Below, in pieces: positions 1 through 56,549 of a DNA stretch of 56,549 nucleotides. The position numbers and the translations under genes were made by a program. The notes under the pieces were generated by a model. The model saw only the letters and a program-made list of their open reading frames with translations, searched no databases and had not been told where the DNA came from. The stretch comes from Salisapilia sapeloensis CBS 127946. Lineage: Eukaryota > Protista > Oomycota. Position 1 is the first letter of the stretch. The number at the start of each line of letters is the position of its first letter. The DNA is taken from assembly GCA_023334545.1 (NCBI GenBank), contig JAADVB010000112.1, positions 1 to 56,549 on the forward strand, given 5' to 3'.

Positions 1-314
1 AGTCTTCCACTACTAAAACCTAGTTGTAGTCGAACTTGACGATCTTTGATATCGGAGCGAATCGTATTCCAGACATTCCCAAGGAAGTGGCAGGATTAGT
101 GGAACTAGAAGACCTCTGGATGAATGACAATGGCGTCGACAGCTTCGGCCCAGTGGAACATTTGCAGCCATTGACCAAACTTACGACACTGTACTTGGAG
201 CGAAATCCGATTGCAAAGGACTTCGAGTACCGCAAGAGATTGCTAGAGATATTGCCGAACCTAGAACAGATCGATGCTGTGCCGACGACCAAAGCGCAAC
301 GAGTGATAGGTTGA
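1..314 (+). CDS. SDS22: 3' end of a leucine-rich-repeat protein, PP1 regulatory subunit SDS22/PPP1R7 (5' truncated by the window edge)
   Basis: LRRs LEDLWMNDN and LTTLYLERNPI, followed by the SDS22-type LRR cap (YRKRLLEILPNLEQIDA); stop TGA at 312-314. Confidence 0.85.
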
Positions 315-1625
315 AAGAATAAAGATACTTTCTCTAGTGACGTCTTGTACAACTGCATCTATGGACAGCTTGTAGGACTTGTGACCATGGGTAATTTCTA
401 CCCGGGTAGAGGACATAGCAGTTTAAAGCAGCGAAAGATTGGTTAAGTCGCTGTTTTGCATTACATAGCTAGATCTTGTTGATGTTTTATGCAAGTACCA
501 CGGATGCAAAAGTGTCCAAGCAATGTACATTTTTTGCATGTATGTAAGCGGGTAGCTGACATATTGAAACGATCGTAGGGACCATGTAACAATGGTACTT
601 GAGGCGAAAGATAGCTATGCGTAAAAGTTTCCATGATAAATGACTGTTATTTTGTATTGATTTAATTCGAAAAGTAACATTGTAATCTATAGAGCGCTAG
701 ACAACGTAAAAATTGTTGCTGAGTACGCACAGGATAGGCTATCGCTGCCTCTCGACCTGTGCCTTGTCCGTAAATGGCTCTTTATGGTGTAATATCTACG
801 TTTGTAGGACACAATCCGCAAGTCACTTGTCGCGAAAGTATCCATCCAAGTAATGACCCGGCTATACCTTGCAGACTAAGACATCTTTTCATAGATCATA
901 ATCTACGCCGGCTTGAAACTAACGGTTAGATCAGGTGGAGCAGTTGAAGCTTTCGCTCATCTTGGACGTGTACACGCATCAAGAGCCAATTGCAATAGGG
1001 AGCTTCAAAGTTGGGATGGAGAGTAGATCGTTTATTACTTCTGCCACAATTAGACGAAGTATTCACAGATTCCGTCACTCTTGCTATCTGCCTGATTTTC
1101 TTCAACGTTGATGCTATAGCACGTTAAAATTACGACGTACGTTTACTTTTGGAAATGCGAAATGCTCATACGTGTCTATTAAACTTTGAATATCTATTAT
1201 TGTGAATTGTTATAGTAGCGGGTGAGCGATGGAGGAGATCAGTTTTGGTAATGTGGATGCTGTTGTCTATCGTCAATGCTGTCGTACTCTATGTAAAATG
1301 AAAATACATATTTTTCTTGTTTATAATGAATATAGGCATCGCATCATCGACTTATTTCTCATAACATTCCCCAGCGCTCAGAATATCTATCGCCTTCACT
1401 CCACGCCTTGTATGGAGTAACATACGTCAGCACCTCGTATTCGTACGCTATGCAGACTACGAAATATTCGCAGTAACTGGCGTTGAAATTGAACCTGAGC
1501 AAGATCTGCAGTAGACGGACACGAGGTATAACAATCATCTCTGCCCTGACGGTAACTTTGCGCGTTACGTAGCTATGTCACACATTAAAATCTAGCTTAC
1601 GTCGCAAGTCGGATGCCACCGATAG

Positions 1626-2418
1626 TCACGACTGATCTACGTGTATCTTGGATGCGACAGCTTGAGAAGACGGACCTGTCAGCTTCCCGCTAAGGAGAAT
1701 GCACATGAAGCAATGACCTTTATAAACCACCATCCATCCACCGCAGTGCAAACACCGTAAATGCTTAATACATGCATTGTATATGCAGATACTCATGGAT
1801 GCTGCAATCCCGATCAGCATCAAAAATACTTTCCACACCCACGAATAGTCTCGCTCATCTGACCCTGGGATAGATCGGATGCGTATAACTTCGTTAATAG
1901 TTAATGGTGGGGTTTTACTCTCTGTGATTTCAATCGAGCAGTTGATAACACTTCTCCAGTACTGGGTGCCGTACTTCTCTGAATGCTCTTGGATAAAGAG
2001 TAAAAGAGAATAGCCGGTTAAATACGTAGACTTGGTCCGTTGCGGCAGTAAACACTCAATAATTTGATTGTCGTTTAACGTTCGACGTCGCGCAAATCGG
2101 AAAGCCAAGCTACTACGACTGACGCTCAAGCGTTGAACGTCGTTTAAAGGGCATGACAAGTTCCACGTTTCATCAGCACCTACCCAAGTTTCCACATCAC
2201 GATACCATTACAACGTTTCAATATGATCTACCTGTAATGGGTACAGGCTTCGTGCAGCATTGCAAGCAGTAGGGTAGGTATCGATTCTCGTCGACCGTAA
2301 ATTGAGCAAGAAAGGAATAGTCCTTTGGAAACCCTGCAGACGCGTTCTGTTCATTGCAAGCACTAAGTCCAAATCCGGAAAAGCATTGAGCATGTAGCTG
2401 CGTAGGGCTAATGCTCAT
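1626..2418 (-). CDS. Uncharacterised two-exon membrane protein: Cys-rich N-terminal part, one predicted TM helix, C-terminal CxxC...CxxC motif
   Basis: ORFs 2218-2418 and 1626-2195 join in frame via a 52-nt GT-AG intron (PITG|ADETW). Hydrophobic VWKVFLMLIGIAASMSICIY is followed by CLHC...CFMC. The start is uncertain. Confidence 0.55.
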
Positions 2419-2787
2419 TGTCGCAGGCTGAATAGCTCCGTAAATTCCGTACGTTTGCTACCGGTCACCTGATCAGCTCCTTGACCTTATCGATAATCAA
2501 TTGAAGTTATCATATACCTCATTCGGCGTCATCGTATCTCCACATCCTATCCACGTCGCAATATATACGCCCATGCATCTCCATCTCATCCTTTCGCTCT
2601 TTCAAGTAAAACGAAAACCACGTCGCAAAAATAGAAATTGGGATAAATCGATGTTTTTATTCATTCGTCAAGCAGTGCCAATGCTGCTCTTCTACGCTTC
2701 GCCTGCTCGCTCCAGATCAAAGTCGTGCGGATTTCCTTTTAAAAGTTACATCCAGTTTTTTTTAAATGTGAAAGTTGCTCCATGAAC

Positions 2788-3861
2788 TTAATTGTCCATC
2801 TTGATTTCTTTCTTCAAGAACGACAATATACGCCGATTCCGAGCGTACTTCTTCGCCCGGCAGCGGATGACTGCATCCACCTCGTCACTCTCCCTCTCCA
2901 AGTCATTCGACTGACTCGCACCAAAGTCGTCGGATTCCATGTCCGTCAACTCTTCCCCAGAGCTCGTTTCCAACACAAAACTCTTGTCTTCGCTGCTTTC
3001 GCTGATCATGCTGTCTTCCGACGCTCGGTCACTTCCGTCGTCCCGATTCTCCTCCATCACGGTTTCCAACGTCCCGCACTGGAAAACAGGTAGACGCTGA
3101 CTGACTTCCAAGGACGTCGGAAGCACCGGAAATGGCTTGCTGTAGCATAAAAGGTGGTTGTTGCTCTGCACTCGTTGCGATCCGAGGAAACCACGCATGA
3201 GGGAGAGGCCGACGTCGCTGACTTCGGAATGGTCGAGGTAATCCTCGTTGATCACGACTCGATGGGCGTTCACGAGGAACTCGAGCAAACTTTCACAAAA
3301 GTGCTGATCACGCTTCTTCTTCTGAAGACGATATTTGCGTTTTTTTGGAAAGTATTGCGAGTGGAGGAACTCGTAGAGCTTTGGAAACTCTGCAATGAAG
3401 AGTTTTAAATGGTCCTCGAGCATCGTTCGGAAGAGGGCAAAATCGGCGTAGGTGCGGTACAAGACCCACGACCGCCCTGTGATGGCGTTCTGGACGTGTA
3501 CACGGAACACGGTTTTCTCCTTTTTCACTGCCAGGGAGCTGTCTCTGGCCTTGATCGCGGAATAGTGCGTCGAGAGGGAGTCTCTCAGACGCTCCGACTT
3601 GCGCTCCTTTGGCTTGGGCACCGTCGTGACACTGTAGATGGACAGTGCGCCCATGCAGACCATGGACCGTTCGACGGTCGTGCCCCCCATGACCGTGGAG
3701 CCGCCACGGACAATGAGGCTGCAGCCCAGCGTTGCAGGTGTCTCTGGTTCCTCAGGCACCTTTTCATTCTCGTTCGGCCTCCTGCGTTTCGATAGCGACG
3801 CTCGTAGCGGCATGAGCACTTGATGCTTTTGATGTACGCTGCTTAATGACGAAATGGGCAC
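2788..3861 (-). CDS. PX (phox homology) domain protein with an acidic C-terminal region
   Basis: 357-aa ORF with PX signature VFRVHV...WVLYRTYADFALFR...FPKK...LLEFL. Confidence 0.8.
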   Translation of the reverse strand: MPISSLSSVHQKHQVLMPLRASLSKRRRPNENEKVPEEPETPATLGCSLIVRGGSTVMGGTTVERSMVCMGALSIYSVTTVPKPKERKSERLRDSLSTHYSAIKARDSSLAVKKEKTVFRVHVQNAITGRSWVLYRTYADFALFRTMLEDHLKLFIAEFPKLYEFLHSQYFPKKRKYRLQKKKRDQHFCESLLEFLVNAHRVVINEDYLDHSEVSDVGLSLMRGFLGSQRVQSNNHLLCYSKPFPVLPTSLEVSQRLPVFQCGTLETVMEENRDDGSDRASEDSMISESSEDKSFVLETSSGEELTDMESDDFGASQSNDLERESDEVDAVIRCRAKKYARNRRILSFLKKEIKMDN

Positions 3862-4365
3862 GGCGTGTGCAATCTACCGTGGGCAGATAGGACGGAAATG
3901 GGGAGCTGTCGGCAGTGGCCTATCGCGACAGATATCCAGCCCCGTGACCTAACGATCGATCGCAAGGAGCGATTCGGGCGGTGGGCTGGCTTCTTCTACT
4001 TCAACATCTGTTCCATCGTCTTTTGACACTTGCTCCCGATTGGGTACTGAAAGGATGGGGCGCGACATAGGAGGGAAAAAGTGGCGAGTACTAGGTGCTT
4101 TTCCTGCAGAAGAAGATGCTCTGAATGAGCCGCATCAGGCTTTTGCTGCACCTACGGATGAACGGCACTTTCAGGTGGAAACATTTAAACCTATGGACGA
4201 AAGGCGATGGTATCGAGAAACGAGTAGGATGCAAACACGGATGTATTAAGTAAATCGTCTTTTGGAAGCCTCTTCCCGTAGGTTCATTCGTCTCCATCGA
4301 TCGTTTCATACCACACTGTACACGCTGGACAAAATCGATGAAGACCAAGGCTAGAGCAAACGCGA

Positions 4366-5517
4366 TTAAAAGGTGAAATTTTGAGCGTTCTCCGCCTCCC
4401 CCGACGGAGGTGACGTCCGACTACCGTTACTGGACGGTGGTCGGGCCGGCATGCCGCGGCCGTCGTCACCCAATAGCTGCATCTCGATCGAATCCGTCCA
4501 GTCCAGCAAGGACTGATTCCTTCCGCTGCGTCCATCACCATAGTCGCCGTTAACAGAAGGTACTGGCGGAGGGTTCATGTCAAAGTACGATCTGGATGGG
4601 ACCGCGTTGCCCATTCGAGACGCCATCATCGGACTCGGTCGCCTTCTCTTCGATGCGCTCGATGCTCGCTCCATCATATCTATGTCGCTGTATCGCTTGT
4701 AGCTCGAAGATCTTGGCGCATGCGCAGGTAAAGACTGACCTCGCGGTCCTTCCGGGGATCGCTTGTTGCCGTTCACTCGCGTCGCCCGCGCCTTCTGCAA
4801 CATCATGGAGCTGGTAGAATGACCGGTGCCTGACCGCGCCTGGTGCATGGCGGCATTGTTTTCACGACCGTTCGGTGGCAGATATTGATCTTGCTGCATT
4901 GCGTGACTGCCTCCATTTGGGATTCTAGTGCGCGGAGCGGAGATCGCTGCCTCTTCTTCTGCCTGTCTAGCCAGAATCTCTTGCCGGTCATGCAGGAGGC
5001 CGCGCACTTGCGTCGTCACTTCTGCGAGCTGCGTCATGAGCGTTGACACGTGGTGTTGCAATCTTTCAACGGATCCTTTTAGCGTTTCGATTTCCTCCCT
5101 CTCTGGCGCAGAGGACCCTTCCGAGTAAGTTTTTCGACGGATTTGCGACATCAAGTACTGCTTATTACGAATAAACTTTTCATGGTAAAACTCCCACCAG
5201 CCTTTGGATTCATCCGTCACGCCGTTCTGTAGCATAGCGAGCTCCTCTTCCTCTCTCTTGCGTTTGCGAAAGCCATAGAAGTTCAGCTGACGTACAAAGG
5301 ACGAAAAGTTGTTATGCTTAAAGTAGCGTGGCAGCACTTGGCTTGCAAACTCGCGAGGGGCCTTGATGATAAAAGATGTGCCGGCTGGGGACCAGCAGGC
5401 GATGTGGTCCGGTGACGACTCGATCAAGTCGTACGTTTTGCGCAGGAACACAGGCGCTGGCTTGGTATCCTTTGACGACGTGCGCGCTGGCAGCGAGTTG
5501 AATCCACGCTCCTCCAT
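4366..5517 (-). CDS. Heat-shock-factor (HSF)-type transcription factor
   Basis: HSF DNA-binding domain PVFLRKTYDLI...LPRYFKHNNFSSFVRQLNFYGFRK...WEFYHEKF, then a coiled coil (LKGSVERLQHHVSTLMTQL) and a disordered tail. Confidence 0.93.
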   Translation of the reverse strand: MEERGFNSLPARTSSKDTKPAPVFLRKTYDLIESSPDHIACWSPAGTSFIIKAPREFASQVLPRYFKHNNFSSFVRQLNFYGFRKRKREEEELAMLQNGVTDESKGWWEFYHEKFIRNKQYLMSQIRRKTYSEGSSAPEREEIETLKGSVERLQHHVSTLMTQLAEVTTQVRGLLHDRQEILARQAEEEAAISAPRTRIPNGGSHAMQQDQYLPPNGRENNAAMHQARSGTGHSTSSMMLQKARATRVNGNKRSPEGPRGQSLPAHAPRSSSYKRYSDIDMMERASSASKRRRPSPMMASRMGNAVPSRSYFDMNPPPVPSVNGDYGDGRSGRNQSLLDWTDSIEMQLLGDDGRGMPARPPSSNGSRTSPPSGEAENAQNFTF

Positions 5518-5864
5518 GGTGAAGGTGAAGTTGTAGTTTGTGAAAAGTTGCGCGGAAAACGACTTTCAGACTTCGTTCGGTGGCGAGGTCGAAATCAGTG
5601 TATCAAGCAGCGGTAGGAATTTCAGATAGCACGCAATGAAATATGGTAGTGCCTTCCGAGACCTATGTGAAAGTAACAACGAGTACGCTGATCGGTGGCC
5701 TTTGTTCTGCCTTTTTCACTTAAGGAAGCAAAGAGAATGACACTAGATCTACTCCGGCCGCCACGTCGATTTAGCTGCATCGGATATATCCATCAAAATA
5801 GCTGCGTATTGAATTAACGGCGACGTTATTGCAAGAAACAAATCGAGTGCTTTTTCCCGCCAAA

Positions 5865-6761
5865 ATGACAAGCATGCAGCATCAAGTACTCGTTCGCAGT
5901 GCTGTGCCGTCTTCATGCCTTGAAAAGACTTCGGAAGTCGTATTAGGTATCGATGAAGCAGGTAGAGGACCGGTGCTTGGTCCCATGGTCTATGGAGCAG
6001 CCTACTGGGATAAATCCATGGACGACGAGATGCAGACAAAGGGCTTTAACGACTCCAAGCAGCTCTCTGCTGCAAGTCGGGAACAAATCTTTGATCAGAT
6101 GAAGGAAACGGTGGATCTAGGCTGGATCGTCCGTATCCTGTCTGCCGCTGAAATCTCCGACAGCATGCAGCTCCAGACGAGCAATTTGAACGAACTTTCT
6201 CGCAGCGCAGCCGTCCAGCTTATTAAAGAGACACAAGACAAAGGTGTGAATGTCACGAAAGTCTACGTTGACACGGTCGGGGATCCTCAAAAGTATCAGA
6301 ACTGGCTGACAAAGTACTTTAACGACACAATCGACTTTACCGTGGCGAAAAAAGCAGATAGTATATACAAAGTCGTGAGTGCTGCGAGTATTGCAGCCAA
6401 GGTGACACGAGATAAGATTTTGGAAGAATGGGACTGGGAGACACCGTCTATAGAGCTAGAAAAGTCGTTTGGATCGGGATACCCGAGCGATCCGAGGACC
6501 AAGGAATGGTTACAGAAGAATATTCAGCCTATTTTCGCCTTCCCCAACATTGTCCGATTTAGCTGGGGCACCGTAACGTCCATTCTGGAGGATGGAAAGA
6601 GTACAGTAGCTGTCGACTGGCCGCACGACAAGACGTTGGAGAAAAAGAATGCGCCAAAAGGCACGTCGAATATCTCATCTTTCCTCGGCAGCAAGCCAAA
6701 AGCTCAAGGCAGAGCAAATTTCTTCAAGCAGAGAGGAATGCAGGACGTTCAAGACTTTTAA
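5865..6761 (+). CDS. RNASEH2A: Ribonuclease H2 catalytic subunit A
   Basis: GIDEAGRGPVLGPMVY, DSKQL, VYVDTVG, KADSIYKVVSAASIAAKVTRD, GSGYPSDP motifs. First ATG in the ORF is at 5865. Confidence 0.97.
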   Translation: MTSMQHQVLVRSAVPSSCLEKTSEVVLGIDEAGRGPVLGPMVYGAAYWDKSMDDEMQTKGFNDSKQLSAASREQIFDQMKETVDLGWIVRILSAAEISDSMQLQTSNLNELSRSAAVQLIKETQDKGVNVTKVYVDTVGDPQKYQNWLTKYFNDTIDFTVAKKADSIYKVVSAASIAAKVTRDKILEEWDWETPSIELEKSFGSGYPSDPRTKEWLQKNIQPIFAFPNIVRFSWGTVTSILEDGKSTVAVDWPHDKTLEKKNAPKGTSNISSFLGSKPKAQGRANFFKQRGMQDVQDF

Positions 6762-7383
6762 ATAGGAGTAGATGCATGTAAAACCAACAAACAGGGACTT
6801 TCATCTTTTGGGTTTACGCCTAAAGATACGCTTTTTATCGATAAGATACCGTGGATTGTTGCCTAGCTTCCACTATCGTGACCTGATCTTCCACTCGAAG
6901 GCCGAGATGCTTTTTGTATCCCTGACCATCTCCCAGTTCTGAGTTTCTTCTGGGTTTCCATCACAAACAGTCGAAAACCTCTCTTGTCACCAGCTCTATC
7001 TGTGCTTTCGTAGAAAATCTAGCCTCGAGCAAGCCTACATTGAAGTAACATCAGAAACTTCTCTATTGCGTTTCTTATCCGCATGAGTTACTAGGAAATG
7101 TTTCTGCTCTTCTTATCTTTATAAGTTGAAACTGTATCATTTAGCCTCACTTACACGCGCATTTTTGACGCCAAACAGCTATATAACACGGGAATGACCA
7201 CTACTACAACTGTCTTTGTGTTCTATAACCCATATATGGTTTCTTGAGATCCCAGTCCAATGTCTCCTGTTTGTTTCAATCCAAAACGTTTCTGCACAAT
7301 TTGGAAAGAGAAAGATGAGATGGCTAGTTAAAAGTATTTGTATTTTATACATGCCTAGGGCCTTGTTCCGATCCAAACTGTGT

Positions 7384-8560
7384 CTAGATCGAGAGACCAA
7401 TTTCGGCCACTCGGCAGTCAATGATCGTTTCTGCGCCGATGCTCACATCTTCGATCAGTAGGTTCTCAATCTCGCCACCGTCGGCGAAGCTACTCGGCCA
7501 AAAGTGCGCGCAGGAATGCGACGTCTGGAGCCACCCAATGTGCTTTAAAGCCGAGGCGACGAGACTGGAGCAAAAGTATTTCCTCTTGGACTTTTTTACT
7601 TTTGTCGGGGCAACCAAGTCCGTATCCTCTTCCGTCTCGCCGGCACTTTCACCTATCTCTGTTGCTGACAAGCGAGGTACCGTCTGATCCAAGTTGGATG
7701 GAGACGTCGCTTTTTCCAATTTGTCATTTGCTGCTTCTATCGCTGTCAACGGATCTTTCTTCCTTCTTCTTGTAGACCCTCCTCGTTCGTTTAGTAGTCC
7801 CAAGAGACTGTACGAGTTACCATCTAATGCCTCAGCGAACTCCTTCAACCTGCGTTTCATGACAGGAGTACGTTCGCCTGTGATGCGCCTAACAACGATC
7901 GAGTTGGTGATATCCTTCGAGTACGCTAGTACCCGAGGTTTCAAAGCGTAGAGGTGAACGCCAGAGGAAGTAGCTTCCAAAAGTCTCAGCAGTCCTGGCG
8001 AGTGTCCTGGTACGACCACTGCGACGTGGTCATAGTCCGACAACGTAACTGCCCGTGTCATGGCACTGACACTGAACTTGCACGAGAAGAGCAGAATGTC
8101 TCCTGGTGCTAATGTGTTTTCTAGTGATCGTAAATGCAGAATCTTTTTCACGCTTTTCGTCTCGGACAGTGGAAAGTGGGGAGACGTGGAGCATGCACCG
8201 ATGAACTCGAGAAAGAGGACGTCCATTGCAACGTCGTCCTTCTGGAGCATGTCTTGTAAATACGCTTCCAACTGCATTCTCTGTTTATCCGTGACCAAGG
8301 CGTTTTGCTGGGAAAAGAGAGACGATTGGGCTCTTTTGGGTGCTTGCATGGACGATAGCGCTGGGATTTTAGCCACAAGCGCTCGATGCAAGCCTTTGAA
8401 CTCGTCATAGCGGCGACTGACGTTCCACGCGAGTTCATTGAACTCGACTCGAATGGAAAAGTGCGTCACTTTACGTCGAATCCCGAGTTCACTGCGCCTG
8501 TGCGAAGCAAAGGGAATCGAAAGTGATAGCTGCGGAGAAGTGGACGTCGTTAGCATTGTA
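7384..8560 (-). CDS. PX domain fused to a permuted papain-like NlpC/P60 (YiiX/YebB-type) cysteine hydrolase; 5' exons probably extend to about 8810
   Basis: PX motif VSRRYDEFKGLH...LEAYLQDML, then GDILLF, DYDHVAVV (His), LLEATSSGV, and YFCSSLV (Cys) with His preceding Cys, the permuted order. Confidence 0.8.
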
Positions 8561-10499
8561 ATGGGTAGTATGTGCAGTACATGCACCCTGTTGCGGTGCA
8601 GTCCAAAAGGAAAATAAACCCGTTGCTTGGAGTGGCAGGCCAAACGCTGACTTGGTAGGTGAGGAAGGCGGGGGACGTGGGTGGAATTCGGCTACAAAAA
8701 GTAACTCGAATGGGATAAAGATTCGTGGGGCAGATGCGATAGTGAATAATACGGCGCGGGATAGGAAGCGACCGGCCGGTAGCGAAGCGGACGAAACACT
8801 TCGTCTCATGGACGATGGGCGTAAGGTAATGCGCACCAATTTGAATAGACCCGTTGGACAGGCGAAATTAGACAACGATTGCAATCTGCTTGTGCAAGAA
8901 TGCGTGGAAAGGAGCTCGAACAGAGTACTCTCGGCTACGATGGTGTGGCTTATAGCATCAGAATCCACTTGCAAGAGAGGACGGCAGAGTTAGAGGGGGC
9001 AAGTAAAGTTCAGTTACTCAAAGGAAGAGGCAAGTGAAAGATCCAACTCGAATTTGTCATCATAAATAGATAGTCATGACATGCATTCCCAGATAGTAAT
9101 GAGGTAACTTAAGCGGGTTTCGTATTCAACCTCCCAGTTCTTGCCCTCAGTATAGCTCGCATACAAGCACACGCACGTCAGGGATTATTTTACTAGTATA
9201 CGGATACCCAGACGTCATGACAGACAATGTATCTTGGGGCTTTGCGAATTTGTCGTTTCTTATCCACCAGTCGCAACCTTGGTTCTACGCAGCGTTTCAT
9301 TCTATGTCCAGTGGAAGGCAACAAACCCATGTTTCTCTCTCTTTTCTATTGAAAGTGCGCTTTATCGTTCATCGCAATGAAGTGATATTCACGCTTCGAT
9401 CTCTCCCAACATCCGTGTGTACTACAATGCACCGCACTTAATTAATTTGAGCAAATGACGCACCCAGTTACAATCATCTCTTGCGTAGGATTGTCCACTT
9501 GTCTGGGTATCCTCAGAATTCGAATTCCTACTGCATGGATAGCCTGTGTTCATTTACGGCTTAATTATATCTTTCGATTACCGAATCTGTATCTGGTACT
9601 TGGTGTGGATACGCACGTCCAGCCATTCTGAATAAGGAGAGATCCTCGATTGTCAAGATGCTTTTACTAAAATGGCACCAGCGATTTAAAGGGTAGAGCG
9701 CTGGACACTATAGCTCATGCTGTTCGTAGCGATGTACAGTACAATCGTATTTAGAGGTAGGACATAGACACAGGCGAGTATCGATTGCACTCCCTATGAT
9801 AGCGCTGCGGAATGACTGCATTTGCAGCGTGTCCGCCTCTGTGACGTCATCTCCAGGGCGAGTGCCATGAAACATCTTGTTCAAGGATTTCAACTTACCG
9901 CGAAATAGACTTTCCACAGTACAACCGGAGCTCAGATTTTTTGCGATTCTGGCGATTGCTTCCCACTTCCTTCAACTAGATGCTTACCACACTTTGAAAA
10001 ATTGGAGAATACGTGATTTGATGTCTAAAAGTGCATGCTTTATGTGATGAATTAGACTTGTGCGGGTTAATGTCGACCCAAAGCGGGCGTACACAGCTAC
10101 CTTCTAACAATTCTACACCTATAAAAGATATTTAAATTCGTCGATCTATCTACTTTGATCATCAACTCTACGTATCCGCCAGCAGTATCCAAGTTGAAGA
10201 CTACGACGATGAAGCATCAGATCATTGAACCTCTTGCGCTTCCCAACAAATTAATTATTCGCTACGCCTTTAGCTTCCATTCTAGTCAATTTGTGATAGA
10301 CGCTATGCACTTTAACTCGAAACCTCATCTCACATCCCGTTTTGCATGGATCCAGCTTCCCATTAATTTGGACTCGACGATCTTACATACATCTTACCAA
10401 GTACACCCAAGATACGTTCACCAGCGACCATCCGAGCATGTTGCGTGCTACAAATGCGTATATCAGTTTATCGCCATGTTCTACACGCACCTGATCCAA

Positions 10500-13400
10500 A
10501 TGTCCAATCTCCAATCACTGGAATACTTGTCTCCAACATTTCGCCAACATGCCTCTTCTCATAATGATTACGAAACCGTTACGAACTTATATCGGCTACG
10601 ACAAGATCAAGTCGAAAGTATCAAAACAAAGAAAAGAGAGTGGAAGATGGATCGAAGTGACCGGACCGACGGGAGTGCCAATGCCTCCAACGCTGCATCG
10701 AATGGCAGCTCCGACCTGCATTTAAATATACCTCTTCGAAATCAAGGTCGGAGTCGTCGAAATAATCGTGGCAACCGTCGGAGCCGTAAACCGGAGAAGA
10801 CGTCTGCAGCTTCGATGAGGACTCCACCAACGCATGAACTCACAGAGATCGACAAGATCATACATGCTATCCAAACGAATGATATGAACCAATTTCAGTT
10901 GCTCTTAAAGTCTGATAAGGTAAATGTCGAGGAGGAATCGTCGAATGGCGATACACTGCTTGGAGAAGCATGTCGCTATGCTCGCGTCGACATGGTAAAA
11001 TTGCTCGTGACAGACCATCACGCTGACGTGAACAAATACTCTTCTCTCATGGGATATGCAGCACGTAAAGCACCACCAATCGTCCTGGCAATTATCACTC
11101 TAAATGAAGAAGTTGTGGAGCTGCTACTATCTGCAGACCCGAAGCAGTCAGTGGATCTAATGAGTTTCAAGGCATGGAACTGGAGTGTTCTCGTTCCGAT
11201 CGTCTACTTTAGTCGGTACGTCGGCCATACAGCGGACCAGAATGACCATGCGAATCGGATTCTAGAGCGACTGCTTCAGTACGCAGAGGACACAGATCAG
11301 TTAGAGGACTTGGTCCAGATGAAATTCTCGGATGGCTCCACTCTGCTGCATCTAGCAGCTCAGATGATGCAGCCTACCATGGTACAACTCTTGATAGCAA
11401 AAGGTGCCAAGGCAGATGAACAGGATGAAAGTGGTAAGACGCCGCTGTTAATGCTCGACCAAGCCTCCTTGAAAAGGAAAAAGATGACGAATCCGCTAGC
11501 GATCGGTATCTCTAACATGTTTAACAAGGACCAAAAAGTTCCGGAATGTGAAGCAGGTACGAAGAGTCTACTATTCCTAGTCATGTATAATATGAAGTGT
11601 AATGCGGGATGTATAGAAAAGCAGCTAAAGCAGATGAACGGGAAAAAGGCATCGAATGAAGATGACAATGAACTGTTAAAGCAAACGCTCTTGGCACTTA
11701 CCCCGTCGCTTGGTATGTGCAGAAATAAAGAGATACGTTAGACCTAAATAACTAACCGATGGACATATAGGCGTGAGTGTGGTGATGGAGAAAACCGTTC
11801 GGAATGTCTTTATCAAAGGTCTCATACTCAGCCATTTCACTATCCCAGTGATTGCAAATGAAGTACGTTCCACATCCAGTCTTCTGTATACTCGAGTAAC
11901 TAAAGCGTGGTGTAGATTTGTGCTTTGCCATTGGCTCATGAGATCAAGGACGATCGCCTAGGTGGAATGATTAAAGCCGTGACAAAGCTTCAAAACAAGT
12001 ATGCGACTGGGAAGCCAGCTTTCCAGACCTTGTGGCTCTCTGCCTTGCGGATGGCGCCACCCGAGACGAAGAACAAGAAGAAGAAACAGTCGGCGGACGT
12101 ACAGAAAGATGGACAATTGGAACCACTGACGCCAGATGCGTTAGCCATGGTTTTCAACGAGCTCTTGAGAACACGTAGCCTTCCTCGACAGGTCAAAGTC
12201 TGGACAATGGTCCTCTTACGTCTTTTGAGCTGCCCTGATGCCGAAACGGATTCAATCTACACCAGTGGCAAGTTTGAGCATCTCATGCGGGCGATCTATG
12301 AAGCAGGCGTCAAGCTCATGTTCTACATCTTTGATCGAACGCACGTGGAAGACGATGAAAGCTACGAGGAGGATCTAGAAATTGACATGATCGTTGCCTT
12401 GATGGGTCTCTTCCTCCAACTCCTTCCGTCCTATTTGTCTACGTTATCGGATCCAAAAGAGATCAGTAAAACGTTTGACCAAATCGTTCGTCCAGTTGAA
12501 GACTTGTGGCCGTTACTTGAGGCTGGACTCGACGTCCTTCGATCGTCCAATCTGTCTCCCCAGCGATTCACGTTGCTCATCCACACGCTCCAGATCACGT
12601 CTCAGCTGCGTGCCGCGTTCAAGTCAAAGCATGCAAAGAAGAGTATCGCAAAGCTAAATTCGATCGTCGATCAGCTGCGTGGTCAGATGAGGAAGAAGAC
12701 AAGCTCGGATGAAGATGAAGTGAGCCAACTCCGCGTCTTCCATCGTGTCGCACAGAGCTTCTTGCCATTGCCGCGAGATTTTGTGAATCACATAGAAAAC
12801 ATTAAATATGCGTTGGACCTGCTCCTACGATCCGACCCGAAGCTCTTGGGGATGGATCTGTATGCTTTAGCTCGGGTTGAAGGTCTGGTGCGTCTGGAGC
12901 ACAAGGTCGACTACTTGGGTCTTTTGGCGGAAGAAAGCAGGTATGGATTTTCACTCACGGTCAGTCGAGCGTCTGCCGCGAGTCTCGTGGACTTTATCGC
13001 GAATCAGATCTTGGCCGCAAAGCCTCGGTCGTTGCGTGCCGAGACGAACGTCTCGTTGTTGAATGAACCTGGCGTCGGTGTCGGTGTCTTGCGAGAGTTC
13101 TTTTTGATCGTTCAAACGTGCTTCTTCCGGACGTTGCCATTCCCATCAACAAAGGAAGCAGAGACGAAATCCAGCCTGCAAATACATCGACAATGGGCTA
13201 CAGCTGACAAGAGTGAAGAGTCTGTGGGCGAAACGTCATCAGCAGAACTGATAAAGCAGATGAAGGAAGGAAAGCGCGTGAGTTGGACTAGTATGGACAC
13301 GTACTTGCCTCACTTTCCGCTGTTTGCCTACTGTTTCGATGATCCTGAACGTCATGAACAGGTACGTGTGACACCATGGAACTTGGTCGTTTCGAAAGGC

Positions 13401-14440
13401 ACCGACACGACGTCTCCGACATTTGTATTGAAAAAGGAGCAATGTCTGCAAGATGATATGAATCAGAGGAAGAGTCGAGAACTCATGTATCGATGTGTCG
13501 GACGTTTGATCGGTCTGGCGATTCGTAATCACCAGCCATTGAACGTCCTTCTTCCAATTGCTTTCTGGAAGTTTGTTTTGCAGGAACGTATTACATGGCA
13601 AGAATACTGCGCAAATGATACACAGCTCATCGATAGTCTGCAGCATGTCCTAGACTTTGATTTTGATAAGGACGACTTGGATCTCACGTTCACATACGCA
13701 TCCAAGGTCGATATTGTCGACAAGGATCGCAAGATCGGAGAGAAGACTGTAGATATCGAGTTGAAAAGCGGATTCGGAGATACGCCCGTGACGAATGCTA
13801 CTAAAAAAGACTATGTGGAACTACGCGCCAAGCAGCATTTCTTCAGGCACGAGTACGAGTGCTATAAGAAGATGAAGGATGGGCTGTTGGAGAGCATTCC
13901 TAAGTCCGACTTAGCACTCTTTACGCCGCGAGAGCTCCAGAAAATCGCTCTCGGATCGAGAGAAATCGACTTTGTAGTGCTCAAAGATCTGGTCGTCACG
14001 CCTCTTGCGTCTCAAGTCATCGTCGGTCGCTTCTGGGACGTTGTCGAACAGTTTGAACAGACCAAGCGGCGTATGCTACTGACATTCTGGAGTGGCAGTC
14101 CGCAGCCACCACTCTTTGGATTCGGTAGTGGACCTGGGCACCGAGCGTTGAATGCCGTACGTGTGCATACATTCGATTAGACTAGATAGCGCTGACGCTA
14201 TGCTTATATAGGACTCTTCCGAATGGTTCTTGGAAGTCGACACTACACTCAGGAAAGAGTCATGTCCGATGGCGAACACATGGTAAACATCTATCCCTAT
14301 CTTGCAACCAGAATGTATTGCTGATATGTGCATGTAGCGAGCGACGATTGATCCTCCCGCCGTATGACTCGAAGGAGACTCTACAGGAGAAGCTGGAGAT
14401 TGCGTTGGAGCATGGTGCCGTCGGGTATGATAGAATGTAG
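10500..14440 (+). CDS. Ankyrin-repeat + HECT E3 ubiquitin ligase (HACE1-like architecture), 5 exons
   Basis: Ankyrin motifs GDTLLGEAC, GSTLLHLAA and GKTPL. GT-AG introns 11713-11770, 11863-11915, 14157-14211 and 14283-14337 join the ORFs in frame and restore the HECT C-lobe CPMANTC|ERRLILPPYDSKETLQEKLEIALEHGAVGYDRM* with the catalytic Cys. The start codon is uncertain. Confidence 0.88.
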
Positions 14441-14553
14441 TTGCATCGAGCAAACGAAATACAGCATCTCTGCTTGTCTTTTCTTTGGATCTTAAGGACA
14501 GTAGAGGAAGAATAGAACCACAAGATACGAGTAGCAAGATGAAAGGGAACATA

Positions 14554-15380
14554 TTACGTCGAGTCTGTCTGTCGAGGGCTTGGGACTCTTCCAGGCGCTC
14601 GAAAACGCGCCGGCTGGTTACTCGTGTTTGATGTGTTTGGAATGGCGTTGTATCCACGGCGAGGTTGGGATAACTGCTGAGAAGGATGGTAGCGTCCATA
14701 CCCAAAGAGACTGGCAAAAAAGTCGTACAAGAGGTAGAAGGGGAAGCAAAGGAGGAAAATCATCGCATGGACGTAGTAGTTTTCACGGAACTTGGTCATC
14801 ATGCTAAAGGCATTCGACTTGAGTGATGAGAGTGACCAGTCTACAAGATACATAAAGGTACGTATGGGAGGAAGTAGCCGATGGAAGCGGAATTTCATAC
14901 CTTGAGGAGGTGGAGAGCGTACTTGCGTGCCAAATAATTGAACCACTCCATCGCGTGGCCACGAATCTCCTTTGTGAAGGATCTTGCCTCGATAGATAAG
15001 TCGTGCCTGACGCCTATAGATACAAAGGGCGATTACTATGTTACACTGGACCATCCGATTGTACTCGATTCTTACAGCTTGAAGAGCTTCGAAAGTTGGT
15101 TTGGTGCATCCTGGATGAATAAAGAGCCCCGCTCAAAGATGTATGTGACGTTGCAAAAGCGGACGTGAGCTGGAGATACTGTCGGTGCGGGGGATACCGG
15201 GGGCAAAAGTTCCACGACGCGCTTGGTCTTGCGTTGACAGCTCGGACATCGATTCTTATACGTCGGCTGCAGCTCTTCACAGAGACACTCGAGGCAACAC
15301 TCGTGACCACACTCGAGAATACCTCGGTGGCTCGATAGACTCTCTGCACAGATCCAACACTTGTCTTCCTGAAGTGCCAT
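14554..15380 (-). CDS. C3HC4 RING finger + ubiquitin-like domain + C-terminal TM segment
   Basis: CWIC...CGHECCLEC...CPSC; intron 15014-15075 joins FKL|RQARLIYRGKIL (ubiquitin-like motif); hydrophobic AMIFLLCFPFYLLYDFFASLFG. Confidence 0.78.
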
Positions 15381-15551
15381 GAAGCAGTTTCGATTGTGTC
15401 CGTGCTCGTGTCCAAGGTGGTATATATTTCAACCAATCTCTGATCAGAAATGTGATTTTCTGTCAATGAGTAATGGACTGGAGGGAAGATCCTGAAGAGA
15501 CGCTGTCAATCTACTTCAAATTCGTTCGGAGAGTCGCATCAACTGGAGACG

Positions 15552-16186
15552 ATGGTTGCTACGATCGATACGACCGAGCTATCCAATGCGAAGAATAGGT
15601 TTGAAAGCATTTTGATGAAAGATTCTCGTGTCAATAAAGTTTCAATGTGGCTTGTTGACGCTAGACCCACGACGACCAAGATGAAGCAGATTGTGGCCAA
15701 CATTCTAAAGACCAAGCTCACCGATGCCGTCTACCAGTCCGACAAAGTATCAATATTGACAAAGGAAATTGCAGACGACATTAAGTCCCAGCTGAAAGGT
15801 TTTCATCGCTCTACTTACACCTAATGAACAGTTAAAAAGTAGTTGAAGCTAATCAACTACATTACCACACAACGTAGCTGGTAACTATCCAAGGTGCAAG
15901 TATGTCGTACAGGTCGTGATCGGAGAGCAGCGAGGAGAAGGCGTGAGGTATCATGCATACAAGACACCCTTTACAAACCTAGTGAAACTGTTCAAAACTG
16001 TTCTAGGATGGGCTGTCGTTGCTTTTGGGACCCAGAGACTGATAGCTACGCATCAGAGACATTTGCAAACGTATTCTTTCGGATTTGTGGTTCTTAACTA
16101 AATACTAACACGTGCATCTGTGGTATCATGGGCTGTAGGACAGCATCTTTTGCGTCGCGACAGCATATAGCGTCTATCTATACTAA
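15552..16186 (+). CDS. TCTEX1D2: Tctex1-domain dynein light chain, TCTEX1D2/DYNLT2B-like (IFT dynein), multi-exon
   Basis: Exon fragments LTKEIADDIKSQLK, VQVVIGEQRGEGVR, MGCRCFWDPETDSYASETFAN and DSIFCVATAYSVYLY* match the order and content of TCTEX1D2. Confidence 0.88.
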
Positions 16187-17512
16187 CTTTGATCAGTAAC
16201 AAGCTTTCTTATCATTTCCGCTACCTGAGCAGTTGACTAGGACGTTTCTCTCTTTAATTTAATTAATTCACTACTAAAGCCAAAGCACAGGGATTTAAGT
16301 AAAAGTCCAAGCTAAGTGTGTTGGAATTTCGGAGCTTGTCGGAATGAACTAATCCTCCGTCAAATGCGCATTCTTTGATACAGATAACTTTTAAATCGTG
16401 TTCGTTGAGCAGAAAATCGGGAGTTATGCGAGAAATAATAGATATTAATCGAGCAAACACGAGAAAACCTTAATCAGTATTATGCGTCGATATTCACCCT
16501 TTTCCTAATCGACGAAAGAGGAAGATGGTTTGAAGGGTATTCCGATTCAGGCCTAATTCGCTCTGAAAACGTTATCTATATGTTGCAATTTCCAGATCAT
16601 GCGACAGCGAGCATGATGATCAAAACGCCAATTTTAACAGAGGATGCAGCATAAGCGAGGAGCTGGACCAACTATACGAAGCGTCATCTCCATTGCCAGT
16701 ACCAAACACTTGCTTTTGCGCTCCTAGGTTGATGGGAAAGTTATATTGAAGTGCTTTGTTAGGTTTTCAATTGCAAGCGGCACAACAAAATCGGCAATTC
16801 TCAACGAACGCGGCATTGCCCGATTCGATTTTCGCTAATTAAGCTGCACAATCTCGATATTCAATTATGCTGAATCGGTATACTGCGCGAACATGGCCTA
16901 CGCTTTTATTTTCCAACTTTCGACAGTAAATACAGCGAGCGTGCAGATCAGGCGATAACACATCGGACAGCCTTCATGTAGGACTCCTTGTGTAATGACA
17001 AGTCGAATCAAAACTCTTTCTCACCTCAATACGATTACCACGCAGTTGTAGTGGCACCATTTTAATACACGGATGACTAAATTATGGTTTATGTCTCAGA
17101 CGCGTATATTGACACCATCCAGTGTCCAGTCAGCGTTATACTTCTTCCAGCAAAACTTGGCAAAAGATGACAAGATCGAGACCGTGCACTAGATCCTAAA
17201 AATGTCCTTCATTTCTTCAAGAGCAGCTTTATATATTCTTATCATCTTGCTTCTCTATTTCGACGGAACTCGCAGACAAAGTCTTTGCTTGCTTTATCCA
17301 CTGTCTTGACGAAGCAAAAGTGCCACCGGCATATCATCTACTTTTTTGTTCACCATGATATACCTATCCGTTTACACATATAATCCAAAAGCTGCTGTGT
17401 GCCAGTGAATGGCAAGATGCACAGCTGCGATTGAAGCGACATTTACAATAAGCAATAGCAAAATCAAGGTAGTAGTGATCATGTTTGCTTTCATCTATTC
17501 GCTGTTTGCATT

Positions 17513-18151
17513 CTATAGAGCCACGTGCTCAAACGTTTGATTGAATAGTGTCGTGAAGGCATCCTCGATATTTACTCCCGTGCAAGCTGATACTTCAAAG
17601 TACTTCCAGTTGTATCTTGAAGCAAATTGCCGACCTTCGGCCTCTGTCACTGTCCTCATCTTGTCCACTTTATTCGCACACAAGACGCATGGTAATGTCC
17701 CAACGTCTGCCCCATACTCTCGAGCTTCCCAAATCCATGTATCAAGTGCTTCAAAGCTAGCTCGAGAAGTTACATCATACACGATGAAGGCTCCTTGCGT
17801 GTCCTTATAAAACTCATTACGTATTTCCTTAAACTCTGGAGCTCCAGATATATCCCAAAAGTTAATGTGCACTCGTTCCTTCCTACCACTCTTTGGATGT
17901 TTCAGATAGATCGGTCGGACACCATAGTCGATGCCAATGGTCGAAATGTACTTGGACACAAATTTGCCTTCACAGAACCGCTTGATCGCACAGCTTTTAC
18001 CGACATTGGAAGACCCGAGGGATAGAATTTTCATTCGATGTGGCGGCATGAAAACATTTTCATCACGTTGCGACTCAGCTCTGTCGTTCGTGCTAGTCGG
18101 AACTGGCGTCGACCCGATCGAAGAAGTATCGGAGAATCGGCGTAACAGCAT
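17513..18151 (-). CDS. RJL: RJL-family small GTPase (DNAJC27/RBJ-like, without a J domain)
   Basis: KILSLGSSNVGKSCAIKRFCEGKFVSKYISTIGIDYGV, FWDISGAPEFKEIRNEFYKDTQG and ANKVD. It lacks the catalytic Gln and a C-terminal prenylation motif, as is typical of RJL. Confidence 0.88.
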   Translation of the reverse strand: MLLRRFSDTSSIGSTPVPTSTNDRAESQRDENVFMPPHRMKILSLGSSNVGKSCAIKRFCEGKFVSKYISTIGIDYGVRPIYLKHPKSGRKERVHINFWDISGAPEFKEIRNEFYKDTQGAFIVYDVTSRASFEALDTWIWEAREYGADVGTLPCVLCANKVDKMRTVTEAEGRQFASRYNWKYFEVSACTGVNIEDAFTTLFNQTFEHVAL

Positions 18152-18530
18152 GCTTCTGAAGAAAATGTGAGCATGGAAAGTCTAATTCTGGACGAAACCT
18201 CGGACAAGAGTGGATACTTGTATATTTGCGACCTAGGTACAGTCCACATGTAAATCAAGTACCGTGTCACGCCAGCTGACTCCATCGTCCCATTAAAAAG
18301 GATGGATGTGCATACTTAATGTAAGATGAACAAGCTCTAGTTTTATGAGTTGACATCCCATCCATCCCTAAGTCGACACAACACTCCTGAAAGCCGGAAC
18401 GAGCTGCAGAAGTCGACCCAGTCGTTGCCTACGCGACTCGTCCATTGACTCATTTGCATTCGTGACCGCCTCTGAAAGTTTATATCCTCGTCGCAATCAG
18501 TGTACCACATTCCAACTTGCACCGACACGA

Positions 18531-21300
18531 ATGGGCGTTGCTACTGTCGAGAGCGAGAACAATGACTTGGTGTTGTCCGACGTTGTCGATGATGCTCACC
18601 TTCAAGCACTCTTTTTGCAGTACCTCTCTACACATGATAAGAAGGCCTTTGCACGCATGCTATTTCTGTAAGACTCCACAAATAACACTATCTCATTGCT
18701 CTAGTTTAACATTCATTGTCAATAGCGTAAGCGTGGATGAGTTCAAGAAAATGTTTCCTACCGCCAGTCCTGAAGTCGGAAACAACTCCTACGATGACAC
18801 TTATGACCTGTCTGCATCGCAAGACTTTACTCAGACTCTCCGGTACAAGTACGCTCGTAAGATTATCGCCAAGTTCATGGATCAAGACTCCTTCCTTGAC
18901 ATTGCGTCGGACAATCTGCGCATCTTGAACAAAACAGTGTGGAGCTTTGGCCATTTCTTACACAATGACTTGCTCATGTGTGCAGCTCTTAGTTCCCAGA
19001 GAGACTTGTTTCAAGATGCAGAACGAGCAGTGGCAGAGTCGTTAGAATCGACCTTACGCGACTTTGCACAGACAGACGAATATGCAGCACTTCGAGCAAA
19101 TGCTCGTATCAGCTACTCTCTCGTAACATCTCCAACCGAGGACACTTTGTCTGAAGTGGATGAAGCAGATTCACCATTTAAATCGTGGACGAAGGAAGCT
19201 GCCCATTTGACACTTGACAAGGTCTTGAACAACCGGAGACTGTGTAGTGTATTCTGGATAGCTTTGTATCGTGAACGACAGCATGCATCCTTAAGTCTAT
19301 ACCTCGACATTCGAGACTACTTGCTACCGGTGCTAGATTCGTTTCTGATAGACGTAGTGTCAGACTCCGAGACGGAATCCGATGCTTCCGACCAAGTGAA
19401 TGACACGCCAGTACGCAATGCACTCGGTCTGCCTCCGAGCAATAACGTATCCGAAGAAGACATCACGAACCGAATTGACCAGATTTTGGATCTCGGGCAG
19501 TCTATTTGTAATAAATACATTGCACCCGATGCTCCTTGTGGGGTATCGTTCGTAGGAGAAGAAGACAGGATACTCCTTTTGGAACTGGAGCAACAGATTA
19601 CAAAGTGTCTCGACATTGGATCCTTCTCATTAACAGATGCAGAGACACTCCGTCGGAACGTGCATAAAGTGTCGAAAGTCATCGAGTACAACTTGCGTGT
19701 GAACCACTTTGTACGGTTCATGAGTAGTGACTCGCTGCAAGCACTAGTGCAGTGCTATCAAGGTCGACTGCTTTGTTCCAGTCCATCGACACGACATCTC
19801 GCGTCGACTCGAGCAAAGGATACGGATCGACAGACGCGAGAGTCGCTTTGGACTGCCAGTCTCTCCGGATCGTCATCTGACTACAGCATGACGACACTCC
19901 AAGAGATGTGTCACTACATGAACGTACCTTCGCATCAACCGCAGCGTCCGAGACTAAAAGAGTACTCTCTCGTGGAGCTCTGGAAGGAAGGTCAGACACA
20001 ACAAGAGTCTCAGCTAGTGAGCAGTGTCCTTACTTTCCACTTGAACACGACCGACAAGGACGCTCCATACATTGCAAAGAAAGAGCTGCATTCACTGGCG
20101 TCCAAGAGCAATGCATTGCATCACCATCACTCGATCCCAGATCATGTCGAAGCCTTCTTTTGTCCGTCGGATGCAAAGGTCATTCGCGCAAAGAAGCGTC
20201 CACTTCCGTCGTTGTTCCACCTGACCATTGGGAACGCAGACAAGTCTTTTTACGCTGCTGTCTTGACAAGGTATGTGCGCCAACCAGAGCAGCAGTTAGG
20301 GCCATTAGAGCTCGTGCTGAGGGAAGAGGAAGGACTGGAAGCGTATCTTCCATGTGGGCTATGTATAATAAGCCGATATCCTATCCTCAATACACTTAAG
20401 CAGAGGCTGGGAGCGTTGCATTCGGTGATGGACGGCGATGCCACGTACTTGGATGATCGAGACTGGACGCCTTCGCCATCTCAGCTCGAGAGTCTTTTAC
20501 GGCCGCTGGACTTTGCACCCATCGTAGTTGAACCGAGTCGAGCTGAAAGGAAACTGCAGTCGTATGTGGACTTTAGCATGCATCCGCTCTTCTCGTGTCT
20601 TCGAGTTGACCTTGTCGTAGATCTAGTGACTGCCTTGTTGATGGAGAGACAAGTAGTGCTGGTCAGTTCACACTACTCGGTGCTGACATCTGCAGGTGAA
20701 ACACTGCGAGCGCTCTTGTGTCCGTTCGTGTGGAGCCATGTATTTGCTCCTGTATTGCCTCGTTCTATGCTCGAGTGTTTACAATGTCCGACGCCGTTTC
20801 TCTTTGGCATCCACTCTAGCTACCGACATGAACTGGACGAGCTACTGGCGAGAGATGATGGTGGTGAAAGTCAGGTCATCGTCGCTGATCTTGACAATGA
20901 CACTATTGTCTATGGAAAGCAAAAAGATACCAGAAGTCGCTCTTTTCTAGAAGCAGAGGAGGTTTATTTACCACAAAACACTCGTGGCACATTAGTCAGT
21001 GAACTGCAAGTTGCACTGCGACCACAAGTAACTCTTAGCGATATCGTGACACTGGATCCGGTGCCAAGTGCACCGAGGGAGTTTCCGGAAACCGAGGTAC
21101 GAAGCTGCTTCCAAAGAGCAATGACGCAGTTGCTATCGATCATAATGCCGTTTCGATTTGTACTTGCGGACGATTTCGACTATGTTGTCGTGTTCGATCG
21201 TCCAGGCTTGCTCCAGACGCTCAATCCAAAGGACGCATCGTTCTACCGGAACTTTTTAGACACGCAAGTGTTTTCGCATCAAATTTCGACAGTCCAGTAA
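18531..21300 (+). CDS. Two RGS-like domains fused to a tripartite DENN (Rab GEF) domain
   Basis: Intron 18668-18725 joins MLFL|VSVDEFK. RGS-like helices: LQALFLQYL...EFK...ARKIIAKFM...LFQDAERAV and LDKVLNN...ICNKYIAPDAP...FVRF. DENN motifs: FYAAVL, LCIISRYP, LMERQVVLVS, FAPVLP...LQCPTPFLFGIH, FYRNFLDTQVF. Confidence 0.82.
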
Positions 21301-21421
21301 GCATAAATAGTGAGAATAGATAGGAAGTGAATGCAAAACGAACGCGTAATTGCTTTTCAAAGTACGATTCGAAAGGGACAAAAAGAAAATCTTATACATG
21401 TAGCTAAAAGCACTTGGTGTC

Positions 21422-24400
21422 TTACATGACGCCACAATTACCTTCTTTCCGCTCCTCCTTGGTCGATGCTGGTGAGCTTCGTGGCTGTTGTTGCTGTTGC
21501 TGGTTCTGCAGTACGTTCTTGAACTCGTAGTTCCGGCGGAGGTAGCCGAAGAGCAACGTCCTCTCTTTCTTGAGCACCTTAAGCGAATCGTCCACCACCT
21601 TCTTTAGCGCAGGATCGATCATCCGCGGGTCGTTCGTCGGTAGGTCATGTTCTTCCTGGTAGTTCATCACCTGCTCACTCGCCAGTTGGACGCGGTACGC
21701 CGCCTTGGAAACCCTCGAAGCAGCCACGTACGAAGCAGAGCCCTTGAGCGAGTGACTTTCGCGTCTCAACGTCGCGTAGTCGTTAATCTCATGCGCCTCA
21801 AAGATCTTGGCCATCACATTGCCGCAGTTGATGGCAAACTTCTCTAACAATTTCATGAACAGATCGTCCACGCCACCACATTGCTGGACACCACGTGAAA
21901 CATCCACCGGATCTCCCTCCGGAATCTCAATATCCATCGGACTAATCTTTGGTTTCGGCGTTGCTTCCTCCTTCGGACCAATCGTCGAGTTGATCTTCTC
22001 ACTCTGTGGTGCCTTGCTCTCCTCCGCAAGATTCAGCCCTTGCGGCGATTCCATCTTTCCTGCTGGATTGTACGCTGCTGCAGGAGACATCCTAGTGATA
22101 GCACTGTCGCTCATAGACCCTTTTCTCTTATCCTCTTCATCCTCCTCATCCTCTTCATCCACTTCGACTAGACCAGGGAAACGGAAGCTCTCGTTGCCGT
22201 TCGAGTGAATCGAGTCGGCCATGTCAGCGCTCTTCATCTTTCGAAGCACAGACTCACGAGGCGGCATCTCTCGCTTGAACGGCGGGTGACTCCACAGCGT
22301 CGGATCCTTCATATCGACAGTCGGTTTGACCTGGTCGTCCGCCGTCGTCGGCTGCAAGTTTCGATCCAACGTAGCAGGGAACGTCGTAGACGTCACGTCC
22401 GACTCCATCCAGTCTGGCGTCTCAATGATCGACCCATTACCATCTCGACGGAAGTTGAGAATGTCACTATTGGAAGTCGACTTGCTCGAACTGTTCGTAC
22501 CGAGACTAAAGATCGATGTAGCAGGCGCAGCAACGCGATATGTTCGTCTGTTGCCTTGGCGATTGATAGCCATCGGGTCATCCAACTCGAGATTAGAAAT
22601 GGCACGTGCTAAATCCAGCTGCTGCATGTGCTGGGACGCAGGTACCAACTTTCTCGAGTTGCTTTCAAATTTGTCCTCAAGCTGCTCGTTGTACTCGTCC
22701 ATCCCTCGGAAACTCCCTCGACGCTGCTTCTCGCTAAAGTCCGAGCTTGATCTCGAAACTTCCGGAGCAAACGTAATCGATTTCTTCGGTTTGGTTTCAG
22801 CCGAATTGGAGCCCAGGCTATGCCATTCCGCACTATAATGTTCAGGCGGGAACGCGTCGGGATCCTCATGGCGCATACAAGCAATCACACGTACGCGGAT
22901 CCATTGATGAATCGCCTTGAGCAACGTGTTCTTCGGAATGGGTTTCACCATGAACTCGTCCATGCCTGCATCGAGACACTTTTGCCGATCGCCACTCATC
23001 GCATACGCCGTGAGTCCAAGCACAGGAATGCGTGGTAGATGGTTGGTCGCCTCAAACTGACGAATGGCCGTAGCAGCAGCGTATCCGTCCATGACAGGCA
23101 TTTCGCAGTCCATAAAGATCATGTCAAAGCTCTCGTGATGAACCTTGTACGCTTCGACTGCATCTCTACCATTCACTTCCCACTGGAGCCTGTGATCTTC
23201 TTCCTGTAAGAAGCACTTGACCACTTCCCAATTGAACTCATTGTCTTCCACGACAAGGATGCTGACTTGATCCGGGATCGTGATGTCCGGGATATTCGCA
23301 CCATTCTTATTGACTTTTCCCGTGTCTGACGACACTGGTTCAAATGCCTGGTCTTGGTCCTTCGGTTCCGACTCTGGTGGTTCATCCTCGACACGGATGT
23401 TGCCGTTGTCGTTGAGCATACGCTGCGTCAGCATGTGCTTATACATCGGATCCACTTCATCATTCAGAAGGCGTACGACGACCGTGAAGAAAAAGTTACT
23501 ACCGACACTAAGCTCACTATCGACATCGATCTGACCGTCCATGAGTTCCACGAGCTGCTTACAAATAGCTAAGCCAAGACCAGACCCTGTCGGGTTATTC
23601 TGTCTTGTACGTTCGAGTTTCGTGAAGAGACTAAAGAGTCGCTGCTTTTCCTCCGCGTCCATACCGATGCCAGTATCAATGACTTGGAAGAGAAGCTTAC
23701 GGAACGTCGCGGGAAGCTCTGGCGCTCGAACCACACTGCACTTGACTGTCACGCCACCTTCATTCGTGAACTTGATGGCGTTCGACAATAGATTGAGCAG
23801 CACTTGACGCAGACGGAAGACATCTCCAATCGCATCTGACGGTACGTTCTTATCGCACTCCAATTCGAGCTTGAGACCACGATCCCGAGCTCGGAACTTG
23901 AAGATCTCGATCGAGTACTCTAGCAGGTCTTGCATTTCAAATGGTGCAGCAGAGATTTCGAGCTGCCCAGCCTCGATCTTGGACAGGTCGAGGATGTCGT
24001 TGATCAAGTTCAAGAGCAGACTACCGCTCACGTACGCCATGTTCACGTACCGCTGCGACGTTTCCTCCAGCTTGGCTTCCTTCAGCAGTTCCAGCATGCC
24101 CAAGACGCCATTCAACGGCGTCCGTAGCTCGTGACTAAAGGACGCCAAGAAGTTTACCTTGGCTGCTTCCATCTGCTTCCGCGCCGTGTAGTCCTGTCCG
24201 ACGCCAATGACGCCTCGGATGTTGCCGTGCATATCCTTCTTACTGGATGCATTCACCAGTAACAAGAGGAAGGCACCTCTCTTGGTCGTCATGGGCAGTT
24301 CCATTTCCCCGACGTCGATACCAATGAGCGCTTGATTGAGCAGTTGACGCACTTGCTTTCGACTCTCCGGGATGATAAACGTATGGACGAGAGAGAGACC

Positions 24401-27400
24401 GAGGACAGTCGATTTGTGATACCCTGTAATTTCTTCAATCTTCTGGTTCCACTCGTTGATACAGCCGTTCGTGTCGACACCAAAGATCGGGGCGTTGGCA
24501 GTATCAATAAGACGGAAGTACTCGTGCTCTTGGGCGATACGGTCAGTAATGTCCTGTCCGATGCCAACGACACCGACGATATTTCCATTCGAGTCGTTAC
24601 GTGGCGTAGCATTAAGCAGAATCTCGATGCGTGTACCAGGTCGTGTGATCAATGGGAACTCAAAGTTCGCTGTCTGGATGCCTTGCAATGCTTTCGACAG
24701 CACTTCAGCAACGATCGGTCTAAACTCTGGCGAGATAAACGTTTCCACCAGATTCTCTCCCATGACTTCCTGGATCGAGTAGTTGGTAATCTGAGCAGCC
24801 TTCTTATTCCAAATGTTCACACACATGTCTGCATCGACACCAAAGATCGGAGCATTGGCAGTGTCAATCAGTCGAGAGTACTCTTGTTCCTGCGCCAGCC
24901 TGTCCGTGATATCTTGCCCGATACCGACGACACCGACAATGTCTCCTTGCTGTCCAAACTTTGGTGTCGCATTCAACAGAATCTCCACTCGACGATTACC
25001 CTTGGTAATAAGCGGGAACTCAAAGTTTGCTGTCTCGACCCCGGACAGCGCTTGGGAAAAGACGTTGCGCACGAGGTCTCGATACTCTTCGGAAATGAAC
25101 TTGTTGATCAAGTCTTCTCCTAGCACCTCGGCGTTCGTGTACTGTGTAATGTGCGCTGCCTTGCGATTCCAAATGATCACCTTGTACTCCGAGTCGACAC
25201 CAAAGATCGGCGCGTTGGCCGTATCGATAAGACGAGAGTACTCTTGCTCTTGAGCAATGCGATCGGAGATGTCCTGTCCGATACCGACCATACCAATCAC
25301 CTGTCCATGCTCGTTGAATCGAGATGTGGCATTCAGCAAAATGTCAAGACGACGCCCGATGCGAGTAATAAGCGGGAACTCAAAGTTCGCCGTCTCCGCT
25401 CCACTCAGCGCCTTATCCAGCACAGACCCGACAGCCTCTCGGTAGTCTTCGGTGATGAATTTATCCACCAGGTTTTGTCCTAACACGTGGTCGGTAGTGT
25501 ACTGCGTAATCTCTGCAGCCTTTTTGTTCCAAATATTCACACAACCCTTCGAGTCGACACCAAAGATAGGAGCGTTAGCCGTATCAATCAGACGCGTATA
25601 CTCCTGCTCTTGGGCGATTCGATCCGTGATATCCTGTCCGATACCGACGATACCAACGATCTGTCCGTGCTGGTCGAATCGCGCAGCAGCATTCAGCAGG
25701 ATATTCAACTTGCGTTCTGTCTTGGTCATGAGCAGAATCTCAAAGTTGGATGACTCGTCACCTTGGAGAGCCTTTCGAACGACTTCATCTGCCAACGCAC
25801 GGTTCTCTTCCGCGATAAAGTTGTCTACGAGACTCTCGCCCATCACTTCTTCACGAGAGTATTGTGTAATGTGTGCAGCCTTGTTGTTCCAAATGTTCAA
25901 TCGACCGTCCATGTCGACACCAAAGATTGGAGCATTCGCCTTGTCAATGAGACGAGTGTACTCTTGTTCCTGTGCGATACGTTCGGTAATATCTTGACCG
26001 ATACCGACCATACCAATGACCTGACCATGCTCATTGTACCTAGGCGTTGCGTTCAACAGAATCTCGACACGACTACCTGCCTTGGTGATCAGCGGGAACT
26101 CAAAGTTGGCTGTTTCGAATCCAGCTAGAGCCTTGCGAAGGACAGAGCCGACAGCTTCCTTGTAGTCTTTCGTGATAAACTTGTTCACGAGGTGTTCGCC
26201 GACGACATCTCCGTTCGAGTATTGCGTAATCTCAGCAGCCTTTCGGTTCCAAATGTTCACAAGACCTTCCGAGTCGACACCAAAGATCGGAGCGTTAGCT
26301 GTGTCAATTAGACGAGTGTACTCTTGCTCCTGCGCGATGCGGTTCGTGATATCCTGACCGATGCCCACCATCCCCTTGACTCGACCATGTTCATTGTATC
26401 TCGATGTAGCATTCAGTAGAATCTCGACCCTTCGTCCTGCCTTGGTCATGAGTGGGAATTCAAAGTTCGCCGTCTCTTGACCTTCTAAAGCGTTACGAAG
26501 GACGAACCCGACGGCATCCTTGTATCCTTCTGTAATGAATTTGTTCACAAGGTGTTCGCCCATCACATCCTTGGACGTGTACTGTGTGATCTCTGCAGCC
26601 TTCCTATTCCAGATATTCACTCGGCCTTCTGCATCCACACCAAAGATCGGAGCATTGGCCGTATCAATCAGACGCGTATATTCTTGTTCCTGCGCTATTC
26701 GATCCGTGATATCTTGTCCGATACCAACCATACCAATCACTTGCCCGTGCTCATTGTATCTCGGCGTGGCATTCAGTAAGATCTCCACTCGTCTACCAGT
26801 CTTGGTCATGAGGGGGAACTCAAAGTTCGCTGTTTCTGCACCGCCTAGTGCCTTGCGGAGGACAGAACCGACTGCCTGCTTGTACCCTTCAGTGATAAAC
26901 TTGTTCACCAGGTGCTCTCCCATCACGTCGGACGGTGCGTGCTGTGTGATCTCGGCTGCCTTTCGGTTCCAAATGTTCACAAGACCTCTCGAATCGACAC
27001 CAAAGATTGGCGCATTAGCTGTATCAATAAGACGCGTATACTCCTGCTCTTGGGCGATTCGATCGGTAATGTCTTGACCGATACCGACCATACCCATCAC
27101 CTGCCCATGTTCATTGTACCTAGGCGTTGCGTTCAACAGAATCTCCAATCTACGTCCGACCTTGGTCATGAGTGGGAACTCAAAGTTGGCGGTCTCGACG
27201 TCTTCCAGCGCTTTACTTAGCACTGACGCTACTGCTTCCTTGTACCCCTCTGTAATAAACTTTTCTACGAGATTCTCCCCCATGACATCGTCATTTGTGT
27301 ACTGCGTGATCTCTGCAGCCTTCCTGTTCCAGATATTCACTCGTCCATTCGAGTCGACACCAAAGATCGGGGCGTTGGCAGTGTCTATCAAACGCGTATA

Positions 27401-30400
27401 CTCCTGTTCCTGTGCGATGCGGTCTGTAATATCCTGACCGATACCAACCATTCCTATCACTTGCCCATGCTCATTATACCTCGATGTAGCATTCAGTAGA
27501 ATCTCGACCCTTCGTCCTGCCTTGGTCATGAGTGGGAATTCAAAGTTCGCCGTCTCCTTTCCTTCCAACGCTTTGCTCAGGACGTATCCGACAGCTTCCT
27601 TGTAGTCATCCGTAATGAACTTATTCACAAGATGTTCGCCCATCACATCTTCATTCGAATATTGAGTAATCTCCGCTGCTTTGCGATTCCAAATGTTCAC
27701 AAGACCGTCTGCATCCATACCAAAGATCGGAGCATTCGCAGTGTCTATCAAACGAGTATACTCTTGTTCTTGCGCGATACGATCGGTGATATCTTGTCCG
27801 ATACCGACCATGCCTTTGACCTGTCCGTGCTCATTGTATCTCGGCGTGGCATTCAATAAGATCTCCACTCGTCTACCAGTCTTGGTCATGAGAGGGAACT
27901 CAAAGTTGGCCGTCTCCGTGCCGTTCAACGCCTTCTGAAGGACGTCTCCAACTGCCTCCTTATATCCTTCGGTAATAAACTTCTCCACCAAGTTTTCTCC
28001 CATGACATCGGATGGTGAGTGGAGTGTCACTTCGGCTGCCTTTCGATTCCAAATGTTCACACGTCCACTGGCATCCACACCAAAGATTGGCGCATTGGCC
28101 GTATCGATAAGACGTGTATACTCTTGTTCCTGTGCGATTCGATCGGTAATGTCTTGACCGATACCGACCACACCCTTCACTTCTCCTAGCTCATTATATC
28201 GTGAAGTAGCATTCAACAGAATCTCCACCCGCCTCCCTGTCTTGGTGATCAACGGGAATGCAAAGTTGGCCGTCTCGGAACCCAAGAGTGCTTTATTTAG
28301 CACAGATCCAACTGCCTGCTTGTATCCTTCCGTGATAAACTTCTCTACCAAGTGCTCGCCCATCACATCGGACGACGTATACTGCATGATCTCCGCAGCC
28401 TTCCTATTCCAGATATTCACTCGGCCTTCTGCATCCACACCAAAGATCGGAGCATTGGCCGTATCAATCAGACGCGTATACTCCTGTTCCTGCGCAATGC
28501 GATCCGTGATATCCTGACCGATACCAACCATCCCCTTGACCTCTCCAAGCTCATTATACCTCGACGTAGCATTCAGTAGAATCTCGACCCTTCGTCCTGC
28601 CTTGGTCATGAGTGGGAATTCAAAGTTCGCCGTCTCCTTCCCAGACAAAGCCTTGTCCAGGACAAAGCCCACGGCTTCCTTGTATCCTTCTGTAATGAAC
28701 TTTTCTACTAAGTTCTCTCCCATCACGTCTTTCGGTGTATACTGCGTGATTTCAGCAGCCTTTCGATTCCAGATATTCACTCGGCCGTCTTGGTCGACAC
28801 CAAAGATAGGGGCGTTGGCTGTATCAATAAGACGCGTGTACTCTTGTTCCTGCGCAATGCGATCGGTAATGTCCTGTCCGATACCGACCATGCCCTTGAC
28901 TTGTCCATGCTCGTTGAATCGAGATGTGGCATTCAGCAGAATCTCCACTCGCCTCCCAGTCTTGGTAATAAGCGGGAACTCAAAGTTGGCAGTCTCAGTA
29001 CCATCCAACGCTTTGTCCAGTACATACCCCACAGCCTTACGATAATCTTCCGTAATAAACTTTTCTACGAGATTCTCGCCCATGACATCGTCATTCGTAT
29101 ACTGCGTGATCTCGGCTGCTTTACGATTCCAGATATTCACAAGACCATCCGCATCGACACCAAAGATCGGGGCGTTCGCAGTGTCAATGAGTCGAGTAAA
29201 CTCCTGCTCTTGCGCCAGTCGTTCCGTAATGTCCTGTCCAATCCCGACGACACCGACGATCTGACCCATCTCGTTATACCTCGGTGTAGCGTTCAGCAGG
29301 ATCTCCACTCGCCGACCGGTCTTGGTCGTCAGTGGGAAGTCAAAGATAGCTGTTTGGGCGCCATCTAGAGCTTTGTTCAGCGCAGATTCCACTGCTTCTC
29401 GCGCATCTTCCGACACGAACTGCTGAACCAAGTCCTCTCCGACCACTTCGTCACCACTAAACTGCGTGATCTCGGCAGCCTTGCGGTTCCAAATCGTCAC
29501 GAGACCGTCCTTGTCGACACCAACGATAGGCGCATTCGCAGTGTCGATTAAACGAGAGTACTCTCGTTCTTGCATGATCCGGTCGGTAATGTCCTGTCCG
29601 ATACCGACAACACCGATGATCTCTCCCTGTTCATCATATCGAGGCGTCGCATTCAGTAGAATCTCCACACGTCGACCTGTGCGCGAGATAAGTGGGAACT
29701 CAAAGTTGGCTGTTTCGACGCCAACGAGTGCTTGCTCCAAGACGCCACCGACCTTCTCCTGATACTCTTTCGGAATAAAGCTTTCCACCAAGTTCGCACC
29801 GAGGACATCAAAGCCTGGATACTCTGTGATCCGAGCCGCCTTGCGATTCCAAATGTTCACAGACAAGTCTCGATCGACACCGAAGATCGGAGCATTGGCT
29901 GTGTCGATGAGACGAGTGTACTCTTGCTCCTGTGTACGTCGTTCCGTAATGTCTTGGCCGATACCGACGGCGCCGACAATGTTCCCAACATGATCCGACC
30001 GAGGCGTCGCGTTCAGCAATATAATTCGCCGCTGTCCAGATCTGGTCATGACTGGCATTTCAAAGTTCGCGGTCTCGTGTCCATCAAAGGCTTTCGATAG
30101 AATGTCAAAGAGCGCGCTCTTGAACTCATCCACGACCATGAAAGCAATGTTCTTGCCCATCATGTACTCGACAGGGTACTGTGTAATCGTCGCTGCTTTC
30201 TTATTCCAACTGGTGATCTTAAACTCCGAATCGACGCCAAAGATCGGTGCATTAGCCGTATCAATCAGACGTCGATGCTCCTGCTCTTGGATGATTCGAT
30301 CTGTAATGTCCTGGCCGATACCCACAGCGCCTGTGATGCGACCTAAGTGGTCAAACCATGGCGTGATGTTCAATAGCACTTCAAAGCGCTTTCCGCTCTT

Positions 30401-31456
30401 CTTTTTCAACGAAAACTCAAAGTTCGTCACTTCGTTTCCAATGTACGCTTCTTGGAAGGCTGCTGCAACTGCATCGCGGTATTCGACTGGTACGAGCAGC
30501 TCCACGAGATCCTTGCCCATCACTTCGTCCACCGAGTACTCGGTCGCTTGGCAGGACGACTGGTTGAAGATGACTGTCCGGCCTTCCATATCGACACCAA
30601 CGATATTCGTATTCGCAGAATCGATAAACTTTTCATACACTCGTTCCTTTGCTTTGCGTTCGGTAATATCATGACCGATGATCATGACGCCAAAGACGTC
30701 GCCATTCGCATCCACACGCGGCGTGAAGCTCACCATTAGATGCACTTCTTCCGTACGAGCAGATCGGAGGGGCATCTCCAGTTCTGGACTCGGCTTTACG
30801 AGCCGAACGCATTCTTCAATGTGACTGTAGATGACATCGTGGTACTCCTCTGGCATATCCCGAAGAATCGACTCACCAATCATCTCGGCAGACGTGTATC
30901 CGGTCAGCATCGACACACTTGGGTTCCACGCCGTTACGCGACCTTCCGTGTCTAGCTCGACAATGGATGCGCTGCCGTGGTTGACAACTTCGGCGTACTG
31001 TCGTTCATGGCCTGCCCAGTCCGTCACGTCCTGACCGATGGCGTACACGCCTACGATCTCATCTTTCCCACTTGTGCTGTCGATAATCGGCGTAAGATTT
31101 GTCCAAAAGTGGGCTTGTAAACCATCTGCCGTGACGATCCGTAGCGTCGTCTCGGCAGTCTCGACACCATCATGCAGTGCGAGCTCTAGACTCTTCCTCG
31201 CCTGTTCCCGCGCGTCTCGACCTGCAAATTGATCCAGCAGCGGCTGGCCTAGCACATGTGACGCTGGTATACTTGTCATAAACTCCATCTTCGAGTTCCA
31301 GAACGCGACTTTGCCATCTTTATCGACACCACAAGTCGGTGCCGTCGCGCTCGAAAGCACTTTAAAGAAAGCATCTGCCACGGGGGACTGGAAGAATTCG
31401 TCCCGTTCGCTTGCGAGAGCTGGCAACGCCAACGGCGTGCCAACTTCGGCGCTCAT
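21422..31456 (-). CDS. HK1: giant soluble hybrid histidine kinase, 20 PAS - HisKA - HATPase_c - receiver - HPt, C-terminal CaaX (3344 aa)
   Basis: Single ORF. H-box SFSHELRTPLNG; N box QVLLNLLSNAIKFT; G1 VIDTGIGM; G2 GSGLGLAIC; receiver VVEDN...IFMDCEMPVMDG...KP; HPt RESHSLKGSASYV. 20 PAS units counted; no TM segment seen. Confidence 0.96.
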   Translation of the reverse strand: MSAEVGTPLALPALASERDEFFQSPVADAFFKVLSSATAPTCGVDKDGKVAFWNSKMEFMTSIPASHVLGQPLLDQFAGRDAREQARKSLELALHDGVETAETTLRIVTADGLQAHFWTNLTPIIDSTSGKDEIVGVYAIGQDVTDWAGHERQYAEVVNHGSASIVELDTEGRVTAWNPSVSMLTGYTSAEMIGESILRDMPEEYHDVIYSHIEECVRLVKPSPELEMPLRSARTEEVHLMVSFTPRVDANGDVFGVMIIGHDITERKAKERVYEKFIDSANTNIVGVDMEGRTVIFNQSSCQATEYSVDEVMGKDLVELLVPVEYRDAVAAAFQEAYIGNEVTNFEFSLKKKSGKRFEVLLNITPWFDHLGRITGAVGIGQDITDRIIQEQEHRRLIDTANAPIFGVDSEFKITSWNKKAATITQYPVEYMMGKNIAFMVVDEFKSALFDILSKAFDGHETANFEMPVMTRSGQRRIILLNATPRSDHVGNIVGAVGIGQDITERRTQEQEYTRLIDTANAPIFGVDRDLSVNIWNRKAARITEYPGFDVLGANLVESFIPKEYQEKVGGVLEQALVGVETANFEFPLISRTGRRVEILLNATPRYDEQGEIIGVVGIGQDITDRIMQEREYSRLIDTANAPIVGVDKDGLVTIWNRKAAEITQFSGDEVVGEDLVQQFVSEDAREAVESALNKALDGAQTAIFDFPLTTKTGRRVEILLNATPRYNEMGQIVGVVGIGQDITERLAQEQEFTRLIDTANAPIFGVDADGLVNIWNRKAAEITQYTNDDVMGENLVEKFITEDYRKAVGYVLDKALDGTETANFEFPLITKTGRRVEILLNATSRFNEHGQVKGMVGIGQDITDRIAQEQEYTRLIDTANAPIFGVDQDGRVNIWNRKAAEITQYTPKDVMGENLVEKFITEGYKEAVGFVLDKALSGKETANFEFPLMTKAGRRVEILLNATSRYNELGEVKGMVGIGQDITDRIAQEQEYTRLIDTANAPIFGVDAEGRVNIWNRKAAEIMQYTSSDVMGEHLVEKFITEGYKQAVGSVLNKALLGSETANFAFPLITKTGRRVEILLNATSRYNELGEVKGVVGIGQDITDRIAQEQEYTRLIDTANAPIFGVDASGRVNIWNRKAAEVTLHSPSDVMGENLVEKFITEGYKEAVGDVLQKALNGTETANFEFPLMTKTGRRVEILLNATPRYNEHGQVKGMVGIGQDITDRIAQEQEYTRLIDTANAPIFGMDADGLVNIWNRKAAEITQYSNEDVMGEHLVNKFITDDYKEAVGYVLSKALEGKETANFEFPLMTKAGRRVEILLNATSRYNEHGQVIGMVGIGQDITDRIAQEQEYTRLIDTANAPIFGVDSNGRVNIWNRKAAEITQYTNDDVMGENLVEKFITEGYKEAVASVLSKALEDVETANFEFPLMTKVGRRLEILLNATPRYNEHGQVMGMVGIGQDITDRIAQEQEYTRLIDTANAPIFGVDSRGLVNIWNRKAAEITQHAPSDVMGEHLVNKFITEGYKQAVGSVLRKALGGAETANFEFPLMTKTGRRVEILLNATPRYNEHGQVIGMVGIGQDITDRIAQEQEYTRLIDTANAPIFGVDAEGRVNIWNRKAAEITQYTSKDVMGEHLVNKFITEGYKDAVGFVLRNALEGQETANFEFPLMTKAGRRVEILLNATSRYNEHGRVKGMVGIGQDITNRIAQEQEYTRLIDTANAPIFGVDSEGLVNIWNRKAAEITQYSNGDVVGEHLVNKFITKDYKEAVGSVLRKALAGFETANFEFPLITKAGSRVEILLNATPRYNEHGQVIGMVGIGQDITERIAQEQEYTRLIDKANAPIFGVDMDGRLNIWNNKAAHITQYSREEVMGESLVDNFIAEENRALADEVVRKALQGDESSNFEILLMTKTERKLNILLNAAARFDQHGQIVGIVGIGQDITDRIAQEQEYTRLIDTANAPIFGVDSKGCVNIWNKKAAEITQYTTDHVLGQNLVDKFITEDYREAVGSVLDKALSGAETANFEFPLITRIGRRLDILLNATSRFNEHGQVIGMVGIGQDISDRIAQEQEYSRLIDTANAPIFGVDSEYKVIIWNRKAAHITQYTNAEVLGEDLINKFISEEYRDLVRNVFSQALSGVETANFEFPLITKGNRRVEILLNATPKFGQQGDIVGVVGIGQDITDRLAQEQEYSRLIDTANAPIFGVDADMCVNIWNKKAAQITNYSIQEVMGENLVETFISPEFRPIVAEVLSKALQGIQTANFEFPLITRPGTRIEILLNATPRNDSNGNIVGVVGIGQDITDRIAQEHEYFRLIDTANAPIFGVDTNGCINEWNQKIEEITGYHKSTVLGLSLVHTFIIPESRKQVRQLLNQALIGIDVGEMELPMTTKRGAFLLLLVNASSKKDMHGNIRGVIGVGQDYTARKQMEAAKVNFLASFSHELRTPLNGVLGMLELLKEAKLEETSQRYVNMAYVSGSLLLNLINDILDLSKIEAGQLEISAAPFEMQDLLEYSIEIFKFRARDRGLKLELECDKNVPSDAIGDVFRLRQVLLNLLSNAIKFTNEGGVTVKCSVVRAPELPATFRKLLFQVIDTGIGMDAEEKQRLFSLFTKLERTRQNNPTGSGLGLAICKQLVELMDGQIDVDSELSVGSNFFFTVVVRLLNDEVDPMYKHMLTQRMLNDNGNIRVEDEPPESEPKDQDQAFEPVSSDTGKVNKNGANIPDITIPDQVSILVVEDNEFNWEVVKCFLQEEDHRLQWEVNGRDAVEAYKVHHESFDMIFMDCEMPVMDGYAAATAIRQFEATNHLPRIPVLGLTAYAMSGDRQKCLDAGMDEFMVKPIPKNTLLKAIHQWIRVRVIACMRHEDPDAFPPEHYSAEWHSLGSNSAETKPKKSITFAPEVSRSSSDFSEKQRRGSFRGMDEYNEQLEDKFESNSRKLVPASQHMQQLDLARAISNLELDDPMAINRQGNRRTYRVAAPATSIFSLGTNSSSKSTSNSDILNFRRDGNGSIIETPDWMESDVTSTTFPATLDRNLQPTTADDQVKPTVDMKDPTLWSHPPFKREMPPRESVLRKMKSADMADSIHSNGNESFRFPGLVEVDEEDEEDEEDKRKGSMSDSAITRMSPAAAYNPAGKMESPQGLNLAEESKAPQSEKINSTIGPKEEATPKPKISPMDIEIPEGDPVDVSRGVQQCGGVDDLFMKLLEKFAINCGNVMAKIFEAHEINDYATLRRESHSLKGSASYVAASRVSKAAYRVQLASEQVMNYQEEHDLPTNDPRMIDPALKKVVDDSLKVLKKERTLLFGYLRRNYEFKNVLQNQQQQQQPRSSPASTKEERKEGNCGVM
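24170..30250 (-). repeat. Coding tandem repeat, 360-nt (120-aa) PAS unit
   Basis: The c(a/g)aagat/caacgat anchor recurs exactly every 360 nt from 24481 to 29881 (16 copies); the next copy is 357 nt further on, at 30238. Confidence 0.97.
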
Positions 31457-32102
31457 GCTACTTTCGACGAGCTTTCGACGATTCGTGCAATAGAATTCGA
31501 GTCCAAGGTTGGATCCCTTCGACTAACACGCCAACGTTTGAGCGAGTCTTGCCTAGTAGACTTCTGGAAGTATACCTTGCCTTGATAACAAGCAACGGCT
31601 CTCCTCTACGGCGACAAAGCTTCCGTACAGAGAAAGAGATAGTGATTCTAACCTCTCCCCGGCCAACTGGTGGAAACTATGCTCGAGAGATGGGCATACT
31701 CAGCTCCAGTCAAAAAAGAAGGAGGGACGATCGGAACAAAGAGGGTCCACGGATCTTGAAAGGCTGTATTTGAAGAGACGCCTTGATCAGCTCGATGGCT
31801 GGAAACGCAACATAGATACCCGACCTAGCACATGCTTAAAGCTGGAAGACTATAGTTAAAATTGTCTATTTGCAGAATAGGAGCGGATATGCAGGGTTCT
31901 TGGTTTGTCATATACAGTCCTGTGCCCAGCTTTTACGTAGTAACTTCAAGTGGTTCGTAGGCAGCTTTCTATGTCGCTACGTCGAGTGACCTAGACCTGT
32001 AGCTATATGATCAGTCAAGTCGGAACGGGTGCGACCAAGTCGAATGTATTGATCTACCGACCTTTTAGGACAGACTAGATGTACTATTCTACACGCATAC
32101 TA

Positions 32103-35100
32103 TCATCGTGTGTGCGGTCGAGTATAGAAATCATTGTAATTGAGTTGCTGGACAAGTTCGCTGACACCAGCAACCGCGCCCGTGGATTCCATGCTTGCAA
32201 GTATCCCCACTAGAAATCGTGCCTGACGAGAAAAATCATTTCCAATCGCATCCACTTCCCGAGCATCTTTCCACCAAGATGCATGTACATCACTAGCCTC
32301 TACATCACAATGCCGATCTAATGCATCCAAATATGTGTCGCAAACGCGTAGGAAGTGAAGGGATCGGTTCAAAGGTCCAAGGATATGGCGACGTAGTTGC
32401 TCATGCTAGCGACAAAACCGACATCAGCAGAGCATAATAGGACACACTACATAGGTGTCTACCTTGTCTAGCAGAAAGCTGTCGCACAGTAGCCGATTGA
32501 GATAGGCGTTATGCTCTTCATCCATCTACAAGCACGATAAAGAGTTCGTACGGAATGACAAAAGTAGATAAGAGGAAGGAGACTACAGACAGCAGCGAGA
32601 GAGGATGCATGGTGGATCTTGTCAAGTGTCTGCTGCCAGGACGGATGATCAATCTGTGATCGAAGGTAGGTCAAGAGTGACTTGACAAAGTGAAGCATCT
32701 CGTGCACGATCGCAAGAGGCTTTTGGACTTGCTTCGTCAATCTACACACATCCCATCTGGTTACAAGATCTTCACAAATGAGTCTTTAGTAAGTCAACGT
32801 ACATGGCAAAGCAGCGTCGTCGCCGAAGAGAGTGCTGGAACTATGCAATGCAGAAAAGGATCATGTAATTGAAGACTAGCTAGCTGTATAGATGGAGTGC
32901 ATACCTGAACGAGGCTTGCCTCCACTGCTTTGACTTGCAGAAGCTGAACGCTAAGGCAAGAATATTTTTGCATGACTTCTGGTCCAAGCAACGTTCGGAG
33001 TGACGGCGTCGAAGCGACTGTAAAATGTAGACATTCAAAGGCGCCCACATCGCTTTCTATACTCTTTGTCTGTTGCACCATCTTGGTCACATCCACTCGC
33101 AACGCAATTTCTTCTGCTATCTTTTCCTGTGTGTCACTCATGACATTCCTTTCGGCTTCCACATCTAGTATAATATCATGGTAGATAGCATCGAGCATTT
33201 CGCTTTTCGCCCATCGTGCTGTAGGAGACGCTATCTCTTGCAGCAGCCGACGACTAAATAAGCTTAAAACATCTTGCTAAAAAGCGTAGAAGGTGATTAT
33301 TGATACTTAGTAGATGAGTACTAGAGGAAAGAAGTACCTGTTGGAAGAGAACGAATGTACGTAAGGCATCCAGGTAGTCTGCATAGCCCAATTCATGAAG
33401 GAATCGATGGACGATGGTGGCATGTAGACCTGAAGAAATGCTTTGGATGGGCGCTAGTAGTGCCTTTTGCATCATTATCGTCACTGGCGTACGCATCCCA
33501 CTATATCGACAGTGTGTCACTACGCTGGCAAATGAGCTCTTCAAGGTACTTTGGTACGCATTACTCTCGTACACGTGCATTGTATGCAGTAAGGACTTAT
33601 TTCCGAATGCTTCTTTTAAAGTCGATCCGACTTCAGACATGACTTTTGGCAGATGCTCTGTTTGCATCTCATAGTCACCACTGGAAGCTCGTTCAACTCC
33701 TTGTCTGTCCTTGTACATTTCTGTACGTTTTGCAAGTAAAGAGTCATTTTCGTCTGCATTTTGAAAGATCTCAACGCGTAGATCAAAGCACAAGCGATCC
33801 AGCATCTCCAGGAATGGTTCCAACGAGCCTTGAAAAAGGTCCAACAGGACGTTATAATCGTTCCATTCACCCTCCAAGTCACTCGACTGGGATCCTGACA
33901 TCTTCAATGCTGTATACAGCTCATCGACAATTGTTTTATCAACGACAGTAGCCTCTATCTCTGTCAAGTTTTGCTTCGATAGGGATTGAAAGACGTGGTG
34001 AATTGTGGCTTGAAGCCACACAACAAAACGAAAGGCTGGACGGAGGTGAATACGTGCACCAAGTAATGTCGGAAGAAGAACATTTTCTGAATCCTCCTCC
34101 TCATCTAGCATCTCCCGCTGAAGAACATGGATCTGTGACTGGATGGTAGTGGCCATTTGCTGCAAGGTATGGCCAAGACCCTCCCACACTACACTTTTGC
34201 TGTCGTTATGTAGTGTATGCGTTCTGGACAGGTTCGTAAAATCTCGTAAGAACTGGAAGCTGGAGATCGGAGGTAAAAAGAAGTTTAGTAAGCTACTAAG
34301 ACTTCCACTGGACAGATGAGAGAGACCAACAGTATCACAAAGGTACACACTCGTCATGGTAAAATCACCCTCAAACATCGTGTCGGACGATCGCTCAAAC
34401 GCGATGGGAGTAGTAGGAATACCGTTTAGAGCGCTAAATACTGCTAGTACTACATCACGCTCCGCAAGAACTTTTGTGGGTGCTTTTGAAAAGGACAAAG
34501 TACGCGTCACCTGGATATTTAGGTCGTTTGGCTCATCGAGTGCAAACGGTGGGTGATCACTCCTGGTTATAGACATTTCCTCTATCTCGTAGCTGTTTTC
34601 GGTAAGACCTGAAGAGTAGGCTGGATAAGCTACTTTGAGCTCTTGTTCTTGGTCTCTTTCATCTGCATCGCTTAAGTATTCGTCGATACTATCCATATCG
34701 CCTTCATGACTGCTGAAGCTGTCTTCGTTAATCGGATAAAGTGTCGGTTCGCCACTGACATCGGACCATTCGCTCCAGTCGTCCATATCATCCTCTTCAT
34801 TCCAAGCATTACGCCACTCTTCATCGACTGCAATTGCAACAAGTTCATTTTTCAGTCGATCTTCTTCCGTCTCGCTTGAATTAATTTCTTCCTCCACCTC
34901 TTCATAATTGTTTTCATGAAAGATCAAGTCTTCTGTAGCGGGTTCTGTCACCTCAAGCAATAATTTGGTGAGATTATAGTCACATACTTCAGCGAGTTCA
35001 AGTAGACGACTCGCTTCCTTCTCCATTCCATGTAGACGCCATTTGCGACCAATACCATGGACTTCATCCTTGACGTCCTGTGGCGTCGAATCAAGATATT

Positions 35101-35227
35101 TGTTATTGTAGACAGCTGCCAATGCCTCATCAACTTTGTCTTCATCATTCACTTCCAATTGAGTGCACAAAGTCGATACAAGAGGTCCCCAATGACGCTC
35201 AGCCCATGCCGGCGTCGCTCTTGACAT
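32103..35227 (-). CDS. TUBGCP5: Gamma-tubulin complex component, GCP5-like (Spc97/Spc98 family), multi-exon
   Basis: N-terminal NKYLD...VHGIGRKWRLHG and the acidic insert with EEWR/DWS resemble GCP5; LAERDVVLAVFSAL precedes the GRIP1 region; ends with the GCP-type LVQQLNYNDFY. Exon ORFs: 33254-35260, 32794-33198, 32468-32749, 32103-32372. Confidence 0.75.
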
Positions 35228-35877
35228 GTTGCGTTCAATTTTCGTGTCTACATGTCGCACGAATGTCGTTTGTATACAACTTCAATATCGCGTCTTCGAG
35301 CGACTTCATTGTGCCCATTAAAGCAGTCTTTGACTGCTCTTCCTTCCACATTACCATGCCAATAAGAACTACATCATACAATCATTGCTGTGAACAATCT
35401 AATTTCTCTAATACACATTGTTTCAGTCTATTTCTATTGATGTTCCGGTGTCGGATATGATATACTTAGAAGAAATTGAAGAAATCTATTTGGATAAACA
35501 AATCAAAATGTAATAAACCTTTTTCATTAAGAAGTAGAGCTACTCAGATCACCATGCGTTAGCTTACCTAAAGACTCATTCTAGATGACGTTTTTTTATT
35601 CGATCGCATCTCTCGCTTACATTTCCGACAGTTGGAAAAGTCTGGGTCATGTTTCTTGAGTCATCGAGTCACTACATCCTGATGCGCGCTTTCACTCGTC
35701 TAAATCGTACTCGCCAAATATCTCTCCGGTCGGTTGCGATGGAGATAAACTAGAATATTCAAATGACCATTTAAGACCGCAAACTCAATTGCATACTATG
35801 AGCATCCTTCCGTTTGATTCTCGTTAAGAAACTTGACGGCATCTAGGCGTTCTACTCTGATGGCTAAATCCATCGCC

Positions 35878-37633
35878 TCACTCATCCCTAAATTTGTTTT
35901 TTCTCAACCACTCATCGACATAAAAAAAAGCCACGGCTAGACGCCTCGTAGTACGCTGCAATGGTGCACCCTTCAGACCGGTTCTCGTGGAGAAACTTGA
36001 CAATATCGAGATTTCCGCTGCCAGCTGCGCTATCCATGGCCTCTTGCGTGCACCCTTCAGTTCGATTAGCATGCAACCACTTGACCATTGGTAAGTGGCC
36101 ATGGCGACAAGCGCCATCCATAGCATCTTCAGTGCATCCATCATCCCGATTCTCATGTAGCCACTTGACGACATTCATGTGTCCGTAGGTTGCTGCCACG
36201 TCCATGATCACTTTTGTTGAAGAGATAGTTTCAGTCTTTAAGAGAAACTCGATCATTTTTAGATGACCATATACGGCAGCTTCTCGAGCACAGGACATTG
36301 CATCCGCTTTCCTTGTCTCCAAAAGAAAAGAAAGTGTTTCGATATCCGCATCTCGTATTGCTGCATCTCTTACATGATCTGTATTCGCATCTGGATGTAA
36401 AGCATAAAGTCCCTTTACCATTTCCAACCGATCATACGCTTCTACATCGTCCTTTAATACGCCAAGGAGATATGCTACGACATGCATTTGGCCACAATCG
36501 GCTGCGATTGATAGCATCGCTCGTTTGTTTCGCTCTAACACCTTTGGATAGTGCTCACTTAGCAAACGAATGGAGCCGAGATCACCGGCAGCAGCACCCT
36601 CATCGAGTCCAAGATAGGCGAAAGCATCTTGAGGTGGGGCCTTGGACAGCAGCCAACGCAGTACATTCACGCCCGGATTGCATCTTTTTCTATATAACAA
36701 GTCATGGATTGCTTTCTCCTGCTTGTCTGTTGTAAATTGTTCATACAGAAATTGGACGGTTTCCAACTGGTCTCTCGAAGCTGCCTCTTCAATCGCCCTT
36801 GTGTTTTCGAGCCTTTCTTCTCGATGAGTTAATAGCCACTTGATCGTTTTTATTTGACCGTTCCGAGCGGCCAGATCGAACATTTCAGGCAGATAGTCAC
36901 GCCCTCTTTTGGCCTTACGAGTGGATAGCCACTCGAGGATGTGGATGTGGCCATTCAAAGCCGCTCCTATCATCGCTTCAATCGTAAATCCTTCCTTTCG
37001 GTTTTCTTCTAGCCACTCCAATATATGCAAATGACCGTTCGTTGCAGCTCCATCCATAGCAGACCTTGTGCATCCTTCAATTCGATTTTGGTGGAGCCAT
37101 TGGACTAATTCTAAATGCCCTCCGGTGCAAGCATTGTCCATCGCATCGCATGTGGTGGTTTCACTGACGTCGTCTCCAAGTGAGCAGAGCCATTTAATCG
37201 ATTATAGCTGGCCTTATTTAGCTACGTTGTCTATGCAGCTGCGGGTGACCGATGTATATGGTTGACTGGCATACATCCATTTAGCTAAATCCAGATGCCC
37301 GTGGGCGGCAGCGGCTTCGATCGATCGATCTATAAATAACCAATGTGGACGAAAGGAAGTTAGAGTAGCAATTACTTCCGAGCGACTGTATTTGGCAGCG
37401 TTGATGACTGCATCATCCCACTCGCTACGAGGAATGGAGCACTCAACGAGTGTGTACCATCGCTGGAGAAGGTATATCGAGCCGTATTTACTCGCTTTCA
37501 AAATACGTATACTTGGGGATGGATCAAGGAAGGCAGTGATTAATTCAGCTATCTCGTCGCTTAGCGATGGAAACTGGAGCTGCTTGCTTTGAGTCACCAC
37601 ACTCGCGCAGATCAAGGGAGTGGGTACGAGCAT
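35878..37633 (-). pseudogene. Oomycete-type ankyrin-repeat gene with two in-frame TAA codons and a terminal frameshift
   Basis: Repeats of type MDxAAxxGHLxxxxWLHxNRxEGCT. ORFs 37214-37645 and 35912-37141 are in the same frame, separated by TAA at 37214-16 and 37202-04. An A8 run at 35922-35929 shifts the last repeat out of frame. Confidence 0.65.
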
Positions 37634-38362
37634 TACGCTTCTCAAATGCTGTTTGGTTGAAAATAGCTACAAATTAGACGAATAGCTACATGTACGCTTT
37701 TCTTGAAGTTGTATTAAAGTGGGATACGAACTTCTCTTCCAAGTTTCCGGAACTTCAATGACAACCAAAATGCAAGTTACTCGACTGCACGACCTCTTTT
37801 GTGTATTATAGACAACTTGACGTTGATAACTTATATTGATTGGATGGTCCGAGCAGGTATTTACTTCAGCTCCATTATCTAGCATAATGTGCATTTACCC
37901 AGGTGTTGCGAGCCTCAAGAGGATGCAGTAATCCATTTAAGATGAAGAGCTAAAATTCGCGGGAAGGTGCCACTAGTCTATTCAGCATAGCTTGGTCGTT
38001 TAAACAACGATGTACAGCGCTAGCAATACAACTGCTTAGATTATTCATTGTGAAAGTTTTCGCTTCGGTACACATTTCGGTGATGTAGAATAATCTTCGA
38101 CAGTGCAGAGGCCATGCGAACTTTACCAGATCTATAAAAGCGGTGATAGAGCATACACGATCAATGTATATGTTGCGTACATCAGTGCCACTTATAGCCT
38201 GTATCTATCTTTTGAGCAGGTTGGAACATATTTAAATTCAGAGTTACTACTCAAATGCTTGGATGCATATATATAGTAAGGAAAGACCAGTAAACCATAT
38301 TTCGTTAGGAAGAGTACTACGGATGTGCACATATTCTCTTGGTCTATAAGCTAACTATTGAT

Positions 38363-40008
38363 CTAGACGCGCACGCGCACGTTCAAATAGAGATGAATGG
38401 GTCGTTTAAGCAACTGTTCAATCTCCTTTCTCGCCGCAACTCCCACTGCTCGAACAGAGTCTCCATTGTGCCCAATAACCATCCGGCGCATGCGAGATGA
38501 AGGTACCTAATTCCATCAATTAGTTGTATTCTTCCATTCATCTTTGCGCACTTCACACGTACAAATAGGTCCTGATCGATCCTGAGACTATTATCCTTGA
38601 ACTTGGTCCATCCACTACAGTCTCATAAGGTCAAAGCTATGCCATATACCTAGGTATGAGTGCTGTACATACATATTCTCTTGCTGAATGGCATACGGAA
38701 TCTCCTGATTAAACCTTCGGAACAAATTGCCTCGAATGATTTCACTCACGAGTTCCACATCCGACTGATTGGATCGCATGGATGAATGGTAGTTCCATGG
38801 TTTTGAAAGTGCCATTGATCCCAACCTCTTCTTCAGAACGTCGATTCCAGTTCCTTTCTTTGCTGATATCCGCATGACATTCTCTTCGCCGATAAGTTCC
38901 TCCACATCCATACCCAACGCGCTCGACTCTTTCTCGTAGTCATTCTTATCGTACACTCGTTTCACAAGATCAGATACTTGACGCATTTTAATCGAAGCGT
39001 TCATAAGCTCCTTTCGCGACACGACTAGATCCCACTTGTTGAACACGAGGAGTGTCGGGATGGCAGATTGCGCCGACGACGTCAATACTTTTTCAATCGC
39101 GTCCAACGCATCATTCTCCAGGCGTTTCACGGCGTCAATGACCAAGAGAGATAGATCCATACCGTCCGACACGGTCTCATTCGCAGTCGTAACGAGCGAT
39201 CGCACGTATGTATGACTCTCCCTAGACAAGGCGTTAACAGATGCAGACAAGATTATGGATTGTGTGCTCGTACTTTGGTTTGATAAGACCCGGTGTATCG
39301 TAGAAACAGATCTGAGTATCGTCCTGGGTGAAAATGCCTAGCACTTGCTCCCGAGTCGTATTGTATTTTGTAGATACGGCTGAAATCTATGCACAATTAA
39401 TATTAGATAATGCTTAATGGTAAACTATGCATGCAACGTACATTGACGTCCAGTAGGCTGTTCATGAGTGAGGATTTGCCTGCGTTTGGTCGACCTAGGA
39501 CAGCAACATCCAGACCTTTGGGATTCGGAGGTTCATCTGGGATAAGCATATCACGATTACGAGCGTGATCAGACGCTGACTTCATGTTTACAAAGTGCTT
39601 TTGCGTGGCTGCGACCGGAACACGCTGTGGCACTCGGTTCTTAGACGGCGCTTCCTCCTTTGCCTCTTTCGTTGGTGCAGCATCATCTAGCGGTAGCAAG
39701 CCAAGTCGTTGCATTCGTCGCCGGTTCTCAGTCTCCTTCATTTGTTTCTTCGAGACTCTACGAGGTTCTCGAGCGACCGAGTTCTGTCGCAACGTCTCCC
39801 ATCTCTTCTCGAGATCATCTTCCGGTGTCTCTCGACGGTCTTTCCGAGGTTCTCGTGTCTTTTCAGAAGACTGGCGATAGCGTGATGATGAAGTATATCT
39901 GCACGTACGCCATGCCAAGTTGGAAGTTGGCAAAGCATTGACAGACCGACGTACAGACATAAATCGCTGCATGCTGGATGTATCAATTCGACCAACTTTG
40001 ATTGGCAT
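38363..40008 (-). CDS. ERAL1: Era GTPase (ERAL1-like, probably mitochondrial), multi-exon
   Basis: VAVLGRPNAGKSSL, NTTRE, YDTPG, NKWD, ISAKKGTG, EIIR...QEIPY and the KH domain MVIGHNG...IHLYLNV; Arg/Ser-rich N-terminus resembles a targeting peptide. Confidence 0.92.
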
Positions 40009-40193
40009 CGGCTTTGTGGTACACTATGGGTCCTTTTCTATGATTCTATAGGTGTTAATAATTTGGGACATGTGGAAAAAGTGAGTTGTTTACGCGAACA
40101 CAAAAATCCTGAAAGGCTGTAAAGGAAGAGATGTAGCTATCAGTTCCACCCGTTTGCCACCTACTACAATCCTATTTTCCAAGAAGCACAGCG

Positions 40194-41270
40194 ATGTACC
40201 CGACGCTGATTCATGCAACAAAAACCACACATGGATTCGACCTGCTACCTTCCGAAGTTATGAAGAATATGGCGAGTTATCTGACTGGCGTCGATCTGTT
40301 CCAGCTTTCGCATGTGAATCAGTGGACATTTGCAATTATCAGTCAAAGCGATATGTGGCAAGGACGCATTCAGTCGTCTTCTCAAGATGCTAGGAAGGAA
40401 TATGTGTCTACTCGATCGTTGTATTTTGACGCGAGCAAGTATTACAAGGATATGCTGTATGAAGACTGTCCGGCCGAGGAGCGACATGGTGGTTGCATTG
40501 ACATCGCAGCCTTGAATAATAACGACAACAACTCGAATCTCTTCTGGATCAGCACTTCCTTGAGCTCGTGGGGTAGAAATTTCGCCTTTACGATGTGGTT
40601 TAGCATTCCTTCAACAGCCAAGAAGCAGCCAAGCATTCTATTGGGATCCCAATCAACTTCCTTCCGGAATCACCAGAGTCCTGTCGAACACCATTCGATT
40701 GTCTTCTTTGATGCTGATAATAATCTCTATTGCAGCGTCATCGATCGGTCTCAGTCTCCAGTAGGAAAGATCGAAAATGATATATGGTATCACCTTGCAC
40801 TCTCGTATGATGGACACAAGCAACAGGTGTATTTAAATGGCAAAATGGTAAATGAGCGCTACGGCATCTTGCCACTAGACGGTGCTCGATACACACAACT
40901 CGGCACAGGATTCGTGTGTGGATCCGAAGCTGCGTGTGAAGAGTGCTCTTATCGTATACCAAGTTGTATCCGAAGTTCGAAACCGACATGGCGATCATTC
41001 ACGGGGTACCTACGCCAGTTTGACCTGTATGAACGACCCTTGCGTCTGGATGAAGTAGAGAGCTTGACAATGGGGCTCTTAACAAGCAAGCTGTTGCCGG
41101 ACATGCAGTTCGATCTGAAAGAATGCCTCGAGGGATTCTCTCCTCTAGAAAATATCGAGAAGAGGATTACGACTGCACCACCGGAAGGCGTGGTGGAATA
41201 CATGCAGCGAAAACCAAGTGAGTCATTAAAGGATAAGATACTACGCTGGTGGAAGCTTTTATCGAACTAG
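40194..41270 (+). CDS. F-box + LamG/concanavalin-A-like domain protein
   Basis: F-box LLPSEVMKNMASYLTGVDLFQLSHVN...W; LamG3 motifs FAFTMWF, WYHLALSYDG...VYLNG and FTGYLRQFDLYERPL. Confidence 0.82.
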   Translation: MYPTLIHATKTTHGFDLLPSEVMKNMASYLTGVDLFQLSHVNQWTFAIISQSDMWQGRIQSSSQDARKEYVSTRSLYFDASKYYKDMLYEDCPAEERHGGCIDIAALNNNDNNSNLFWISTSLSSWGRNFAFTMWFSIPSTAKKQPSILLGSQSTSFRNHQSPVEHHSIVFFDADNNLYCSVIDRSQSPVGKIENDIWYHLALSYDGHKQQVYLNGKMVNERYGILPLDGARYTQLGTGFVCGSEAACEECSYRIPSCIRSSKPTWRSFTGYLRQFDLYERPLRLDEVESLTMGLLTSKLLPDMQFDLKECLEGFSPLENIEKRITTAPPEGVVEYMQRKPSESLKDKILRWWKLLSN

Positions 41271-41353
41271 GAGGCAAATGATAATATATTCATTTTCATG
41301 TTGAACGCTAGACGCGATGAAAGGATTAAAAGATCCATAGACGGATAGAAGGC

Positions 41354-41608
41354 TCAGGCCGATACACCGCTGCCGGTCCACTTGCCTGTCATGCGGCGCT
41401 GGAGCACGGCGTGGGAGACACCATTACGTTCGCGGCGACCGCCGCGTACGTTGATCGAGTGATTCTCCGAGACACCAGCCTCACTCGCGTGAAGCATGTC
41501 CATGATTTCCTTGCAGTCACTCGACAACTTGTCCTTGTTCGTCAGTGAGTTGTACTGCTCGAGACACTCAGTCTTCGTCGGCTTGGTCTCAACGTGCACG
41601 GTGTTCAT
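41354..41608 (-). CDS. Hypothetical 84-aa protein
   Basis: Clean ATG-to-stop ORF with a caccATG context and coding-like composition between AT-richer flanks; no recognisable family. Confidence 0.45.
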   Translation of the reverse strand: MNTVHVETKPTKTECLEQYNSLTNKDKLSSDCKEIMDMLHASEAGVSENHSINVRGGRRERNGVSHAVLQRRMTGKWTGSGVSA

Positions 41609-41980
41609 GGTGCTTTAGAAAGATCTCGTTGGGCTTGGAAGGGAAATCCGAAAGTGAGGAAGGAAAGAAACCTGGTGCTTCGCATTGTACCGTCTTTACA
41701 AGATCTCGCATACTAAAAGTAAGTGTCTTTGACATACCAAAAGCAACTTGAAGTGCTTAAATTTTACTTCAATATCCATTTAAAATTTCCACCAATCACA
41801 TGAACAATGCGAATGTTTGTAACCGACCGTTTTTTCTAACGGTTTGAAACGACCAGTGAAGTCAACAAATAGAAATGGAGGAATCGTCGGCGCCGGCGCC
41901 TCTATCGACACGAAAAGTGCACAAGGTGTCCGTTATTAAACGCGTTTTCCACAAACTATTTCCTTAACCCACATGCGATG

Positions 41981-42619
41981 CTAGGAAATCAATGGCGTGT
42001 CGACGGAATTCGCTGTGACAGTGTTTGCCAATCGCATCTTTATCCTCGTGACGCAATTAGGCACCTTTGGCACGGTGGTATGCGTTTTCTGATTATACCA
42101 ACATTCAAATTTGCTCATGAGACGTAGCTCGAAGTATCGCAGCGAGAGACGATCAATGGCAAAACACAGCCAGAGGTGCATGTCCGATTAGGTCGTCGAG
42201 ATGATCCACTGTTGCTCGTGTACGGACGACAATTTCTAGAGCACTTTGGGTACTTTTACGCTATCATACTTGCACCTAGTCATAATCTTACAGATATGGC
42301 CTAGATCTCCACTGGGACTTCCAGTGTTAGCATCAATCGGACTAAAAGACCGATCCTCCAGCACTTTCGAGCAAGTCATGCAGACACTCCAAGCGCTGGT
42401 AGCATAGACAGTAATAAATCGGAACATTGTGAATTTCACAAAGCAACAGCGTTCGCAAATTAGCAATTCAATCTCGGCTGCCTTCTTTGGTCCGCAAAAC
42501 ACTGCTCTGTCGGAATACAGCACGGAGGTGAAAATGTGGTAATTAAAGCAGACAGCACCTTCAGCTTGACACTCGAAAACTTGGGGAAAAAGCTGATTCC
42601 TCACGTCCGCTTCTACCAT
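41981..42619 (-). CDS. Hypothetical Cys-containing multi-exon gene; exon structure unresolved
   Basis: 127-aa ORF starting at ATG 42619 with several plausible GT-AG sites and a downstream exon-like stretch (EIVVRTRATVDHLDDLIGHAPL); no family recognised. Confidence 0.35.
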
Positions 42620-42676
42620 TCACAAGGAGGAGAGCACTTCGATATAAGTTACGCAGCAGGCTTCCCGTAATACGAG

Positions 42677-43475
42677 ATGGAGGGGTACGACCACTTGTTC
42701 AAGCTACTGCTCATCGGCGATGCTGGTGTCGGGAAAAGCAGGTAGAACGATTTCTTGGACCATCTTACTCCAGCTTCAATTCTTTCGAATACAGTTTCGC
42801 TTATTCCCTCCGATTAACTCGTTATATATTAACACAGTATGCTGCTACGCTTCACAGATGATACGTTTGAAGACAACTTACAGAGCACCATTGGTACGTC
42901 CTCATCCCAGCACTGTACAAAGTCCAATACTCAACCATGAATAGGAGTCGACTTCAAGGTGAAAATGATGGAGGTGGAAAAGAAGCGGATTAAAATGACG
43001 CTGTGGGACACTGCCGGGCAAGAGCGTTTCCGGACGCTCACCAGCTCTTACTATCGTGGCGCCCAAGGCATCGTGCTCGTCTATGACGTTGCCCGTCGAG
43101 ACACGTTCGAAAGTCTCGACTTGTGGTTACAAGAAGTGGAAGTCTACTCGCCTGCAAGTGGCCGTGAAGTCGTTAAACTACTCGTTGGCAACAAAATCGA
43201 CAAGGTACGCATATTGCTTTGCACACGTACAACTGTGTCTAACGCACGAATAGGAACGTGTGGTAAGTCGAAAGGAAGGCGAAGACTGGGCTCGATCCAA
43301 AGGCATGCTGTTTTTGGAAAGCAGTGCTAAGACACGTATTGGTATCCAGCAAGTTTTTAATGAAGTCGTGGAAAAGATTTTGGAGAATCCCAACCTCTTG
43401 GCCAACACCGTGCCCCGAGGTAGTCGACAGCTGCATCATCAGACACCCAATGCAAAAGGTAGTGGGTGTTGCTAG
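42677..43475 (+). CDS. RAB18: Rab18 GTPase, 4 exons
   Basis: [71 protein letters not shown] and C-terminal CC. Confidence 0.93.
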
Positions 43476-43579
43476 ATTATGTCGCTTGTCGTTGGAACCT
43501 TTCGTAGGTAGAGATGTAGACCAAGGAGCAATACGAAAAACATTCCATTTGAAAGCAAAAGTACCGGATTCGAGAAAAA

Positions 43580-44005
43580 TTATTCGCCATTGCTCCGACC
43601 TCGAATGCGTCGAGCGAGTTGCATGTCCTTGACCATCAACGTCACGCGCTTGCCATGGATGGCACATAAATTGCTACAGGTCAAATGAGCTTTGGTCAGG
43701 CGTAATATATACGTAATAACGTACGCGTCTTCGAAGAGCCGAGTCAAGTAGACTTCTGCCGCTTCCTGGAGCGCCATGAGCGCCTCTGCTTGCCAGCGAT
43801 ATGGTTGGGAAGCATAAAGCATCTGCAGCTCCCGCACCAATCGAGCAAACGGGAGCTTTCGAATAAGCAGGTCCGTCGTGCGCTGGAAGTAGCGGATCTC
43901 CCGCAAGGCCTTCATGCCAGGACGGTATCGTCGCTGGTTGGACCGCGGTGCAACAGGCGCCTGGACCGACCGCCGCGTCGTCGACGGCTTCCGTCGAGCA
44001 GACAT
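43580..44005 (-). CDS. CENPA: Centromeric histone H3 variant (CenH3/CENP-A)
   Basis: H3 histone fold with CenH3 diagnostics: Q68 to A (LPFARLVRE), F84 to W (RWQAEAL), T107 to A after splicing intron 43674-43724 (EDA|NLCAIH), a one-residue loop-1 insertion and a non-canonical N-tail. Confidence 0.88.
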
Positions 44006-44367
44006 CGGTGTCGCGATGTTGGTATGAAAAGTCGAATTCTAAGAAAAAGAAAGGAAAGAAAAGAGAACCCTTCAACTGACGTCCGTTTGTTCCGACTTGA
44101 ATTGGGTATGGTCGTTGTCGACCATCAGACCCTATCGCACGAACGCCATCCTCCCCGTCCATCACCGTGGTGTCGTCAGTAATTCACTTACGACATTGAG
44201 AGAAGTAGCTACCTCTTCAAGTAGTATACACGTCGGGGCTAACATCTCTGAAATTCGAAACAAGTAGGTCGGATTAATAGCAAGCCGCAGCTTCTTTTCT
44301 ATTTTCAAGTGACGCCAGTTTGTTCTCCGGCCTGACTTGCAATCCTTCTACGCACAAACACAAGAGC

Positions 44368-47300
44368 ATGGACTATGCCCTGGAAGAAGCTTGTGTTCCA
44401 GCCTTTTGCCTCACCGAAGATGGACAGGTCTCGCTCTGGAATAGAGCACTAGCACAGCTTACTGGCACCGACACGAAGGTAGTGGTAGGACGGCCACTCG
44501 AAGAACTTGTGCACCAAGACAGCACTGGAGATGTGCATCGGTACATCCGCGACCTACATTCCTCACCCCACAAGCCTCTCGAGAATGCTCGCCTCGAGTT
44601 CGTCCACTGCCGCACGGGAGCTTTGATCACACTACGGACGAATATGACGGCATCCTTGACGTTTGAGGATCGTGTCGACCGAATCGTCGCGATATGTGAT
44701 GTCTTACGATGCGTACGACCACTATCGGTCTCCCACGATTCGATCGACCTCCCTTCTTCCCCGATAATACCAGCAGCGAGCGACGATGAGAAACGATCTA
44801 TCAACGATCTACCTGAACTTGATGTGAGCAGCACTCCTCCATCCCGACAAGAAGCTCCAAACAATAATCGTTCTCGAAATGATCACATTGGCTTTCGTAG
44901 TGAACGTAGAGGTAGTATGCAAAGTGATGCCGAGTCGACCACATCTTCCTGCAAGATGTCGCCGTACGGAAAGGCGCTCATGGCTGCCAACGTACCTGTC
45001 TTTGAGCTCGACCACGACGCTCGTATCATGGTCTGGAACGCGAAAACCGCTTCTCTCACAGGCTTCAGTTCCGAAGGTGTGGTGGGTCAGTTGCTCACCG
45101 ACACGGTAGACGCATCTTCCAAAGACCGCTTCCAACACGCCTTCCAGACTGCTGTTGACACGCAGCGTGCTGGAGACGAGTTCGAGGTCTGTTTCACTGC
45201 GAATGACGGTAGCCACGCCGAAGTCATGCTGTCACTCTCGCCACAAGTAGATGATGACGGGCGAGTCATTGGCGTCATGGCGATCGGACAAGACGTCAAG
45301 CACCAGTCGAGCAACGATAGCAGTATGATCAACACGGCGAACGCTCCGATCTTTGGGATTGATATTGAAGGCCGGATCGTCATTTTTAATAAGAAAGCTT
45401 CGAAAGTCACCGAGTTTTCGCCGGAGGAAGTGCTAGGCTGCAATCTCATCGAGACCTTGGCGCAAGGAAGTGTACGTGAAGCTGTCGCGAACGTCTTTGA
45501 TGCAGCTGTGAAAGGCCAGGCGACGGCTAACTTTGAGTTCCCACTCGCGACACGAAGTGGTAAGCGGATAAGTATCCTTCTGAATGTAACGCCTCGATAC
45601 GACCATCACGGACGTGTGATTGGTGCTGTGGGGATCGGCCAGGACATCACGGAACGAGTGGTGCAGGAAGAAGAACTCCGTCGACTCATCTACACTGCCA
45701 ATGCGCCTATCGTCGGTGTTGATAAAGACTATAAGATCAACATTTGGAATCGAAAAGCGACGACTATTACAGAGTATAACAGTGATGAAGCCATTGGCTA
45801 TCAGCTGACAGAGTTCCTGCCGGAAGGACATAAAGAAAGCGTCCAGCATGTCTTCCAACAAGCACTGGAAGAAGCAAAGGAGACGGCGCGATTCGAGTTT
45901 CCGCTTGTGACAAAAGAAGGACGAGAGCTCAAGATCCTGTTGAACGCAACGCCGAGGTTTGACCATAAAGGACGTATCATCGGTGTCGTCGGCATCGGAC
46001 ATGACTTTACAGACTTGAAAGCGCAGGAGCAAGAATATGCTCGCTTGATCGAGACGGCGAATGCGCCTATCTTTGGCGTCGATGTAGACTTTTCCATTAC
46101 GATTTGGAATCGAAAAGCTGCTGAAGTCACAGGGTACTCTGCAGAAGAAGCGTTGGGGACAGACTTGATCCAGGAGTTCATTCCGGATGAATATAAAGTA
46201 CAAGTCCGTGGCGTTCTATCTCTCGCATTGGATGGAGAGGAGACGGCGAACTTTGAGTTTCCGTTGGTCACGAGAGGGGGAAGGAGGGTTGAAGTGCTAT
46301 TGAATGCGACGCCAAGATATGATGAGCGACAGAATATTATCGGAGTGGTCGGTATTGGACAAGATATTACAGCTCGAATCGCTCAAGAGCAAGAGTACAG
46401 GAGACTCATCGATACTGCCAACGCTCCGATCTTCGGTGTCGATCAAGATGGACTTGTCACTATCTGGAATAACAAAGCAGCAGAGATTACACAGTACACG
46501 AATGAGGATGTCATGGGCGAACACCTCGTGAATAAGTTCATCACAGATGACTACAAGGAAGCAGTGGCGTCCGTCTTGAGCAAGGCGTTGGAAGGCACAG
46601 AGACCGCTAACTTTGAGTTCCCACTTATGACAAAAGGAGGGCGTAGGGTCGAGATCCTGCTGAACGCTACGCCGAGGTATAATGAGCATGGGCAAGTGAT
46701 AGGAATGGTTGGTATCGGTCAGGATATTACCGACCGCATCGCACAGGAGCAAGAGCATATGAAGCTAATTGAGAATGCCAATGCTCCTATCTTTGGTGTG
46801 AACGTTGATGGTTTCGTGACGATTTGGAACCAGAAGATGGCGGATATTACGCAATACACCAAGGTCGAGGCCATCGGCAAGTACTTTGTCAACAGTTTTG
46901 TCGAACCGACGTACCGTGGTATCCTCGCGGACGTCTTATCGGATGCCCAACGATCCGCTTTTGCTGCTTCAAATGTTGAGATCGTCTTGACGACCAAGAC
47001 TGGCAGGCGAGCGAATATCTTGATGAATGCAACCGTACGCTTTGGACAGCATGGAGAAGTGGAAGGTGTCGTTGGTATCGGACAAGACATTACCGATCGA
47101 CTAGCGCAAGAGCAGGAATACACTCGTCTTATCGATACAGCCAACGCTCCAATCTTTGGTGTGGACGACAAAGGTCTGGTGACGATTTGGAATAAGAAAG
47201 CAGCGCAGTTGACACAGTACAAGACACGAGAAGTCGTGGGTCAGAACCTCGTCGAGACGTTTGTGTCGCCCAAGCACCGACCAGCCGTGAAGCAAGTGTT

Positions 47301-49944
47301 TGCCAAGGCACTCGAAGGTATCCAAACGGCAAACTTTGACTTTCCATTGATCACCAAGTCTGGTACACGAGTGGATGTTTTGCTGAATGCAACACCAAGG
47401 AATGATCCGCATGGAAATATCGTCGGCGTCGTGGGCATCGGTCAGGATATCACCGATAGGATTGCTCAGGAGCACGAGTACTACCGTCTGATCGACAGTG
47501 CGAATGCTCCGATTTTTGGTGTCGATCCTTTTGGTTGTGTGAATGAATGGAATCAGAAGATTGGACAATTGACTGGGTATGCGAAGAAAGATGTGGTGGG
47601 AGAATCACTCGTCGAACGCTTCGTGGCGCAGGATTCAGCCGATCAAGTGTGGAAACAACTACGACAGGCACTTATCGGTATTGATGTTGGCGAGATGGAG
47701 CTGCCGATCCATACCAAGAGCGGTCGGTCGCTCTTATTGCTTGTGAACGCGTCTAGTAAGATGGACTTGAGTGGAAATATTGTTGGTGTCATTGGCGTCG
47801 GACAGGACTACACGGCAAAGAAACGGATGGAGGCTGCGAGAGTCAACTTCCTCGCTTCCTTTAGTCATGAGTTACGCACACCGTTAAATGGCGTGCTTGG
47901 TATGCTCGAGTTGATTCGAAACGATACGTTGGAGAGAAAGACACGCAAGAGATACGTGGACATGGCGTACATCAGCGGCAGTCTCCTCTTGAATCTTATA
48001 AACGATATCCTGGATTTGTCCAAGATCGAAGCTGGTCACATGGAAATCAACTATGATCCATTCCATCTAGATGATCTACTCTCGTACGTCATTGAGCTGT
48101 TCAAGTTCAAGGCAAAAGAAAAGAAAATTGATCTAGTGCTCGAAGCAGGTGACCTTCCTCATGCACTCATTGGAGACGTTGGTAGGCTGCGTCAGATTCT
48201 ACTCAACTTTTTATCCAACGCCATTAAGTTTACAAAGAAAGGAAGTATTACAGTGAAGTGTCATACGGTATCAGCAACGGATGTGCCACCAGAGAAGAAG
48301 AGATTTCTGTTCGAAGTGGTGGATACGGGCATCGGCATGACCTCAGAGGAAATGGCGCATCTCTTTGAAATCTTTTTCAAAGTTAACAGTATGAAGAAGG
48401 ATAACCCGACTGGATCTGGACTTGGTCTTGCCATTTGTAAGCAGTTGGTCGAGCTCATGGGTGGACAGATTGGCGTCGAGAGCGAAAAATTTGTAGGTAG
48501 TAACTTTTACTTCATCGTGGACTTGGAAGTGGCCAATGAAGAGAGCACATCATCCTTGTTCCGACCGGAGAATGCCGACACGAAGCCTGCCATCCACCGA
48601 GCTGTATCTGACGATCTCCATGCAAGCGTCCTTGTCGTGGAGGACAATGACTTTAACTGGGAAATCGTATGTGCTTTCCTCTGCAACAACGGCGAAGACC
48701 ATTTCGTCCGGTGGGAAGCGAATGGTCAGGCAGCACTTGAAGCGTATAAGAAGCACCACGAGTGCTTCGATCTTGTGCTCATGGACTGCGAAATGCCTGT
48801 CATGGACGGCTACAACGCCACACGATCCATCCGTAAGTATGAAAAAGATAATGGTCTTCCGAGGATGCCAGTCTTAGGTCTCACTGCCTACGCCATGCAC
48901 GGGGATCGGCAAAAGTGTCTGGATGCAGGTATGGATGAGTTCCTGGTGAAGCCGATCGGTCAAACAACTCTCCTTCAAGCCATCCACACTTGGAAAGGCA
49001 AGAAGAGAACTACGCGCGGCTTGATAGATCGAATGGCGGCTGGGCTTCAACGAGCGTCACAGTACCAACAGCATATAACGATCGATAAAGCAATCTCTGC
49101 TCTCGAGCTGGAAGATCCCAGCCGAGTTGCAAAGCATGGAGATACGCTCATGATCGCGCATGAACCTTCAGGCATTCCGACGACAGGCTCGTTGTACTCA
49201 TCCGAAGGAAGTGACAGTAGGTCCCAATACCAAGACTCAGATCTTTCCAGGTCGAGATCGTGGACTCAGATCGGGTCTCGATCTCTTCCTGCTGGATGCA
49301 AATTCCCTTTTAAAGATGCGCATGGCAACGTTGGCACGAGCACGATGCCTGCTTCAGAGATAAAGGTACAGAACTCTAGTCGTTCCAGGCGTCATACGTT
49401 CTTCCCTTACCTATCCAAATCTCAGGGTGTGAATCAGATCAAGGAGGGTATTGAAGAGAATGAGCCGGACCCTCCGTTGCCTGTTATGCTTGCTGTCAAT
49501 CCACTTGATAGTGTCGTTCTTCCCGACGGAGATCCGATCAACTTTGCAAAGGGTGTGTCCCAATGTGGAGGCAAAGAACCCCTCTTTATGACGTTCTTGG
49601 AGAATTATAATCGTCAAGTAGGAGGCAAAATGGCTCAGATCCAAAATGCCTTCGAACAGAAAGACTGGCAGACAGTCAAGTCGACTAGTCATTCACTCAA
49701 AGGCATGTCGGCCTATGCAGCCGCAGAGCGTGTGGAGAAGAGCGCCCAACGACTAGAACTGGCATCGACAAGACTCATGTCTTCTTTAGAGCAAGTGGGA
49801 TCGGTGGAGAGAGAGATGCGGTTGCTCCGGGACGAGTACGAGCATTTGAAAGGATACTTAAGACGAAATTTCGAGTTTGGGGCGCCGGAAACGAAAAAGA
49901 AGGTGGATCAAAAGGACGATGGCTTTGCATGCGCGCTGATGTGA
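44368..49944 (+). CDS. HK2: soluble hybrid histidine kinase, 9 PAS - HisKA - HATPase_c - receiver - HPt, C-terminal CaaX; paralog of HK1
   Basis: SFSHELRTPLNG, NFLSNAIKFT, DTGIGM, GSGLGLAIC, LVLMDCEMPVMDG, and HPt STSHSLKGMSAY; first ATG at 44368; 9 PAS units counted. Confidence 0.95.
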   Translation: MDYALEEACVPAFCLTEDGQVSLWNRALAQLTGTDTKVVVGRPLEELVHQDSTGDVHRYIRDLHSSPHKPLENARLEFVHCRTGALITLRTNMTASLTFEDRVDRIVAICDVLRCVRPLSVSHDSIDLPSSPIIPAASDDEKRSINDLPELDVSSTPPSRQEAPNNNRSRNDHIGFRSERRGSMQSDAESTTSSCKMSPYGKALMAANVPVFELDHDARIMVWNAKTASLTGFSSEGVVGQLLTDTVDASSKDRFQHAFQTAVDTQRAGDEFEVCFTANDGSHAEVMLSLSPQVDDDGRVIGVMAIGQDVKHQSSNDSSMINTANAPIFGIDIEGRIVIFNKKASKVTEFSPEEVLGCNLIETLAQGSVREAVANVFDAAVKGQATANFEFPLATRSGKRISILLNVTPRYDHHGRVIGAVGIGQDITERVVQEEELRRLIYTANAPIVGVDKDYKINIWNRKATTITEYNSDEAIGYQLTEFLPEGHKESVQHVFQQALEEAKETARFEFPLVTKEGRELKILLNATPRFDHKGRIIGVVGIGHDFTDLKAQEQEYARLIETANAPIFGVDVDFSITIWNRKAAEVTGYSAEEALGTDLIQEFIPDEYKVQVRGVLSLALDGEETANFEFPLVTRGGRRVEVLLNATPRYDERQNIIGVVGIGQDITARIAQEQEYRRLIDTANAPIFGVDQDGLVTIWNNKAAEITQYTNEDVMGEHLVNKFITDDYKEAVASVLSKALEGTETANFEFPLMTKGGRRVEILLNATPRYNEHGQVIGMVGIGQDITDRIAQEQEHMKLIENANAPIFGVNVDGFVTIWNQKMADITQYTKVEAIGKYFVNSFVEPTYRGILADVLSDAQRSAFAASNVEIVLTTKTGRRANILMNATVRFGQHGEVEGVVGIGQDITDRLAQEQEYTRLIDTANAPIFGVDDKGLVTIWNKKAAQLTQYKTREVVGQNLVETFVSPKHRPAVKQVFAKALEGIQTANFDFPLITKSGTRVDVLLNATPRNDPHGNIVGVVGIGQDITDRIAQEHEYYRLIDSANAPIFGVDPFGCVNEWNQKIGQLTGYAKKDVVGESLVERFVAQDSADQVWKQLRQALIGIDVGEMELPIHTKSGRSLLLLVNASSKMDLSGNIVGVIGVGQDYTAKKRMEAARVNFLASFSHELRTPLNGVLGMLELIRNDTLERKTRKRYVDMAYISGSLLLNLINDILDLSKIEAGHMEINYDPFHLDDLLSYVIELFKFKAKEKKIDLVLEAGDLPHALIGDVGRLRQILLNFLSNAIKFTKKGSITVKCHTVSATDVPPEKKRFLFEVVDTGIGMTSEEMAHLFEIFFKVNSMKKDNPTGSGLGLAICKQLVELMGGQIGVESEKFVGSNFYFIVDLEVANEESTSSLFRPENADTKPAIHRAVSDDLHASVLVVEDNDFNWEIVCAFLCNNGEDHFVRWEANGQAALEAYKKHHECFDLVLMDCEMPVMDGYNATRSIRKYEKDNGLPRMPVLGLTAYAMHGDRQKCLDAGMDEFLVKPIGQTTLLQAIHTWKGKKRTTRGLIDRMAAGLQRASQYQQHITIDKAISALELEDPSRVAKHGDTLMIAHEPSGIPTTGSLYSSEGSDSRSQYQDSDLSRSRSWTQIGSRSLPAGCKFPFKDAHGNVGTSTMPASEIKVQNSSRSRRHTFFPYLSKSQGVNQIKEGIEENEPDPPLPVMLAVNPLDSVVLPDGDPINFAKGVSQCGGKEPLFMTFLENYNRQVGGKMAQIQNAFEQKDWQTVKSTSHSLKGMSAYAAAERVEKSAQRLELASTRLMSSLEQVGSVEREMRLLRDEYEHLKGYLRRNFEFGAPETKKKVDQKDDGFACALM
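45320..47820 (+). repeat. Coding tandem repeat of PAS units 3-9 in HK2 (360/363-nt spacing)
   Basis: NAP codons start at 45340, 45700, 46060, 46420, 46780, 47143 and 47503. Confidence 0.93.
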
Positions 49945-50035
49945 GTTTGGACGTAGTAGGCAAGCGACAAGGCGTACTTGAAGGCAGTTTCTAATTTGTA
50001 AAACAGTTTAACATGATAGTTTTTGCATGCGATAT

Positions 50036-52438
50036 TCAATGTTGATCATGTCTTGTTTCGACGTGGGATAGTGCTAGCAGTAGACTTTGCAATCCGTCCT
50101 GAAACTTGGCATGCACAAAGTCCACCGACAGGGAAAGTTGATCAGAGAGTTCCACTAGGTTTCTACGGCAAGAAATGGTAATGTAAAATATACAGTGACA
50201 ATCGTGAAAATGCACATACTCCTTTTTATTTGCGGGTAGATCTTCGATCCAATCTTCGATATCTTTATCTCTCATTAGGTGCTGATGGATCCGGTCTTCT
50301 GCTTCTTGCTTGTAGTATTCACTAGTTCTAGTAACAAGATTTTCTAGCTCTTGAAGATTCTGAATATCTACGTCTCTCTCAGGACAGTTATTCATGTTCT
50401 TCAAAGAGCTTTCAAAAGATTTTCGACTGCTTTTGTCGTGGAGAAATGAAAGAAATGGATGACTTTGCAGTCCTGATGCGCTCCAACGATATTCCGGATC
50501 TTGCTCCAAGCATTTGGACAGAAAATCTTTAAAAGTAGACGAGATGCCGGATGGCATATCAGGCGGCTACGACAGCAAAATTGAAACAGCTTAGTGTAAT
50601 GTAGCAGCGACGACCATGCCGATATATGTACCGTGTGATTTCGGATTGCCCCAAGAAGTTCCCAGTATCCGACTTTGTTGCCATAAGGGAAACGACCAAG
50701 TGCACAGGCGAGCACAGTAAGGCCAAATGACCATATATCAGACTCGTACGAATACGCCTATATCGCATATGGCAACAGGAAAGCTCAATAAATTAAACAA
50801 GTAAAGATGACAGTATCCGTTTGATGCTCACTCACCTCTCCACTTATACGCTCAGGCGACATATAACACATCGTCCCGACAAATGTAGTCGCTTTCGTAA
50901 CTGAGCCAGACATTTCTTTAGCAATCCCAAAGTCAGCTAGCTTCACACCTTTGCGATGAATAAGTAGGTTGGATGGCTTTATATCGCGATGAAGTAATCT
51001 TCTGCTATGAAGGAATGCAAGTGCCTTCAAAATATCACTACAAATCTGTGCGAGTACTACTTCATCTTGAATTCCTCCTGCATCGACAACGTCTTGAATC
51101 GATCCTTTTGGCATGTACTCAAACACGACAGCAACGGTGCCATCATTCGGACTCATAAAAGCATCGAATAAACGCACTACTTCAGGACAACATATATCAC
51201 GTTCATGTGGCGACTGTCCGCTTGCTTTCGATTGATGTATCATCCTCGATTCGGCCTTTGTTTTATATGCGGACTTCTTTGGACCAGGATAAAAATTATG
51301 GTGCAGGGTCTTGAGCTCCGTAACGAGTTGATGACGCTTTTCACTCTCATGGACAGCCATGACCTTAATTGCAACAAGCGCCAGTAAGCCAATGTGAAAA
51401 GCTTTATGAACCACTCCACTGCTTCCTCGCCCAAGAAGATCGAGCTTTAGCACTTGCTTCCTCTTACCAGGTATCCTGGTCGCTTTATTTACTTCTGAAT
51501 CCCCATTTCCATAGTCTCCAGGATGCTCAGAAGGTATGGAGAGCGGCTGATTCTCGTCAAATACAGGTGCGGATAGTCCACTTTGGCGAATACGAAATCC
51601 GGCGGTAGTGAGTGTTCCCGATGAAGAGAATTCATGTGAGGCATCGTTCGATTTTCCCATCGACTCTTGTAGCTCAAGTCGAAAGACAGAGTCTTTAACA
51701 GGCGTGCGCTTACAATCTCTACATTCGGGCTTAGCATCCGTAGCATTAGGCGGAAGCCGTTTTGCGTGAAGTACAGGACTTTGAGTGTGAAAACGGTTTG
51801 GTGGCGAAAACTCGTCTTCTTCCTCGCCTTTAATGTCGTCAATATCGAATGCAAAGCGGCGGCGAGAGCTAAATGTCGACAAATGCATAAGTAAAGAGCG
51901 CGTGGTATGACTCACAAAAGAATTTGTGAATCCAATTAATAGTCTCAGGTTACCTTGGTGTTGATTTAGTCGTTGGGCAATCTAGTTTGTTATCGGTTTC
52001 TTTGAAGCCGACAGGCATTGAAGACGCCTCCCAAGTTGTAGCACTGAGATCTAGCCACGAGTTTTTCCTGTTGACTTCTTGCTGAGTAGCTTGACTTCTA
52101 GTGTGCTTTTCCACCTGATTATTTATCGTATCGCTTAGATGCTCCGCAGGATTCCTCTTGCCGGCGACATCTTTATCAGCTACTTTGTGATCATAGACTA
52201 GATAAGCAGAGCCACGCTCAGAATAGCGTTTCTTGTGCTTTTCCTGATTAAAACTAGATGACTTGGGTTCCGACTCTTCAAGTGCGAGCGAACTGCTGTG
52301 CGAATAGCCATGTCCAGAAGAATCTCGCTTGTACTGGAAGTCTGTACTGAAGATAGCAGGCTGCCGCAACTTCGACGGACGGTCGCTTCTGTTACCCCAC
52401 CTGTCAGCCAAGGTATCGATATTCAGCAATTCAAGCAA
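50036..52438 (-). CDS. MAP kinase kinase (STE7 family) with a long Ser-rich N-terminus, multi-exon
   Basis: [32 protein letters not shown], activation loop [27 protein letters not shown], and [24 protein letters not shown]. The ORF 51950-52438 splices in (TPS|SRRRF). The 5' end is uncertain. Confidence 0.87.
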
Positions 52439-52802
52439 TGACTCACCGAAAAGACTTTGCCTCGGTGTCTGGAAGCTGCATCTGCCTGGGAGCGCGCTTG
52501 TTGTTCGGCTAGCACGCGATATCGTAGATCAGTCACCTCTCTGCTGTGGTTATGCAAATAGCCTAGAGAGAGTGAGGTTCATCTTACCATTTCGAGATAA
52601 GTTTTTGTTTAGGATCAATAGATTGGAACGCCGAGCTATTCTGAAGAAATGTTATATATGTCTTCATGGTCTGAAACTGACATTTATCAACCATTGCATT
52701 TGTTACAGTCACCGACAAGGAATACAAGTCAACATACTCCGAAAAGGACCCATGGTTATGTGCGACTCGGATACTCTCCAATCACCACGTTTATAAAGAC
52801 CG

Positions 52803-55274
52803 CTACTCTTCTTCTAAATCTGGATCCTTTGTCTCCGACCTAGTCTTTCCATCACCCACTTCCATCTTGGTACTCAACACAATGGATGCAGGCGATCCAG
52901 GCCATGGTAAGGATCCTTTAAACTGCGACTGAAGCTTTTGCAACTGCGCACGAGGCTTCAGTTCCTTCAAAAACGACGGTCTACCCAACTTTTGCTTGGC
53001 GAGATTGCGACCAACGACCTTAAGTGACTCGACGCACTTCACTCCAACCACGTGCATGAGCAAAGCAATTGAAGACTCATGATAATATATAATGCACATA
53101 CCAGGTGATGACCGGATCGCTGAGTACAATAGTATGCGCAGACTGGAGCTTCTGATGCACATCTATGCAGTTACTTTGTTTAAAAGACATGACACCCTCG
53201 TACTAAATGTCCTTCTTACTCGCGCTTTTGAAAGAGTTCATACGCTCGTTCTTTCCATACACGAGCAATCTCCTTGGCTTCTTTCATCGAGAGCATCGGT
53301 CCTAGCTTTAACGCCACCTCCAAGTCGCTCTCAGGGTCCATGAACTGGTAATCCTGGAATAACTCTTGCTCACTACTGTTCTGGTCTTCGAATTTATTAC
53401 CAGGCTTGCGCTCCCAAATGCGCTTCGTAGTAATGTACGGAGGAAAAGCAGTTGTGTCTACTGCATTCGCATACACTTTGACATCACTTGCGTCACTTCC
53501 TTCAAATGGTCGGTCTGTATACAGTCGAAAGTCAAAACCCTACACACTACGATACAGAAGCTACGCTAGGAAGGTACCTAATTGGACTCGTTGGCTCTGT
53601 TTGTCGTATCCAACAGCCCAGTAGTTGACGCCATCGATGATCAATTGTTGATTTGATGCGAGGAAAACGCTGACGTCCGTAGAAGCATGCATCGATGTTC
53701 CCTCTTTAGCGATAGAAAAGGAGCCAGGGAGAACCGTAGTGGCTGGGCGAAATACGACTGCATACAACCAGCTCTGTCGTCCACCTTCATCCATTGACTT
53801 TTCTCTCTTCTTTGCTATTAAATCGAGCTCTTGCGGTTTCTGAGCGAAATAGACTTGCTTCTGCTCTGAAGTGGCTAGTGGCGATGTGATAGCAGTCACT
53901 TGCGCTTGTACGAATTGTACAAGTTTGGTTAAGAAGCTTTGGTAGTTCATACGATGAAGGTCCTGCTTGTTGTAACTGTTCTGGTACAGGTGAACGTCAG
54001 CCGCATACGCTTCAGCATACACTGCCGTTTTAGCAGAAGAAGAAGCTTGTAGCTTTGCAGTAGAGAACACTTGATAAAGACTAGGTTCCGTCGATTGTTG
54101 TGAAAACAAGAGTGGAAATTTCTCTTGTAGGATTGTGTCGAGATCGACGTCAGCTGTCGTAGCTACACGATCGATATATCAGTCATAAATATTTGCAAAA
54201 AGATTTTTGATAACATACATTGGAGTAGAGAATTCACCATGTCATTCACTTGGTTCGTATAGCACTCCAAGTGCTCTCGAGATACATACGGGAGTAGCTG
54301 ACGAAGAAACACAGTGACACCAATCGCTCTCTGGACAAGCGTAGAGGTGACTCCCTTTTACACTCATAGATTGTATATAGATGGTTATAGTTACCTCCTT
54401 TTGCACTTGAATTGACTCTTCCATTGCTACACAAGTACCCATATGAGTTTTATACGTTCAATGTCTATGTAGTGTCCAAAAGACTACAAACAAAAAATAG
54501 AAAATTACCGGCAGAAGTACTCTCGACTTGAGCTAAGATCTCAAGCACACGCTCTGGTGGTCTTGATAACGTTCGTACAAGCGATAGAGGGGTGACGCCT
54601 GCTCTCGACTTGCAATTCGGGTCTGCTCCACGGTCAAGCAAAGACTGCACTACCTGCAAACGACCATGTAACTGCTTTCTCCTACTAAAGATGTTTGTCT
54701 AAAGACCTCATACCTTGGAGAAACCAGCCATTGCAGCAACATGCAGTGGTGTATTCCCAAACTATAGTACACAACCAAGTCACAACGTCTACTACGCGAC
54801 AGATACCTTTCTTTTAATACATACTGCATCCGTAATATTTGGATCAAAGCCTGCCTTGTCAATGAGGAACTCTGATACTTTCACCTTTGGAGGTTCTCTC
54901 GCCATACTCACTTCCACTGCTACATGCAACAAGCTCTGTCCTTGTTCATTCCGGATTACCGTCGGATCCACTTGCCAGTGCTTCAAGCCATCACGTGTTG
55001 GAATGACACCGGTTCTTAGCCACGTTGACAGGATATTGTACTTGGCACTACTCGCTTGATCGAACAGTGCGTGAAGAACGGCATTCTCGACGCTCTTGGC
55101 GCTTGCGAACCGGTGGGATTGTTGAAAGACAGCATCTTCCGATGCTCGTGCAGACGCTAGACGATGCACACGGGTCTTCAAGTCTTTTACCTGAAGTCGA
55201 AGTAGTGATACTTCGTCTGGCTCTGTGTTGGAAAGACTTAGTTCTGCGAGCTGCCTCGAGGCTTCTTCGACCAT
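52803..55274 (-). CDS. Ankyrin-repeat protein with an N-terminal coiled coil and an unrecognised C-terminal region, multi-exon
   Basis: GQSLLHVAV, AGFDPN, GNTPLHVAA and LLDRGADPN...GVTPL. Downstream ORFs (53561-54109, 53216-53476, 52803-53162) can be linked by GT-AG introns, but the linkage is inferred. Confidence 0.6.
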
Positions 55275-56549
55275 ACTGATAGCGATTCGAGTACCGCAAC
55301 TTCGATATGAAACTAATATTATGAAATACTGTTTATCGTTTCATATTAAAAACGTCCGTTGGATTTGAAAATTACGCATTTGGTATCGTCTCATTAAGGA
55401 TACAGTAGTCTATTGCTATTCAGGTTTCCATTGCGTGCACGTAAGCGGGAGTGAGGACAGTAACGAGCGATATTGCCTCGTATTGAGTGTATAGAAGTTA
55501 ACGTATACAGCTACGAATGATTGTAGCTATATACTACTTGCACGGCGAGGAACAGTCGAGGAATGCATTTGAGACCAGGGCTTGAAATCGAACCAGGGAA
55601 ATGTGGAAATATGGAAGCACGGACAAGTGACGATTTCCTTTACTGGACGTGTATCTACCCTTTCTGAACATGAACAATTAGAGCCTTGATTTGGCTGCTT
55701 GCTGCCTGCGACTCTACAGATCCTGCATGGACGGTGCCTGTTGTTGTTTACGCTAGATTCACTCATGCATAAGCCGTACCATACATGCCATGGATACCAT
55801 CACCTGGTCAATTGATACTACATTGCTAAGCCACGTTGTATGATCGGAGCCAAGCTAAAATAGATTTACCTCCGTAAGCGCCAAGTGTAGGTTTGACTTT
55901 TCCGAGTACTCTCTTCCATCACGGAGCAGCGATCTGAAGAGGGATTCATCCTTTACCTTTACCTTTTTCTGGTTCATGGTGAAAGAAGACGTTTGTATTT
56001 GACCTCAAAGTGTGAAAATAGCTGTATTATGCTAGCCGATTACCTGGATGATTATTCTATTGAGAAAAAGTGCAGTCGCACTATTCAAGACTGCTTCCAA
56101 ATATATCCCAACTTGTCCGACAAGAGTTGTATTTGGCTCGGATAGAGGTCAATATACACGCCAAGTCGAAGAGTGGTGGCTTCTGGACCAGGCGCGTTCA
56201 GATAGCGGCTTTGTACCTATCGAGAATTTTTTGGGCGTAATTGAGTTATTCTTTTACAACACCGATACGGTAGGGACGGTATAAGCCTCACCAAAGCACT
56301 AGAACTCCTCGGCATGCAAACGTGAATCCCATCCAACGTCTCCAGACAAAACTATATTCTTTAGTTATCGCGACCAAAAATCAGGTCTACTCAATAAAAT
56401 GAACGATAAAACAAGAAAGCACCAAACGAGCATTTCTGCGATCTTTATCGATAGGTTTGAATGCCCAGAGCTCCAGATCGTCGTGACCACCTTAGTGAGC
56501 GCGACGAGTTTCAAAATGCACTTCATCCCGGCAGCTGATGTGCTGTATC

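What the first reader, a model, noticed from the sequence alone, without database searches (positions are those of the whole stretch)
21422..49944. Candidate system: a pair of soluble, self-contained phosphorelay kinases with accordion-like PAS arrays
Seen: two paralogs in inverted (head-to-head) orientation about 13 kb apart, each PAS(n)-HisKA-HATPase-REC-HPt with the phospho-His, Asp and HPt His intact, no TM helix, and n = 20 versus 9. Established: eukaryotic phosphorelays (fungal Sln1-Ypd1, plant AHK-AHP) normally use a separate HPt protein, whereas built-in HPt is typical of bacterial unorthodox kinases such as ArcB and BvgS. Inference: a one-polypeptide His-Asp-His relay tuned by PAS copy number. 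Multi-PAS hybrid kinases are annotated in oomycete genomes, so novelty would lie in the mechanism and the combined features, not necessarily in the family.
Basis: partly seen in the sequence, partly recalled or inferred. Interest (0 to 1): 0.8.

Follow-up and report, generated by a model that had tools for sequence, protein, structure and literature searches.

The report
Two oomycete multi-PAS histidine kinases

Summary
HK-A (21422-31456, minus strand, 3344 aa) and HK-B (44368-49944, plus strand, 1858 aa) lie head-to-head, 12.9 kb apart. Each is PAS(n)-HisKA-HATPase-REC-linker-HPt, with n = 20 and 9. The catalytic His, Asp and HPt His are intact and there is no TM helix.

The 20-unit array is very unlikely to be an assembly artefact:
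- Synonymous sites between units are saturated (pS about 0.73) and dN/dS is about 0.06.
- Every unit sits at single-copy depth in a DNA run.
- RNA runs from another study hold the same sequence.

The family is not new. Judelson & Ah-Fong 2010 described clustered, TM-less oomycete HKs with 10-21 PAS. Kabbara 2019 described the fused HPt. Qiu 2023 linked a P. sojae member to zoospore chemotaxis. Public orthologues carry 17 to 30 units (one representative has 33), so 20 is ordinary.

- 88 of 92 family members end in C-x-x-M, so the kinases are probably lipid-anchored, not soluble.
- The 120-aa register is invariant.
- Copy number tends to change in three-unit blocks.
- Synteny places both genes.
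- Six unrelated genes separate the pair, so it is a linked paralogue pair, not a co-regulated unit.

The downstream receiver is unknown. The scan's earlier notes cover this window only; nothing was found on other DNA. Verdict: a new member of a known kind.

The parts
21422..31456 (-). HK-A coding sequence, 3344 aa, uninterrupted ORF (stop at 21422-21424)
   Evidence: RNA and DNA contigs are collinear with no gaps
24191..31384 (-). HK-A PAS array: 20 units in a strict 120-aa (360-nt) register; unit 4 is 119 aa
25190..29710 (-). Core of the array, detectable as a DNA tandem repeat (period 360, 12.6 copies, 73% matches); holds units A07-A15 and A17, which are 77-90% identical in protein but 71-83% in DNA
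23966..24160 (-). HK-A HisKA (DHp); H-box SHELRTP at 24116-24136, phospho-acceptor His2442
23480..23827 (-). HK-A HATPase_c with N, G1 and G2 boxes
22910..23260 (-). HK-A receiver (REC); Asp2783 within 23096-23116, Lys in VKPI at 22937-22948
21890..22909 (-). HK-A REC-HPt linker, 340 aa, rich in Ser/Glu/Pro/Asp, with an acidic EED run (9-nt repeat at 22125-22165)
21476..21889 (-). HK-A HPt domain, predicted four-helix bundle; HSLKG at 21740-21754, His3235
21425..21436 (-). HK-A C-terminal CaaX box CGVM (predicted farnesylation site)
44368..49944 (+). HK-B coding sequence from the first ATG, 1858 aa (the mechanical ORF opens at TTG 44320)
   Evidence: RNA runs hold 100% of its sampled words
44368..47808 (+). 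HK-B PAS array: 9 units, with a Ser-rich insert between units 1 and 2; unit 6 (46366-46725) is 90% identical to A11
47839..48036 (+). HK-B HisKA; H-box at 47863-47883, His1167 (ATG numbering)
48172..48528 (+). HK-B HATPase_c
48628..48984 (+). HK-B receiver; Asp1473 within 48778-48798
49555..49887 (+). HK-B HPt; HSLKG at 49690-49704, His1775
49930..49941 (+). HK-B C-terminal CaaX box CALM
18517..21300 (+). RGS-DENN gene, tail-to-tail with HK-A. It is a synteny anchor: the same neighbour follows the HK1 orthologue in Peronospora belbahrii and Phytophthora ramorum
42959..43475 (+). Rab/Ras-type small GTPase (two ORF pieces) just upstream of HK-B on the same strand. It is a synteny anchor: an Arf/Ras/Roc-type GTPase lies in the same place before Pe. 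belbahrii HK2

Best explanation
HK-A and HK-B are two paralogous members of the oomycete-specific family of cytoplasmic multi-PAS 'unorthodox' hybrid histidine kinases. HK-A belongs to the HK1/HK3 clade and HK-B is the positional orthologue of HK2.

Inferred mechanism: each protein acts as a dimer. An N-terminal rod of PAS domains is joined by short helices of fixed length; every unit is a 15-residue N-cap helix plus a PAS core that ends in GIGQD-IT. This rod controls autophosphorylation of the H-box His. The phosphoryl group then passes to the built-in receiver Asp and, across a long disordered linker, to the His of the C-terminal HPt four-helix bundle. The HPt is followed by a short tail that ends in a conserved C-x-x-M box, so the output end is most likely farnesylated and held at a membrane rather than free in the cytosol. 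From there the phosphoryl group would go to a separate receiver-domain protein that is not encoded in this window.

The arrays grew by duplication of inner units, often three at a time, between fixed terminal units. The copies are old and each is kept under strong purifying selection.

Shown here: domain order, intact residues, the reality, age and constraint of the units, transcription, orthology and synteny, and conservation of the CaaX box. Inferred: dimeric rod, direction of phosphotransfer, farnesylation, and the nature of input and output.
For: - Architecture and residues.
- No TM helix.
- HPt: the family profile hits only HPt proteins in the PDB, with the His aligned. The AF2 model is a four-helix bundle (pLDDT 88.6) and its best fold matches are HPt domains: 3myf, 8pbw, 7c1i, AHP1, ArcB, Ypd1.
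- PAS unit: the AF2 model of three units has pLDDT 84, each unit being an N-cap helix plus a PAS fold. The best fold matches are multi-PAS sensors: DosP, PpsR, LOV-PAS-HK and FixL.
- Array is real and old: protein identity is 77-90% against DNA identity of 71-83%. pS averages 0.73, dN is 0.06-0.16 and dN/dS is about 0.06. DNA-run unitigs are 100% identical at depth 35-49, against 41-44 in the flanks. RNA runs from another study hold 95-100% of the words, with a 3'>5' depth gradient. A related organism carries the array at about 96-97% identity, with differences mostly spaced by multiples of three.
- Family: the best hits are all oomycete HKs. In the tree, winA falls inside the HK1/HK3 clade with 96/90 support.
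- Synteny: RGS-DENN and Ank-HECT lie next to HK1, and a Rab GTPase lies before HK2.
- CaaX: 88 of 92 members end in CxxM, with a variable a1 residue and variable preceding tails; 0 of 51 bacterial hits do.
- Literature: PMC3019232, PMC6324907, and PMC10072465 (a knock-out of a P. sojae member abolishes zoospore chemotaxis).
Against: - No single contig or read spans the array. The order of the units rests on the assembly, and only their number and single-copy depth are independently supported.
- Farnesylation is inferred from sequence alone.
- The inter-domain geometry of the PAS model is uncertain (pTM 0.49), so the 'rod' is an inference.
- No ligand or cofactor can be named; no Cys or His is conserved in the helical part of the units.
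- HK-B sits on a very long branch (1.96 against a median of 0.09) and may have changed function.
- The tree does not resolve whether HK-A is closer to HK1 or HK3; only synteny favours HK1.
- No receiver partner is known.
Confidence: 0.85

Rival explanations
1. One reading: two soluble, self-contained His-Asp-His relays that form one system, with gain or specificity set by PAS copy number.
For: Domain order and intact residues. No TM helix. Copy number differs between paralogues and lineages: 7, 9, 10, 17 and 20-30.
Against: The CaaX box is conserved. An HPt normally hands on to another receiver. Six unrelated genes lie between the two kinases, and orientation and spacing are not conserved. Copy number is 17 in 8 of the 9 complete Peronosporaceae HK1 models, which does not look like tuning.
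Confidence: 0.15
2. The 20-unit array is an assembly artefact, that is, spurious expansion or mis-joining of a shorter array.
For: Logan contigs break inside the core (25.3-28.9 kb) wherever units share words of 31 nt or more, and nothing spans the array.
Against: The units differ at 17-29% of bases and synonymous sites are saturated, so reads place uniquely. Each unitig is at single-copy depth. RNA assemblies from another study hold the same unitigs. The 'joints' reported come from laying a truncated reference: the 27 'between' letters are the genome's own next bases. Orthologues with 17-30 units exist in long-read assemblies.
Confidence: 0.03
3. The PAS array is not a sensor but a spacer or scaffold: a stiff rod of set length, or a platform for partner proteins. 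Regulation would come from elsewhere.
For: The 120-aa register and linker are invariant in all orthologues. The core units are near-identical in protein yet each is under purifying selection. There is no conserved cofactor-binding Cys or His. The closest solved relative is the cofactor-less PAS-A of plant phytochromes.
Against: The closest sequence relatives are PAS domains of ordinary bacterial sensor kinases that also carry CHASE, HAMP or KaiC modules. The GQD-IT junction before each helix is the usual signal-passing joint of PAS sensors (from my own knowledge of PAS-kinase linkers, not tested here). Variable positions cluster in the helical, pocket-lining part of the units.
Confidence: 0.25
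4. HK-B is a decaying or neofunctionalised copy that no longer works as a kinase relay.
For: Very long branch. The kinase core is only 54-62% identical to its orthologues, against 72-74% for HK-A. The related organism shares far fewer of its words.
Against: The 5.6-kb ORF is intact and all catalytic motifs, the HPt His and the CaaX box are kept. RNA runs hold 100% of its words. A micro gene-conversion patch is shared with HK-A.
Confidence: 0.1

Closest known systems
Oomycete multi-PAS hybrid histidine kinases: the three P. infestans HKs of Judelson & Ah-Fong 2010 (PMC3019232), the two Albugo laibachii HKs of Kabbara et al. 2019 (PMC6324907), and P. sojae Ps130388 of Qiu et al. 2023 (PMC10072465)
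   Same: Tandem N-terminal PAS array, HisKA-HATPase-REC, fused C-terminal HPt, no TM helix and clustered paralogues. The 120-aa unit register and the CxxM end are shared with all orthologues examined. Tree and synteny place both genes in this family.
   Different: 20 and 9 units here, against 17, 10 and 24-30 in Peronosporaceae, 9 and 26 in Pythium, and 7 in Saprolegniales. Both proteins sit on long branches, HK-B extremely so. Only two paralogues lie in this window; whether the genome has a third is unknown. The papers I read (PMC3019232, PMC6324907, PMC10072465) do not mention the CaaX box, the fixed register or the three-unit steps.
Bacterial unorthodox (tripartite) sensor kinases such as ArcB, BvgS, TorS, BarA/GacS
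   Same: The same order of transmitter, receiver and HPt on one chain, and the same HPt fold and His motif. The kinase core is most similar to hybrid kinases of this kind, including the RetS/GacS type.
   Different: No TM or periplasmic sensor, no adjacent cognate response regulator, a eukaryotic gene context, a 190-340 aa disordered REC-HPt linker, a CaaX end and far longer PAS arrays.
PAS-A/PAS-B repeat module of plant phytochromes (phyB 7rzw, phyA 8f5z)
   Same: It is the closest solved structure to the unit profile (domain E 1.7e-25, against 4e-9 for the next non-phytochrome). No cofactor is known for it.
   Different: Pfam finds no PAS-GAF-PHY photosensory core here. PAS domains of prokaryote-type kinases score higher per unit, about 140 bits against 92, so the phytochrome match reflects what has been crystallised, not nearest kinship.
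Physarum polycephalum PpolyHK5/HK18 (HPt fused to REC; PMC6324907)
   Same: A eukaryotic hybrid kinase with a built-in HPt.
   Different: Not compared by sequence here. A different supergroup, and no multi-PAS array is reported for them.

Membership tests
Oomycete multi-PAS HK-REC-HPt kinases | [quoted passage not shown] | tested here: met
   20 and 9 units by Pfam and by a unit HMM. HK-B has 9, as its Pythium orthologue does.
Oomycete multi-PAS HK-REC-HPt kinases | HisKA with H-box His, HATPase with N/G1/G2 boxes, and a receiver with the acceptor Asp on the same chain | tested here: met
Oomycete multi-PAS HK-REC-HPt kinases | HPt domain fused C-terminal to the receiver | tested here: met
   Pfam Hpt scores above cutoff (27.4 and 39.3 bits). 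Profile hits in the PDB are HPt proteins only. The model is a four-helix bundle.
Oomycete multi-PAS HK-REC-HPt kinases | No transmembrane segment | tested here: met
   Maximum hydropathy 1.2
Oomycete multi-PAS HK-REC-HPt kinases | Common descent with named oomycete members | tested here: met
   All top hits are oomycete. winA is inside the HK1/3 clade at 96/90 support. winB is inside the oomycete clade at 100/100 but its position there is unresolved. Synteny supports both.
Oomycete multi-PAS HK-REC-HPt kinases | His-to-Asp-to-His phosphotransfer | not testable with these tools
   Needs biochemistry
Bacterial unorthodox kinases (ArcB/BvgS type) | Transmitter-receiver-HPt order on one polypeptide | tested here: met
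Bacterial unorthodox kinases (ArcB/BvgS type) | Membrane-spanning N-terminus and/or periplasmic sensor | tested here: not met
Bacterial unorthodox kinases (ArcB/BvgS type) | Cognate response regulator encoded next to the kinase | tested here: not met
   None of the 15 ORFs I scanned with Pfam in the window has a receiver domain; that set covers every sizeable ORF in the 12.9-kb gap between the two kinases
Plant-type phytochromes | PAS-GAF-PHY photosensory core | tested here: not met
   No GAF or PHY match in either protein
CaaX-prenylated proteins | Cys at -4, an aliphatic residue at -2, and Met (or Ser/Gln/Ala) at the C-terminus | tested here: met
   CGVM and CALM here. 88 of 92 relatives end in CxxM, and position -2 is V, I or L in all but one.
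CaaX-prenylated proteins | A farnesyl group actually attached | not testable with these tools
   Needs labelling or mass spectrometry

The most novel reading that the evidence does not exclude
Oomycete multi-PAS kinases would be the first histidine kinases anchored to a membrane by a C-terminal farnesyl group instead of a TM helix. The lipid would sit right behind the HPt domain. The phosphorelay output would then be delivered at a membrane, for instance that of the zoospore, where one family member is needed for chemotaxis. The PAS array would project tens of nanometres into the cytoplasm as a rod of quantised length that lengthens or shortens in three-unit steps.
Probability: 0.4. Interest if true: 0.6.

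Novelty: new member of a known kind. Interest (0 to 1): 0.35.

Why it matters
The family is the main, perhaps the only, two-component input of oomycetes, a group that includes major crop and animal pathogens. Animals lack histidine kinases altogether and plants have no kinases of this multi-PAS type, so it has been suggested as a control target (PMC6324907). One member is needed for zoospore chemotaxis and full virulence in P. sojae (PMC10072465).

This window adds no new kind of system.
- A near-universal CaaX box predicts where the relay ends in the cell, and it is easy to test.
- The fixed 120-aa register and old, individually constrained units argue that every PAS copy matters.
- Copy-number differences of three units, including between P. 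ramorum assemblies, give natural variants for testing what array length does.

Tried and rejected
- Assembly artefact: rejected on unit divergence, single-copy depth and independent RNA assemblies. The odd 'joints' were traced to the truncated reference.
- Special kinship of the PAS units with plant phytochromes: the PDB profile search pointed there. A search of 1.84 billion representatives followed by Pfam scans showed closer PAS units in prokaryote-type kinases with CHASE, HAMP, KaiC or TPR modules, so it was dropped as an origin claim.
- The pair as a co-regulated divergent unit: rejected, because six unrelated genes lie between the two and the arrangement differs in Pe. belbahrii.
- MAPKK-like kinase tail-to-tail with HK-B as a functional link: in Pe. 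belbahrii none of the four called genes in the 6 kb downstream of HK2 is a protein kinase.
- Looking up HK-B by exact sequence in public assemblies: not on record, and the run names are coded, so the organism could not be named. Both proteins sit on long branches among oomycete kinases.
- Three-unit periodicity inside this window's array: not visible at protein level. At DNA level it is weak (mean identity at lag 3 about 79%, against about 75% at lags 1 and 2). Four of the six pairs with the lowest pS are 3 or 6 units apart. It is far clearer in P. cactorum.
- Literature searches for CaaX or farnesylation of oomycete HKs found nothing relevant. The library lacks most subscription journals, so this is weak evidence of novelty.
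- I ran no further search on receiver domains, because bacterial CheY-like hits would have swamped it.
Full report
**What is there.**
The region holds two very long uninterrupted ORFs.
- HK-A: 21422-31456, minus strand, 3344 aa.
- HK-B: ORF 44320-49944, plus strand. The first ATG is at 44368, giving 1858 aa.

Pfam finds 20 PAS stretches in HK-A and 9 in HK-B. Each array is followed by HisKA, HATPase_c, Response_reg and Hpt. The translations and motif positions show these features:
- The H-box SHELRTP: A His2442; B His1167 in ATG numbering.
- The N, G1 and G2 boxes of the ATPase.
- The receiver Asp in F/LMDCEMP: A Asp2783; B Asp1473.
- The receiver Lys.
- The HPt motif HSLKG: A His3235; B His1775.

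The highest 19-residue hydropathy mean is 1.2, so no TM helix is predicted. The genes are head-to-head, 12,911 nt apart.

**The HPt call is sound.**
An alignment of the C-terminal region from 12 family members has an invariant H-x-L-K-G. As a profile it matches only HPt proteins in the PDB, with the His aligned to the phospho-His of MtHPt1. AlphaFold2 gives a four-helix bundle (pLDDT 88.6, pTM 0.79). Its best fold matches are HPt domains: the Shewanella hybrid kinase 3myf, the C. thermophilum HPt, HptB, AHP1, ArcB and Ypd1. The E-values are weak, as usual for helical bundles.

**The array is real.**
All units from the third onward are exactly 120 aa long, except unit 4 at 119 aa. TRF sees a 360-nt period over 25190-29710 with only 73% matches.

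Core units A07-A15 and A17 are 77-90% identical in protein but only 71-83% identical in DNA. Nei-Gojobori counts on 55 core pairs give these values:

| Measure | Value |
|---|---|
| mean pS | 0.73 (saturation is 0.75) |
| dN | 0.06-0.16 |
| median dN/dS | about 0.06 |

Units this different cannot be confused or multiplied by an assembler.

In a DNA run the unitigs of the array are 100% identical to the window. They sit at depth 35-49, against 41-44 in the unique flanks. RNA runs from a different study hold 95% of the HK-A words and 100% of the HK-B words, with a 3'>5' depth gradient along HK-A. A related organism carries the array at about 96-97% identity, with differences mostly spaced by multiples of three.

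No contig spans the whole array, so the order of units still rests on the assembly. The 'joints' are an effect of laying a truncated reference: the 'between' letters are simply the next bases of the genome.

On this saturated background there are in-register runs of 30-86 identical bases:
- A09/A14: 86 nt.
- A11/A14: 77 nt.
- A08/A11: 74 nt.
- A11/B06: 53 nt, at 46673-46725.

These are best read as short gene-conversion tracts, one of them between the two genes.

**What the unit looks like.**
An AlphaFold2 model of three consecutive units has pLDDT 84 and pTM 0.49. Each unit is a 15-16-residue N-terminal helix followed by a canonical PAS fold. The best fold matches are multi-PAS sensors: DosP, PpsR, Brucella LOV-PAS-HK and FixL. 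The relative placement of the units is not reliable.

Across the 28 units aligned from both proteins, three parts are conserved: the first two strands (ANAPIxGxD, WN), the last strand and the junction GIGQD-IT. Variable positions cluster in the helical part. No Cys or His is conserved there, so there is no LOV-type or FixL-type cofactor signature.

The closest solved structure is the PAS-A domain of plant phytochromes (domain E 1.7e-25; the next non-phytochrome is at 4e-9). A profile search of 1.84 billion representatives, followed by Pfam scans, found higher-scoring PAS units in prokaryote-type kinases with CHASE, HAMP, KaiC or TPR modules. This fits the bacterial origin proposed in PMC3019232 and PMC10468136. 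The kinase core is most similar to ordinary hybrid kinases.

**It belongs to a described family.**
All strong hits are oomycete proteins. The published record is as follows:
- Judelson & Ah-Fong 2010 (PMC3019232). [quoted passage not shown] The genes lie in one or two clusters. The proteins have kinase and receiver domains but no TM domain. The tandem PAS arrays have 10, 15 and 21 units in P. infestans and up to 20 in P. ramorum.
- Kabbara et al. 2019 (PMC6324907). The two Albugo laibachii HKs have multiple PAS repeats and an HPt fused to the receiver.
- Xing et al. 2023 (PMC10468136). Phytophthora kinases have more than 14 PAS domains.
- Qiu et al. 2023 (PMC10072465). Knocking out the P. sojae member Ps130388 abolished zoospore chemotaxis to daidzein and lowered virulence.

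**Unit counts in orthologues.**
Counts were made with an HMM of the window's units.

| Lineage / paralogue | PAS units |
|---|---|
| Saprolegniales, HK2 type | 7 |
| Pythium, HK2 type | 9 |
| Peronosporales, HK2 type | 10 |
| Peronosporaceae, HK1 type | 17 in 8 of 9 complete models (2886-2988 aa); 16 in an older P. ramorum model |
| Third class, HK3 (3270-4488 aa) | 20-30 |

One representative in the large library has 33 stretches. Twenty units are therefore ordinary for this family.

**Orthology.**
A tree of the kinase core plus receiver puts HK-A inside the clade that holds HK1 and HK3 (96/90 support). HK-A falls outside the Peronosporaceae-specific HK1/HK3 split. HK-B lies inside the oomycete clade, but on a very long branch and without a resolved position.

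Synteny settles more:
- HK1 in Pe. belbahrii and P. ramorum is followed tail-to-tail by an RGS-DENN gene, as HK-A is here.
- P. ramorum also has the Ank-HECT gene nearby.
- HK2 in Pe. belbahrii is preceded by a small GTPase on the same strand, with an MMR_HSR1 GTPase and an ankyrin gene further up, as HK-B is here.

In Pe. belbahrii the two kinases lie on one 57-kb contig, 29 kb apart and convergent. Linkage is therefore old, but orientation and spacing are not fixed.

In this window six unrelated genes lie between the two kinases: a gamma-tubulin complex protein, an ankyrin protein, a GTPase, a ConA-like lectin-domain protein, a Rab-type GTPase and a histone H3 variant. I see no basis for calling the pair one functional system.

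**How the arrays changed.**
The last two units are highly conserved. A20 is 96% identical to unit 17 of P. cactorum HK1, and A19 is 89% identical to unit 16. The first four units also correspond by position. The inner units are more alike within a species than between species.

In P. cactorum the inner units form a clear three-unit super-repeat (units 9, 12 and 15; 10 and 13; 11 and 14, at 93-95% identity). HK-A differs from the 17-unit orthologues by three units. P. ramorum assemblies differ by three units in HK3, 26 against 29. In this window the lowest-pS pairs are mostly 3 or 6 units apart. 'Accordion' is a fair picture over evolutionary time, in steps that are often three units. The near-constant 17 units of Peronosporaceae HK1 argues against rapid tuning.

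**The point that changes the reading.**
Both proteins end in a CaaX box (CGVM and CALM). Of 92 oomycete-type kinases with an HPt His in my two hit sets, 88 end in C-x-x-M. The first 'a' residue is variable, and the preceding tails vary in sequence and length. Three of the four exceptions (P0028, P0063, P0064) run 220-290 residues past the HPt His, and two of these carry Ras/Arf domains there, so they look like faulty gene models. The fourth (P0086) is not evidently oomycete. None of 51 bacterial hits ends in CxxX.

A C-terminal Met with an aliphatic residue at -2 is the classic farnesyltransferase signal (my own knowledge). The kinases are therefore probably lipid-anchored through the end that carries the HPt, not soluble. 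Two literature searches found no mention of this, but the library is incomplete. A separate note of this scan (s1-296288) had flagged the two boxes. I had seen them independently and tested their conservation here.

**Output.**
An HPt is an intermediate carrier. None of the 15 ORFs I scanned with Pfam in the window has a receiver domain, and that set covers every sizeable ORF between the two kinases. Unchecked notes of this scan list receiver-fusion proteins elsewhere in the genome, including receiver-NEK kinase and receiver-hydrolase-IQ-SAM. These are leads for the acceptor, and I could not test them. 'Self-contained' is thus unproven.

**Verdict.**
This is a new member of a known kind. The family, its giant PAS arrays, the lack of TM, the gene clustering and the fused HPt are all published.

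Noticed in passing
window 43580-44005 (-): A histone H3-fold protein of 141 aa with a divergent N-terminal tail (Pfam Histone, 113.6 bits) lies head-to-head with HK-B. It may be a centromeric H3 variant. A Histone hit also occurs in a gene model upstream of HK2 in Pe. belbahrii (L001 700-3010).
   Followed up: partly
window 42959-43475 (+): A Rab/Ras-type small GTPase is split over two ORFs, which implies a short intron or frame change. It ends in GCC, a double-Cys prenylation end. The same kind of gene precedes HK2 in Pe. belbahrii.
   Followed up: partly
window 46673-46725 and 27431-27483 (unit A11); also A09/A14, A11/A14, A08/A11: In-register runs of 53-86 identical bases occur between PAS units whose synonymous sites are otherwise saturated. 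These look like short gene-conversion tracts, one of them between the two genes, which lie about 19 kb apart.
   Followed up: yes
P0143/P0144 vs P0145 (P. ramorum); P0130-P0134 vs P0135-P0138 (P. fragariae): Assemblies of one species differ in HK3 unit number: 26 against 29 in P. ramorum (exactly 360 aa) and 21 against 25-26 in P. fragariae. This is either real polymorphism or collapsed assemblies.
   Followed up: partly
P0159 (representative library): A 4799-aa protein with 33 matches to the PAS-unit profile, the longest array seen here. Its source is unknown.
   Followed up: no
window 50036-51915 (-): A Ser/Thr protein kinase in two ORF pieces ends 91 nt from the HK-B stop, tail-to-tail. In Pe. 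belbahrii none of the four called genes in the 6 kb downstream of HK2 is a protein kinase, so this looks like chance adjacency.
   Followed up: partly
window 32794-35260 (-): The gamma-tubulin complex protein is split into an N-terminal-domain ORF (33254-35260) and a C-terminal-domain ORF (32794-33198), so genes here carry short introns. The two 5.6- and 10-kb kinase genes have none.
   Followed up: no
window 10155-14180 (+) and 18517-21300 (+): Ankyrin + HECT ligase and RGS-DENN genes keep their neighbourhood with the HK1 orthologue as far as P. ramorum (L003). This is a conserved micro-syntenic block.
   Followed up: partly
runs X6-X9 (organism B): A close relative shares 8-23% of HK-A words but only 5-7% of HK-B words. 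This fits faster evolution of HK-B.
   Followed up: no

What the first reader, a model, noticed from the sequence alone, without database searches (positions are those of the whole stretch)
21422..21436. HK1 ends in a CaaX prenylation box (CGVM), mirrored by HK2 (CALM)
Seen: the tails after HPt are otherwise unalignable (EERKEGNCGVM* versus KKKVDQKDDGFACALM*), yet both place Cys at -4 and Met last, with Lys/Arg residues upstream. Established: CaaX with X = Met is a farnesyltransferase substrate. Inference: these TM-less kinases are membrane-anchored by a C-terminal lipid next to the HPt output domain. I know of no described prenylated histidine kinase.
Basis: partly seen in the sequence, partly recalled or inferred. 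Interest (0 to 1): 0.8.

Follow-up and report, generated by a model that had tools for sequence, protein, structure and literature searches.

The report
Lipid-anchor tail on oomycete histidine kinases
Both giant sensor kinases in this window end in the four-residue signal (Cys-x-aliphatic-Met) that directs attachment of a farnesyl lipid, and the same signal ends every complete relative examined across the oomycetes, pointing to a class of lipid-anchored histidine kinase that I could not find described in the literature searched.

Summary
HK1 (21422-31456, minus strand, 3344 aa) ends CGVM-stop. HK2 (44320-49944, plus strand, 1874 aa) ends CALM-stop. Both are TM-less multi-PAS hybrid histidine kinases with a C-terminal HPt domain.

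- All 76 family members that carry the end-of-HPt motif (68 distinct tails; Saprolegniales, Albugo, Pythium, Phytophthora, downy mildews, Lagenidium) have Cys at exactly -4. Of these, 75 end in Met and one metagenomic member ends CIIS.
- Position -3 is as variable as the disordered tail and -2 is V/I/L. This matches farnesyltransferase specificity.
- The one apparent exception is a gene-model fusion that still contains CSVM.
- The nearest haptophyte relatives and 49 of 50 bacterial homologues lack the Cys.
- Contigs of RNA-labelled runs are colinear with the genome through both stop codons.
- AlphaFold2 places the motif at the end of a low-confidence tail behind a confident HPt bundle.

Prenylation itself, the lipid type and the target membrane are not shown. 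There is no polybasic or palmitoyl second signal.

No paper found mentions a prenylated histidine kinase. I rate it a new variant of known kinds.

The scan's earlier notes on this genome only list other putative CaaX proteins and STE24/Rce1-like genes. These are unchecked.

The parts
21422..31456 (-). HK1: 3344-aa intron-less ORF. Architecture is 20 PAS repeats, HisKA, HATPase_c, REC, a long linker, HPt, a variable tail and CaaX.
   Evidence: ORF list; Pfam; H-box HELRTP and HPt HSLKG intact; nests in the peronosporalean long-class clade, SH-aLRT 99.
21425..21436 (-). HK1 CaaX box CGVM. The Cys codon is TGT at 21434-21436. The stop codon TAA is at 21422-21424.
21437..21520 (-). HK1 variable tail, predicted disordered: 28 aa between the end-of-HPt motif GYLRRNYEF and the CaaX box.
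   Evidence: A1 alignment shows no conservation; AF2 pLDDT is 45-54 with no secondary structure.
21530..21901 (-). HK1 HPt helical bundle. The phospho-accepting His of HSLKG is at 21752-21754.
   Evidence: Pfam HPt; AF2 pLDDT >90; the top Foldseek PDB hits are all HPt proteins; PDB profile hits to MtHPt1 and the Shewanella HPt.
24131..24133 (-). HK1 H-box histidine (HELRTP), the autophosphorylation site.
44320..49944 (+). HK2: 1874-codon ORF (first ATG at 44368). Architecture is 9 PAS repeats, HisKA, HATPase_c, REC, a linker, HPt, a tail and CaaX.
49930..49941 (+). HK2 CaaX box CALM. The Cys codon is TGC. The stop codon TGA is at 49942-49944.
49879..49929 (+). HK2 variable tail of 17 aa (GAPETKKKVDQKDDGFA) between GYLRRNFEF and the CaaX box.
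49621..49878 (+). HK2 HPt domain. The His of HSLKG is at 49690-49692.
   Evidence: Pfam HPt E=8e-10
21350..21421 (-). Probable HK1 3'UTR of about 72 nt. In run X5, contigs of RNA-labelled data change at 21350-21352 from depth 125.9 (HK1 side) to 26.6 (the convergent neighbour gene).
   Evidence: table 8

Best explanation
HK1 and HK2 are soluble, multi-PAS hybrid histidine kinases of the oomycete family HisKA-HATPase-REC-linker-HPt. Their flexible C-terminal tail ends in a genuine, selected CaaX box. The inferred sequence of events is as follows. Protein farnesyltransferase attaches a C15 farnesyl to the Cys at -4. A CaaX protease (Rce1 or Ste24 type) removes the last three residues. The new C-terminal farnesyl-Cys is carboxyl-methylated. 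Histidine kinases act as dimers through the HisKA/DHp domain, so each kinase would carry two lipids. These would tether the HPt output domain, on a 20-48-residue leash, to a membrane surface. The last phosphotransfer step (HPt to a response regulator) would then occur at a membrane, while the PAS array senses cytosolic signals. There is no polybasic stretch and no conserved upstream Cys, so the target membrane cannot be predicted. By analogy with farnesyl-only Ras mutants, endomembranes or weak, reversible binding would be the default. Shown here: the motif, its invariance, its FTase-like constraint pattern, the absence of TM helices, intact catalytic residues, the disordered tail, and transcript colinearity. 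Inferred: lipid attachment, lipid type, processing, and membrane tethering.
For: The motif is present in both genes. In the family, 76/76 proteins with the end-of-HPt motif in their last 90 residues have Cys at -4; 75 have X=M and 1 has X=S. There are 68 distinct tails of 20-48 aa. Per-position entropy is 0 bits at -4, 3.0 bits at -3 (12 residue types, the same as the disordered tail), 1.5 bits at -2 (V/I/L plus one T), and 0.1 bits at -1. The motif is conserved in Saprolegniales, Albuginales, Pythiales and Peronosporales and in three paralogue classes. A divergent marine-metagenome member has CIIS, with a different X. The Ras-based CXXX screen shows X=M and an aliphatic a2 as positive FTase determinants (PMC10320760). 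The only apparent exception, P0033, is a fused gene model that still contains ...NACSVM. Controls: 1/50 bacterial homologues have C at -4, and the nearest haptophyte HK-HPt ends inside the last HPt helix with no Cys. CVIM, CVVM and CAIM, which occur in family members, are experimentally farnesylated by human FTase (PMC11152559). AF2 gives an HPt bundle with pLDDT >90 and a tail with pLDDT 45-54. There is no TM segment. The transcripts are colinear with the genome. Oomycetes encode M48 and M79 CaaX proteases and lamins with a classical CaaX (PMC8035641 and PMC4448529).
Against: There is no biochemical or localisation evidence for any family member. The one functional study (P. sojae HK knock-out, PMC10072465) says nothing about lipidation. 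FTase, GGTase-I and ICMT genes of this organism could not be searched; only unchecked earlier notes mention STE24 and Rce1-like genes. A single farnesyl on a 200-370 kDa protein gives weak membrane affinity. The usual second signal is absent: median K+R is 2 of 20, and an upstream Cys occurs in 6/76. The run type 'RNA' is only guessed by the tool, and two of the runs have contigs that cross the intergenic gap, so DNA carry-over is not excluded.
Confidence: 0.8

Rival explanations
1. The Cys is prenylated, but the lipid serves mainly as a handle for a protein partner rather than as a stable membrane anchor. The partner could be a PDE6-delta- or RhoGDI-like prenyl-binding chaperone or another signalling protein. 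The lipid could also serve regulated delivery to a compartment such as the zoospore flagellum.
For: There is no second membrane signal. Positions -5 and -6, which FTase does not read, are also constrained (P/A and N/G; entropy 1.8 and 2.1 bits against about 3 upstream), which hints at a further reader of the tail. A P. sojae family member is expressed in zoospores and cysts and is needed for chemotaxis (PMC10072465).
Against: No partner is known. The -5/-6 pattern is largely class-specific (NAC versus GPC) and could be shared ancestry within paralogue classes. Dimeric kinases would carry two lipids, which may suffice for membrane binding (inference).
Confidence: 0.12
2. The motif is used, but the lipid is mainly geranylgeranyl (C20) added by GGTase-I, not farnesyl.
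For: CaaM sequences such as CVIM, CIIM and CAIM are alternately prenylated by yeast and human GGTase-I when FTase is missing (PMC11152559).
Against: In the same study these sequences were fully modified by FTase, and GGTase-I acted as a back-up. The only X variant in the family is Ser (CIIS), and CaaS/Q sequences were not modified by GGTase-I. X is never Leu or Phe in 76 sequences.
Confidence: 0.06
3. The conserved terminal C-x-aliphatic-M has a function without lipid. Examples are a metal or redox-sensitive Cys/Met pair, a C-terminal degron, or a docking motif for the receiver domain.
For: Cys and Met are both metal- and oxidant-reactive. A second invariant Cys (QCGG) sits just before the HPt domain.
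Against: The Cys is always exactly fourth from the end despite tails of 20-48 residues. The free -3, aliphatic -2 and M (once S) -1 pattern is what FTase requires (PMC10320760), and no other known reader of C-termini that I am aware of requires it. The tail is predicted disordered.
Confidence: 0.02

Closest known systems
Oomycete multi-PAS hybrid histidine kinases with fused HPt (Albugo laibachii HK1/HK2 in Kabbara et al. 2018, PMC6324907; P. sojae Ps130388 in PMC10072465)
   Same: Same family. The domain order is identical (PAS repeats, HisKA, HATPase_c, REC, HPt). HK1 nests inside the peronosporalean clade at up to 65% identity over the core. Both Albugo proteins also end in CaaX: CALM and CVLM.
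   Different: The published descriptions call them cytoplasmic or do not discuss localisation, and they do not mention the CaaX box or prenylation. HK1 has more PAS units (20) than most members. HK2 sits on a long branch.
Canonical farnesylated CaaX proteins (K-Ras4B CVIM, N-Ras CVVM, lamin B CAIM)
   Same: The C-terminal tetrapeptide class is the same. Several family members carry exactly these tetrapeptides, which human FTase modifies (tetrapeptide counts). The motif sits on a flexible tail.
   Different: The cargo is a 1900-3300-aa histidine kinase, not a small GTPase or a lamin. There is no polybasic or palmitoyl second signal as in Ras, and no NLS context as in lamins.
Prenylated Ser/Thr kinases (LKB1/STK11, farnesylated at Cys433, PMC3898322; rhodopsin kinase GRK1, from my own knowledge)
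   Same: A protein kinase is given a C-terminal isoprenoid instead of a transmembrane segment.
   Different: The kinase superfamily is unrelated (eukaryotic protein kinase fold versus the GHKL/HisKA two-component fold). In the oomycete proteins the lipid sits next to the phosphotransfer output domain (HPt), not the catalytic domain.
Transmembrane sensor histidine kinases with HPt (ArcB, BarA/GacS, TorS type) and plant or fungal hybrid HKs
   Same: The same four-step phosphorelay module is present, with HPt fold matches to the Shewanella, ArcB and BarA HPt domains, Ypd1 and AHPs.
   Different: Those kinases are anchored, where anchored at all, by N-terminal transmembrane helices that also sense. 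Here there is no TM helix, and the putative anchor is a post-translational lipid at the opposite end. The bacterial homologues lack Cys at -4 in 49/50 cases.
Haptophyte PAS-HK-REC-HPt kinases (Prymnesium parvum, P0277)
   Same: These are the nearest non-oomycete relatives of the HPt domain in a search of 1.84 billion representatives, and they have a similar hybrid architecture.
   Different: They end in the last HPt helix (...AIASKMQS), with no disordered tail and no Cys. The tail plus CaaX therefore looks like an addition in the oomycete lineage.

Membership tests
CaaX-type protein prenylation substrate (FTase) | Cysteine exactly four residues from the C-terminus | tested here: met
   CGVM-stop and CALM-stop; 76/76 relatives.
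CaaX-type protein prenylation substrate (FTase) | a2 (-2) aliphatic, uncharged; a1 (-3) tolerant | tested here: met
   -2 is V in HK1 and L in HK2. In the family -2 is V/I/L in 67 of 68 distinct tails. -3 takes 12 residue types. This matches the screen-derived rules (PMC10320760).
CaaX-type protein prenylation substrate (FTase) | X residue of the FTase-preferred set (M, S, Q, A, C) rather than L/F | tested here: met
   X is M in both window proteins. In the family it is M in 75 and S in 1, never L or F. CaaM sequences are fully modified by human FTase (PMC11152559).
CaaX-type protein prenylation substrate (FTase) | Accessible, flexible C-terminus | tested here: met
   AF2 gives the last ~30 residues pLDDT 45-54 with no secondary structure, behind an HPt bundle with pLDDT >90. 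This is a prediction only.
CaaX-type protein prenylation substrate (FTase) | Covalent isoprenoid on the Cys, aaX cleavage, carboxyl methylation | not testable with these tools
   This needs labelling or mass spectrometry.
CaaX-type protein prenylation substrate (FTase) | The organism has FTase and CaaX-processing enzymes | not tested
   The rest of the genome is not searchable here. The literature reports M48 and M79 CaaX proteases in oomycetes and CaaX lamins. Earlier AI notes mention STE24 and Rce1-like genes in this genome (unchecked).
Hybrid histidine kinase with fused HPt (four-step phosphorelay) | HisKA with H-box His, HATPase_c, REC, and HPt with HxxKG | tested here: met
   All Pfam domains score above their gathering cut-offs in both proteins. 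HELRTP and HSLKG are present. The HPt fold is confirmed.
Oomycete multi-PAS HK-HPt family | Groups with oomycete HKs to the exclusion of bacterial homologues; shares the pre-HPt motif IPEGDP..GV.QCGG and the end motif GYLRRNFxF | tested here: met
   The tree has an oomycete clade with SH-aLRT 100. HK1 lies inside the peronosporalean subclade (SH-aLRT 99). HK2 is on a long branch at the base. The motifs are invariant in A1.
Ras-type two-signal plasma-membrane targeting | Polybasic stretch or palmitoylatable Cys just upstream of the CaaX | tested here: not met
   Net charge of the 20 upstream residues has a median of +1 (range -5 to +2). K+R has a median of 2. An extra upstream Cys occurs in 6/76.

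The most novel reading that the evidence does not exclude
Oomycetes anchor their only sensor histidine kinases not by transmembrane helices but by a conserved farnesyl group placed beside the HPt output domain. The final phosphotransfer is thereby confined to a particular membrane, possibly the plasma or flagellar membrane of zoospores, where a P. sojae member is needed for chemotaxis. It would also be coupled to isoprenoid supply and to prenyl-binding chaperones. Stand-alone HPt proteins of heterotrich ciliates carry a GGTase-type CaaX-like end, so lipidated phosphorelay components may have arisen more than once in eukaryotes.
Probability: 0.3. Interest if true: 0.8.

Novelty: new variant of a known kind. 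Interest (0 to 1): 0.66.

Why it matters
Two-component signalling is textbook-defined by transmembrane or soluble kinases. A lipid-anchored histidine kinase is a third way of placing the relay in the cell, and I found none described.

In oomycetes these are essentially the only histidine kinases. Albugo has two, and both carry the motif. One family member controls zoospore chemotaxis and cyst germination in a major crop pathogen.

A conserved farnesylation site gives a concrete, cheap experimental handle on where and how this poorly understood pathway works. The handle is a Cys-to-Ser change, farnesyltransferase inhibitors, or tail-GFP reporters.

It also adds a very large, non-GTPase client to the eukaryotic prenylome.

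The motif can be used to check gene models. Every 'exception' in public annotations turned out to be a truncated or fused model.

Tried and rejected
(1) Chance or annotation artefact: rejected by the 76/76 conservation and by transcript colinearity.

(3) N-terminal myristoylation or TM helices as alternative anchors: none found. The N-termini are MSAEV... and MDYAL..., and the maximum hydropathy is 1.2.

(4) Reading the tail of a close relative (organism B) from run X6: its contigs stop at 21480, upstream of the tail, so nothing was learned.

(5) Looking for FTase notes in the same genome: none exist. Only unchecked notes on STE24 and Rce1-like genes and on other CaaX candidates were found.

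(6) Retrieving yeast screen scores for CGVM: the stored supplement is cut before CG.. entries, and I did not interpret the heat-map values for CALM, CAVM or CCVM because the columns are not defined in the legend.

(7) Literature on FTase in Phytophthora: the hits concerned squalene synthase or were unrelated.

(8) Ciliate HPt follow-up: only one further homologue was found, too few for a claim.

(9) Placement of HK2: it sits on a long branch at the base of the oomycete clade. I did not resolve whether it is an orthologue of the ~2000-aa class.

(10) The organism was not identified beyond 'peronosporalean-like oomycete absent from the protein database'. The best HK2 hits are 34-41% identical over the C-terminal region. 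Related words occur in a salt-marsh metatranscriptome.
Full report
**The observation.** Window 21422-21436 read on the minus strand is TGT GGC GTC ATG TAA. The 3344-aa ORF 21422-31456 therefore ends ...EERKEGNCGVM-stop. The second large ORF, 44320-49944 on the plus strand (1874 codons, first ATG at 44368), ends TGC GCG CTG ATG TGA, that is ...KKKVDQKDDGFACALM-stop.

**What the genes are.** Pfam finds 20 (HK1) and 9 (HK2) PAS repeats followed by HisKA, HATPase_c, a receiver domain and an HPt domain, all above the gathering cut-offs. The H-box (HELRTP) and the HPt phospho-histidine motif (HSLKG) are intact in both. Neither protein has a hydrophobic stretch compatible with a transmembrane helix: the best 19-residue Kyte-Doolittle mean is 1.2. 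Neither starts with Met-Gly.
- The best database matches are all oomycete hybrid histidine kinases: Aphanomyces, Saprolegnia, Thraustotheca, Pythium, Globisporangium, Lagenidium, Albugo, Phytophthora, Bremia, Plasmopara, Peronospora, Hyaloperonospora and Peronosclerospora.
- None is near-identical, so the organism itself is not in that collection.
- In a maximum-likelihood tree of the HisKA-to-HPt region, with the last 12 residues left out, the oomycete proteins form one clade (SH-aLRT 100).
- HK1 nests in its peronosporalean part (SH-aLRT 99; up to 65% identity).
- HK2 sits on a long branch at the base, and its placement is unsure.
- This is the family that Kabbara et al. described from Albugo as multi-PAS kinases with a fused HPt (PMC6324907).

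**Gene-model check.** Contigs of runs of the same organism that the tool labels 'RNA?' are colinear with the genome from 21350 to 24000 without any joint near the 3' end.
- In run X5 one contig (depth 125.9) ends at 21350, 72 nt beyond the HK1 stop.
- It abuts a contig of the convergent neighbour gene with depth 26.6, as expected for two transcripts.
- All sampled 31-mers of 49560-49995, which spans the HK2 stop, are held by four such runs.
- Caveat: the RNA label is a guess, and in two runs one contig crosses the intergenic gap.
- Independent support for both stops comes from homology, because the orthologues stop at the same place.

**The comparative test.** I collected every protein returned by two searches (a word-seeded phmmer search and a profile search of 1.84 billion cluster representatives) that carries the conserved end-of-HPt motif G[YF][LMF][RKQ]RN[FY]xF within its last 90 residues, plus the two window proteins. 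This gives 76 proteins and 68 distinct tails.
- All 76 have Cys at exactly -4. Of these, 75 end in Met and one ends in Ser.
- The tail between the motif and the Cys varies from 20 to 48 residues in total length and is essentially unalignable (A1).
- Anchored at the C-terminus, column entropy is about 3-3.7 bits from -20 to -7, 0 bits at -4, 3.0 bits at -3 (12 residue types), 1.5 bits at -2 (V 36, I 17, L 14, T 1) and 0.1 bit at -1.
- A free a1, an aliphatic a2 and a fixed X is the pattern a farnesyltransferase substrate is expected to show. In the Ras-based screen of all 8000 CXXX sequences, an aliphatic a2 and M at X are the positive determinants, while a1 carries few restrictions (PMC10320760).
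- The motif is present in Saprolegniales as well as Albugo, Pythium-like genera and Peronosporaceae.
- It is present in all three paralogue classes seen in Phytophthora: about 2000 aa ending NAC[VA]VM, about 2900 aa ending GPCG[IV]M, and about 1300 aa ending GPCCVM. It therefore predates both the crown radiation and the duplications.
- The single X variant is a divergent member on a marine metagenome contig (L001) that ends CIIS. The anchor Cys and the aliphatic residues are kept while X changes.
- Ten oomycete-like hits lacked Cys at -4. Nine end before or inside the HPt domain, or lack it, and are truncated models or other proteins. The tenth, P0033, reads ...NACSVM and then runs on into an EF-hand protein, which is a fused gene model.
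- Controls: 1 of 50 bacterial hybrid-kinase homologues has Cys at -4.
- Controls: the nearest non-oomycete relatives of this HPt domain, including a Prymnesium parvum PAS-HisKA-HATPase-REC-HPt kinase, end in the last HPt helix with neither tail nor Cys.

**Structure.** AlphaFold2 on the last 170 residues of HK1, with A1 as alignment, gives a confident helical bundle (pLDDT above 90 for residues 12-135). Its best PDB matches are all HPt proteins or domains: Chaetomium HPt, the Shewanella HPt domain, Ypd1 and plant AHPs, with TM-score by target up to 0.75. The last ~30 residues have pLDDT 45-54 and no secondary structure. The CaaX box therefore sits at the end of a flexible leash, as prenyltransferases need.

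**How it most likely works.**
- Shown: a clade-wide, position-exact, FTase-shaped motif on a flexible tail of TM-less, catalytically intact kinases.
- Established from the literature: CVIM, CVVM and CAIM, which occur in family members, are farnesylated by human FTase, and CaaM sequences can be geranylgeranylated as a back-up (PMC11152559).
- Established from the literature: oomycetes encode the M48 (Ste24) and M79 (Rce1) CaaX proteases (PMC8035641) and lamins with a classical CaaX (PMC4448529).
- Inferred: farnesylation of Cys -4, removal of the last three residues, and carboxyl methylation.
- Inferred: because histidine kinases dimerise through HisKA, two lipids per kinase hold the HPt domain at a membrane surface, so that phosphotransfer to the response regulator happens there.
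- Which membrane cannot be said. The 20 residues before the Cys carry a median of two basic residues and a net charge of about +1, and only 6 of 76 tails have another Cys, so the Ras-type second signals are absent.
- Positions -5 (P or A) and -6 (N or G) are more constrained than the rest of the tail. This may reflect shared ancestry within paralogue classes or an additional reader of the tail.
- A P. sojae family member is expressed in zoospores and cysts, and its disruption impairs chemotaxis and cyst germination (PMC10072465). This gives a phenotype against which a Cys-to-Ser allele could be tested.

**Rivals.**
- A prenyl group used mainly as a protein-binding or trafficking handle is compatible with all the data and differs only in the role of the lipid (about 0.12).
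- Geranylgeranyl instead of farnesyl is possible for CaaM. It is disfavoured by the CIIS variant and by the complete absence of Leu or Phe at X (about 0.06).
- A lipid-free role of the Cys/Met pair does not explain the exact -4 register or the free -3 position (about 0.02).
- Chance is excluded.

**Comparison with what is known, and novelty.** The kinases are members of the known oomycete multi-PAS HK-HPt family, and the motif is a canonical CaaX box. The combination is what is new. Full-text searches found no report of a prenylated histidine kinase or HPt protein. The searches combined histidine kinase with CaaX, farnesylation, prenylated or prenylation, and CaaX with Phytophthora. The two papers that describe these oomycete kinases do not mention the motif. 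The library holds open-access papers and preprints only, so this is not proof of absence. Prenylated Ser/Thr kinases exist (LKB1, PMC3898322; GRK1 from my own knowledge), but they belong to an unrelated fold. I therefore class the finding as a new variant of known kinds.

**Earlier notes of the scan.** Notes on this genome list other putative CaaX proteins, two STE24 copies and an Rce1-family gene. I could not check them and use them only as leads.

Noticed in passing
P0204 (Blepharisma stoltei, 227 aa), P0275 (242 aa), P0187 (207 aa); not in the window: Three stand-alone HPt proteins of heterotrich-ciliate type share a conserved C-terminus ...[DE][IL]NK[QY]WRC-x-[IM]-[IFL], with Cys at -4 and X = I, F or L. 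This is a geranylgeranyltransferase-I-type CaaX-like end. Lipidated HPt proteins may therefore exist independently in ciliates.
   Followed up: partly
P0245, P0269, P0270 (383 aa, metagenomic); not in the window: Another HPt-containing protein cluster ends ...GKEGGSCCCIII, a Cys-rich CaaX-like end preceded by a lysine-rich stretch.
   Followed up: no
L001:1-645 (ENA metagenome contig, 3011 nt): This is a divergent, AT-rich family member whose HPt and tail end in CIIS. An in-frame stop lies about 10 codons upstream of the conserved IEIPEGDP motif, so the upstream part is either separated by a small intron or broken.
   Followed up: partly
window 21872-21934 (-) and 49483-49560 (+), just upstream of each HPt domain: A motif I-x-IPEGDP[VI][DN]Y.LGV.QCGG precedes the HPt domain in all 20 aligned family members. 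D, P, G, V, Q and a Cys are invariant. Its function is unknown, and the invariant Cys is the only other fully conserved Cys in this region.
   Followed up: no
P0033 (Nothophytophthora sp.), P0063, P0065, P0070, P0062: Public gene models of family members that lack the CaaX end are all truncated, or in the case of P0033 fused past the stop into an EF-hand protein. The terminal CxxM is a practical check of gene-model completeness for this family.
   Followed up: yes
window 22944-23113: Second contigs of higher depth in the RNA-labelled runs match 22944-22990 and 23081-23113, with 90 diverged bases between. This most likely reflects cross-matching of a paralogous kinase transcript in the conserved receiver region (tables 5 and 8).
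   Followed up: no
window 21300-21422: HK1 and the convergent upstream-listed ORF 18517-21300 (+) have stop codons only 121 nt apart. In run X5 the contigs of the two genes meet at 21350-21352, implying very short 3'UTRs of about 50 and 72 nt.
   Followed up: partly
runs X6-X11, X17 (organism B) and X9 (salt-marsh metatranscriptome): A related organism shares 5-28% of the 31-mers of the HK1 3' region, with about 96% identity where laid. A salt-marsh metatranscriptome holds 10% of them. This suggests an estuarine or marine habitat for the source organism or its relatives.
   Followed up: no
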